Source: Haliotis cracherodii (lineage: Eukaryota). From it: a stretch of DNA of 64,000 nt. Each line of letters opens with the position of its first letter. The first letter of the stretch is position 1. The stretch is taken from assembly GCF_022045235.1 (NCBI RefSeq), contig NW_027266264.1:47306001-47370000 (forward strand), in the 5' to 3' direction. A model generated the notes under the pieces. The model made no database searches and was not told where the DNA came from. It saw only the letters and a list, made by a program, of their open reading frames with translations. This document shows positions 1-64,000 of this stretch, one piece after another. Both the position numbers and the translations under genes were made by a program.

Positions 1-80
1 TAAATGAATACAATTCCCACACCACCACCAGCCCCATTCATTTGTTAAGAGGCATGGTTATCTTCAAAGGCATGGAACGG

Positions 81-2180
81 AATACACACCCACATGAGTC
101 TCAACACATCCTACCACTTCAAACATCAGGTGACAGCCTCAGTGCACACCCACATGAGTTTCAACACATCCTACCATTTCAAACGTCAGGTGACAGCCTC
201 AATGCATGTCCACATGAGTCTCAACACATCCTACCACTTCAAACATCAGGTGACAGCCTCAATGAACACCCACATGAGTCTCAACACATGCTACCACTTC
301 AAACATCAGGTGACAGCCTCAATACACACCCACATGGGTCTCAACACACCCTACCACTTCAAACATCAGGTGACAGCCTCAATGCATGTCCACATGAGTC
401 TCAACACATCCTACAACTTCAAACATCAGGTGACAGCCTCAATGCATGTCAACATGAGTCTCAACACATCCTACCACTTCAAACATCAGGTGACAGCCTC
501 AATGCATGTCCACATGAGTCTCAACACATCCTACAACTTCAAACATCAGGTGACAGCCTCAATGCATGTCAACATGAGTCTCAACACATCCTACCACTTC
601 AAACATCAAGTGACAGCCTTAATGCATGTCCACATGAGTCTCAACACATCCTACCACTTCAAACGTCAGGTGACAGCCTCAGTGCACACCCACATGAGTC
701 TCAACACATCCTACAACTTCAAACATCAGGTGACAGCCTCAATGCATGTCCACATGAGTCTCAACACATCCTACAACTTCAAACATCAGGTGACAGCCTC
801 AATGCATGTCAACATGAGTCTCAACACATCCTACCACTTCAAACATCAAGTGACAGCCTCAATGCATGTCCACATGAGTCTCAACACACCTAACCACTTC
901 AAACATCAGGTGACAGCCTCAGTGCACACCCACCTGAGTCTCAACACATGCTACCACTTCAAACATCAGGTGACAGCCTCAATGCACACCCACATGAGTT
1001 TCAACACCTCCTACCACTTCAAACGTCAGGTGACAGCCTCAATGCATGTCCACATGAGTCTCAACACATGCTACCACTTCAAACATCAGGTGACAGCCTC
1101 AATACACACCCACATGGGTCTCAACACACCCTACCACTTCAAACATCAGGTGACAGCCTCAATGCATGTCAACATGAGTCTCAACACATCCTACCACTTC
1201 AAACATCAGGTGACAGCCTCAATGCATGTCCACATGAGTCTCAACACATCCTACAACTTCAAACATCAGGTGACAGCCTCAATGCATGTCAACATGAGTC
1301 TCAACACATCCTACCACTTCAAACATCAGGTGACAGCCTCAATGCACACCCACATGAGTTTCAACACCTCCTACCACTTCAAACGTCAGGTGACAGCCTC
1401 AATGCATGTCCACATGAGTCTCAACACATCCTACCACTTCAAACGTCAGGTGACAGCCTCAGTGCACACCCACATGAGTCTCAACACATCCTACCACTTC
1501 AAACATCAGGTGACAGCCTAAATGCATGTCCACATGAGTCTCAACACATCCTACAACTTCAAACATCAGGTGACAGCCTCAATGCATGTCAACATGAGTC
1601 TCAACACATCCTACCACTTCAAACATCAAGTGACAGCCTCAATGCATGTCCACATGAGTCTCAACACACCCTACCACTTCAAACATCAGGTGACAGCCTC
1701 AGTGCACACCCACCTGAGTCTCAACACATGCTACCACTTCAAACATCAGGTGACAGCCTCAATGCACACCCACATGAGTTTCAACACCTCCTACCACTTC
1801 AAACGTCAGGTGACAGCCTCAATGCATGTCCACATGAGTCTCAACACATGCTACCACTTCAAACATCAGGTGACAGCCTCAATACACACCCACATGGGTC
1901 TCAACACACCCTACAACTTCAAACATCAGGTGACAGCCTCAATGCATGTCCACATGAGTCTCAACACATCCTACCACTTCAAACATCAGGTGACAGCCTC
2001 AATGCATGTCAACATGAGTTTCAACACATCCTACCACTTCAAACGTCAGGTGACAGCCTCAATGCATGTCCACGTGAGTCTAAACACATCCTACCACTTC
2101 AAACATCAGGTGACAGCCTCAATGAACACCCACATGAGTCTCAACACATCCTACCACTTCAAACATCAGGTGACAGCCTC
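81..2180. repeat. 60-bp tandem repeat (minisatellite), ~35 copies
   Basis: Unit aatgcatgtccacatgagtctcaacacatcctaccacttcaaacatcaggtgacagcctc recurs in exact register on every 60-nt line. It explains the 20-aa-repeat ORFs at 42-2261. Confidence 0.97.
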
Positions 2181-2420
2181 TGTGGTCTAGTTGAAAGCCA
2201 TGCTATACCAAAAGATGTTACAATATGGTACTTTGTTACCTTGCCTGGTGCTTGGCATTAACTGGATACAATGACTGGTTGGCCAAGAGTTAGAATACCC
2301 TGCCTGCGCGAGGTATCCATGTTTAACTGCAGCATGGTATCTCAGTGTGCTAGCACCATAAAACCAGCGTTGGGATGGACTAGTAGAAGCAAGAAGACAT
2401 GCACACACACACACACAGTA
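2172..2420 (+). mobile_element. degenerate SINE-like repeat (family 4)
   Basis: Core 'aaagatgttacaatatggtactttgttaccttgcctggtgcttggcattaa' is shared with 27650-27950 (+) and 54775-55010 (-). Confidence 0.6.
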
Positions 2421-2454
2421 GTACACACACTCAACAGTATACTAGCAACATGAC

Positions 2455-2605
2455 AGCGGCCTGTAAATGATCGAGTCTGGGCCAGACAATCCAGTGATTG
2501 ACAACATGAGCATCAATCTATGCAGTTCGGTGACGATGACATGCATCAACCAGTCTGACCATCCTATCCCATCAGTCGCCTCTCATGAATGGTTTTAGAA
2601 GACCA
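2455..2605 (-). mobile_element. SINE-like interspersed repeat (family 1), partial
   Basis: Reverse complement of the 'gatcgatgctcatgatgtcaatcactggattgtctggtccagactcgattatttacagaccgccgtc' core seen at 10440, 34730, 36535 and 43120. Confidence 0.75.
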
Positions 2606-2633
2606 ACTGTCTTTGACTGCAGCTATATTATTA

Positions 2634-2882
2634 TGAATACACAATGCCATTTAAAAAGTGGTCAAATGTAACAAATGTTATATTTGGGATAACACTTTCT
2701 TAGTAAAGTACAGATTCTCGTACTCTTTTGGGTTGAGTCCCGTCCGCTGTCTTTGTGTGCTGGCGATTAGGTGCCTCACTCTGGCAAGTGTGGGTTCGAA
2801 TCCCGGACGGGACTCAACCCAAAAAGTACGAGAATCTGTACTTTACTAAGAATGTGTTATCCCAAATATAACATTTGTTACA
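2634..2882. mobile_element. foldback element with tRNA-like core (copy 1)
   Basis: About 80-bp inverted arms (2667-2746 vs 2804-2882) surround a B-box-like 'gggttcgaatccc'. A second copy lies at 12602-12927. Confidence 0.75.
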
Positions 2883-4632
2883 GCTTTATTATTGTTACTG
2901 TGTGAAACCCTTTTCACTCTCTCAGTTACCACAATACTTATGTTGATTTTAAAAGGAAGTAATAACAAAAATATTGCTAACTATATTTCAGAGACCTAAG
3001 CATACATATTTTGTCCTGCATGAAGAAATTTCCTCCTGTTCAGTATATGATGTAAGTGACTGGGATGTGACACATTGGAAATTGCTTGTTTCATTTTCGG
3101 ACCTATTTTCTACAACAAAGGGTGTTGGTTTCAGTGTCAACAAGGAAACAGCATTATCACTATCCCCGGTCGTGGGGCCCATGATTTTATTTGTTCATAT
3201 AGAACTTAATGACGAGGAAGTTAACTGTAAAACGGCAAAGGATATTACGACATTAGTAAAAATGAATGCGGTACAATTACTATACAAGTGTGAGTTGGGC
3301 CTTATTCGTTCGATGTTTATATTAAGCCACTTTATATTGTAATAAAAGCGCCAGGTTGTTATCATAAGCCTTCGTAACATGAACCCCGGCCCCGAGTGTG
3401 TCACCACGACTCTGTACTTTGTATCAGCATTGTTAACTTTCGTTATGCCAGCGTAACCGTGTATTCCCGCACGCCGCCGTCTTTCCAGGAATACAGCCTT
3501 TACCAGGAAGCTGGCAATATGTCAACTTTATATGTCACGTGAAAGCAGATACAAGGTGAAGGTGAGATCAAGCTTTGAATAGCGCACAACGCAGTTCTAA
3601 AAATACATTTTATGGAAAATCCAAAATAATACGTAATGCACACAGAACACGATTGGGTGATAGAACAATCTGCGATAGCTTTCTACAGTTTTCAGTGGTA
3701 GAAAGCAACCAAGGTAAATTCATTTTGTATTATTTTTACAATTCGGTCCATTACGTTGTGATTTATAAGGGTGTATGTACTCGTGTGTGTATTCTACTTT
3801 CAGTATTTTTATGTCCTGTTCTCTCCTCATCCGATCACACTAGGAAACCCTAGATCGCTTTTTGTTGTGTAAATGACCATGCAGTATATAAATCACCATT
3901 TGGCTAATTACCAGAACGAGTGTGACGACAGTTTGGAGAATGTTGATATAGTGTTATTAATGATAATAGGAATCGGTTATGTGGCTATATAGGGTCTATG
4001 TGTAAAGTATTTGTCCAATAAAGCCGTGTGTGGTTAACAAACCTGAAAGTACCATACATAGTGATATCCTTGGCACCATATAACCTAACCCTCGGACTGT
4101 GTTGAGAAACAAAAGAAGAACCGCCTTACGAAGTTATCCCCCTTTGACGCAGTCATAGTTCTGACAGCCGTATGTACACCCCTTCTAACAATAAGTAGAA
4201 AGGACGAAAGCAAGTAGAACTTAAATTCAAATCTCTTGCGAGTACTGTGACTGTGAATATGGCCCATAAACAATAAACATCATAAAGTATCATCGTCGGA
4301 ACATACTCCTTTAATCAGATAATATTTTATGTATAAAACCACATTTTGTTTCTGAATATTTTATCAGTTAAAGAAGGTAGAGATGCGATTTCATTTTTTG
4401 TAGTTATTGGTTAATGTTTGTAGATAAAAGATTATTGTACTGCCTTGTACTCAATAAGTAGGATAGCAAGTTTCTGCCACAAAACTGTATTGTGCATCAA
4501 TGAAAGGAAAGGATGTTGTTCTACCCGTTAAATGGAAATGCTACCTGAAAAATTGATTTAAATGTAACCTTGTTTATTCGCAAATGGAGAATTCATAGGG
4601 CTCCGTGTTGTTAACAGGAAGAGTGGTATAAA

Positions 4633-7600
4633 ATGGAAATGCGACGGAGAAGTCATCCCAGACTCCACTTCCGCCACTCCCACCCTCCTGTCGCCCCAGA
4701 CGACCCTCCCAGACTGTGTGTGCTGGATGTTTGCCTCAACCACGATCTCCTGGAAGCTCTCAAGGAGCAACAGCATGTCAAAGGTTTGATGTTACCTCGC
4801 TTTGCATCCTACTTTATTAATTCCATGCACGAGAGTCGACATTTATGCCGCTTTGAACAGTACTTCAGTAATCTCACAGCGTGGAAGCTTGATGTGGGGG
4901 CATAGGGGATGCACGCCTGACACGTGTATCACTGTGCTCACTGTGCTGACAAATCGAAACATAGAGTATTGTAGCGAATCATTAGATTCTTGTAGGCTTG
5001 CTCTACGCAAAGATTCATGGCACCTTAGACGAAACGGCCAACGTGCAAAGATGGAACAAAATGTCATTACTTACACAATAACCTCCATCTGACACTGATT
5101 GTCGTAGATGAATACCATCCTTGGACAATACCAGCCGGCAAATCATACATATTAGAAAGTCGTTGAGTTCACGGCTGTCACAGTGTGGTTTCACATATTA
5201 GTGCTCTGTCTAGCACAAGTGACTCTAGTATGGACTACCATTCATATATAAAAAAATTTCAGATTATGGTGTTCTTCTCCGTGTTCACTGGGACCAGACG
5301 GGAAGCCCTGATGGAGACATGTCAACTCTCACACTCTCGCATGTACCGACAGATAGTTCCTCCGCTGTTCTGAACGCCGATTATGCCATAGGAATTTCCA
5401 CGAATCATGCCGTCTTTGAAACCTTCATTACAAAAATGTTCACCACGTACAATGTCCAACTGGTAGCGGTTCAGTACCCGCCCATGGTGCTGACATTTCA
5501 ACACGGCCCAGGCTCCGGCATCAGTCAGCTTACTTCAGATAAAACCAGACTGCATGGCTTTGTGAAAGACCTCATAACGCAGTGTACAGTTGCCAAGCAC
5601 CAGATGCAGTTGAAGATAAACGTTAAGAGAGGGTCTAAGGTGGTGTTGCCCCCAAGACACACCTGTAGATGTCTTGAAGACGAGCCAGGAGCCGACAGAG
5701 GTTCGTTTGCTCCCTACACTGACAACAGTAGCCAGACAGGCGAGAACCACTATGCCAGCATGTGAGTATACACCCAGGCATGCAAGTCTACATCCAGGCA
5801 TGTGAGTATACACCCAGGCATGTGAGTACACACCCAGGCATGTGAGTATACACCCAGGCATATGAGTATAAACCCAGGCATGTGAGTCTACACCCAGGCA
5901 TGCGAGTCTACACCCAGGCATGTGAGTATACACCCATGCATGTGAGTCTACACCCAGGCATGTGAGTATATACTCAAGCATGTGAGTATACACCCAGGCA
6001 TGTGAGTGTACACCCGGGCATGTGTATATACATGTGAGTATACACCCAGGCATGTGAGTATACACCCAGGCATGTGACTCTACACCCAGGCATGTGAGTC
6101 TACACCCAGGCATGTGAGTCTACACCCAGGCATGTGAGTATATACTCAAGCATGTGAATCTACACCCAGGCGTGTGAGTCTACACCCAGGCATGTGAGTA
6201 TATACTCAAGCATGTGAGTATACACCCTCGGCATGTGAGTATACACCCAGGCATGTGAGTCTACACCCAGGCATATGAGTCTACACCCAGGCATGTGAGT
6301 ATATACTCATGCATGTGAGGATACACCCAGGCATGTGACTCTACACCCAGGCATGTGAGTATACACCCAGGCATGTGAGTATACACCCATGCATGTGAGT
6401 ATACACCCAGGCATGTGAGTATACACCCAGGCATGTGACACTACACCCAGGCATATGAGTCTACACCCAGGCATGTGAGTATATACTCAAGCATGTGAGT
6501 ATACACCCATGCATGTGAGTCTACACCCAGGCATGTGAGTATACACCCAGGCATGTGAGTATACACCCCCGCATGTGAGTATACACCCAGTCATGTGAGT
6601 CTACACCCAGGCATGTGAGTATATACTCAAGCATGTGAGGATACACCCAGGAATGTGAGTCTACACCCAGGCATGTGAGTATATACTCAAGCATGTGAGT
6701 ATGTACTCAAGCTAGTGAGTATACACCCAGGCATGTGAGTATATACTCAAGCATGTGAGTATACACCCAAGCATGTGAGTATACACCCAGGCATGTGAGT
6801 CTGCACCCAGGCACGTGAGTATATACTCAAGCATGTGAGTAGATACCCGGTCTAACATTTCGGCAGAGCTGATTCATTATCAATCATACGTCCATTTAGA
6901 ATTAAAATAGCCTGTTTTATTTTTCTAAACCTTTCCTTGACATATATGAATATAATGTTTTGAAAGTTTCACATATAAGTATTTCTATTGGTTTATACTC
7001 TCAGGTCAAGTCTTTCTTTGGACGATGAATCGATGGAAGTGGGTTGCAAAGTTCCATCGACGATTGAAGTGAGGTTTAAAACCGTGGAGACAGAACTTGC
7101 TGAGCAACGGCAGTTTATGGAGTCACAGTTCTGTGAACAAAAAGATCAAAATGACGAAATCAAATCAGCTCTGTTACAAATATCAGATGTTTTAGCACAG
7201 ACAAGTGAACAGGAATGTCGACGAAAAAGGGAAACCAATCTAGTAAAGAATATTCTTGATGAGCCAGATTTAATGCAGTTTTCTCTGGAAACAGAACCAT
7301 CAAAGCCCAGATCCAAAGAAACGCCGGACCAGAGTGAACACCAACCACACGTAGAAGTGCAGGATAAAACGGGGTCGCAGGGTGGTAAGGAACTGGAGGA
7401 AGAAGGCCACAAAAACGACCAACAAACGAGAGACGATCGAGAAGAAGAAGAGTCGAACGTGAAGGAGACAGAGGAGGAAGAAGAAGAGGACATGGTTAGT
7501 GAAGAAGAAAGTACGGATGACGACGAAGACGATGATGTAGAAAGTCAACCAGAGGAAGCCTATTCCGAAGATCCCTACCAACAGCGCAAAGGACCTATCA

Positions 7601-9215
7601 TCAAGGAAATTGACGGCAATGAACTTAGGAGTTTGTCACCTCCAAGAACGCAACAAGAAATGAGATTCACTACAACCAAAACTAAGTCGACTGTTTACAA
7701 CAGCACCTACAATCCTTCGAGTGATGGTTTGTCTGGAAATTACCCGTACGCGTCTCAAAATGACAGTCGATCTGTGAAACAAAGACAACCTGCCGTTTAC
7801 ACAGGAAATGTGTATAACGATGATCCGCCAGGGATGGATCCCTATAACAGCCACGCAGGTAATCTGTTGGATGGAGCTTTGAGGCATGAGACATTTCATA
7901 CAGACGAAGGAAAAGTAGACAAGTTTACAAGGTCCAAGACGCATATGTGTCTCCGTCATGGGAAGTATGTTACGACACAACAGACAGCTCTCGCCCTCAC
8001 CAGACCCGATGGGCAAGTACAGACGAAGAAGATGGTAACCAGTCACACAGGGGACCTTGGTGACATTGGATTAAGTGGGATGATAAATGAAGAACACAGG
8101 TGTGAGAGTGATGTGTATTCTGATCTGCAGACAGATGAACTGAACTTTGACATCAGCAACAGGGATCACCGGAGGAAGGATTCGTATACCATACAAGGGC
8201 AAGTCCTATATGTTTTGTTAATGAATAGTACCACTCTTAGTATATTATTCTGCACAGTACTGCGGTAGCAACTCATGAAATGACTGTGGCAGTGCACAGC
8301 TATTTATGTGAGTTGTATAATGTTGGTTTGTCGGTTAACGCCGCACTCAGCAATATTCCAACTATATGACGGCGGTCTGTACAATAATCCAGTGATTGAC
8401 ATCATGAGCATCGATCTACGCAATTGGGATCGATGAAATGTATCAACCAAGTCAGCGAGCCTGACCACCTAATCCCGTTAGCCGCCTTTTACGACGAGTA
8501 TGGGTTGCTGAAGACCTATTCTACCCCGTAATCTTTACGGGTCAGTTGTACTTTTTTACATATCATGTCATTTACGTATGAATTAATCTACGATGAGAAA
8601 ATGATGCATGTACTGACAAAGTCAATTATATTCAGACAAGCGATGATGACCAAGACAAGACTAGGCGATGAACCGGACGGAGAGCAGCGGATGCAGACAT
8701 TGCTAGCGAGCATGGTTGGGGACAACGTGGATGGGAACAGATTGTGGGAGAGTGTGGAAGAGGCTCAATCTGCAGGTACCGTCATGTTGTAGAGACCATC
8801 TCCCCTGTTACACTATGAAGCAGACAGGGCACTGCGGGTTTGCAGCTTATGATACACAGCACACAGGTAAAACATCAGGTGAAGATGAGTAACGTTGGCT
8901 GTGGAGAATAGTTGGATGAGAGACGTATATGGCAAGCTTGACTCCTAAAGTTTCTATGGCTTCGGTCCTGCCCCACACTGAAGCACATGTGGTGTCTCCC
9001 TTTGCTAGAAATATGCCTCTGTTCGACCAACAGTTACTGGGTACCCGGTAAGATGATATGGCAATGTGATTGTCAACATACAGGCGCCTCACAGGCAGCT
9101 TGCAGTTGGGGTGTATACTCCCCAGGTGAGAATGAGTGCACACTCATCAATTTACCGGATATAAATATGATGTAGAATGATGTAGCGGAATGGAATTTAA
9201 CGCATAATAAATGGA

Positions 9216-9271
<56 letters not shown>

Positions 9272-12200
9272 TTTTTTTTTTTATTTTTATTATTATTACA
9301 GACTCGAGCATGGTACCGAACGTGGAATCCGCCCTGGACACCGTCATCTGTATTGATACATCGGACAGTGTCAGGGGAGAAACGTTCGGCCACATAACAA
9401 AGATTCTCCACGACTTTATAAACGGTAAGTATTAATGGTCAACGCCGAAACCATGTTTCTCGTAATAGCGGAGTCTCTAAGATATCTGATTTCTTAAAGA
9501 AAAGAAGCTTGAAGCAACCGACGTGTCTTGTTCTCAGTACACTACAGCTGCTGGTGATGTGTTGTCTCAGTGCTTCGTCAGATTGACATGTTAGAGAGTT
9601 GCACAGATAAACGTATTCATAAATGAGGGTACAGTTTGGAGGCGCCTGCTAGGGGCTTTAGGGTAGCCTAGTGGTTAAAGAGTTCGCTCGTCACGCCAAG
9701 ACCATGGCTCGATTCTCCATATGGGTGCATTTGTGAAATGGATGACAAAGATTTTTTTTATATTCAGGCATTGAAGATATTGCCGAACAATACGAAATGG
9801 AGGAAAATATTGCTCTGGTTACTTTTGGAGGCCGTGCCCGAGTGCTGCACCAACTGTCAAATGACTACGGGAGTTTGAGGGATGCCATAGGTATGATGCC
9901 CTGTCCAGTCAGATAACTATATATATGCCTACATGCAATAGGAATATGTCCTCCATAAATCCTATAATGGTTGCTATCTTTTCTCAGAATGTATATTCAG
10001 TGGCATCATGTTCTTGGTTATATATATATGGAATCTGAATTCGACATGTTTGCCACCTAGATGACCTGACTCCGGGAGGGCCGTCCCCACTGCAGGAAGG
10101 GCTTCTGCTAGCGATGGCGTGTACAGGAAAAGGTATGTCAAACACCCTCAGCTACATCAGTATATGCTATGACTAACATTCGAAACCCTCAGTCTTATTA
10201 ATACGTTTTACCTTATGTATGATATATCTATTTCACAGTGTCGCACCGGTGAAGACCCGGGTTATAAGAGGCGACTAACGAGAATAGGTGGCCAGACTCG
10301 CTGACACACATACTCACGTGCATGGACATCGCTATTTAAGTGCAATAATCTTGAATGCGGCGTTCAACCCCATTTCACCTCACCTCACGATATGCAGTAT
10401 TCATTGTATTTATGTTATCGGTTGTATACCTGGACTATGGAACCCGCGAGGATTCGGGTTAGAATTGGTCTTTAACAACCCATGTCTGTCGTAAGAGGCG
10501 ACCAAAGGGATCGGGTGGTCAGTCATCGTAACCCGATTGCGTGGATCGATGCTCATGATGTCAATCTCTGGACTGTCTGGTTCAGACTCCATTATTTACA
10601 GACCGCCGTCATATTGCTGGAATATTGCGGAGTGGGGCGTTAAACAACAAACAAACAAAAGACAAAAATAGATTTAGTCGTGGCATGGGCAGGGAGAATA
10701 ATTCGGTTTGTTATTTTCTCGCACAAGATAATCAGCATTTGAGAAAAGTGATGGGTGTTAACGATTGCATACACGGGTATGTTGTAAACGAGCGTTACAC
10801 GTACTTCAGATATTCACATATGGGCGTTTGGTTCATGGTGAAATGTTACTGTTTGATTTCAGGAGGAATACTTAACATCGGAGGCAGTCTGAAACTCCCC
10901 CCTAGGTTAATCGTCATCACGGACGGTCTGGCCACTGGTACAATACCAGAGACAGCACAGGATGGACATATGGCTAGTGAACAGGTAAAGCGGTTAATAT
11001 GTCCTTGAACATATGTGAACTATGTGAACTTGTTTAGGACTGTGTTGGTTTCATCGAACGTTCACTTTCTATCCAATTGTTTCAGGAGAAGGCGGTACTG
11101 ACCCACGCTTTCAGCCAGCTGAGGAGGAGACAGCCGGGGGACTACGTGCCACACCCAGTTGTGGTGGTCCCCGTGGGCCGGTCTGACATGGTTGGTAAAC
11201 AGTCCCGGTATTAGACGTTTCAGTATACATTTGAATATTTATCGTATAGCTTTATCATGTTTAGTTGCAATATGTAAGTGTGTCATAAGAGTTATATATT
11301 TATATCATAATACGTTTATTTATATTGGTGATAAGTTCCCAACTGAGCTTTTATGAACCAGTTGCTGTGGAAACCAAATTTCAAAGAGACCATGCAAGGT
11401 TTCAGTTTCCAACATGTAACTGTTTCTAAGAAATTCATATAAATTTCAAAGTTACTCCATAGAAAGAATATCATAGTTAGGCTCAAATGCGCAATGCGCT
11501 GCTTGCGAAATTTCATCAAATTGTCTGCGTAAATGGAAAACCAACTGCATATCACCTCTTTAATATACGCGTTTAACTGGCATTAGTTTCAAACAATTAC
11601 ATTCTGACATTCCATTGTTCAAGACCATGATCATTTATCTTATATCTGAAACTGTTTTAAGGTGTTCCGTCTGGGGTGCACACTTCCTTCTATTGGTACA
11701 TATAATATGTAATCCTTCACCACCTCCATCTCCATCGCCATTGCCCCTCAGCACCTGTTCAACTGTTCAATCATTCCCCGATACAGAGTTTCCTGTTGAC
11801 GATGGGACGACTATGCGGAGGGATGCTGGTTGAGGGTACCGCCATTAAGAAGCTGTGCCGACATCAGCGCCTACATGTAAGGAGAGATGAAGCATAATCA
11901 CTAACCTGCTGTAATGACACAAATACCCTTACGATTGAAAGATGTGGCTACAGTGACACCACCGTGCTACTGTTTTGATTTACCTTTGTATATTCTCATT
12001 TACCTTTGTAGAAACTTGCGGGTGATTCTTTGGAAGTTATCAGGAATAAACGCCTGGACTCTGCCACATTTGAAGACCCGATGTTAAGACAACTTACAAT
12101 CAGTCTTTCACCATACACAAGACAGGACGAGATGGTAAGCTAAACGATTTGACTTTTATGTGAGTGAGTGAGTATGGTTTTTACGCCGCTTTTAGCAATA

Positions 12201-15200
12201 TTCTAGCAATATCACGGCGGGGGACACCAGGACATTTATGTAGTTAATCCATGAAATAGTACTCGGCACAAGTCAGAAAAACTCACACAACTCCCTCTAT
12301 GCATACGATATCCAGTAGCACCTATGTGATCAACTGTAGTCTTAGACTATGTAACACGCGATGGTCTTCAGCAACCCATGCTCGTCGTGAGAGACGACTG
12401 TCGGGATCGGGTGGTGAGGCTCGCTGACCTGGCTGATTCATGTCATCCTTACCCAATTGCGTAGATCGATGCTCATGATGTCTGGTCCAGATTGTCTGGT
12501 CCAGACTCATTATTTACAGACAGCCGCCATGTAGGTTGAATTTAGCGTCGTCAAACAAGGAACAAACAAATAAAACCTTGACTATGAAAAACGGAAAAAA
12601 AGTAACAAATGTTATATTTGGGATGACATTTAGTAATCCCATCCGGGATTAGGACTCACACTGCCAGAGTTTGACACCTAATCGCCAGCACACAAAGTCA
12701 GCGATCTAACCCACTCAGCAACCGAGGCTTCATAAAAATTAGAGTCCGACAACTCGAAGTCTAGATCACGTACTTTGTGTGCTGGCGATTAGGTGCCTAA
12801 CCCTGGCAGTGTGGGTTCGAATCCCAGATGGGACTTAACCGAGAATCTGTACTTTACTAAGAAAGTGTTTTCCCAAATACAACATTTGTTACATTTGATC
12901 ACTTTCTAAATGGCATTGTGTGTTCAGAGAAAATGTATCTCTGTGGCAGATTAGAAAAGTCTACTGTCTAATCAACTATACACCACCTTACATCCCTATC
13001 AATATATGCGATGTGTACATACGCTTACTGACATGAAGAGTAATGATAATCGTGTGCCTTCAGGAGGACGTCAGAGATCTCACACAGGAACACCTTCACA
13101 AGGTGGCAATTGTTTACGGTTCCAAATACTCGTTTGAAAACATATACGAAGTACCAAGTCTTCCCCCATTGGGTACACGAGTGGTGCGCGGCCCGGACTG
13201 GGTGTGGGGAAACCAGGACACTGAAGGAGCGGGGACTATCATTAACCACGGATTGGACGCACGTAAGGTTTCACTCAACTGTAAAAAGGAATCGCAGCAC
13301 TTGTGAATACCTTTGTAACAATCAGTGTTTATTTATCGCAACTGACTTACCATCTTGACTACCATTACGATATTTACCAAAAGTATATCGTGGGAATTAA
13401 TAAAAAATATTACATTCCTAAAAAAACAATGTTCGATAAAGAAAATCCCCTTTTGTTCACTTATTCTTCTCATCTCTGATGCTAAATGGTTTTCATTGTT
13501 ATACTTCTGTGATATTATTTCATGTTAGAGTACGTGTGGGTGTTCTGGGACAACGGCCATCTCAATGTGTACAGATTTGGTCAAAATGAGTGCTATGACG
13601 TCATTGGTGTTCATGACCAGCCACGTGTCCTGGACGGCAGCGAGAACGTTGACGTCGGATTGCAGGTCGAGAGAGGTAAGTGAGACTGAGACACAACGAG
13701 GATATATCACCATCACAAGATCATATAAGTATGTGCACGATATTCACCTAATCTAGATATAACTTTCTTATGTGTCGTTTAGCAGTAGGCTCTAAATGAC
13801 GACAATATGAGTTATATGACGATACATATGAGTTATATGGCCGTCGTGTATTCCTCTTTTCAACTAGGTCCGGACTGGCACATGACTTATGGCGACCAAG
13901 ACGGTGGCGCTGGTCGCACAGGGGTCATCATCCGAGTAAACCTTGATGGGAAAGTGATGGTAGGATGTTTCATCTTTCCACCATGTTTGTGTGTACTGTC
14001 TAGAATATTACAGTTGCGGAAATGCGTTAAAGAGGTATGTTAGTCAAGTAACTTCAAAATAAACGTCATCTTCCGTACATTTGAGTCACCATTATAAAGT
14101 TCCCATTTTCATTACCATTGCTCTTATGTGTTTTGTAGGTGCGGTGGCAGAATGGAAATATGAATGTCTACAGGTTCGGGGAAAACAACAGATTTGATTT
14201 ATCTATTCGGTGAGTGATCATGAACTGATACGAAATATGTCGCTCATCGCCCGCTTCACCTATTATTTGATAAAACAAAAAATCAGAACTCACCGTCTTT
14301 AATTTTCACGGGTAATGTAAGACACGGCAATTCGCGTCCTTTAGTTGTTCCAGCTGGTTCCACAATATTCGGCTTGAATGTGAACCTTGGTGAATCAGCT
14401 GATTGCCTGTGCTTTTGAGTCTCGGTTTGGAGCATGCAGATTACATGCAAGGATATCACTTAACAATTCCTGAAAGCGACTCGCACCAAATTCACGCACT
14501 CATTTATATTTCACAGAGATCCTGTCGCTTGTCTTCTGGAGTCAACAGCTAAACCAGATATAGAAAAACAAGTGACACATGAACAGTTACCCACCTCGGA
14601 ATCAGGTACGTCTGATAAATAACATGAACAGTTATCTAGAACTGGACTGGATACGTCTGATAAATAACATGGACAGTTACCTAGCACTGGACGTTGTACG
14701 TCTGGTAGATAACATGAACAGGTACCTAGAACTGGACCAGGAACGTCTGGTAGATAACATGGACAGTTTCCTGGGACTGGACTGGGTACGTTTTGTAGAT
14801 AACATGAACAGTTACCTAGAACTGAACAGTACGTCTATTATATAACATGGATAGTTATCTAGAACTGGACTGGATACGTCTGATAAATAACATGGACAGT
14901 TACCTAGCACTGGACTTTGTACGTCTGGTAGATAACATGAACAGTTTCCTGGGACTGGACCAGGTACATCTGGTAGATAACATGAACAGTTACCTAGCAC
15001 TGGACCAGATACATAAGGTAGATAACATGAACAGTTTCTTAGCACTTGACTAGGTACGTCTGGTAGATAACATGAACAGTTTCCTGGGACTGGACCAGGT
15101 ACGTCTGGTAGATAACATGAAGAGTTACCCAGCACTGGACCAGATACATACGGTAGATAACATGAACAGTTTCTTAGCAATGGACTGTGTACTTCTGGTA

Positions 15201-17246
15201 GATAACATGAACAGTTTCTTAGCAATGGACTGGGTACGTCTGGTAGATAACATGGACAGTTACCTAGCACTGGACTGGGTACGTCTGTTATATAACATGG
15301 ACAGTTACCTAGCATTGGACTAGGTACGTCTTTTAGATAACATGGACAGTTACCTAGCATTGGACTGGGTACGTCTGGTAGATAACATGGACAGTTTCCT
15401 GGGACTGGACTGGGTACGTTTTGTAGATAACATGAACAGTTACCTAGAACTGAACAGTACGTCTATTATATAACATGGACAGTTACCTGGCATTTGACTG
15501 GGTACGTCTGTTATATAACATGAACAGTTACCTAGAACTGGACTGGGTACGTCTGTTATATAACATGGACAGTTACCTAGCACTGGACCAGGTACGTCTG
15601 TTATATAATATGGACAGTTACCTAGAACTAGACTGGGTACGTCTGGTAGATAACATGGACAGCTACCTAGAACTGGACTTAGTACGTCTGGTAGATAACA
15701 TGGACCGTTACCTAGAACTGGACTGGGTACGTCTGGTAAATAACATGAACAGAATTCTAGCACTGGACTTGGTACGTCTGGTAGATAATATGAACAGTTT
15801 CCTGGGACTGGACCAGGTACGTCTGGTAGATAACATGAACAGTTACCTAGCACTGGACCAGATACATCAGGTAGATAACATGAACAGTTTCTTAGCAATG
15901 GCCTGGGTACGTCTGGTAGATAACATGGACAGTTACTTAGCACTGGACCAGGTACGTCTGGTAGATAGCATGGACAGTTACCAAGGACTGGACCAGGTAC
16001 GTCTGGTAGATAACATGAATAGTTTCCTAGAATTGGACTGGGTACGTCTGGTAGATAACATGAATAGTTGCCTAGCACTGGACCAGATACATCTGGTAGA
16101 TAACATGAACGGTTATCTAGAACTGGACTGGGTACGTCTGGTAGATAACATGAACAGTTACCTTGCTCTCGACCAGGTACGTTTGTTATATAACATGGAC
16201 AGTTACTTAGCACTGGACTAGGTACGTGGGTATAGATACGTTATATTAGCTTTGAGGCACACGATACACAAATGTCTACAAATGTAGAACTATGTTTTCG
16301 CTGAGTCGCACGCAAATAATTCTGATCAATTACTTTAGACGTACTGCAGAGATATTTATGTGTTGCCATATAACTTGTAGGACAACACATGGCTGGAGAG
16401 GCTGTGAGCTACCTATGGCAGAGGGAGGACAAGCTACAGGGATGGCAGAATTACTCCCCGTCCGACAGCGAAAAGATCACATCAGCCTACAAAAAACGCC
16501 CTGAAGGTTCTTGTTTGGTTCAGAGGAATGGTGAAAGGTGACATTTCTTGTCATTACTACGTTACTACTACGTTACTAAAATTGCAATCAGAGGAAGCTA
16601 ATCTGTAGTTTTACACTTTCCGTAGGAATGAATTATATTATCCGTCACAGTGGTATGCTGACAATGCCATATTGGGTTTATACTCTTGATATAAATGTTT
16701 ACACTTTCCTTTTCCACCCCCAGCTTCAGAGTTATGTTCAAGTCCATGCAAGAAAAATCAATTATAAACCAGTTAACCGTTCGAATCAGGAAATTGGCTA
16801 CAGGTAATGTTTTGAAACATAAACTTTAATAAGATTATTATGATTCGAAATACAATTATCAGTCTCGTGAATGGATATGTCCCTGTCATGTGAAAACGTT
16901 TATTAACGAAATTCATTTGACGATAAAAACATCCTTGTGTGACAGACTTTCTACTTATTATTACAACATGTTCTTGTTAAAGCTTACATTGCTCAAGGCA
17001 GATATATATATATATGCTCTGTAAACGTGGCACTAAGATATAAGTCATTAAGAACAATGTATTGCCGAGCAACAAATGATAGTGTTCAGGAAGAAGGATA
17101 CATTGTCGACTATGCAATACTTTCGCAGCAATATTAAAGCAAGCAAAGTCACAATGCAATTATCTAAGCAAGGATTCGGTTGAAATAATAATCAGGTTGT
17201 TTTGGCCTTATGTGTTTAATGGTTGTCATGTTTTCTTTCAGAATGA
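4633..17246 (+). CDS. Paralog A: N-terminal domain / coiled coil / VWA / 2x MIB-HERC2 / WWE protein (~1163 aa, 19 coding exons)
   Basis: Exons: 4633-4783, 5353-5761, 7005-8198, 8636-8775, 9302-9424, 9768-9890, 10061-10132, 10863-10984, 11086-11190, 11787-11876, 12012-12134, 13064-13262, 13529-13675, 13868-13959, 14139-14209, 14517-14605, 16381-16537, 16724-16803, 17242-17246. All introns are GT-AG except one GC-AG, phases are consistent, total 3492 nt. Motifs: VWA 'LDTVICIDTSDS...LIVITDG'; MIB/HERC2 'GTRVVRGPDWVWGNQD...VFWDNGHLNVYRFG..YDV' and 'VERGPDWHMTYGDQDGG...VRWQNGNMNVYRFG'; WWE 'YLWQREDKLQGWQNYS'. Confidence 0.88.
5755..6850. repeat. 20-bp minisatellite (~54 copies) whose unit contains a GTGAGT splice donor
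   Basis: Unit catgtgagtatacacccagg. The first unit overlaps the end of gene A coding exon 2 (5761/5762). Confidence 0.95.
8325..8545 (-). mobile_element. SINE-like repeat family 1
   Basis: Reverse-complement match to 34730-34965, including the tail 'ggaatattgctgagtgcggcgttaa'. Confidence 0.8.
9217..9300. repeat. (TAT)n / poly-T microsatellite at a 3' splice site
   Basis: A tattattat... run and a T-tract lie immediately before the acceptor of the first VWA exon (9302). Confidence 0.9.
10440..10655 (+). mobile_element. SINE-like repeat family 1
   Basis: Sequence 'acccgcgaggattcgggttagaattggtc...ggaatattgcggagtggggcgttaaacaacaaac' matches other copies in the window. Confidence 0.8.
12360..12572 (+). 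mobile_element. SINE-like repeat family 1
   Basis: Same core and (aaac)n tail as the other copies. Confidence 0.75.
12602..12927. mobile_element. foldback element with tRNA-like core (copy 2)
   Basis: Inverted halves: 'cacctaatcgccagcacacaaag' vs 'ctttgtgtgctggcgattaggtg', and 'gtaacaaatgttatatttggga' vs 'tcccaaatacaacatttgttac'. Homologous to 2634-2882. Confidence 0.75.
14576..16228. repeat. 45-bp minisatellite (~36 copies) derived from an exon/intron junction of gene A
   Basis: Unit acatgaacagttacctagaactggactgggtacgtctggtagata. The first unit is the end of exon 14517-14605 plus its donor (cag|gtacgt). Confidence 0.95.
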
Positions 17247-18696
17247 GGCGATGAGATCAGTGTGATGATTTCGCAGTACGCCAACATCAGTTATTTCATT
17301 TAATCATTTCATGTGCTTAACACAAGCTTAAATTCAATGATACATTGGCCTGTTCCTCATCAAACCTAGATACAGGATAGCCTTCATACAGCTGTCGCAA
17401 CAACAGCGACATTCGTGTTCTTGGGCGTTTGAAAAATGCATGTTCTATATTAAAATAGTAATATGAAATATATTTGTTGACGCCAAACATATGCGTACAA
17501 ACCACTGATTTACGTATACACGTAAATGTGATTGACTACGTTAATAAATGTACGTGTAAATGTATTGATATACACACAAACCCTGATGGTCAAGGTTAGT
17601 TACGATCATGTTACAGGATGGCAAGTATTGAGAAGGCGCTCTTAGATCAACTGGCTTGATCCTGTACACAGATACTGCTGCATATTTCTATTTGAATCTG
17701 ACCACATTAACAGTATAGTTCATGAACCGACATGCTTTAATATGGGTGTATTTCTTTCTCTTTTAAAGTATTTGTTACAGTTTTTTCTCAGCTTAGCAAC
17801 AACAGGATCTTGTTTACCAGGAATATAATAGATTTGCATGCATTTTCAAAAATTGATTATATTGTAGATATAGATTTGTTAGGCTTTTTGTATCATCACA
17901 TGATTTATCACTTAATAATGGTTTTCTCGAGTTTTCCTTATTTTAAATAAACAAGCTTATATGATTTCTCAATATATGCGTGAAATAAAGATGACATATT
18001 TCAAATGTAAGTGTTGTTTATATGTATTAATTTAAAAAGTGAACACTTGCTTGGAAAGCAACGATTTGTAGTCAGGAATTTCAATCTGCAATCTCTCGGA
18101 GAATTCTTTGTGATTTAGATGTGTCTTCAATCAGAACGTCCCGGCTCGCTGAGTACAGACTATATCGAAGCAACCTCTCTGTTACTGTCGCTGTTTATAA
18201 AGAAGTAATGATATAGTCAAAACAACAATCCCAATCGTTATCTGATTTGTGGTTTTCCTGCTCAGATATGTCAAAGAATATATTGTCCCCGAAAATTATT
18301 GAAAAAATAATAAACTTGTCTGCCACAAAAATTACATTGCTGTTAGGTGTTTTTTATTTTTACAATATCAGGCTCATCAAAACATTATCTGGTTTTGTAT
18401 CTACAGCTTAAAAAATATCTAATCTCGAAACAAAATCCAAATACACCCACACACTCCAGAATATCAAATGGTCGGTCCTTTAGCGAGGACGAGGCTCTGC
18501 GAATTGGTAAGACAGAGAAACAACATTTTACCCATCTTCTCATTCAGGTTTGTGTGTTTAATTTATTTTACCAATTAGGCATTATCTCAATTCCCCTTAA
18601 AACCACAACATCTAGACCTACTCTGACAATAAGCAGCCGGGTGTGGAGGTCCCGAGTAGTATCACAATCGTTCATGCAGTGGATGTAATCGAGGGA

Positions 18697-18822
18697 CTGA
18701 GTGAGGTGGGTTTTACGCCGCTTTTAGCAATACCACCAGACACTAGAAGTGGGCTTCAAACAAACTGTCGTGGAGAATAGAACGATTGAAGGATTTAACC
18801 AATAGGCTACACCCACCGCCCC
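18697..18822 (-). mobile_element. tRNA-derived SINE (family 2), internally deleted
   Basis: Reverse complement shows head ggggcggtgggtgtagcctattggttaaa and tail gctaaaagcggcgtaaaa. Confidence 0.7.
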
Positions 18823-19669
18823 TAGTCATCATAAACACTAGCTATAGGGACGATTAGCAATGAAGCGGGAACTATTAGAATCCACATCCATATTATCAGC
18901 ACCGCCCCTAGTCATCATGAACACTAGCTATAGGGACGATTAGCAATGAATCAGGAACTATTAGAATCCACATCCATATTATTAGCACCGCCCCTAGTCA
19001 TCATGAACACTAGCTATAGGGACGAGTAACAATGAATCAAGAACTATTAGAATCCACATCCATATCATCAGCACCGCCCCTAGTCATCATGAACACTAGC
19101 TATAGGGACGAGTAACAATGAATCAGGAACTATTAGAATCCACATCCATATCATCAGCACCGCCCCTAGTCATAATGAACACTAGCTATAGGACGAGTAA
19201 CAATGAATCAGGAACTATTAGAATCTACATCCATATAATCAGCACCGTCCCTAGTCATCATGAACACTAGCTATAGGACGAGTAACAATGAATCAGGAAC
19301 TATTAGAATCCACATCCATATTATCAGCACCGCCCCTAGTCATCATGAACACTAGCTATAGGGACGAGTAACAATGAATCATGAACTGTTAGAATCTACA
19401 TCCATATTATCAGCACCGCCCCTAGTCATCATGAACACTAGTTATAGGACGAGTAACAATGAATCAGGAACTGTTAGAATCCACATCCATATTAACAGCA
19501 CCGCCCCTAGTCATCATGACACTAGCTATAGGACGAGTAACAATGAATCAGGAACTATTAGAATCCACATCCATATTATCAGCACCGCCCCTAGTCATCA
19601 TGAACACTAGCTATAGGACGAGTAACAATGAATCAGGAACTATTAGAATCCACATCCATATTAACAGCA
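18814..19669. repeat. 85-86-bp tandem repeat, ~10 copies
   Basis: Unit caccgcccctagtcatcatgaacactagctatagggacgagtaacaatgaatcaggaactattagaatccacatccatattatcag. Confidence 0.95.
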
Positions 19670-21144
19670 AGTTTAAAACAAATCTAATACATATATTCAA
19701 ACAATAAATATGTTGTCTTTACAACAGATTAAAGAAATGTGTGGTATGTATACTTTACAGATCGGGTACCGCTTGTCAGTTGAGACATGACATTGTGGTT
19801 TATATTTAGTTTAGGTGTAAAAGTGTAAACTTTCCACCGTTAAGAGGTTCTAGTATCTACGTTGTATCTTATAGTTAATTAAGGGTGGGTGATATTGGCG
19901 GTGTTATTTGAAATACGAACTGTAAGTTGGGCATCTAGGTGGACAGCACAATCATGTCATTTATCAAAGTGACACGTATAGCAGTTTTCATTGAAAACAC
20001 AGTGAAACCCCCAACTTCTTCGCCCCATGCTTTTTTTATCTGCCAGTCTTCTCCTGTCGAGTGCTTTATCTCCAATACACTTTTTCAAGGAACCATCTCA
20101 CCTGAATATGTACCTACTGAAACTCACAACTACCACACTGTATCAGAACATTAGTTTGTTTGTTTGGCAGTGCGTTGGATACAAATACTTGAAATAAACT
20201 TTTTTATGTCTGCTAACTGAATTTGTATTTTTTACTATATCGATTTAGCAGTTAATGAGTATCCCATTTACACACAGAATACTAAGCACAAGTTCAAGAC
20301 TAGGACTGGAATGAACAACAGTGCTAGTCCGTGCAGATGGAACAAAACACTTCTTATACATTATTGCATAGGTACATTACAGTTGAAAGAGAGAGTCTCT
20401 TCTTGCTTAATAAAGCAGGAGAAGCCACTACCAGCACAGGGTATTTTAGAAGCTGGAGTGTGAATATCTCCTAACCTCTGAACTCCTGGATATGACAAAT
20501 GAAACGGCTGATTCCTTATGTCACACTGACACTGATTACAATAGCATAGCCCTCGTCTAGCTCATACAAGGAAATTGAAACGTTGCCAGATGAACACGAG
20601 TGATGCCATGTCACAGCTATTTTTAGCAAGTGTGGGAAAACCGGATCGATGACAAGCCATGTCTTGCACAGCTTCAGGACTACAGTGCATTGCAAGTGTG
20701 AGTATTGTTATTTCCTAGTCTATGCTTTCCAGAATTTCGATAGGCGAATCTCAAAGTATATACAAAATAGATGAGTTATTTAAAACTATAATACATAGAC
20801 ATAACATAGACTTAACATGCAGTCGAAATTGCTATACAGATATATATATCTATCATGCAAATGAGGGGTGTTCTCGCGTATCGGTATGGGAGATAACTCC
20901 GTCTATCCTATCATATCTGTTCGTTCGGTGTCTGAGAAGGAAAGTCCCACTGTTTGTTTTCAGTTTGAATAACTAAAGTTTTCTATATGCTGAGGACATC
21001 ATTCAAGTATAAATTATAGTTCAAGTAAAATAATATTTGCCACTTCCTTTTGTATTTTTGTTTCCGATTGTTACTGCACATTGTGAGGTTGAAAATTTCA
21101 ATTTTTATTTTAATTTCGTAAACGTTTTCCATAGGATTTTATGC

Positions 21145-24100
21145 CGTGATAATATCACATCCCTTCTAACAAAACGCTTTCCATGCTGTGATTACATGGT
21201 GTGATAATATCACATTCCTTCTATCTAAACGCTTTCCATGCTGTGATAATATCACATTCCTTCTATCAAAACGCTTGCCATGCAATGATTACATTGGTGT
21301 GATAATATCACATCACTTCTATCTAAACGCTTTCCATGCTGTGATAATATCACATTCCTTCTATCTAAACTCTTTCCATGCTGTGATAATATCACATCAC
21401 TTCTATCTAAACGCTTTCCATGCTGTGATAATATCACATTCCTTCTATCGAAACGCTTACCATTAAAATGACTACATGGCGTGATAATATCACATCCCTT
21501 CTATCTAAACGCTTTCCATGCAATGATTACATGGCGTGATGATATCACATCCCTTCTATCGAAACACTTTCCATGCAATGATTACATGGTGTGATAATAT
21601 CACATCCCTTCTATCTAAACGCTTTCCATGCAATGATTACATGGCGTGATAATATCACATCCCTTCTATCTAAGCGCTTTCCATGCAATGATTACATGGG
21701 TGATAATATCACATCCCTTCTATCTAAACGCGTTCCATGCAATGATTACATTGTTTGATAATATCACATTCCTTCTATCTAAATACTTTCCATGTTGTGA
21801 TAATGTCACATCCCTTCTATCTAAACGCTTTCGAAGCAATAATTACATGGGTGATAATATCACATTCATTCTATCTGAACACTTTCCATGCTATGATAAT
21901 ATCACATCCCTTCAAACAAAAAGCTTTCCCTGCAATGATTACATGGTGTGATAATATCACATTTATTCTATCCGAACACTTTCCATGCTATGATAATATC
22001 ACATCCCTTCTAACAAAACGTTTTCCATGCAATGATTATATTGGTGATAATATCACATTCATTTTATCTGAGGACTTTCCATGCTATGATCATATCACAT
22101 CCCTTCTAACAAAACGCTTTCCATGCAATGATTACATTGTGTGATAATATCACATTCATTCTATCTGAGCACTTTCCATGCTGTGATGATATCACATTCT
22201 TTCTATCTAAACACTTTCCATGCTATGATAATTTCACATCCCTTCAAACAAAACGCTTTCCATGCAATGATTACATTGTATGATAATATCACATTCATTC
22301 TATCTGAGCACTTTCCATGCTGTGATAATATCACATCCCTTCTAACAAAACGCTTTCCATGCAATGATTACATTGTGTGATAATATCACATTCATTCTAT
22401 CTGAACACTTTCCCTGCTGTGATAATATCACATCCCTTCAGACAAAACGCTTTCCATGCAATGATTACATTGTGTGATAATATCACATTCCTTCTATCTG
22501 AGCACTTTCCATGCTGTGATAATATCAAATTCCTTCTATCAAAACGCTTTCCATGCAATGATTACATTGTGTGATAATATCACATTCCTTCTATCAAAAC
22601 GCTTTCGATGCTGTGACATCACATTCCTTCTATCAAAACGCTTTCCATGCAATGTTTAAATGATGTGATAATATCACATCCCTTCCATCTAAACGCTTTC
22701 CATGTTGTTATTACATGGTGTGATAATATCACATTCCTTCTATCTAAACACTTTCCATGCTGTGATGATATCATATCCCTTCTATCTAAACGCTTTCCAT
22801 GTTGTGATTACATGGTGTGAAAATATCACATTCCTTCTATTGAAACGCTTTCCATTAAATGACTACATGGGTGATAATATCACATCCCTTCTATCTGAAC
22901 ACTTTCCATGCAATGATTACATGGTGTGATAATATCACATTTCTTCTATCTAAACACTTTCCATGCTGAGATAATATCACATCCCTTCTATTTAAACGCT
23001 TTTCATTCAATGATTACAGTTTGTGATAAAATCACGTTCCTTCTATCTGAACACTTTCCATGTTGTGATAATATCACATCCCTTCTATCTAAACGCTTTC
23101 CATGCAACGATTACATTGTGTGATTATGTCACATTCATTCTATCTAAACACTTTCCATGTTGTGATAATGTCACATCCCTTCTATCTAAACGCTTTCCAT
23201 GCAATGATTACATTGTGTGATAATATCAGATTCATTCTATCTAAACACTTTCCATGTTGTGATAATATCACATTCATTCTATCTGAACACTTTCCATGCT
23301 ATGACAATAGCACATCCCTTCTAACAAAACGCTTTCCACGCAATGATTACATTGTGTGATAATATCACATTTATTCTATCTGAGGACTTTCCATGCTGTG
23401 ATAATATCACATTCTTTGTATCTAAACACTTTTCATGCAATGATTACATGTGTGACAATATCACATTCCTTCTATTTAAACTCTTTCAGTGCAATGTTTA
23501 CAGGATGTGATAATATCACATTCCTTCTATCAAAACATTTTCCATGCTGTGATAATATCACATTCCTTCTATCAAAACGCTTTCGATGCTGTGACATCAC
23601 ATTCCTTCTATCAAAACGCTTTCCATGCAATGTTTAAATGATGTGATACTATCACATCCCTTCCATCTAAACGCTTTCCATGTTGTGATTACATGGTATG
23701 ATAACATCACATTCCTTCTATCTAAACACTTTCCATGATGTGATAATATCACATCCCTTCAATCCGAACGCTTTCCATGTAATGATTACATGGTGTGATA
23801 ATATCACATTCCTTCTACTGAAACGCTTTCCATTAAATGACTACATGGCGTGATAATATCACATCCCTTCTATCTGAACACTTTCCATGCAATGATTACA
23901 TGGCGTGATAATATCACATCCCTTCTATCGAAACGCTTTCCATGCAATGATTACATGGGTGATAATATCAGATCCCTTCCAGCTAAACGCTTTCCATGCT
24001 GTGATTACATGGTGTGATAATATCACATTTCTTCTATCTAAACACTTTCCATGCTGAGATAATATCACATCCCTTCTATTTAAACGCTTTTCATTCAATG

Positions 24101-24640
24101 ATTACAGTTTGTGATAAAATCACGTTCCTTCTATCTAAACACTTTCCATGTTGTGATAATATCACATCCCTTCTATCTAAACGCTTTCCATGCAATGATT
24201 ACATTGTGTGATAATATCACATTCATTCTATCTGAGCACTTTCCATGCTGTGATAATATCACATTCTTTCTATCTAAGCACTTTCCATGCTATGATCATA
24301 TCACATCCCTTCTAACAAAACGCTTTCCATGCAATGATTACATTGTGTGATAATATCACATTCATTCTATCTGAGGACTTTCCATGCTGTGATAATATCA
24401 CATCCCTTCTAACAAAACGCTTTCCATGCAATGATTACATGAGTGATAATATCACATCCCTTCCATCTAAGGGCTTTCCATGCTGTGATAATACCACATC
24501 CCTTCTATCTAAACGCGTTCCAAGCTGTGATTACATTGTGTGATAATATCACATCCCTTCCATCTAAACGCTTTCCATGTTGTGATTACATGGTGTGATA
24601 ATATCACATTCCTTCTATCAAAACGCTTTCCATGCAATGT
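21145..24640. repeat. ~3.5-kb composite satellite of interspersed 42-bp and 55-bp units
   Basis: Core gtgataatatcacattccttctatctaaacgctttccatgc, with or without aatgattacatggt. It accounts for all the 'IISHSFYLNAFHA' ORFs. Confidence 0.95.
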
Positions 24641-24740
24641 GTATATATGTGTTGGGAGCAGATGGGCCTTTTCGTGCTTATCGACATCAAATACTAATGA
24701 ATTTAAACTGTCAGTCTCCGTCTAATATCTATAATGTACC

Positions 24741-24890
24741 GGGGCGGTCGGGTAACCTAGTGGTTCGTCACGCCGAAGACCCTGGTTCGATACCTGACAT
24801 GGGTACAATGTGCGAACCCCATTTCTGGTGCCCCTCGCCGTGATATTGCTGGAATATTGCTAAAAGCGGCGTAAAACCATACTCACTCAC
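24741..24890 (+). mobile_element. tRNA-derived SINE (family 2)
   Basis: A-box-like 'aacctagtgg', B-box-like 'ggttcgatacc', tail 'ggaatattgctaaaagcggcgtaaaaccatactcactcac', and an imperfect flanking direct repeat tataat(g/a)tacc. Confidence 0.85.
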
Positions 24891-24963
24891 TTTATAATAT
24901 ACCTTCCAATCTTTGAACCTGTCGTGAGTGAAACATGCTTATTCCATTTTCAGTAAGAATACC

Positions 24964-27900
24964 ATGGACTCTCTGCACTTCCGAGAATATCACAGAGGGA
25001 AAATTGCTGCAAAAAATGAATCTTTTCCTGTTGTCGATGTGTATGTAAATGAGGTGTTGTCAGATGCAATCGACAGAGGAGAGAGGATACAGGGTAATGG
25101 CGCTGTTCCACTTCATCCCTTTTGATGCGGCCTATAATTATAGCATGCTGTATACATATGACGAATCAGTCGTCTGTGCAATAAGTCTTTTATTTTTAAA
25201 GTGGGAGGGGGAGATATTTTGGTTTGAGATGAGCATTTTTTATTAATGATCAGAAACTCCATCATTTTTCCCCGTCAATAACAAATGCTCAGTTGTGTTT
25301 TCTAAATTTAATAATAAGAAGAAACTGTCTTCTTTGGAAACTTGTCCACAACAAAAGAACACATTATTTTTGTTCTCATCCCAACCCAGCCCCACGAAAA
25401 ATTAAATGGTTTCCCCCTAAAGTGCACTTAATGTAAATGTATATAATAAATTTAGGGATAAGCAAGTCAAATATGTGTACAGAATTGTATTGCTCCTTGG
25501 TAATAGGACATGACGAATATTATCGTATGATGTAGTAATGGATACTTAAACATGTCCATTTCCTATATCAGAATAACATTAAGTTGCTTAAATTTTATAA
25601 GGACTTGCATGGAATGTTTCGGATATGTTTCATGATCTGTATTATAGACTACAAAACTTAATTTGTGCTTTTCATCGCAGTTTCAGACACTCTTGCCTGT
25701 ATCCACTGGGGGAAAAATCTTGGTTCCATAACATCAACACTAACCCTCACACAACCGAAATTAGAAGATCCTGATCGAATCGATGAGGAATTTTGTAAGG
25801 CCCTGATTCGGGATCCGACGCAACTACATGCATTCATTCGGGATGTACATAAGCACCAAACTGTCAAACTTTTGACAGTGAAGATCCACCCCATTGCTTT
25901 TACATTTCGTCATTCTGAGTATGACCTGTTCATCAAAGAGGGAAAGGAATTAATGAATGCTTTACGGTGTCTTGTTTCAAACTACGTGCGTTCAAAACCT
26001 GAGATCAAAACGGCCCTTAAAGTTACAAGAGAAAACAGAGACACTTGTACTTCTTTTCATGTCGGATTTGGAGAGCACAGAACCAGTGGTCTGCCCACCA
26101 GGTAAAAGTGTCCTCCTCTTTTCCGTCCGACCTGAACCGATTCCGGGGCCCCGAATGCCTATCGTACCCCATCATTGTAGTTAGGTTTCCTTAAATTCAG
26201 GATTGGGTTTCATGATGTGTGATCATGAATTGGCTGATTATATGTCATCGTTCCTGACACGGGGATCATTGCTCATGCTATCAACCATTGGTTTGCGTAT
26301 GAGGGTATATAATAATATGTTAGTAGCTGGATAGATTTATTAGGAAACCTTATTTAAAAGTGTATAATTACTCTATGATGTTGCTTTATACATCCAAAAC
26401 ATCACACACTTTAGTTTTTTCACATAAAACATATTCATCTTTCAATTTACAGACATGGTATTACACTGGAAGGAAATACAGGAAAGGAGAGTAGAATGTC
26501 CACAAAAGAAAGGTTTGCTGTGATCGATGAAGCAATGACCGAGCAAAAGCGTTTTATTGAAACTCAGTTCGCCCTCCACAGGCAGCAGAATAATGAGATT
26601 ATGTCGACAATCTCTCGTGTACTACGTACACTCACAGCAGGTTCGAGCAGCGTTGAGATCCGAGAAGTCATAGCTGAAGAAAAGAGACTTTTGACACAAG
26701 GTCTTGAGACGAGTGAGGTACCAAGATCAACACTCAAAGACTACCATGAAACAGAAGATGTTGTGCCGAGTCACACATCGTCTTCAACTTCGGGTTCTGG
26801 CCATCAGTTGCATAGTAATGATAACATCTCTTCAGCTGAGGAAGGGGGCCCAAGGAACCATGTCCAAACATCCCAGCCTGTTCGCAAGGATGACAGACCA
26901 GATGCAACTCAAACATTGGAAAATGGCCGTGGTACAGGTTCAGATGCTACTGCACTTGCAAGGACAAAACCAGAATCCACTTCTCAATCTGAAACAGCCC
27001 GGTCTCCTGCGAAGCTGAGGGGTGGCGGCAAGGTAGCTGATAGGACGGCTCTGCCGAAAGTTCAGACGGCATATTCCAAAAAAAATACTCGATTGTTTAC
27101 GAGTTCAACTTCAGGCAATGTAATGACACTTGATCGCTTGAAAGCAGGTCAGGACAGGCCGAAGCATAAACCTTTTGGAAAAGGTGAAGGTCAAAAGGTA
27201 AAGACACTTGCTAATTTGAAGGAAGAAGAGTGGAAGGAAGAGCGTGAAGGAGAAGAAGCATTTCTGGCACATCTGAGGGGGCTTACTGGTCACATCGATG
27301 GTACAGTCGATAGGGAAGATGTCTTGAAGAGTCTCACCAGGTAATTCCGTTACAAAAATGGAATACGAGAACGTGCATATCACTTTCAACATATCACACA
27401 TTAATATTTTATATTCCAAACGAAAAATATAAACATTTTTCTGAGTAAATATTTGTGTTTTAGTGGTAAATCCCTTGTGCAAATTACAAAGGAAAAGAAA
27501 AGGTCTGGCGAAACGTCAAAAGATAGAAAACGGCCATTGTTAGATGTTCAGAGTCTCATTTGCGCTAACCCGGATGACACAAGGCTGTGGAGCGGCGTGG
27601 AAGATGCACTGGATGAAGGTATGATGTACTTATCTACATGATGCAGAGCTTGTTTCAGTGGCCTAGTGGCAAAGTGTCTGCTCGGAGAAGGTTCGGGGTT
27701 CGGGGTTCGATCCCTGCGTTATACCAAAAGACGTTAAAAGATTGTACTTGTTGTTACCCTACCTGGTGCTCGGCATTAAGGGGTTATCACTGGTCGGCTC
27801 GTGGTCAGTATGTGGGGTGAGTGGTGTATTTATGTTAAACTGCGGCACGGCACGTCAATGGGATAACACTATAAATTCGGACGAACATACACACGCGTGC

Positions 27901-30900
27901 ATGCACGTCGCTATATAAGTACAATAATCTTAGACGCGACTTTACCCCGTTGCAGAAGCAGGATATGCCAGCGTTGCACTTGATTTAATAAGAGAATGGT
28001 TATCAAGTGTTTTTCCTGCATTATTACACGTTTTGTGAATATATTGACATATCAAATATGTACTGTAATACTAGTATTCATATTAACAATACATGTAATA
28101 CCCGTTTCCTTGCCTGTGGTTACAGAAGACGACGGTTCACTGAGAGCTGAAGCTGGACTGGACACAGTGTTTTGTCTTGACACGTCTGGTAGTATCAGTG
28201 AACAGGCATTTGAACAGATGAAGTATATGGTCCTTGACTTCATTGATGGTAGTATTAATTACGTTAAATATATTTGTATTTGTGGTCGACACTAACGTAT
28301 ATGATGTGAAACAGTTTTTGTATTGAAATCAAGTGATTGTGTCAAGTTATATTTTATATTTATCAATTCACTAGGTATTGAAGACGTAGCTGAAAAGTAT
28401 GACATTGAGGAAAACGTTGCTTTGGTCACATTCGGAGGAAAGGCTAAAGTACTACACCACCTTACAAATGATTATACAAGTCTACGGGATGCGCTTGGTA
28501 GGTTTGATTGCAATATTGAGCCTAATAAATGAAATGCAGACTCAGTTTGTTTGGAATTGTCAAGAAACATGCAACTATAGTAATACGTTCAAAGGTAACA
28601 TTTCACAAGAAAGTCGTCAATGTTACAAATGAAACATGCATTTCTCATCAGACAACGTAAGCCGAGGAGGTCCCTCTCCCCTTCTCCAGTCACTGGTGGT
28701 AGCCCTTGCCTGCCTTTCAAAAGGTGCGTTCCTTATCCTTATACAACTTCTTCATCTTGTATCGTTGTTACAATGTCGTGTCTGGCAAACCCCGTCACTA
28801 TTAATATATGTAATATATTCAGTTATCTCCACTCCAACATAAGAAATAGTCAGATAATCCAATCTTTCCAAACACCTTTTATCCTTCTTGATTGGTTGTG
28901 TTTTATTGAATGTTTACTGAAATTAGCTTGTGTTTCTATTTCTCAAACATGTTATTGGCATTTTTGTACAAGGTGGCATCTGCAGAATGGGAAACCTTAT
29001 GGTTCCACCTAGGGTTGTGTTCATAACTGATGGCCTGGCATCTGGAGAGTTACCAGAAACTGCGCGAGACACATCCTTCACATCTGAGAAAGTAAGATGA
29101 CTCTCTGTCTTGATATTGCACAAACAAGTATATCATGGCAGATCTCTGTAGTCCTTTGTTAGAAGTTTTTTCTAAAGTACGTGTTGTTTGAATTTGGAAT
29201 GATCTTTACACACCAGTGAGACAGCATATATCAAGTGTGTATGCATTTCTCTCATTCTCTGGCTTCAGGATAAACTTCGTCTCATTGGTGCAGTTGGAGC
29301 TTTAGGAAGTGAACAGGCAAGGATGTCTATAGCAAATCCAGTTATATGGATACCAATAGGTGACGCCGACAGGGTGAGTTTAGCTGATTAGCTGTAGGTA
29401 TTTTGACTCTTTATTCATATATTTTAGTAAGTTGCGTTTACAATATTGCATTAGGACCTACAAGCCTATGTGTAAATGTCAAGTCGGTAGCTAAAATGTA
29501 TTACCTTTTAAATGTGTATACTTGGTATTTGTCAGCAATGACAAAGGGGTACATCCTCATACATTCGAGTTCGATTCCCTACATACGACGATGTTGGATT
29601 TCGGTGTGTGTTGAAAGGGTGTGTGTGTGTGTGGGGGGGGGGGGGGGGTCAATACTGTTTAAAAGCATGGAACATCGAAAATTCGGTTTGACAAGACTGT
29701 TGAAATGGGCTGAATACATTTTACTGAATGAACGGGCGACATCTTGACTACTTGATATCCTTGTAGGTTAGAGAGTATGTACCATTAGCAGTTTGACAGT
29801 GTTTTTACATTTGACTCTCTCTCCTATCTAACAATCTAATGTGAAGCTCGCAGTGAACTGTACGATCAACACTCGCATTACATTAGAATGCCTGTACTGC
29901 TGTACGATTGAGAGTTAACCATTTATACATGTATTATTTTACCATTTGTTATCAACAATGCAGAGGTTTCTCGAATCTATGGTGAAGTTGTGCCAAGGAA
30001 AACTGATCGAAGGTAAAGACGTGAAGACACTTTGCAACCATCAACGACTACGGGTAGGTAACGGTTACACATTACCTCGAATAATCCATGAAGTATGCAC
30101 ACAGCAGACTTTGGTTCTAGTAATTACAGGTAGACTAACATACAGTCTATGAAACCTTTTATTACACAATGCATTTCTCTACTCTAAAATTAAAACAAAA
30201 AGTCCTAAACTAATAGAGCTGGCTTGAGCTGGCTAGACTTGCTTTCATATAAATCTAGATTGGATTTGTTTTAATAAAATACATATATTCCACAGTGATG
30301 ATGCAGGACCAATCTAGAGGGTGACACGTTAGATAATTTACTGAATGTGCTGGATTGTTACGATCTGTAACACACACAGAAGAAAGAGTACATTTCAGTG
30401 TTCTATGCAATAACCAATGATCTTTTTCAGGAAATAAAATTGCATTAGAAACCTAGGCATTTACTGAAAGTGGCGGAAACAAATGAAACTATATAAATGC
30501 AGTTGCCTGCATGACTGGTGTTCAATTGCCCATCTAGAGTTCATTGTATTATATATCAGTAAACTATCATAACTGTGTTTATTAATTACAGAGGATTGCA
30601 AGTAATGTGTTGGTGTACATGAGAGGTCGGGATACCGATTCAGAAAATGTTCAAAGTGAAATGGAAACGATAATTGACGCCTTAGGTGACACTTTGACCA
30701 CATCAGAAAAGGTGAGACTGATCTGTACGCTTGTTCTGTGTTGTGTGTCTGGCTTTTAACCTTGTTTCGTTTTATTGAACATTTTACAGTTTGTTCTTTC
30801 CATCTTTCCATCTCAGGAAGAGATTTCAACATTGGTCAAAATCAACATCCACAACGTGACAGACGATCTCGGAGCTCTAGACAGCTTTGATAACATGACA

Positions 30901-31398
30901 ACAAGAGATGACGTCCCCCCACTGGGCAGTAGAGTAGTTCGTGGGCCAGACTGGAAGTGGGGAAACCAAGACTCCGAGGGGCCGGGGACAGTCATCAACC
31001 ACGATACTGATGGCCGTAAATTCAATACCATTCAGATCACTGACATATTAAATGGGCGTATATATATATATATATAAGGACAAATGCTACCGTTTGGCAA
31101 CACTATGGTATATTGCTACCTCTGAGCGACATTACCAAATATTACAAGCATATAATACAAAACTGAGGCAAATGTTCACTCGGTGTACATGTAATATATA
31201 ATAAAATAATAAAGTCCACGTTAGTCCAACATCTTCTTTATATCAGTTTATCGACTCCAGGTTCGATCTGATTACATTTCTAGGTGTGTAAGCACCATGA
31301 GATTGACCATCACTTCGGGCTTTACTCCCACATCAAGCTTACACGTCGCGATATAAGTGGAATGATGTTCAAAGCGGAGTCGAATTCAAATCACTCAC

Positions 31399-31445
<47 letters not shown>

Positions 31446-34400
31446 CGTAGTAAGGTCCGTATTGTTCCTTGGCCAGTTTTGCTGTAGCACATAATGTCAT
31501 TCTTAAACCTCTGTAATTTTCAGCAAGTGTGTGGGTGTTATGGGACAGTGGTCATCGTAACGTTTACAGATGTGGTCCAATCGAGTTCGATGTACTGATT
31601 GTGGATGACCAACCGCGGACATTTGGTGATAACCATAGGGTTGAGATAGGAGCACAAGTGGAACGAGGTAAACAAGACGCGTTGTTGTAGTTATTTGTGC
31701 ATGTTGTTATTTGTTAAACATTTTACAGTTTCCGGCTAACCTGAGCATTGTTAAAGCAATGTGTGCATGTTGTTATTTGTTAAACATTTTACTGTTTTTG
31801 GCTCAACTGAGCATTGTTAAAGCTATGTGTGCATGTTAATATTTGTTAAACATTTTACTGTTTCTGACTCAACTGAGCATTGTTAAAGCTATATGTGCAT
31901 GTTGTTATTTGTTAAACATTTTACATTTTCCGGTTCAACTGAGCATGTTAAAGCTATGTGTGCATGTGTGTTATTTGTAAACATTTTACTGTTTCCGGCT
32001 AATCTGAGCATTGTTAAAGCTATGTGTGCATGTTGTTATTTGTCAAACATTTTACTGTTTCTGGCTAACCTGAGCATTGTTAAAGCTATGTGTGCATGTT
32101 GTTATTTGTCAAACATTTTACTGTTTCCGGCTAACCTGAGCATTGTTATAGCTGTGTGTGCATGTTGTGATTTGTCAAACCTTTTACTGTTTCCGGCTAA
32201 CCTGAGCATTGTTAAAGCTATGTGTGCATGTTGTTATTTGTTAAACATTTTACTGTTTCCGGCTTACCTGAGCATTGTTAAAGCTATGTGTGCATGTTGT
32301 TATTTGTCAAACATTTTACTGTTTCCGGCTAACCTGAGCATTGCTAAAGCTATGTGTGCATGTTGTTATTTGTTAAACCTTTTACTGTTTCCGGTTCAAC
32401 TGAGCATTGTTAAAGCTATGTGTGCATGTTGTTATTTGTCAAACCTTTTACTGTTTCCGGCTAACCTGAGCATTGTTAAAGCTATGTGTGCATGTTGTTA
32501 TTTGTCAAACATTTTACCCTTTTCCGGCTAACCTGAGCATTGTTAAAGCTATGTGTGCATGTTGTTATTTGTTAAACCTTTTACTGTTTCCGGTTCAACT
32601 GAGCATTGTTAAAGCTATGTGTGCATGTTGTTATTTGTCAAACCTTTTACTGTTTCCGGCTAACCTGAGCATTGTTAAAGCTATGTGTGCATGTTGTGAT
32701 TTGTCAAACATTTTACTGTTTCTGGCTAACCTGAGCATTGTTAAAGCTATGTGTGCATGTTGTTATTTGTTAAACATTTTACTGTTTCCGGCTAACCTGA
32801 GCATTGTTAAAGCTATATGTGCATGTTGTTATTTGTCAAACCTTTTACTGTTTCCGGCTAACCTGAGCATTGTTAAAGCTATATGTGCATGTTGTTATTT
32901 GTCAAACCTTTTACTGTTTCCGGCTAACCTGAGCATTGTTAAAGCTATGTGTGCATGTTGTCATTTGTAAATCATTTTACTGTTTCTGGCTAACCTGAGC
33001 ATTGTTAAAGCTATGTGTGCATGTTGTGATTTGTCAAACGTTTTACTGTTTTCGGCTAACCTGAGCATTGTTAAAGCTATGTGTGCATGTTGTTATTTGT
33101 CAAACATTTTACTGTTTCCGGCTAACCTGAACGGTAAACCTGACGTAATCCGTCCATCGGAAACTATTTTCCTAATTTCCTTTGAAATCTTTTGTCGAAT
33201 GAGCCTAATTTCAGCGGCAGGCATACTCCTTACCAGACATTTTTGTATGAATATCAATATAAAACTTAAAATACAGTGAGACTGACTCGTGCCCAGCATT
33301 AAGACGTCTTTAAGAAATATCGATTTTCCTGGACCTTGGAAAAACATGATGTAAATTAAATTTTACTGCATACGGGAGTTGACATTTGAGTTTTGCATTG
33401 AGCATTTAAGCATTGTTGTCTATTAAACGCGCCATCTGAAAATCAACATAGCTTAATTATTTTGAATATTGAAGTCTCCATTTGCATTAAGATCTTAATA
33501 TTGCAAATATTACAGTAGAAGTGAGGTGAGAGTGAAGTGAGACTATTGTTCTTTTTCAGGTCCAGACTGGCAGGACTCGTATGGGAACCAGGATGGCGGG
33601 GTCGGGAGTCATGGAGTAGTCATAAGAAGACGAGGACAAAGAATCATGGTGATTGTCCTCTTTTATCTTGTCTCAAGCTTACGCTTTTTAAGCCACAAAA
33701 TGAAAAGACGCAGCTAGTCAGGTTGAGATATTGTTGAAGGTTTTGCCTTATGCTTCCCGAAGTGATACCGTTCCTACATTGTATGTCTCAGCAGTCATGG
33801 CTTCGAATCCCGGTTCGGCATGACTATGTTTGTCAGCACCATACCCGTGCTCTTGGGTATCGTCAAAGTGGTAAACGTCTGAGACCAGCATCACTTCGGG
33901 CTTTCCTCCAACATTAAACTGACACACCGTGATATAACTGGAATACTGTTCAAAGCGGACGTTAAACCCAACTCACTCACTCACTCATTCACCCAAAAAG
34001 CAGCCTGCTTATTAGAGTTAACATTGTATTCTAATTTTGACTAAAGAACGCAATTTCATGTCACCACGAAAAACGGGAACAGGACATCAATAATACAATG
34101 TGTGTGTATGAAAGAGCTTAATGTGTCGTATGTGATATGTTTGTAGGTGAGATGGAACAATGGAAATATGCACCAGTACAGATTTGGGGAAAACAATATG
34201 TACGACGTGGCAATGCGGTATGTTCCTCCACTATACTCTTTATAGTTGAATATATCACTTAGTCTAAAAATAATGTTATAGTACATGGATCAAATGTAAA
34301 CTGACGATATATCTTAGCATCTTAGGTCCTTGTCCTCCATTTTTTGTAAATAACAGAACTCCTTTAATATGATATATTAATGTTTAACGTTTTATGTAAT

Positions 34401-35677
34401 GTTTATGTCATGACTAACTCTTTTCATTATTCCATATATACTGTGATGATATGGAGTGAATGTAATTCTAAAGACTGTAAATTGCTCCATGGTATGATAC
34501 CTGTAGGGACCCTTTTGCTTGCCTGCTCGAGGGGACGTCCCTACATTCCGCCAGGGCGAGCGATACCAGCCACACACCTAGCCACCTCAAACACACAGGT
34601 GATGATCAGTTCTTACAACGCCGGAAGGTTCTACCTTTTAAATGACTATCATACATGAACAGGCTACCTTTTTCTGGTTTCTCGTTGTTTATCATATTCA
34701 TTAACATTATTCACTTTCATTCCATAGCATACCCGTGAAGATCCAGCTTAGAACTGGTCTTCAACAACCCATGCTTGTCGTAAGAGGCGACTAATGGGAT
34801 CGGATGGTCAGGCTCGTACGTTGACTCGGTTGATACAAGTCATCGTATTCCAGTGGCGTAGATCGATGCTCATGATGTCAATCACTGGGTTGTCTGGTGT
34901 AGACTCGATTATTTACAGACCGCAGTCATATAGTTGGAATATTGCTGAGTGCAGCGTTAAACAAGTTGAACCAATAAGCATTAATAACACTAAATCTTTT
35001 ATTGTATCTGGTACAATGAACGTCTACTGTGTTGTATTCAGAAAAGCAGGCCCGACCAGAAACTGACAGACCGTTTGTGTGGCAGAGAAACGATGGAACA
35101 CATGGATGGCAGGATTACACGAAGGCTGAGAATGCTAAGATGATGGCCGAGTACAAGAAACGACAGATGGGGTCATGCCTGCTTAGCAGGAATGGTCTAA
35201 GGTACACTCGTAGATAGGATATTGACTTGGCTTTCAGAAAATTATATCGAAATATTTATATTAAAACACATCATTTGATTATGAACATTTATTCATAAAT
35301 AGATTTAGTTTATGGTTTTACGAATTGTTGTTGGGTATTCCTCGTATTAAATGTAAACATTAATAGTCATTAATTCAGTACCATAAATTTAATCATTGAC
35401 ATGTTGAAGTATGTGATATACGTGGTTACTAAACAGTTTCAGAATATCTTTCCGAAACAACATTGAGAGATCTGTTGAGGAGAACACGACCACGGATATA
35501 CGGAAACGGTTCACCGGTATGCATATTTCCTTGCCTTGCAGGATGCATCAACATACTAGTGTAATATGCAGTCCGTTCAAATTGTGGTAGATAAATATTC
35601 CCTTAATGTACATGTCGTATCATACTATACAATTGAAGCTATTTATTAAATTTAGTCCTATTTTTATTTCAGATTAA
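24964..35677 (+). CDS. Paralog B: N-terminal domain / coiled coil / VWA / 2x MIB-HERC2 / WWE protein (~1061 aa, 19 coding exons)
   Basis: Exons: 24964-25093, 25681-26101, 26453-27340, 27464-27618, 28126-28248, 28375-28497, 28652-28723, 28973-29091, 29269-29373, 29964-30053, 30592-30711, 30817-31015, 31524-31667, 33560-33648, 34147-34217, 34507-34598, 35042-35201, 35437-35516, 35673-35677. Phases are identical to gene A, total 3186 nt. Motifs: 'LDTVFCLDTSGS', 'VVFITDG', 'GSRVVRGPDWKWGNQD', 'GPDWQDSYGNQDGG', 'FVWQRNDGTHGWQDY'. AATAAA near 35917. Confidence 0.88.
27650..27950 (+). mobile_element. tRNA-headed SINE (family 4)
   Basis: Head 'agtggcctagtgg...ggttcgatccc' followed by 'aagacgttaaaagattgtacttgttgttaccctacctggtgctcggcattaa'. 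Confidence 0.7.
31695..33130. repeat. 66-bp minisatellite (~22 copies) in a gene B intron
   Basis: Unit gctatgtgtgcatgttgttatttgtcaaacattttactgtttccggctaacctgagcattgttaaa. It produces the 22-aa-repeat ORFs. Confidence 0.95.
33790..33990 (+). mobile_element. SINE (family 3), 5'-truncated
   Basis: 'ttcgaatcccggttcg...gtaaacgtctgagaccagcatcacttcgggctttcctcc...gttaaacccaactcactcac' is shared with 42250-42470 and 46114-46390. Confidence 0.75.
34730..34965 (+). mobile_element. SINE-like repeat family 1
   Basis: Full-length-looking copy, from 'acccgtgaagatcc' to 'gctgagtgcagcgttaaacaa'. Confidence 0.8.
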
Positions 35678-36032
35678 CTTGGGATTATCCTGGAACGCTG
35701 ATACTTTGAGGGTTTACTGAAATATGTTATCACATCAGCATTTGGAATTTGAAAAAGATGATTGCTGTTTAATAACAATGGAAGTAGTTTTTGCTATATA
35801 TGATATGCGTAGATAATAATATATTGTCTACTTTCTGTAGTTTATGTATAACCCCAGGAACAGTTCTTGTTTAATTGTGTTTATGTAGTATGCATTGTAG
35901 ATCACTCCATATGTAAATAAAATTCAATGTCACTTTCGTCCGTAGATAATGAGACAATGAGGCGGCCAGATAACGATACATGTAGAGATAACAAGAGGAA
36001 ACGGTTACCGGTTTCAGTCAATCGGAGAAATT

Positions 36033-36192
36033 GTGAGAGAGTATGGTTTTACGCGCTTTTAGCAATAGTCCAGCAATATCACGGCGGGGGACAGCAGAGA
36101 TGGGTTTAACACATTGCACCCATATGGAGAATCGAACCTGGGTCTTCGGCGTGACGAGCGAACGCTTTACCACTAGGCTACCACACCGCCCG
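36033..36192 (-). mobile_element. tRNA-derived SINE (family 2) with TSD
   Basis: Reverse-complement match to 24741 and 51497. Direct repeat tcggagaaat at 36022-36031 and 36193-36202. Confidence 0.88.
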
Positions 36193-36534
36193 TCGGAGAA
36201 ATAGAACATTAAATTATATTGAGGGTAACGATGACTGGCCTTGTTTGATTCAAGATGGATCATGATCAATTGTTTGTGCCACAGAAAAACTTGGTAAATA
36301 CATCGCCAACGTGGCTACTGCCATGCACGTGGGGAGCACGGGAGAAGAGTATATGTGAATGGAGGAAGAGTATATGTTGGCGGCTTCTAGAGATGCTGCT
36401 GACGATCCACTTTTATGTACAATGTTTACTTATCCAATCCTCCATCCTAGTATGCAAGTGTCTCTCATTATAACTCTACTACTGAAGCAGTGTATCGTGT
36501 GGTATTTCCCCAAAACAACATTACATATAAATAA

Positions 36535-36792
36535 GACCCGTGAAGATCCGGAGTAGAATGGGTCTTCAGCAACCCATGCTTGCCGTAAAAGGTGACTATA
36601 CTTGTCGGAAGAGGCGGCTAACAGGATCGGGTGGTCAGGCTCGCTGACTTGGTCGATGCATGTCATCGATCCCAATTACATGAATCGATGCTCATGATAT
36701 GAATCACTGGATTGTCTGGTCCAGAAACGATTATTTACAGACCGTAGTCATATAGCTGGAATATTGCTGAGTGCGACGTTAAACAACAAACC
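36535..36792 (+). mobile_element. SINE-like repeat family 1
   Basis: Same family core and tail 'gctgagtgcgacgttaaacaacaaac'. Confidence 0.8.
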
Positions 36793-37409
36793 ATGTTGCC
36801 TGTCATTCAGTATCAGTGGTACATACGTTTCTTCAAGCTCTGTAAATCATTTCCGGAATTATTCTGAACGTTTAACAATTTTAGTGTGAGTACCGATTCT
36901 TGTCTGATGATCATGTGAATGTTGTCAGAAAATGTTAGTGCATGACCATGTATCTGTTACATAAGTACAACGATAGATCGCCAATTACACACCTCTTGTG
37001 ATATAGTATGACCACGTTCATGTGTGTATCTAATAATGTAATGTACACTGTCTTGTGCACACACTTTAATAAAACGATGGGCGTTTAACTACCATTTGTT
37101 TTAAATGATTTCAGTACCACTCAAATATCATACTGAATATAATATTCCCTAATGTATTCTATACTAAGACATTTCAATACATTTCGATCGTATGAAAATA
37201 CAACAAACTTGAGAAAATAATTAGCTAGAAAAACATTCATCCCGAATGTACAATTTACACAATATGTCCACAAATATCTGTTAAAAAGGCGGAGTTTCGA
37301 TTTCTATTAATTCGATTTAGCCGCACATCTGCATTTTGATAATCACCCAACATTCGTGACAACTGCAAGTCGTCAATTACACCTGGGAACTGTTGAGGCA
37401 AACGAGTAA

Positions 37410-37925
37410 TTATTATTAGTTCACCGAAGGTCCGTCATCCGTACGTCAACAATTTTTTCAAACCCCCAATTGGAAATTAACGAAATTTGACTGGAAGCAC
37501 CCCAAGGTGATGACAATTACAAATTGTACAAATGGTAGCGCTGTCACCCCCAGGGGACTGAGGGGCGGGGCCAAATAGGGGTAATTTGGCTATATTGCTT
37601 TAAACGACTTCTTCTCTGGAACTAAGGATAGATATCAACCATATTTGGTTGGAAGCATTCCCCGGTGGTGAGGATTCAAAATTGTATAAATGGTGGGGAT
37701 GAGGGGCGGGGCCAAATAGGGGTAATTTGGCGTTATTGCTTTAAGCGACTTCTTCTCTGGAACTAACAGGTAGATATCAACCATATTTGGTTGGAAGCAC
37801 TCTCCGGTGGTGAGGATTCAAACTGGTGCAAATGGTGGGGCTGACACAACCAAGGGGCTGAGGGGCGGGGCGAAATAGGGGTAACTTGGCGTTATTGCTT
37901 TAAACGACTTCTTCTCTGGAACTAA
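37410..37925. repeat. element with internal ~150-bp tandem repeats (possibly a Helentron/HINE-type non-autonomous element); resumes at 40284-40335
   Basis: Three copies of 'ggggcggggccaaataggggtaatttggc..attgctttaaacgacttcttctctggaactaa..gatatcaaccatatttggttggaagca'. The array is interrupted by the TIR element at 37926. The family label is inference only. Confidence 0.6.
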
Positions 37926-40283
37926 CACAGCAAAAAAAATGCAGTTTCCGGTATCCCGATACCTCCGGACACTTACCCAAAACACGTCCGGGTATCCGGT
38001 GGCAGATACCTTGGCAGATACCAGATCCGTGGTATCCGGCATGAACACCTCACCGGAAAGTATGCCACCTGGAATCCAGCTATCCGGCACCGGATACCTC
38101 AATCTGGGTGTCCAAGGATCCGGCACCAGATACCTCCCGGATGAGTACTCCAGGTTGACAGTCTGGAAGGACCCCTCCAGATTTCAGAAGTGATTGGCAG
38201 ACAGCTATGAGGAGAGTCCAGTTATTTCAATGGGGGCCTACCGAGAAGTTGTATGCCAAGTGACACTGGGACACACTCACAAAGGCTGGTCTGGCTAATG
38301 TGAGAAGACCAACCAATGCCAAGTCAGTGTGGGACCCTTCAAGGTCGTTGAAGAAATTGTTGTCTTTGGCCATGTGGTAATCACTTGAAAGGAATGATGT
38401 TTGGGACTACTTGTCTATAAATGTGGACCCAAACACCAAATAGAATGTTCACAATTCTACTAACACAATGCAACAGCGATAGAGCCCATGTGGCCTCCCC
38501 TCATCCTGGTTCCTGTTTTTCCATGGCAATACAGAAGGAAAAGGAGGTTTGAGGGCAAGTAACATCTGAACTGGTGAGCTTGGTCTGCTGGTGCTTTCAA
38601 GCGAACAGTTATCCCGCTCTGTTAATGTTATGAGTATTGAAGAATAGGAGGAAATTGCAAACTGCATCAGGAACCATCATGTGAACACTGTTCAATGTGT
38701 GATATGGGCATATAAATAAAAGAAATTGATCATTTGTTTGTTGTTTGTTTCATTAGCCAGCTGTGTAAATGGGAATTTTCCAAGATTTTGCCTCAGTTTG
38801 ATAGCCACAGTTATCGTATGCATTGTTTGGACATCTTTGGAATAACACATTGATCTGTTATGTCAAAGGTCAATGTCATAGCCAGACAAAAAGTTTGTTA
38901 ATGGCCAAACTCTTCCTTAGGGCAGGGATAGAAGTTGGCAAAAGGTCATACACTTACTTTTTCTCTAAAGTGCCTTTTCCTGCAGAAGTCTAAATAACTC
39001 TTATACATATAGTTGTATATCATTGTCATATGTTTGTCCAAATTACATTTAATTCCACCAAATGACATCATATTTGGTTTCTGTGCTGGACAGCTCTTTG
39101 AAATGTTTTGAAATATTTGTCACTGATATTGAAGGTCAAATTCACTGTCAAGGTCAAAAGTGATAACTCATGAAGGGTTAAGTGTAAGATCAGGGCAATA
39201 TTGAAGGTCATTCATAAAGTTTTTCCATTATCACTAAAATGCCTATTTCTGAAGATATTTGTGAAGTATTATGCATGTAGTATTATATGTTATATTATTT
39301 GAATACTCATGTATGAGCAGTGGCAACAAATCACAGTCACCTAATTTCAATGAGTAGTATAAGCCATATTTTCATTGTTGCACATAATTTTGCCTAGGGC
39401 CTTCATAAGTGATATAAATGATATGAAGCACTTTACAATTGTTTTTGAAATAGTCGCAACTGATATTGAAGGTCAAATTAACTTTCAATGTCTTTCAGTA
39501 AAAATGTTCACAGTAATTGAGGAAGAGCTCTCTGTAGTGTGATGAAATCTGGTACATGTCACCCTCAGAGTGAGACATATTGTGTTTCAAACTTAAATGA
39601 ATCTGGTATGTCTAGATATAACAAGTACTTGTACGTTACAAATAATCTTATTATCATCTCGCCAGGACCAAAGGCCCAAGTGAGCACACAGTCGATGAGT
39701 TTATACTCTCACTCAGAACAATCTGGAAGGCTGAACATGAAATTTAAAGATATCATCATCCATGTTCATTAAACAGCTTAACATCTAAAAAGAATTATAG
39801 ATGAAATTGAAAAATTGTCTTCTCCTAAAGTACATGCCCATAGATCTCAACTTTAAGGGGATTTACAACTAAAATGACACAGAATATTACTACAGCTATC
39901 TGATATGCCCAGGCTAACATTATTTACCTACTAATAAGACATCTCGAAAAATTGCACCCGGATACCTTCAGCAATGTTCAATTTTCTTGGTTAGAATCCA
40001 ATATATTTTTAGGTGTTTCACACTTAAATGAACAAATTGCACCCCCCAAATTGTGACATTTTTTTTTGAAACTCAGAATGAGGTATCTGGTGCCGGATCC
40101 TTGGACACCCAGATTGAGGTATCCGGTGCCGGATACCCGGATTCCAGGTGGCAAAATTTCCGGTGAGGTGTCCATGCCGGATACCACGGATCTGGTATCT
40201 GGCAAGGTATCTGCCACCGGACACCCTGACGCGTTTTGAGTAAGTGTCCGGAGGTATCCGGATACTGCATTTTTTTTGCTGTG
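37926..40283. mobile_element. non-autonomous CACTA/EnSpm-like DNA transposon (~2.36 kb, ~205-bp TIRs, TAA TSD)
   Basis: Termini CACAGCAAAAAAAATGCAG ... CTGCATTTTTTTTGCTGTG. The TIRs (37926-38136 and 40080-40283) are rich in ccggatac subrepeats. TAA flanks both ends. No transposase ORF inside. Confidence 0.85.
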
Positions 40284-41533
40284 TAACAGAAATATATCAA
40301 CTATATATTGTTGGAAGCATTCTCCGGTGGTGAGATATAATCCCCACCCTATAATAAACAGATACATTGTATACATTTGTGTCTTATGAAGAGAATAATA
40401 ATTTTATGCAAATAGGAATCGCCCTGGGGTCCAGCCTCGCATGTCAGCCTTATGTGGAAGGAAAGCTGGAAGTAACCCAGGTCTGTGCCGTTTACCCTTT
40501 TGGTGAAACCCACAGGCATATCGGTAATACTATGGTGGTTACCATCCAAGAAACGTATTCAGGGCGAATATGGGATTCGAACACGCGATCATATGATTCT
40601 GGCGCTTATAAGGAACGCAATTGCTGCGCATTAAGCTAATGGGTCATCCGTGACTTATCGCGACTTGTTTTCAGTCATATAAAATTAAGTTGAAAATTCG
40701 GGTAGAAAAACTGATAAACTATAATTAAATGTAAAATTGGTGATAGTGTGCTATTTTTGTAGATAAGAAAATATATTTTCAATATATAATTATATGTCAA
40801 CGTTTTTAAGACACGTCTCATTGGGTGAATATAAAACGTCAAGGCCAGGGAATAATCAGTCTCGAGTATCTGCAATGCCGATTCCACTGGGCGTAAAAAA
40901 TTGCTGAGAAAATTCCTCGAAATTAACCTAGATTACTGCCGCTATATATGTAGAATTCATCCATCAAACACACACAGTGAGAGAGTGAGAGAGCGCGCAT
41001 GAGAGATAGAGAAAGCGAGAGAGATATTAATAATAAGCCTATAATTGCTTCTGTGAGCATTAAATCTACAAGCCACACTATCGGATGACAATGATATTAG
41101 GTCACCTCGACCAGGATGCAAGCCAATACAATACGTGCCAGTAAAGGCTACACATAGTAAGGTTATTTTTAGTTGGGTATTTCCATGTAATTTCCCGGGA
41201 TCGTACTTTCGGTATGACAAGACTGTTAAAATAGACCACGTTCCGTGTAGCTGAATACATTTTCCTGAATGAACGGACGACATATTGAAAATCTTGGCTA
41301 CTTAATATCCCCGTAGGTTTGTGAGTATGTACCACTAGAAGTATGACAGTGTTTTTACATTTGACCCTCTCTCCTATCTAACAATCTCATGTGAAGCTCG
41401 CAGTTCACTATACTGCTGGTTGATATATATACATATACTGAAATTTACGATCAACAACCGCTTTACATTAGAACAGCTGTACGACTGAGAGTTAACCATC
41501 CACGCATACAAGGTACCCCAAGGAACATCCACA

Positions 41534-44500
41534 ATGGATTCTTCTGATGAAGAGTTTATAATTGACATACAACCAGAGCCAGGGGAACAACAGCGTGTTC
41601 AGGACGACAACCCGCTCACAGGAAATCAGAAAATGGGACGCCTTGTTTTCCGAGAGACAATGGGTACTGACGTTAAAATGATTACAGAAAACTGTGAAGT
41701 GGTGGACATCAACACCGACCAGGCTGCTTTGAAGATGTTGTCAGCTGGAAACAAGAATACAGGTTAGATGTTCGATATGATGTCGGCTTTGTATGTTATT
41801 ATGTTTTGATTCAGTTTGTTATTGTTTAGATATTAAATATTTTTCTATGGTTAAATTTTATTCCATATGCAACAGCTACACATGAGCCCTAAAGAACAAA
41901 ATGACGGTTGCATTATCCACATCAATGTGAGATTATGCACAGTCCCTTTGCCGTTTTTGTTATTTAATGCTGTTTAATGGAAGACTGTGTACATGTGATA
42001 GTTGTTTAAAATTATTACTGACATGTATTCGGCTTACAGAATGTTAATCAAGGATGCCAATCCAATTTACAGTTGGTGTAAGCAGTCTGCGTATTTATTT
42101 TTTTTATAAATAACCTGTATCTTTGATGATTTTACCTTTGGTCCAGAATTTCCAGCCTCATGCCCATGATAGAATGAATCTGTCGTTGAAGCAGACATGT
42201 ACAAGACGGTTCGAGTTGTGGAGTAAAAGATACATACATCCTTTTAAGAATAGTTGCGTCCCTTGGGCACACCAGAAACATATGATTGTGGGTTCGAATC
42301 CCGGTTCGCCCCGATTATGTTTCTAGGTTTGTCAGCACCATACCCGTGCTCGTGGGTTTCACCGAAGAGGTAAACGTCTGAGACCGGCATCACTTCAGGC
42401 TTTCCTCCCACATTAAGCTGACACACCGTGATATGACTGTTAAAAGCAGCGTTAAACTCAACTCACTAACATACTAAATGTTCATGGTTTAGCTACATGG
42501 TAGATAGAGGAGATTGATATGTGGTGTTTGTCATTACAGATGCTCTTCCAGTTGTTACATTATCTTGGGATGCTTTGTCGAACACGCCACTCTCCTTCTG
42601 TCAAGTCCACCTTCATGCAGGTTCGGAATGCATGTATGCCGACGTTATCCATGGCTTGATTAGGAATAATTATAGACAACTTCGGAGCCTTACAGAAACA
42701 ATTCACTCAGACTACAGTGCACGAGTCACTCGCATACAGGATAACCCGTTTGGGTTTGGACTAGCCCATGAGAGTGATGTAAGCTTGGATGAAATTGGGC
42801 GCGTGATAGAGGACTTGGAACGAGATGTCCAAATTGTTTTGTCTGCTTGTGTAAACAAAGATATTTCACTGGAATTAAGTCTGGACCTCAGTGGTTCAAG
42901 GGAGACAACTTATGATGAACCCAATACCGAGCCAGTAGATATTCCAGTACCTGTAGAGGCCCCAAAAGAGCCTCATTCTGGTGGTGCCCAGGTTGTTGAA
43001 GATACTGCTGACAACGCTGATGAGACTGGGTATGTTACATTGCATGTAGCTCTTGTCCTTAGTCTCGGCATATTGATCCATGTTACACACTGGAAGTATT
43101 GTGCATGCTTATATATCACTGTCGTAAAAGGCGACTGTGTAACGGGATTGGGTGGTCAGGCTAGCTGACTTGGTTGATGCATGTCATCGATCCCAATTGC
43201 GTGGATCGATGCTCATGATATCAATCACTGGATTGTCTGGTCTAGACTCATTATTTACAGATCGCCGTCATATAGCTGGAATATTGCTGAGTGCCGCGTT
43301 CAATAACAAACAAACAAACACAAATTGTCTATCGCTTCCACTTTGATCACATAAGACGTTCAGTATCAACTCATTAGTAACTCCATACATTAACATTTCT
43401 CATGTTTCAGGTGTGCGAATGAAGCTGGAAATTCGAGTACAGTGGACAGTACATTGGGCGACGATGGTAAACCTTGAATTATTTTATTAGATTTTTATTA
43501 TAATTTGATACCTTGGAATTTAAATATTATATATATATTTATTATATATTAATGTTAGTATTGTACATGTCTAGAAATATTGTGCCATTCCTACAGTCGC
43601 TAAGTTTACTATGCCAATGTCTCCATTGAATGGTGCCACTACAATATTATTAAAAATGCATTTATTCACATGAGGAACTGATGAATGAAAATGTTAGAGA
43701 AATATGTAATCTATACACATTACAGTTGATGAGACAGAAAGAAAGTTTGAAGATATTGAGGAAAACCTGAAGGCTCAACGGAATGTCATTGAAGCGAGTT
43801 TTGAGGAACAACGAGCCCAAAATGAGGAGATGAACACCACGTTGAAATCACTGATGTCCCTTGTTCAGCAGAAAGTAAGCGCGAAACAGTCTGAGGAAAG
43901 TGCCACTGAATCAACACGTCCGTCTGCGTCGCCTGATCTAGCCACTGACGGGGATTCTAATAAGGCATCTACTACAAAGGGAGGTCAATCGGACAGAGGC
44001 GGAAGAAAGGAGCACAAAGTCGTTATGGCTGGAACTCAAGAGAACGTTGTGGGCCCAACTGAGGTACGTCACAGTCAAGTGGAACCCAAAAGTGATACCC
44101 TGGAACAGTCGGGCCAACATAAGGATACTGAACAACAAAACCTGGGTCGGCAACAAGAGGGACAACAAAAGCAACAGAAACTGGAAAATCCGTCAAGTAA
44201 TAGTCGTTTGAAACTGGACGCCAATTTGTCGGGGAATGTAAATAAACATCCTTTATCGAATGTGAAATTATCTGAGGTGCCACATCATGAGGATTCATGG
44301 AATCCTGATGACCGCTTTTTTGATATTGCTTTCAACAGACCAGTACCCCTGGCGAATTCGGGGAAACCAGAGAATGCTTCACCTGACTTTGATTCAAACC
44401 GGTAAGTGACTTCAAATGAGATCTTGAGTACTTTATAATAACGGAATTGTTGAATATATGCGTAAATATACAAATGATATGTGTAGCATCAATATACGAA

Positions 44501-47500
44501 CAAGTATAGCAATGATATAATATATGGTGATATACAGAACTACATTCTTTCCCCAGATACATTTGTCTTAAGACCTATGCTTAACAACGGTTGATTTTAC
44601 ACCAGGAAAGAGATGCCGGAGACAAGCCAAGGCGCGGCTGGTGGTTACATGGTTGACCCAAAGCTCACTGCTTACATGCAAGATGGGAACCTGATGCCGA
44701 CTCACGACAATAAAATAAGTTCGCCTGGGTAGGTTAATCCCTCCAATACATTGAATACATATCTGTGAAGTATGTTGGCAGTGAAGAATAATGCAAAAGC
44801 TAACCTTGTGTCCTTAGGGTTTCCCACATTGATATGCGATATACACTCGTATTACAGAAAGAGCAAGCCACAACCACAACCCCGTCCACCTCAGATGACA
44901 GGACATCATACAGGTAGGACAATTCCATGCATCTTCCTCTGGCGTGTTGTCAGTTTCACCACACGTGTATTATGGATGAAAAGTTCGTTGTAAGAGCGCT
45001 GTGGGTCACGAGCAGATACACTGAAGGTAAATGCAATTCTATTTTGTTGATTTCAGAACTAGCACAGCACTTCTTGAAGGTGCATGGAGTAAAGGGCTCA
45101 TCGCCGGAAGTGCGACGATTGGTAAAAACAGTTGAGATGGCAATGATAGACGGTACGGCCATGTGCATGAATACTTCACAGTGTTCTTTGAATGATTTTC
45201 ACCTGTACGAACTGGTTGTGTATTGTCACGATAAAATCAAGTGAAGTTTTTTTTACCAAATTAACAACTAAGAAAAAAATACAAATTGTTTTCCTGATGT
45301 AAAATTAAGTAAATTATACGTTTTATATCGTATAAGGTAGATTCAAATGCCTAATTCATACATTGTAAATTCATTTTCCACAGAGAGCCCGATGCCTCCA
45401 AAGACTCGAGCCCTCGACACGATACTCTGTCTCGACACTTCAAGCAGTATGGGACAGAAAGGCCTCAAAGAAATGAAGGACATAGCTTTTGGATTTATTG
45501 ACGGTATGCAGACTCTGTTCATTGTTAGTTTAATATGATTTTGATAACACCTTACAGACGTGCGAATAAAGGTTCAAGTTATAAAACAATACCTCGTAAT
45601 GTTTCAGCCCTGGATGACATTGCAGCGAAGCATGAAATCGAAGAGAACCTTGCTGTCGTGACATTTGGAGGACAGTCAAAAATCGAACACCATTTGAGCA
45701 ATGACTATACCAGTGTCAGGGAAAGAATTGGTAAGATACACACGATACACATTGAAATAATAAAACATTGAATAATAACTGATTGGCTTTTAAATTTCTG
45801 TTAAAACTGTGACAAACCGAAAAAGTTGAGATGCCTTTAATTGAGACCATATTTCTCGTTTAGATAAACTTAAACTTGGCGGTCGGTCACCATTATTTGA
45901 AGCACTTCTGGTGTGCCTCTGCGCTATAAATGGACGAGGTATGTTACAAAATACTTAAATAATTTGTGTACACCTGATTAATGTATAGATGAAGTGCCCC
46001 AGTCACCTGATTAATGTATATATATATAGTGATATTATCACAGTATTAGTGTATAGATGTAGTGAAATTGTCACTTGATTGTCTCAATCCCCAGATAAAT
46101 ACATAGATGTACCGGGGGCACTGGTGGCCCAGTCGTCTAAGGCACCGCAATTCGCAGATGTGCAGAGTTGCGTCCCTTTGTCCACGCCGGAAACCTATGA
46201 TTGTGGGTTCGAATCCATACCCGTACTCGTGGGTCAGCACCATACCCATGCTCGTGGGTTTCACCGAAGTGGTAAACGTCTGAGACCTGCATCACTTCGG
46301 GCTTCCCTCTAACATTAAGCTGACACTCCGCGATATAACTGGAATACTGTTAAAAGCGGCGTTAAACCCAACTCATTTACTCACTTACTCACAAAGATGT
46401 ACTAAAACATCCACCTGATTAGTGTAAAGATGTAGTGTCACAATCACCTGATTAGTGTATATATGTAGTGACACAATCGCCCGATTCGAAAATATACTGG
46501 TATGTAGCATCACCTGTAATCACCTGATTAGTGTATATATATGATATTATCATCTGAATAGTGTACAGATGTAGTAATATTATCACCTGATTAGTGTATA
46601 GATGTAGTAATATTATCACCTGATTAGTGTATAGATGTAGTAATATTATCACCTGATTAGTGTATAGATGTAGTAATATTATCACCTGATTAGTGTATAG
46701 ATGTAGTAATATTATCACCTGATTAGTGTCTAGATGTAGTAATATTAACACCTGATTAGTGTATAGATAGGGTAGTAATATTATGACCTGATGAGTGTTT
46801 AGATGTAATATTATCACCTGATTAGTGTATATATGTAGTAATATTATCACCTGATTAGTGTTTATATGTGGTAGTAATAACAACTGATTAGTGTACAGAA
46901 ATGGTAGTATTACCACCTGATTAGTGTGTAGATGTAGAAGTAATATTATCACCCGATTAGTGTATAGATGTAGCAATTCTGTCACCTGATTAGAGGTTTT
47001 TGTACAAGTAACAGACCAATATGTCAGTTGAGTCTCCAATTGTCAGGGGGGGCGCTGAGTATCTCTGGCGTCCACCGAGTTCAGCCGCGGCTCATCATTA
47101 TCACAGACGGGAAGGCCTCCGATGAATCTGAGGACTCTGTAGGTGATGTGGACCATGTCGATGACAACGTAAGGAAATACATATTGCTCCATCAGCCCTT
47201 CGCAATTGTTTTGCTTGATTGGCATTACAAAGCNNNNNNNNNNNNNNNNNNNNNNNNNNNNNNNNNNNNNNNNNNNNNNNNNNNNNNNNNNNNNNNNNNN
47301 NNNNNNNNNNNNNNNNNNNNNNNNNNNNNNNNNNNNNNNNNNNNNNNNNNNNNNNNNNNNNNNNNNNNNNNNNNNNTATATTAATGATATACATCATGTT
47401 TAGGTCAAGTTGCGCATTATTCAGTTGATGCAAGAGTTTACAGCCAAGAAGAATCAAACAACATTTCCCAGGCCTTTGGTGTGGGTTCCCGTTGGAAATG

Positions 47501-50500
47501 CTAATGAGGTACGAGTTGATGTCCTTTCCATGTTAGTGAACAGTAATGTGACGTTAAGTTGTTTTGAAAGTTCTACAATTGACTCATCGTAAAATTTTTA
47601 TCTTCAGACTTCATAAAAAAGAGATCGTTTTTCGCATGTTATTAGTCCGTTTGGTTAATTTCCTCATATATCAGCCTGATATTAATTGTATTAATATTGA
47701 TGTTCACAAATGTCCGGATATTATTGTGTATGCGTGTGATGATGCCATTTCAGTCCTTTCTGAGGTCACTGGCAGAAATAGGCCATGGGCAGTACATGGC
47801 AGGGGGCCTCTCAGTTGTACAGAAATTGAGTCAGTATCAGCGAATACAGGTAAAGGAAGCAGAGTTTTCTTTTCCTTCAGTTACAACGTTTCAAAATATA
47901 CATTCCAGGTTTTACTGGTACACTTGGGGTTAAGCAAAACGTTAACTCAAAAACAATGATCGATGAACTGTAGCTATATAGGTACATACTGAAATGGTTA
48001 TGGTACTTGTATGCGTGCATTAATGCAAACTGTTCAGTTACACACACTTATATTACTATACACGTATCCAACATAACTGAAATCTGTAAAATTTTGTATT
48101 ATCCTCCAGGAGGCTGTGGGCAAAATATTTGTATGTCTCCAAAGACAGATTGGTCCTGAGACTGGAGATATTCGTCACGATATCGACACCATCATGGGCG
48201 CGCTGGTGGGGGACATGGAAGAGGAGTACAAGGTATTTGAGACGCTCACATTTAGTCACATAGTTCTCTCCCGAACTAAATAGCATTCTGAAATCATTTT
48301 ATAATATTCCATCTCAGTAACAACTGTTTTAGCGATGCTGAATTTTGGGAAAATGTCATGGCTAAACTAGTAACAGTAGGACAGTGCCGGACGGGTTCCT
48401 TAACATTGTTTCAAATAACTTATGTCAAGAAAATATATTTCTATAAAACGTTTGTATTCTGATCACGTTGTAGACAGAAGTTATTAAAAATGTCATGGCA
48501 AAGCTCGAAGGTAAAGAAGGATACGGAAACGAAGAACAGGGCCCTGATGGGTTTGACTACATAGTTGAAGTGGATGGCCTTCCTCCCCTGGGAACTAGGG
48601 TGACCAGGGGACCGGACTGGCACTGGGGGAACCAAGACACGGAAGGCCCGGGCACAATCATCAACCATTATGATAAACATGGAGGGGGAAAACGTAATGA
48701 TCATTTTTATTGTCTTAAAAGGCTTGTCAGCTTTCTTTTCCATATTTTCAAAGTACAGGGATATTGCGACTTAGTGTGTCGTATGGTACTGTCATTTAAC
48801 ATGGCATATATAAAGAGTATATTATTTTGTGACCGATAAATCAAGTGAACACTTGTCATAAACAGCCAAGGTAAATACATGGTTTCATACCCTAACACAG
48901 ATATTGTTCAGTGATATTTCTGCCTAGATTTGCTGTATGTCCAGTGGGACAACGGGACCTTCAACCAGTATCGGTATGGTTTGGACGGTGAATATGATGT
49001 GTGGCCAGCCCCTGATCAACCGAGGCTTATTGCGTCTGACATGCTTATTGAAGTGGGTTGTGAAGTGACGAGAGGTATGAAAAGCATATTTTAAGGTCCT
49101 TAAAGAATGCCTTTTATTATTATTGACACTGATGCTTTAGCTTTTTATCCATTTATTCAATTAATTAATTAATTCAATAAAATGTCAACATTGTTTGAAA
49201 TTCTAACTGACACATGCTGTGAAATACGAAAATATCTGCCTTTGTGCAGGTCCTGATTGGAAGGATGACTACGAATACCAGGATGGAGGACCTGGATGTG
49301 TTGGTGTCGTCATCAGAAAGAATGATCAGGGAATGGTGAAGGTAAGGGTCCAGCTATTTGATATTCAGGGGTGGGGGCTGTTATTTGTCCGGAGACTAGA
49401 TATTTTTTCAAGAACAGATGCAAAACATTTAATGAAAATTAACACCTTGCAACAATATATTTGTTATTGCCGACAATGTCTCTTTTTTCAACAGTATGAA
49501 GCATAATAATTTTTTTCATGAATTTTCGGGGACAATTTACTTTTTCGATATAATCCCTGCCCATTTATAGTCACATCGGAAAAATTGCAGGGATATCGTG
49601 ACGAGAATATATTATATCATTGATAATAATAAATCTAAACCTGTCGACGATGGACATTACAACAAAATTGGACAGAACATTTGAAAGAAATAACCGTTAT
49701 TCAGTTGACTATGGGCTTAATCACCTTCAAAACGGGTTCCTTTTTGACAAAACGTCCACAGGGAGACACCATTATCACCTCTTATCTGTCCTACCAGGTT
49801 CGCTGGAAACAGAACTGTTACATAGGCTCATACAGATATGGTGCCGACGGAAAGCTGGACCTCACTGTAAGGTATTGTGTTTCTAGCTACTTGTTCTACC
49901 ATTTAAAATATACAGATTCTGATCAAAGAGCACCCGAAATCAGAACTTGACATTTATAAACAAAGAAGCATGTATTACTCTGAAACAAAAACTGAATTAT
50001 CTCGGAATTAAATGAGAGTTTCAAACGGATATTTTCCAGAGACCCGGGTGACATTCTGACCGAACTCACCAGATCAGATCAGGGGAAGCTCTCTACCAAC
50101 GTCACAATGCCGGAGGAAGGTACACATGGTTTGACTGATAACAATATATCCATAATTTCACTAATATGGTTGAATATATATTAATGAAGATCACTCCTCT
50201 TTAACACACCCATATAACAATGTTATTAAGTTGAAGTAAGGCGACCTGTAATGCGATGATAACACATGGCTAGACCAGTCACTAATGTAGTAGTTTTCTA
50301 AATCTAAATCTACAATAATCTTACAGTCAAGGTACAAGAAAAGGGTACGTGGGTGTGGCACTGGAAGGACGAAAGAAACCAATGGCAACAATATACAGCT
50401 CAAAATAACAAAAAGCTTGAAGACCAATATCGTAAACGGTCAACTGGGTCATGCCTTGTACAGAGAGCTGGCAAAAGGTAAAATAATATGATACCAATTT

Positions 50501-50644
50501 TCAGTTACCCTGTTTTACATTGACGTCACCTCTATAGAGTGGGGTTAACCAGTAGATGTTTGGTGGATCTGATAAATCAAATTTGTCAGACAAGTATTGT
50601 GAGGTTCGACTCGTCTGACTGACACTTACTTGGACCGCGCGCGC

Positions 50645-50706
<62 letters not shown>

Positions 50707-51115
50707 ACAAGCATACATACAAGCATACATACACACACCTGCACGCACGCTCACACGCACGAAAGCATGCATGCCATATTTGTGTTGATGATAAAAATGA
50801 TTCGTTATATTGCACATTACGTCCATAGAAGTTCTTTAACATTGCCTTGATACAGCATATTTGACTTAACTAAGTTGACAGAGAATACTTGATTACTGTG
50901 CATGTGTTGGTGTTTACAGTTACAGAGTACTCTTCAAGGAAATGTTTGAGAAGGATTTAAGTAATGAATCCAGAAGAGAAGTGAAGAGAACATGTAAGTG
51001 GTATTATTTTTTTCTTAAGTGAAGGTATTTCTGCGTCCGATGAAAATCTAAATCAAATCCTGGTTGTTGTTTAAATCTTGTCTTACATTCTTTTGCAGGT
51101 GTTGACAAGAAATGA
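41534..51115 (+). CDS. Paralog C: N-terminal domain / coiled coil / VWA / 2x MIB-HERC2 / WWE protein (~1114 aa, 22 coding exons)
   Basis: Exons: 41534-41762, 42540-43029, 43411-43466, 43726-44401, 44606-44728, 44858-44913, 45057-45152, 45384-45503, 45608-45730, 45864-45938, 47047-47168, 47404-47508, 47754-47849, 48110-48232, 48474-48693, 48928-49074, 49250-49341, 49798-49871, 50040-50119, 50327-50477, 50920-50993, 51099-51115. Phase-consistent, total 3345 nt. Motifs: 'LDTILCLDTSSS', 'LIIITDG', 'GTRVTRGPDWHWGNQD', 'YVQWDNGTFNQYRYGLDGEYDV', 'GPDWKDDYEYQDGG', WWE 'WVWHWKDERNQWQQYTAQNNKKLEDQY'. Confidence 0.87.
42250..42470 (+). mobile_element. SINE (family 3)
   Basis: B-box 'gggttcgaatccc' plus the family-3 body and tail. 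Confidence 0.75.
43120..43322 (+). mobile_element. SINE-like repeat family 1
   Basis: Family-1 core with (aaac)n tail. Confidence 0.8.
46114..46392 (+). mobile_element. tRNA-headed SINE (family 3), near full length
   Basis: Head ggggcactggtggcccagtcgtctaaggc, B-box gggttcgaatcc, tail aaagcggcgttaaacccaactca, and flanking direct repeat agatgtac. Confidence 0.8.
46410..47000. repeat. 33-bp minisatellite (~18 copies) in a gene C intron
   Basis: Unit cacctgattagtgtatagatgtagtaatattat. Degenerate units also lie at 45970-46080, on the other side of the SINE. Confidence 0.92.
47234..47376. other. assembly gap (143 N) within a gene C intron
   Basis: Run of N. The flanking exons join in phase and match consecutive exons of A and B, so no exon appears to be missing. 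Confidence 0.98.
50636..50762. repeat. compound microsatellite (GC)n(GCAC)n(AT)n(CATA)n
   Basis: Directly visible simple repeats. Confidence 0.9.
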
Positions 51116-51496
51116 TTCTAACTTGCCATATAACAAGAAATGGATATTTCATGGCGATGTGACACTCGAAAGCACTGCTATCGCTATGATGAAATATGAG
51201 GCAGTTCTTAATATGAACTTGATGAGTCCACATGAGTTTCTACCCACAACTGGCTGCACACATAGACAAAACAATGCGTCTTAGTAAAGAGAGACGTTAT
51301 CCTTGTGGCATGATATGTACAATGAATCTGAATACATTTGCTTGGAATGTCCATTTTAGCACGATTTAAGATTTTAGTCTCGTATCAGAAATATTATAAT
51401 TATTATCTTCCTACAGTAGGCTAACATCCCAATCAACTCGCTACTCATAAGCAGTGGTGTATCTCATCTTGCTTAACACACACTACTGCCTTTAAA

Positions 51497-51658
51497 GGGG
51501 CGGTGGGTTAGCCAAGTGGCTAAAGCGTTCGCTCGTCACACCGAAGGCCCGGGATCGATTCGCCACATGGATACAATGTGTGAAGCTCATTACTGGTGTC
51601 TCCCGGCGTGATATTGCTGGAATATTGCTAACAGCGGTGTAAAACCATACTCACTCAC
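51497..51658 (+). mobile_element. tRNA-derived SINE (family 2) with TSD
   Basis: Head ggggcggtgggttagccaagtgg and tail gcggtgtaaaaccatactcactcac. Direct repeat cactactgccttta at 51481-51494 and 51656-51669. Confidence 0.88.
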
Positions 51659-53672
51659 TACTGCCTTTAGAAACTTGAAGACTTCCTTAAACAAGCCAGT
51701 TTAATGCGAATTGTGCACATTGATTGGCGCCCAAGTCTGTGACATTTCTAATTTATATGTTGTCACTATATATTGGTGCCGGTGGCAACCTTACGGAATA
51801 AAGTCAACCATAATTCATTGTTACACAATCTTAAGAAATACGTGCTTGCAATCGAACTCGCACTGAGGCGTTACCGAAGGATTCCTTCTGTTTGACGACT
51901 GACATGCTTTCATGTGAAGATAATCGCCTCCTTACACTGGACAGAGAAGTGACAGTGTATCATACCTTTATGCTAGTCTGATATTTTTCAGAGCTTCCTA
52001 TTCATTGAACAAGGGCCTGCCATATCCATGTCATGCATATGTCTAGTGTAATTCTGTTGCCCTTAGGAACAAGGTGAAGCTGAACCCTAGCGGAGCTGGC
52101 TCTGTTAAACCTCGTCTATATTGTACCATACATTTATCATTAACGAGGTTTGACAACATGTCGGTCTTTATAAGTATCATTTGTATTTAATTCCTGTCAT
52201 GTGACATGTGTGCTATAGAAGGCTTGTTCCAGAGACAGATATGTGAGGTCTAAGCACCATCACAATGTAATGTCCTGGCACATGGTTGGTCTTGTAAATA
52301 CTACTTCACATAACGCTAGACACACAGAGTAGATCTTGCTTCTTTTGAACCATGCGCCGATTGCCGACTGTGTTTAACGAGAGTGTTTTCTTAAAACAAT
52401 TAAGATAAATAAAATTTCGCTTCATTCGCTTACTTTGACATTTATATCTTCACTTCTTATAAATCATTATTTTTCAATTGTGGTGTGACTACTGAATGTC
52501 ACAGATGCAGTTTTTTATGTGCAGACAGTAAGTGTACACACCATACATTTGGTTTCTTCGTGCCATTCTTGTTAGGGATCCAGACGTGGAGCTTATTTTC
52601 TAGCTGTATTTTGTAACGTTACACTCATTGTCTAAATACCTCCTGCGGTTATAATCTCTGCTATGCTTTATTTGAAAGCATTTCGGCACATTTACATCTG
52701 CCAACAGAGATCCTTAACGAGTCCGTCGATCCTTTATCTTATTTATTCTTGATTTTCCACCAAATATATCAGCAGGGATACATGGATACTGTACACACAA
52801 GACATGTCCATGATGATATATGTTACAAATAGATATGTATTTAGGTTGATATATGATCAAATGCATTTTTTGATGAGATTGTTCAACTCCCCACGTGCAG
52901 AGTGACCCTGTATATTGCTCCCAGTATGAATCCTTTGAGGTTACAATTGTATCACAAGTACAGTACACGATGCCCACCATTCATGTCGAGCATCATTTGC
53001 AGATGTACATGTTGTATGTCAATGGCAATACTAAGAAAAGAAAACACATATTCATCAGGGAATACTGTAAGTTAACCCAAACAAATACGACATTAGTGTG
53101 TTGGAAGAACTGTTTACACCATTACACATTGTCCAGTTAATTGCTGGGCCTGACCAACTCTTTGGTTCAACTTGGTATGTTCTTGATTGATGAGGTTTAT
53201 GAGTGAGTGAGTGAGTTAACACTACATCGGCATTATTTCCGCCATATAGCGACGAGATGAAGTTAATATGTTTACAATTTAGTTATTTATGCAAAGTTAC
53301 ATTTAAAAAACAGCTCGCTATTGCAGGAAATTTTAACCAATTATAATTTATAAATATACGACACTTATTGTTATGGTAGGAATAAAATACGTTGAATAAT
53401 GTGGTCGGACATATCCTACTTTAAACATCTATAGAATCGCAACTTCTTAACACATGTTTATTAGTCATGCAAAGTAGATATTTACAGACACTAACCATCT
53501 GTGCTGCACATTAAACACGACTAATATTGTAAAATATAACTATGTACAAAAGTTCGACAGTTATCAATTAATTCAATTTCTTTTGGAAAAAAACCATGTA
53601 ATTAAACGAGAAATTATATTGTTAAAAAGATCCTTAACACACGATGCTTGAGATTTAAAAAATGATACCAAG

Positions 53673-53722
53673 GCCCCGTTTCACAAAGGTGATCGCAGTA
53701 CGATCGCTTTGTGAAACGGGGC
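53673..53722. mobile_element. 50-bp hairpin / minimal MITE remnant
   Basis: Perfect 16-bp inverted arms gccccgtttcacaaag / ctttgtgaaacggggc. Confidence 0.6.
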
Positions 53723-54774
53723 TTTGTGGCTGTCAACAAAGCGAGAACATAACAATCCTTTATACTGGGACAAGATTGCCCACTGAATAGTGTAAGAGAT
53801 CAGGTATATCTACTATGGTAGCGAGACAATGCATCGCTTCTATATATAAATCCAACATGACTTCGGTGAATATTTATTTCAGTCGTGGTTTTCCCCACAG
53901 GAATGTAGTATCGTTTTCAAATTTGTATCATGCTATTTTTATCTGAACGTCAGGACCACGAGAGAGAGAAGAATATGTTCCGCCAATAATCCAGATTGGT
54001 GAGTGAAGTCCCTGATATACTGATTCATTCCCACATTATTGATGAGTTTAAGGTGAGATATGTCCACAGCTATTGTTCAAAAGGAAAGTAGAAGTATGCA
54101 ACCATGTAGTGTTTGTAAAAGGGCTTTTGTTTTTTCTTAAATATTGACTTATAATGATATCGTGACATAGTGTTGACTATTTATATGTCATGTTGACACA
54201 GATATAACACGGAAGTAAGAGCTACTGGCGGAACTCATAAGCAAATAATGTCCACTTTGTATACATGTACAACATACTCGATCACACACATGTTGTCCTT
54301 TTGGCTAACGCCCGTTTTAAGCGAAAGCTACTTTAACATCTATTTTAAACGCTGTGTCGATCTACATTTAGTAAGGTCATCACGCGTCCTCTATGACAAA
54401 GGACCACTCTCCCGATGTCCCAAGAAAATATTGATCATTGTCATATAATGAAATTTACATTGTAGATGTGCTAAATCGTCTTGTCAATATGATCATGTTA
54501 CATTACTGTGTTAGTTTATACAGTAAATATATATCTATACCATGTATATAGTACATACATTTTAGAATAGAACGCTATTCATTTTAGAAACTACGTACCT
54601 TGTACAATACAGTTAGAGTTATATCCCTTTAACCGAGTGATCTCTCACATGAAAAGCAAAGATTTCGTTTTGTTGAAACAGGATATAGGTCCTTAGCCAG
54701 TGAGGAGGGAAGGAGTTTAACGTCGTGTTCAATATCAGTGCACTTATTGTGTCTCGCTGCATGCACTAGTCCAG

Positions 54775-55015
54775 TCTTATGTCGGTTTCATAGTGCTATT
54801 CCACTGAGATACCATGCCGCAATTTAGCACAGATATCTCACTCAAACACAGTGTACTGGCTCCTATCCGACCAGTACTTGTTTTATCTAAATGCCGAACG
54901 CCAGGCAGGGTAACAAAAACTACCATCTTTTTACGTCTTTTTGGTATGACGCGTCCGGGATTCGAACCACCGATCTTCCACTCTTTGGGCATACGCACTG
55001 TCCATTAGACCACGG
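54775..55015 (-). mobile_element. SINE (family 4)
   Basis: Reverse complement contains ggttcgaatcccgg and 'aagacgtaaaaagatggtagtttttgttaccctgcctggcgttcggcattta', matching 27650-27950. Confidence 0.7.
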
Positions 55016-55423
55016 ACGAGGTCAGGCTATCTATGCCTGTCGCACGAGGCGATTAAATGGATGAAGAGGTCATGTGACATTGTTCATTGCGCATTGTACC
55101 CCGATACCGTAGGACCGTTGATCATAATATGAATCATTGCTTTGTCTGGTCCAGTCTTGATCATTTACACGCGACAATCATAAAGCTGGAATGGAAACAA
55201 ACACACATATTACAAAAAAAAAATTGAAATGACGCATATTATATTTTTCTTTGATGTGATAATTCAGATAATCATCGAGAAAATGCATGGCGGATTGAAT
55301 GGCTCTTCCTGACACCTACAGTAGGCACGCATGCTCATCATGTCACAACGATATTTCACAAGAATGATAACGAGTGAACGGAGGTGAAATTTCTTAGCAT
55401 CGCTTGGTGTATTGGACATCATT

Positions 55424-58400
55424 ATGTCAAAGAATGTATTACATAAAGCTTGTAATACCGACGAGACGTATACTAACTATAAAGATTTTGATATTATATC
55501 AACGTCTAAACATGCCATTATTCAAATGGGAAATGAATGCACAGCATACACCATCAATGTCACCCGTTCCTTCCTGGATGCCATCAAAGACAAAGGTGGA
55601 AGTTTGACGTGTGAGTTGCATTTTCCTTAATGATTACATTTTGTCCAGTAAGCCGTGTATTACATAAACACTGTTGTGTCGAATTTGAAGACACCTACCT
55701 GAATATTCGAGTTATTCTATTAAATGTTCGACACAACGGTGTATGGCTGTATTAAGTACTGACAAAGGCTCGTAAATAATGGCTCACTAATTATAAATCA
55801 TTGTATGGGTCGAGGGTTACGTCAGTGTGGAATACAATGCAGATAAGACAAGCGTATCCGAAAATGTATTAGCACAGCCATGAGTCATATGTATGTGTAA
55901 TGAATGAAAACTTTGCGGGAAGGGTCGTCATCTCCAGCCATATCAATTTCATCAATATTCAAAGAAGCGAATGATGTCACATTTTGAACAAAAACTATAA
56001 CACATCTGTATTTTTACACCAACAGTTTCAGGGAATCAACAACCTCTGCTACGGTTGAGTTGGAAAGGCAATACAGAAATATCACATGACTGCATCACGA
56101 AATGGAAGGTGGATTTCTTGTCACTTTTCAAAGGATGTAAGAGTGCGATTATGCAGAAAATCTCTGCAGAGATATTTCATCCTCTTCGACTGATTATCGA
56201 ACGAATATTTCATGAATACGACGCCCAACTGTCAGCTCTAATTGGTGGTAGTCTGATATTTGTGTTCATGCACAGAAACAGACAGGATGCGGATAAGATG
56301 ATCGAGAAGAAACAGGCGATACACAAGATCTTCCAGCAACTCTTGGGAGATATTGGCAATAGGGAGGTTAAGTTTGCATTGTCTGCTGAGAGGTAGGAAA
56401 CGTTTGCCCTTTTCTCTGTGCTGTATGATAGAAATGTTCAACACACACATGTATGTGTTTAGAAAATATCACTAGATCAATACAATATACAATTGTAATA
56501 GTTTCCATACAATTCATTTTATTCAGTTACCGTTATTAAACTTCCAGTGATTGTTATTTCTGTATGAATCAAATCAATAGTGAAAGAAGTGATGTGACTC
56601 TGACAGCTTCCTGACAAAGTAGGTATATATTACTCTTTGAGTAAAGTTATTAACAAAGTGGTGTTTTTCTTATCTTATCCATTTCAGATAAGGGTTTCAT
56701 GATCTGTACTCACCAGTTGATAGCGTTCTGTTGTTCCAATTACAGATCAGTATATTCAGTCACTACACCAAAACTGCTCAAGGTGTCCGAATTGTATTTG
56801 AGAATTGGTATTCTAATTGGTAAACTAGTTGGACTGAAATCGTTTTTTTTCTGACTTTCACTCAAGAAACCAGTTTTGGAGAAACAGTTTCTGATATGGT
56901 GATGCATGTAGCTAGTACTTAGCCGTCACCAAACCATGAAGTACAAATGCAACAGCTGTCATAATGGGAACACACCGCTGAGGTTGTGTCCACATTCTTT
57001 ATTTCAGAATACCATAAAAAATATCCGTGTTAATTTAATGAGTTGCATAATGATGATAAGTTTCAACAGATAAGTAGCTAAATGCCCAGGCATAATTCTC
57101 GATACCACGGCCTCCAAGCATAATGATAATTACATAGGTCGATAGTAGGTGGTACCCCTTAATAACAAACGAAGTGGGCTAGCACTATAAACGACTGATA
57201 CAAGCAGCCACACACACACGTGCATGCAAGTCGCAGTGTTAGTTCAGAAATCTTGGACGCGATGTTAAACCCCATTTCACCTCACCTCACCTTGTGTTAA
57301 TTGTGTTAATAGTATGTTATCTGTATGAACGATCTGCCTTGATTTTCTAGGGTTGTCAAGTCATCCCAGTGGTTTCAAAGTTTGTCTGAGGGTAAGGATT
57401 GTTTAGTTACCTCCTCAAGTCACAGCACATTTTTAAAATATTTTTTTTGTGGGGAAATATGCTATATTTTGAATATCAAATTTTATATTTATTGAATCTA
57501 TAGTTTGTTTCGAATTGTAAGTAATAAACATCGACTTGCCAAACATCTGGATAGTTTTGTGACAGATTCCACGGGGATTTATCCATCGGACGAAAGGAGC
57601 GAGTCGCTCATACCGAGCAGCAGAATTGACAGTATTGAGATGGAACTGAAGCAGGTTCGCGAGTCATTGTGTGAAATGAAAAATGTATTGCTCAAAATGT
57701 CGGACAAGATCCTCAGCGAAACTGACGCGCCGGAGGGGACACCCTTGAGACGGCCAGAAGAACAGCCCACATCTGCTTTGGTGCAGGACCTGAAGGGTTT
57801 TCTAAATACGAATAGCTCTGGTTTTCAAGTGCCGGAATCAACTGTGGCACCAGCTTTCTTGTCAGAGCGAAGGCCTCTCCATGAGCAATGCACAGCAGAG
57901 CCTGATGGCATGGGGTAAGTATTACAGATATATAATAGCAAATCACCAACCAGTGTTTTAGAAAAGACCACTATAGCTGAACCCCATTGAATAAACCACA
58001 CTCGATAATGAATTTATGTTTCATAAACGGGTGTGCAAATTGGCGTCAATATGTTTAGTGCGATTCCTTAAATTATGTCAAATTGAGGCAACCTCCAGGG
58101 GACGTATTGTACGCTTACCTAAGTGAAACAAAGGTACAAGTTTTGTGACCTCTGTCAAAGTAAGTCAAAATGAGAATAGGATCATTTGTGTCGTTACATT
58201 AAGCATTATGATGACATGGTGTCCATACCGACCCGTCTGTCTACTTGAATAGGTTTACATGACCGTGACCAATCGTTCAGCTAGATGGTTTATGAGCAAT
58301 ACAAATTTGTGTTGTCATCAGGGCAAGAGTTTCCCATGGCAAAACAAATTTGACAACATTCATCCCAGAACAGCGTGCAACAAAACCAGAACCGTCCCAT

Positions 58401-59701
58401 GCAGAATCCAAGCCACGTGATCATATAGAAGAAATACAACGACGAGATGATAGAAGCGGAATGGAATCGGCGAAGGAAATGTATGGATTCCAATCTGAAT
58501 GTCAGTTCCTCTACTTGGTTAATCTTCAAGAATGGGATTTCAAATTATGCCAGCCTTTCACATTAAATGTTTGAAATAATAGTTTACATATATCGTACTT
58601 TTGGCTTTGATATTTTCAGCCCCGAATACAAAAGACAACAGGACAGATTTGACCTGGCAATAGCAAGTATGAATTCAGTTTTTAGTTTTTCGACACTGGT
58701 CACAAGGAACACTTACATACACCTCACCTACATGGTTTGGTGGGTTTTGAATTGCAACATACAGATGTACATACATGTCATATCTAGATACATGTCCTAG
58801 ATCTTCCAGTGATTGCTTGTAATCTTGTTATTTTATTGACATCGTTACAATATATTATGTGCTCAATAGTGTTTACTAATGGCTTTCTGGAAATTGACAC
58901 AATATACTCTGTGTATTTACAAAGCAATGTAAGTCCCTTTCAGAGAACTACCAACGTGCAGAGATGTTGTTGAGCAACCTGAGCGTCTGTAACGTAGGGG
59001 ATGGTCACGGTGATCCAAGAGTCAACCGCTTAGCAGCTTCAGTTGCTGTTGCATTAGAACAAGGTAGGATATAGATATACATCAGTATTCAGTAGTTTCC
59101 GTTTCTTTAATGAAAACATAATTCTTAAACTATCCGTGCTTCGAAACACATAAAGGGATGTACTTCTTTATGAAACTACACATTCTTGCCTCTTCAGAAG
59201 ATCCGAAGCCACCTAAAGCTCAGGCACAGGACACTGTGTTATGTCTGGATGTATCTGAAAGCTTGGGACAGAAAGGATTTGAAGAAGTGAAGCAAGCTGC
59301 ACACATGTTTGTAAATGGTAAGTGTTGTTTCCTGCTGTCAGTGGCTACAGTGTAGGCCGTGGAGTTGTTTCATATTCAACAAGATACATAACAGGGATGG
59401 CCCCAGCTCGTCATAAAACTCAACATGCTCAATGTGAGGTATTCCTCCAACTAATCGGAAGGCTAAATGTCTTTAATGTGAGGGATCAACCCCTCCCCAG
59501 AAGAATTATATGAATGTCCTCAATGTGAACTATTCCCCAATACCATCGAAATGTTGAATGTACATAATTTGACTTCAGGTATAGAGACTGTGGCCGAGCA
59601 GCATGGATTGGAGGAGAACTTAGCTTTGGTCGTAATGGGAGGAGGGGTCAGGGTGGTCAGACAATTGACCAATGACTACACATCTATCAGAGATGCTATT
59701 G
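55424..59701 (+). CDS. Paralog D (5' part only): N-terminal domain / coiled coil / linker / first half of VWA
   Basis: Exons: 55424-55610, 56026-56392, 57351-57391, 57566-57914, 58322-58480, 58620-58666, 58944-59063, 59198-59317, 59579-59701. The phase series is the same as gene C. Motifs: 'QDTVLCLDVSES' and 'GIETVAEQHGLEENLALVVMGG...LTNDYTSIRDAI'. Downstream exons were not found before the window end. Confidence 0.8.
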
Positions 59702-59829
59702 GTAAGGATGTGAGAGAGATGTCTGAGCGGTAAGACAAACTTGGTCAGCTATGCCCCCAATTGACCCTCATCGTAATATATGTGCTGATTCTTAACACTA
59801 CCACATTAACCATTGTAACAAACCCTTGT

Positions 59830-60400
59830 AATAAATTATCATAACAAACGATCATGAACCGTTATAGCAAAACATTATGACAAACTATTATAACAAATGA
59901 TCGTGAACCGTTATAGCAAAACATTATGACAAACTATCATAACAAACGATCGTGAACCGTTATAGCAAAACATTATGACAAACTATCATAACAAACGATC
60001 GTAAACCGTTATAGCAAAACATTGTGAAAAACTATCATAACAAACGATCGTAAACCGTTATAGCAAAACATTGTGAAAAACTATCATAACAAACGATCGT
60101 GAACCGTTATAGCAAAACATTGTGAAAAACTATCATAACAAACGATCGTGAACCGTTATAGCAAAACATTGTGAAAAACTGTCATAACAAACGATCGTGA
60201 ACCGTTATAGCAAAACATTGTGAAAAACTGTCATAACAAACGATCATGAACCGTTATAGCAAAACATTATGACAAACTATCATAACAAACGATCGTGAAC
60301 CGTTATAGCAAAACATTGTGAAAAACTATCATAACAAACGATCATGAACCGTTATAGCAAAAATATGATGATGGACTAACATAGCAAACGATCATAATCC
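59830..60400. repeat. 49-bp minisatellite (~11 copies plus degenerate tail)
   Basis: Unit aactatcataacaaacgatcgtgaaccgttatagcaaaacattgtgaaa. Confidence 0.93.
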
Positions 60401-61329
60401 ATTAAAGCAAACGATTAAAAATAAATACATGATAATGAACTCACAAAACAAACGATCATAAATCTTTATAGCAAAAATTTATGACAAACTTTTATAACAA
60501 TATGTCATAAACCATTATAGCAAAACATTTACGATCATAAACCACGTCATCCATAGAACTTGTCTTTCTTCATCATAAACCATTATAGGAAATGAGCATG
60601 ACAGGCAAAATGTTTTTATTACAAACCATTATAAGGTATCATTATAACAAACCATAATAACTACACATTATAACACAACATTGTGATAAAACTTTATCTC
60701 TATTTATATTTCTGTATTCACTAAGCACTGTAGACCATCAGTCCATTGGACATTAAAGTAGTCAGGTTACTATGTACATTAAAGAGCTTATAACATTCAT
60801 GGCATGGTATATAAATAATGAAAGACTTTTAATGGTTTCAGTATGACATGACATATTGATGACAACAATATGTTAAACTTATTTAATGCAGGATGGAAGG
60901 TATTTGTGTTTAAGATTATTATATATATGCTTTACAAATGAACAGAAAAATGGTATTCGTTTTCGACAAGACCAGTGTTAAGGAGGTTACAAAATCTTTG
61001 GTCTCTTGGGACATTATGATATCTACTCACTTCAATATGGACTGTATGTAAACTACAGCGATACCGGGATAGTGCAGTACGACATTTATTTATATCAGTA
61101 TTCAGAAGATATGGTTCAACACAGACATTTTAGGACCATTATCAACTTTCGAATGTCATTCTTGTTCATGAATATATTTTATATAAGGACATGGCTCCAT
61201 TATGACAGGCTCCGCTATCATGCATGATAGCGGAACTTCAAATTAAGACAAGAGATATTATTGGATGAAATGGTCGCGGATGTGGAGGTACTGGTGGACT
61301 ACGGCAATGAGCTTAACCCCTGTTAAGCA

Positions 61330-61567
61330 ACCCCAACTGCAGCAACCGCTGCCCTGCAACAACCGTTGCCAAGCAACCCATGTTGCTTACCAATACAGCG
61401 CCTGCTGCCCTGCAACTACCGTTGCCAAGCAACCCATGTTGCTTACCAATGCAGCACCTGCTTCCCTGCAACTACCGTTGCCAAGCAACCCATGTTGCTC
61501 TGCAGCTATCGCTGCCAGGCAAGTACCATTGCCAAACCATGAGCGAGGGCAACTATTGTTGCCAAGC
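61330..61567. repeat. short ~57-bp tandem repeat (2-3 copies plus degenerate)
   Basis: Repeated ccctgcaactaccgttgccaagcaacccatgttgc. Confidence 0.75.
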
Positions 61568-62688
61568 TGACCATCCGCTGTAAAGCGGACACTAAGCCAT
61601 CTGCTGTAAAGCAGAATGGATAAATTGGTTCCTGCTGTAAAGAGGGTAACCCTATCCTAAATAATTTATAATTTGGGATGTATCCCAAGACGCCAAATGT
61701 AACTTGTAATGCAGTCCACCAGCACCCCGCCCATTCGCAACATTTTATTCATGACAACATCATTATATACAAACATTATACTCCAGTAAAATTCCACAAA
61801 TTGACAACTGCAAAGCTTGAATAACTTGGAATTAAGGATAACAGGGTGGGTGGGTGGGTGCAACGACCTATAGATGAATGCGCGAATATAACTATGTGTT
61901 GTACGGCTGAAAGCTGGAGAGCCAGTGCTGCGTGAGCTGATGTAACGCTACAACAGGTCATAGAAAATATAAACAAACGCTCCTTTACCGGACGTGCCAA
62001 GAGCGGATCTAGGCTAGATACGATGGCACTATGCAAAACGGCACGTAGCTGCCTGGAATGAAGGTATTTCGCTTTAATAATATTAGCAACAGTGCCAAGC
62101 CTAACATAAAGGCATTTAGTTCTAATCACTAAATGCTATTAATCGTGATACAAATTCAAATATATATAGTTACACAATGCTGCTTACTTTTCCCAACTAA
62201 AGCCGAAACCAAATGTGTACAAGGTATTTATTTTGCCTTGCCGTTTACAGCTTCTTTAAAAACAGATTATAGCTCTTTCCGAGGTAACGACTTCAAGGCA
62301 TAGATATACACTAACACCAATAAGCAATATAAAGCTTGTTAACTAAAATGTACAAAGGATATCTTCCACACTTGCCTCTTTCGACATGATCAGGTGTCGA
62401 AGACTTAACGGCCAAAGCAACTTCTTCAATTGCTTATATTTATTTAAATCCCACGTTGAGCTACTAAAGCATCAAATAACTTGAAAAATACATAATAATC
62501 GAATGGTTTTACATTCCGGAGTCATTTTGAAATACAAAACCGCACATTTTTTGGCTTGAAAGTGCAGCATTCCACATGTGGTTAGACAAGTTTAAAGTTG
62601 AAACTTGGCAAAACTGATCACCAAGGTTGAAATTAAAGTGACAAATATTCTTAAAGTGAAACACAACACTAGAAAATGGCATCACAAG

Positions 62689-63621
62689 TTAGTATCTCGT
62701 GTGTTCGCCATGTGCATTGATGACTGCCGTGCAAGGTCGATACATGGAATGGATGAGGAGTGTGATGAAGGCCATGGGCACATGAGCCCACACTCTGAGG
62801 AACGCCTGACGCAGTTCAGTTGCAGTTGTCGGCCTTGGTCGGACGTCATTCAGCCGTCTTTGAAGCTCGTCCCACAGTTGCTCAATGGGATTTAAATCGG
62901 GACGTGAGGGCAGGCCACTCTGCTGGAGGAAGTCTCTTGTTGAAACTCGTGGTTGCGGCGACGTGCCAAATGAGGTATGGCGTGTGGTCTCAAGACCTGA
63001 TCAATGTACAGAGCTGCTATGACACCATTGCCTCTCCATGGACCAATGTTCTGGAAGACCACAGGGCCGACCCCCTCTGTGCAAGGCCATATCCACCCTA
63101 CACCATGATGCTCGGACCACCCCACGAGTCTCTCTCAACAATACAAGCATCCAAATAACGTTCCCCACGGCGTCGCCGCTCTCTCTCTCTCTCTCTCTCT
63201 GCAATCTGCTGTTGAGATACAGTAACGGCTCTCGTCTAAGAAGAGGACTCTTCTCCACTGCTGGTGGAGCCAATGCTGGTGCCGTGTTGCTGAAGGCGGT
63301 CCCGGCGATGACGTGGTGTCAGAATGGGTCCTCGGTTAGGCCTGTGTCCGCACTAATGTGTCGCTGGTGTGTCCGCATGGTCTGTCGAGCAGTTTCCGCA
63401 GCAGTAATAAAGCGATCTTGAAGATGCTGACGTCGGGTGGTGACCCTTGGTCTTCCACTACGTGGTCGGTCACCTGTAGTGTTGGTGGTCTCGTACCGTT
63501 GCTGGAGCCTGTATGTGGTCCTTACGTGGACTTGAAATGCATTGGCGACTTGACGGAATGTTTGTCCAGCCTGCAATCGTCCAAGGACTTAGTTTCGCTG
63601 ATTTCGTGTCAGTCTTGGCAT
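62689..63621 (-). mobile_element. Tc1/mariner (Tc1-type) transposase pseudogene
   Basis: Minus-strand fragments: MPRLTRNQRN*..GRLQAGQTFRQVANAFQVHVRTTYRLQQRY..GDRPRSGRPRVTT (HTH plus GRPR), 'YIDQVLRPHAIP', 'SPDLNPIEQLWDELQRR', and C-terminal 'GEHTRY*'. It is disrupted by stops, frameshifts and a (CT)n insertion. Confidence 0.9.
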
Positions 63622-64000
63622 GTGATAGCAATTCAATAACGAATGAATGTTATCCGATCTGGGTGGATTTTCATAGGGCAAGAAATGAGGGAACGGATGT
63701 GCATTCCAATTTGCACGGCTCACGTACATCGGGTTACTATGGCCGTTGCCCTGATGCGTTTGGGCGATCGGTTTTATTGTCATCTGCTTTGTTTTTTTAT
63801 CATCAAATTTCATTTTTCAGGACAAGGTAATGTTAGATTTTAGAAACTTTAACAAAAATTACCCAGATATTTAAATGACAACTTTTCATGCAATGTTACT
63901 TGGGATGACATCTCCATAATATATTTTTAATATTTAGACAAAATACCACAGTTTTATCAAAGTTAACAGTGAATGTATATCTTTGGCAATACTCTTCAAG

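What the first reader, a model, noticed from the sequence alone, without database searches (positions are those of the whole stretch)
4633..59701. Tandem cluster of four divergent genes encoding an uncharacterised VWA + 2x MIB/HERC2 + WWE adaptor architecture
Seen: four co-oriented paralogs with conserved exon lengths (123,123,72-75,119-122,105,90-96,120-123,199-220,144-147,89-92,71-74 nt) and conserved phases, but strongly diverged sequence. A-C are complete and open. Known: MIB/HERC2 domains are interaction modules of the E3 ligases Mind bomb, HERC2 and HECTD1. WWE domains occur in E3 ligases (Deltex, RNF146, HUWE1, TRIP12) and PARPs, and some bind poly(ADP-ribose). Intracellular VWA domains mediate metal-dependent protein binding. 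Here these modules are joined with no RING, HECT or PARP catalytic domain, and no signal peptide or TM segment is evident. I know no characterised protein with this order. Inference: a lineage-expanded family of cytosolic scaffolds or decoys linking ubiquitin and ADP-ribose signalling. Old tandem duplication with a hypervariable N-terminal half is the pattern typical of invertebrate innate-immune families.
Basis: partly seen in the sequence, partly recalled or inferred. Interest (0 to 1): 0.9.

Follow-up and report, generated by a model that had tools for sequence, protein, structure and literature searches.

The report
Abalone VWA-MIB-WWE scaffold gene cluster
Four neighbouring black-abalone genes, part of a 24-gene cluster, encode unstudied enzyme-less cytosolic proteins that join a metal-dependent binding domain to two Mind-bomb-type domains and a WWE domain; relatives in other animals carry a caspase or CARD at the front, which points to cell-death or immune signalling.

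Summary
The window is Haliotis cracherodii DNA. Gene B encodes RefSeq XP_071117092.1, with 1060 of 1061 residues reproduced. Genes A and C are open. Gene D is not truncated: it runs past the window end. The N gap lies inside an intron of gene C, and the exon junction across it is seamless.

The four genes are part of about 24 copies in 433 kb, all at this one locus. Each window gene has 1:1 orthologs in H. rubra and H. asinina, so the duplications are old.

The order is: alpha/beta head, long helix, disordered region, VWA with an intact MIDAS motif, helical linker, two MIB_HERC2 domains, WWE. No RING, HECT or PARP domain, signal peptide or TM segment was found. Relatives carry a caspase (an unnamed relative that groups with caenogastropods) or a CARD (Lingula) in front of the same module. 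This gives independent support for a death or immune signalling role.

The ubiquitin and ADP-ribose link remains inference. The WWE has Glu where Deltex has its conserved Gln. A TRADD-N identity for the head is an unconfirmed lead. No paper describes the family. The scan had not noted this family on other DNA.

The parts
4633..16799 (+). Gene A, 18 coding exons. Head domain: 4633-4783, 5263-5761. Large helix and disordered exon: 7005-8198, then 8636-8775. VWA: 9302-9424, 9768-9890, 10061-10132, 10863-10984, 11086-11190. Linker: 11787-11876, 12012-12134. MIB1: 13064-13262, 13529-13675. MIB2: 13868-13959, 14139-14209. Then 14517-14605. WWE: 16381-16537, 16724-16799.
   Evidence: Homolog-guided models against H. 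rubra P0153/P0004. No stop; 77% identity to P0004; 84% over VWA to WWE. The donor at 8198 is GC. Boundaries are not transcript-verified.
24964..35515 (+). Gene B, which encodes XP_071117092.1 (P0003). Exons: 24964-25093, 25681-26101 (head); 26453-27340, 27464-27618 (helix and disordered region); 28126-28248, 28375-28497, 28652-28723, 28973-29091, 29269-29373 (VWA); 29964-30053, 30592-30711 (helical linker); 30817-31015, 31524-31667 (MIB1); 33560-33648, 34147-34217 (MIB2); 34507-34598; 35042-35201, 35437-35515 (WWE).
   Evidence: The joined translation equals P0003 residues 1-1060 of 1061. The last residue lies on a short 3' exon that I could not place. Pfam on P0003; AF2 model.
41633..50957 (+). 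Gene C. Exon 1 starts at ATG 41633. Head exon about 42497-43024. Large exon about 43740-44372. Then 44604-44728, 44858-44913, 45057-45152. VWA: 45384-45503, 45608-45730, 45864-45938, 47047-47168, 47404-47508. Linker: 47754-47849, 48110-48232. MIB1: 48474-48693, 48928-49074. MIB2: 49250-49341, 49798-49871. Then 50040-50119. WWE: 50327-50477, 50882-50957.
   Evidence: VWA to WWE is 534 aa with no stop and 83% identity to H. rubra P0007. The N-terminal exon boundaries are approximate.
47234..47376 (.). Assembly gap (143 N) inside the intron between gene C exons 47047-47168 and 47404-47508.
   Evidence: Donor GTAAGG follows 47168 and acceptor TTTAG precedes 47404. The junction aligns to ortholog P0007 without gap or shift. 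The same intron in A and B is 101 and 177 nt and holds no exon.
55424..64000 (+). Gene D, 5' part. Exons 55424-55610, 56026-56392 (head), about 57522-57843, 58925-59063, VWA 59198-59317 and 59579-59700. The gene continues outside the window to about window-equivalent 73,111, with the rest of VWA, two MIB and WWE.
   Evidence: tblastn with H. asinina P0013 on the window plus L001/L002. The model is rough.
9302..9424 (+). First VWA exon of A, carrying the MIDAS motif D-x-S-x-S (DTSDS). The equivalent exons are B 28126-28248 (DTSGS), C 45384-45503 (DTSSS) and D 59198-59317 (DVSES).
   Evidence: Translations. D550 and S552, and D657-G658 of the TDG strand, are invariant in 42 family members.

Best explanation
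These are intact genes of a lophotrochozoan family of large (about 1000-1200 aa), non-catalytic, cytosolic scaffold proteins. The family is strongly expanded in abalone, with about 24 tandem copies at one locus.

Shown: each protein has a constant C-terminal binding module. This is a VWA domain with an intact metal-ion-dependent adhesion site, a helical linker, two Mind-bomb-type MIB_HERC2 beta-barrels in tandem without the ZZ finger of Mind bomb, and a terminal WWE domain. In front of it lies a fast-evolving part: a ferredoxin-like alpha/beta head domain, one long helix and a disordered, partly acidic stretch.

Inferred: the constant module docks partner proteins or a small-molecule or modification signal. 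VWA would act through its MIDAS, the MIB pair through short peptide motifs as in Mind bomb, and WWE through an ADP-ribose-like or other ligand. The N-terminal part would be the output or adaptor end. In relatives that position is occupied by a caspase with an intact His/Cys dyad (an unnamed relative that groups with caenogastropods) or by a CARD (Lingula). I therefore read the family as adaptors or regulators of caspase- and death-fold-type signalling in cell death or innate immunity. The abalone paralogs would offer different heads on one sensing and docking platform.
For: - Gene integrity and architecture.
- MIDAS conserved.
- VWA fold: TMt 0.70-0.74 to TEM8 and CMG2. Profile hits to MIB1 at 2.9e-24, HECTD1, DTX1 WWE at 2e-10 and Rpn10 VWA at 6e-7.
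- No catalytic Pfam domain in 42 members.
- No signal or TM stretch.
- Caspase fusion P0047: Peptidase_C14 at E 3.6e-54, with SHG at 107 and QACQG at 149. It sits inside the gastropod part of the tree with 99 support.
- CARD fusion in Lingula P0181 at 27.2 bits, above the cut-off.
- 24 copies at one locus.
- 1:1 orthologs of A, B and C in H. rubra and H. asinina at 100 support. Paralog distances are 1.0-1.4 against about 0.2 for orthologs.
- The head and disordered parts diverge most.
- Language-model features place the heads of A and B, which are only about 20% identical, next to mollusc clusters partly annotated TRADD-like_N.
Against: - There is no expression, induction or interaction data for any member.
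- The death or immune link rests on domain fusions in distant relatives: one species with CARD and one unnamed transcript-like contig with a caspase. The abalone proteins themselves carry no death-fold or caspase domain.
- The head fails Pfam TRADD-like_N and a profile-profile test against NCOA6 TRADD-N, at probability 0.2%.
- The WWE departs from the Deltex motif at two conserved positions, so ADP-ribose binding cannot be assumed.
- No caspase or PARP gene lies in or beside the cluster.
- All paralogs being retained as 1:1 orthologs fits stable, divided functions more than a fast arms-race turnover.
Confidence: 0.5

Rival explanations
1. These are ubiquitin or poly(ADP-ribose) pathway adaptors or decoys with no special tie to death signalling. 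The MIB pair and the WWE would mimic the substrate- and PAR-recognition modules of E3 ligases (Mind bomb, HECTD1, Deltex, RNF146, HUWE1, TRIP12). The proteins would bring E3s or PARylated proteins to VWA-bound partners, or compete with them. They could be proteasome-associated.
For: The best solved relatives of the domains are all E3 ligase modules (MIB1, HECTD1, DTX1, TRIP12, HUWE1). The VWA's best profile hit is the proteasomal ubiquitin receptor Rpn10. Elsewhere in this genome MIB_HERC2 exons lie on the same strand 13-20 kb from PARP catalytic exons (C20, C15). That hints that MIB pairs work with ADP-ribosylation in abalone.
Against: Domain names alone carry this reading. The WWE has Glu at the position of the conserved Gln. 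The Rpn10 hit is modest (31 bits) and other VWA structures match the fold equally well. This reading does not explain the caspase and CARD fusions or the variable head.
Confidence: 0.3
2. This is a largely redundant or decaying tandem array: copies persist by chance, and many are on the way to becoming pseudogenes.
For: Two of 24 VWA exons carry a stop. Introns are full of minisatellites, and one overlaps the end of an exon in gene A.
Against: A, B and C are open over 1000-1200 codons. Each has a conserved ortholog in species separated by far less divergence than the paralogs. Domain cores and MIDAS residues are invariant.
Confidence: 0.05
3. These are secreted or matrix VWA proteins acting in adhesion or clotting.
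For: The VWA domain resembles the extracellular VWA of CMG2 and TEM8 in sequence and fold.
Against: There is no signal peptide or TM segment. MIB_HERC2 and WWE are intracellular domains. Relatives carry CARD or caspase.
Confidence: 0.02

Closest known systems
Mind bomb 1 (MZM region; PDB 4XI6/4XI7) and HECTD1 MIB domain (2DK3)
   Same: Two MIB_HERC2 beta-barrels in one chain. The profile E-value is 2.9e-24 to MIB1 and 5e-16 to HECTD1. In Mind bomb these domains bind short peptide motifs of Notch ligands (title of 4XI7, and established knowledge).
   Different: There is no ZZ finger between the two MIB domains and no REP, ankyrin, RING or HECT domain, so there is no ligase activity of its own.
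WWE domains of Deltex-1 (8R5N), PARP11, TRIP12, HUWE1 and RNF146
   Same: C-terminal WWE fold with both tryptophans conserved. The profile E-value is 2e-10 to DTX1, 1e-6 to PARP11 and 1.6e-6 to TRIP12. All 42 members hit Pfam WWE.
   Different: The family consensus has Phe and Glu where DTX1 has the Tyr and Gln of its Y..D...M.Q motif. Genes A, B and C all have Glu. From memory, which is not a test, these are iso-ADP-ribose contact positions in RNF146. No RING or PARP domain is attached.
Intracellular and extracellular VWA domains: Rpn10/PSMD4, CMG2/TEM8, TFIIH p44, Ku80
   Same: Rossmann-like VWA fold (TMt 0.6-0.74) with an intact D-x-S-x-S ... TDG MIDAS.
   Different: None of these is joined to MIB_HERC2 or WWE. 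Sequence identity is only 13-18%.
Lineage-specific expansions of TRADD-N and death-fold adaptor proteins in marine invertebrates (Kaur, Iyer, Burroughs, Aravind 2021, PMC8195603)
   Same: The theme is the same: a large lineage-specific expansion with a variable adaptor domain joined to binding modules. That paper reports cnidarian proteins with DED + TRADD-N + vWA. Language-model features place the abalone head next to TRADD-like_N clusters.
   Different: That paper says molluscs other than bivalves have only the NCOA6-type TRADD-N and never mentions WWE. The abalone head fails the Pfam and profile-profile tests for TRADD-N.
Family relatives with other heads: caspase-VWA-MIB-2xWWE (P0047, unnamed Logan contig) and CARD-VWA-2xMIB-WWE (Lingula anatina XP protein P0181, and P0183)
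   Same: The same VWA-MIB-WWE module, alignable throughout and within one tree.
   Different: Their N-terminal position holds a recognised death-pathway domain. The abalone genes have the unnamed alpha/beta head plus helix instead.

Membership tests
VWA domain (PF00092/PF13519) with functional MIDAS | Profile match above the curated cut-off | tested here: met
   P0003 (gene B product) scores VWA_2 49.7 bits against a cut-off of 27, and VWA 38.2 against 23.8. All 42 members hit VWA_2. Single exons alone fall below the cut-off.
VWA domain (PF00092/PF13519) with functional MIDAS | D-x-S-x-S loop and the downstream Asp of the TDG strand | tested here: met
   The motif reads DTSDS, DTSGS, DTSSS and DVSES in A to D. 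D550, S552, D657 and G658 are invariant in 42 members. Metal binding itself was not tested.
VWA domain (PF00092/PF13519) with functional MIDAS | Alpha/beta Rossmann-like fold | tested here: met
   AF2 gives pLDDT above 90 over residues 540-725. Foldseek gives TMt 0.70-0.74 to TEM8 and CMG2.
MIB_HERC2 domain (PF06701) | Profile match above the cut-off, two copies | tested here: met
   81.1 bits with 2 stretches in P0003. The exons of A hit at 2.7e-6, 2.6e-5 and 6.7e-4. MIB1 matches at 2.9e-24.
Mind bomb / HERC2 / HECTD1 E3 ligases | RING or HECT catalytic domain | tested here: not met
   There is no RING, HECT, ZZ or ankyrin hit in any of 42 members at E up to 1.
WWE domain (PF02825) | Profile match above the cut-off | tested here: met
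   P0003 scores 21.2 bits against a cut-off of 21.1, which is marginal. Orthologs and paralogs score up to 42.7 bits. 42 of 42 members hit, with best E 9.4e-24. DTX1 matches at 2e-10 by profile.
PAR / iso-ADP-ribose-binding WWE (RNF146, Deltex type) | Conserved Tyr and Gln of the ligand pocket (the Y..D...M.Q motif) | tested here: not met
   The family consensus aligns F and E to the Y and Q of both DTX1 WWE repeats. A, B and C have E. The role of these residues is recalled from the RNF146 literature and was not checked here.
TRADD-N superfamily (PF20694/PF09034/PF13820), for the N-terminal head | Profile match | tested here: not met
   PF20694 finds 3 loci in the genome, none in the cluster. 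It is not among the 25 families listed of 49 when the 42 members were scanned at E up to 1, nor among P0003's own hits. hhalign of the head profile against a 67-sequence NCOA6 TRADD-N profile gives probability 0.2%.
TRADD-N superfamily (PF20694/PF09034/PF13820), for the N-terminal head | Fold like the TRADD N-domain (1F3V) | tested here: inconclusive
Death-fold (CARD) or caspase-bearing proteins | CARD or Peptidase_C14 domain in the protein itself | tested here: not met
   These domains occur only in relatives P0181, P0183 (CARD) and P0047 (caspase). None is found in Haliotis members.

The most novel reading that the evidence does not exclude
The VWA-2xMIB-WWE module may be a conserved lophotrochozoan sensing platform that gates caspase or death-fold outputs in response to a modification or nucleotide-derived signal. 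Its altered WWE pocket (Glu for Gln) could read a ligand other than iso-ADP-ribose. Abalone would have diversified this platform into about 24 paralogs whose heads are very divergent TRADD-N domains. That would be the first TRADD-N-type expansion in a gastropod, a group said to have only the NCOA6 copy.
Probability: 0.15. Interest if true: 0.8.

Novelty: new variant of a known kind. Interest (0 to 1): 0.55.

Why it matters
Molluscan innate immunity and cell-death control are poorly mapped, and abalone suffer mass mortality from withering syndrome, herpesvirus and Vibrio. This is a well-defined, conserved and wholly unstudied protein family. It joins three interaction modules otherwise known from ubiquitin ligases, PARPs and the proteasome. 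In relatives it is wired directly to a caspase or a CARD. That gives a concrete, testable entry point into how lophotrochozoans couple protein-modification signals to death or immune outputs. It also gives a natural series of about 24 old paralogs for asking what the variable head does.

Tried and rejected
No junction in the window is confirmed by reads.
- Logan fragments: the fragments near-identical to the window are single genomic exon ORFs from relatives, not transcripts. P0155 is only the large exon.
- Head domain: Pfam on the head and the disordered part found nothing.
- TRADD-N tests: Pfam in the genome and hhalign against NCOA6 TRADD-N were both negative. The fold searches were generic.
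- Complex prediction: a homodimer of the long helix (P0003 residues 196-275, two copies) returned no verdict, with score 0.02. This is evidence neither way.
- Partner genes: a search for a caspase or PARP gene inside the cluster found none.
- Literature: searches by domain combination, Haliotis + WWE, TRADD-N + vWA + WWE + MIB, and six LOC identifiers found no paper on the family.
- Rejected readings: a secreted VWA protein (no signal or TM) and a pseudogene array (open frames and retained orthologs).
- Corrected model: my first model for gene A used two tiny exons (55 + 23 nt) inside a minisatellite. It was replaced by 14517-14605 and 16381-16537, which align better.
Exons were searched one by one by reference, and full-length analyses used database proteins (P0003 and others). 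Joins were made only inside scripts, to check frames and to place A and C in the tree.

Full report
ORIGIN. The window is G000:C1:47306001-47370000 of a 1.18 Gb assembly. Its contig is 89,134,964 bp long. That is the length of the contig that carries RefSeq XP_071117092.1 of Haliotis cracherodii, and gene B's exons match that protein at 100%. So the DNA is black abalone.

OBSERVATION. A six-frame self-comparison shows four colinear series of short + strand coding pieces. A profile of the most conserved exon, the second VWA exon (alignment A1), was searched against 1.84 billion proteins. It found full-length family members of 830-1280 aa in four Haliotis species, and relatives in other molluscs.

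With these as guides I placed exons by tblastn and then chose GT/AG junctions.

- Gene B's joined translation equals XP_071117092.1 for 1060 of 1061 residues. The last residue must lie on a short 3' exon that I could not place.
- Gene A is open and 77% identical to its H. rubra ortholog in the model (3534 nt, 1178 aa). After the correction of its last exons it is 18 exons, 3573 nt and about 1191 aa.
- Gene C begins at ATG 41633 and is open from VWA to WWE.
- Gene D is not incomplete. Its remaining VWA, MIB and WWE exons lie 0.2-9 kb beyond the window end.

THE GAP. The N run 47234-47376 lies between a GTAAGG donor after 47168 and a TTTAG acceptor before 47404. The two flanking exons are neighbours in A and B, with introns of 101 and 177 nt. 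Across the junction the residues align to H. rubra P0007 with no gap and no shift. The gap is therefore intronic and does not touch the reading frame. I did not try to fill it.

SIZE OF THE FAMILY. The A1 profile finds 24 copies of the exon in the genome. All are on C1 between 47,284,477 and 47,717,670, with 15 on + and 9 on -, and two carry a stop. MIB_HERC2 and WWE exon hits are spread through the same 433 kb. In H. rubra at least a dozen family genes (LOC124280402 to LOC124280419) sit on one 1.35 Mb scaffold.

A maximum-likelihood tree of the VWA-to-WWE part was built from 44 rows. It puts A, B and C each with one H. rubra and, for A and B, one H. asinina protein at 100 support. Ortholog path lengths are about 0.2, and the nearest paralog is 1.0-1.4 away. 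The duplications therefore predate the split of these abalone species, and the copies have been kept.

ARCHITECTURE. Single exons give weak but correctly ordered Pfam matches. Full-length proteins give VWA_2/VWA, two MIB_HERC2 stretches and a C-terminal WWE, all above the cut-offs. All 42 aligned members have the three families and none has a RING, HECT, ZZ, ankyrin or PARP domain.

AlphaFold2 on P0003 with 42 homologs gave the following:
- a confident alpha/beta head (residues 1-166);
- one long helix (201-270);
- a disordered stretch (270-467);
- VWA (540-725, pLDDT above 90);
- a three-helix linker (729-793);
- two beta-barrels (about 815-950);
- WWE (990-1060).

Foldseek and a PDB profile search agree. 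They find MIB1 MZM, HECTD1, CMG2/TEM8, Rpn10, TFIIH p44 and Ku80 for the VWA and MIB parts, and DTX1, PARP11, TRIP12 and HUWE1 for the WWE. The MIDAS motif is intact in A to D and invariant in the family. No 19-residue window exceeds a Kyte-Doolittle mean of 1.65, and no N-terminus is hydrophobic.

Divergence is very uneven between paralogs: head 16-33% identity, disordered part 10-20%, VWA 39-51%, MIB 43-57%, WWE 25-49%. Orthologs keep 57-89% throughout.

THE WWE POCKET. In the HMMER alignment to both WWE repeats of DTX1, the family consensus has F and E where DTX1 has the Y and Q of its conserved motif. A, B and C all carry the Glu. From memory of the RNF146 work, these are ligand-contact positions. 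I could not verify that here, so I treat ADP-ribose binding as open.

THE HEAD. No Pfam family matches it. A separate AF2 model of the exon-2 part (139 aa, pLDDT 84) is a ferredoxin-like beta-alpha sandwich.
- Foldseek finds nothing at E up to 1e-3. The TRADD N-domain 1F3V is rank 15 but has the best TM-score.
- ESM Atlas features place the heads of B and A, which are about 20% identical to each other, next to mollusc clusters in which 14-18% of members are TRADD-like_N. Bona fide TRADD, NCOA6 and DEDD2 clusters come further down the list.
- Against this, PF20694 finds only three loci elsewhere in the genome, one of which is the NCOA6 ortholog. A profile-profile comparison with 67 NCOA6 TRADD-N domains is flat.

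I keep TRADD-N as a lead at about one chance in three.

RELATIVES WITH TELLING HEADS. Lingula anatina P0181, and the near-identical P0183, have a CARD in front of VWA-2xMIB-WWE. P0047 is a 1032-aa ORF on a 4026-nt Logan contig. That is too compact for a gene that has about 18 introns in gastropods, so it is probably a transcript. It has a full caspase domain (E 3.6e-54) with the SHG and QACQG catalytic motifs, followed by VWA, MIB and two WWE. It groups with Pomacea and Babylonia at 99 support.

These fusions are the only evidence, independent of domain names, for what pathway the module serves. They point to caspase or death-fold signalling. Kaur et al. 2021 (PMC8195603) describe the same evolutionary pattern for TRADD-N and death-fold adaptors in sessile marine invertebrates, including DED-TRADD-N-vWA proteins in cnidarians. 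They state that non-bivalve molluscs have only the NCOA6 copy, and they do not mention WWE or MIB domains.

MECHANISM. Shown: these are intact, conserved, non-catalytic, soluble multi-domain proteins with an intact MIDAS. Inferred: the C-terminal module docks partners or reads a signal, and the N-terminal part is the output. The rival reading is a pure ubiquitin or PAR adaptor. It draws on the E3 and Rpn10 affinities of the domains, and on MIB exons lying next to PARP exons elsewhere in the genome.

WHAT COULD NOT BE DONE. I had no codon alignments of orthologs, because no CDS was available. I ran no ligand or partner test. The one complex job gave no verdict.

VERDICT. The family is larger and older than stated and is unstudied in the literature available here. 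It is best called a new domain architecture within the known class of lineage-expanded invertebrate signalling adaptors.

Noticed in passing
window 5758-6841, 14577-16227, 31692-33130, 46519-46993, 59808-60411: Introns of all four genes hold long minisatellites (units of 20, 45, 66, 33 and 49 nt, with 12-55 copies), and most lie beside an exon end. The first starts 3 nt before the donor of gene A exon 2, and its unit contains GTGAGT. The second starts inside exon 14517-14605, and its unit contains AGGTACGT, so the donor site is repeated about 37 times.
   Followed up: partly
window 90-2180: A 60-nt satellite with 35 copies at 91% identity and strong C over G skew lies upstream of gene A. It produces long spurious ORFs in three frames.
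   Followed up: no
window 18814-19669 and 21298-24639: The intergenic space between A and B is mostly satellite (86-nt and 55/97-nt units). It ends about 325 nt before gene B's start codon.
   Followed up: no
window about 2434-2595 (-), 8284-8468, 10413-10710, 12418-12547, 34752-35063, 36622-36886, 43143-43343: A short interspersed repeat of about 150-250 bp occurs in both orientations in introns and between genes. It is probably a SINE or MITE.
   Followed up: no
G000:C20:4419042-4469198 (-) and G000:C15:3466761-3543045: MIB_HERC2 exon pairs lie on the same strand 13-20 kb upstream of PARP catalytic exons, at least twice on C20 and once on C15. This suggests abalone genes that join two MIB domains to a PARP domain. 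WWE and PARP exons also pair up on C14 at 14.46-14.53 Mb.
   Followed up: no
G000:C12:15.06-15.65 Mb: Dozens of caspase (Peptidase_C14) exon hits fall within about 600 kb, which points to a large tandem caspase expansion.
   Followed up: no
L005:2755-5757 (G000:C34:53615754-53618756): A single 1001-codon open frame starts with an NCOA6-type TRADD-N domain (PF13820, E 1.7e-28). This is the abalone NCOA6 ortholog's large exon.
   Followed up: partly
P0047 and P0083 (Logan contigs of 4026 and 3683 nt): Full-length family ORFs sit on contigs barely longer than the ORF. They are probably assembled transcripts from unnamed molluscs and are the only hint of expression for the family.
   Followed up: partly
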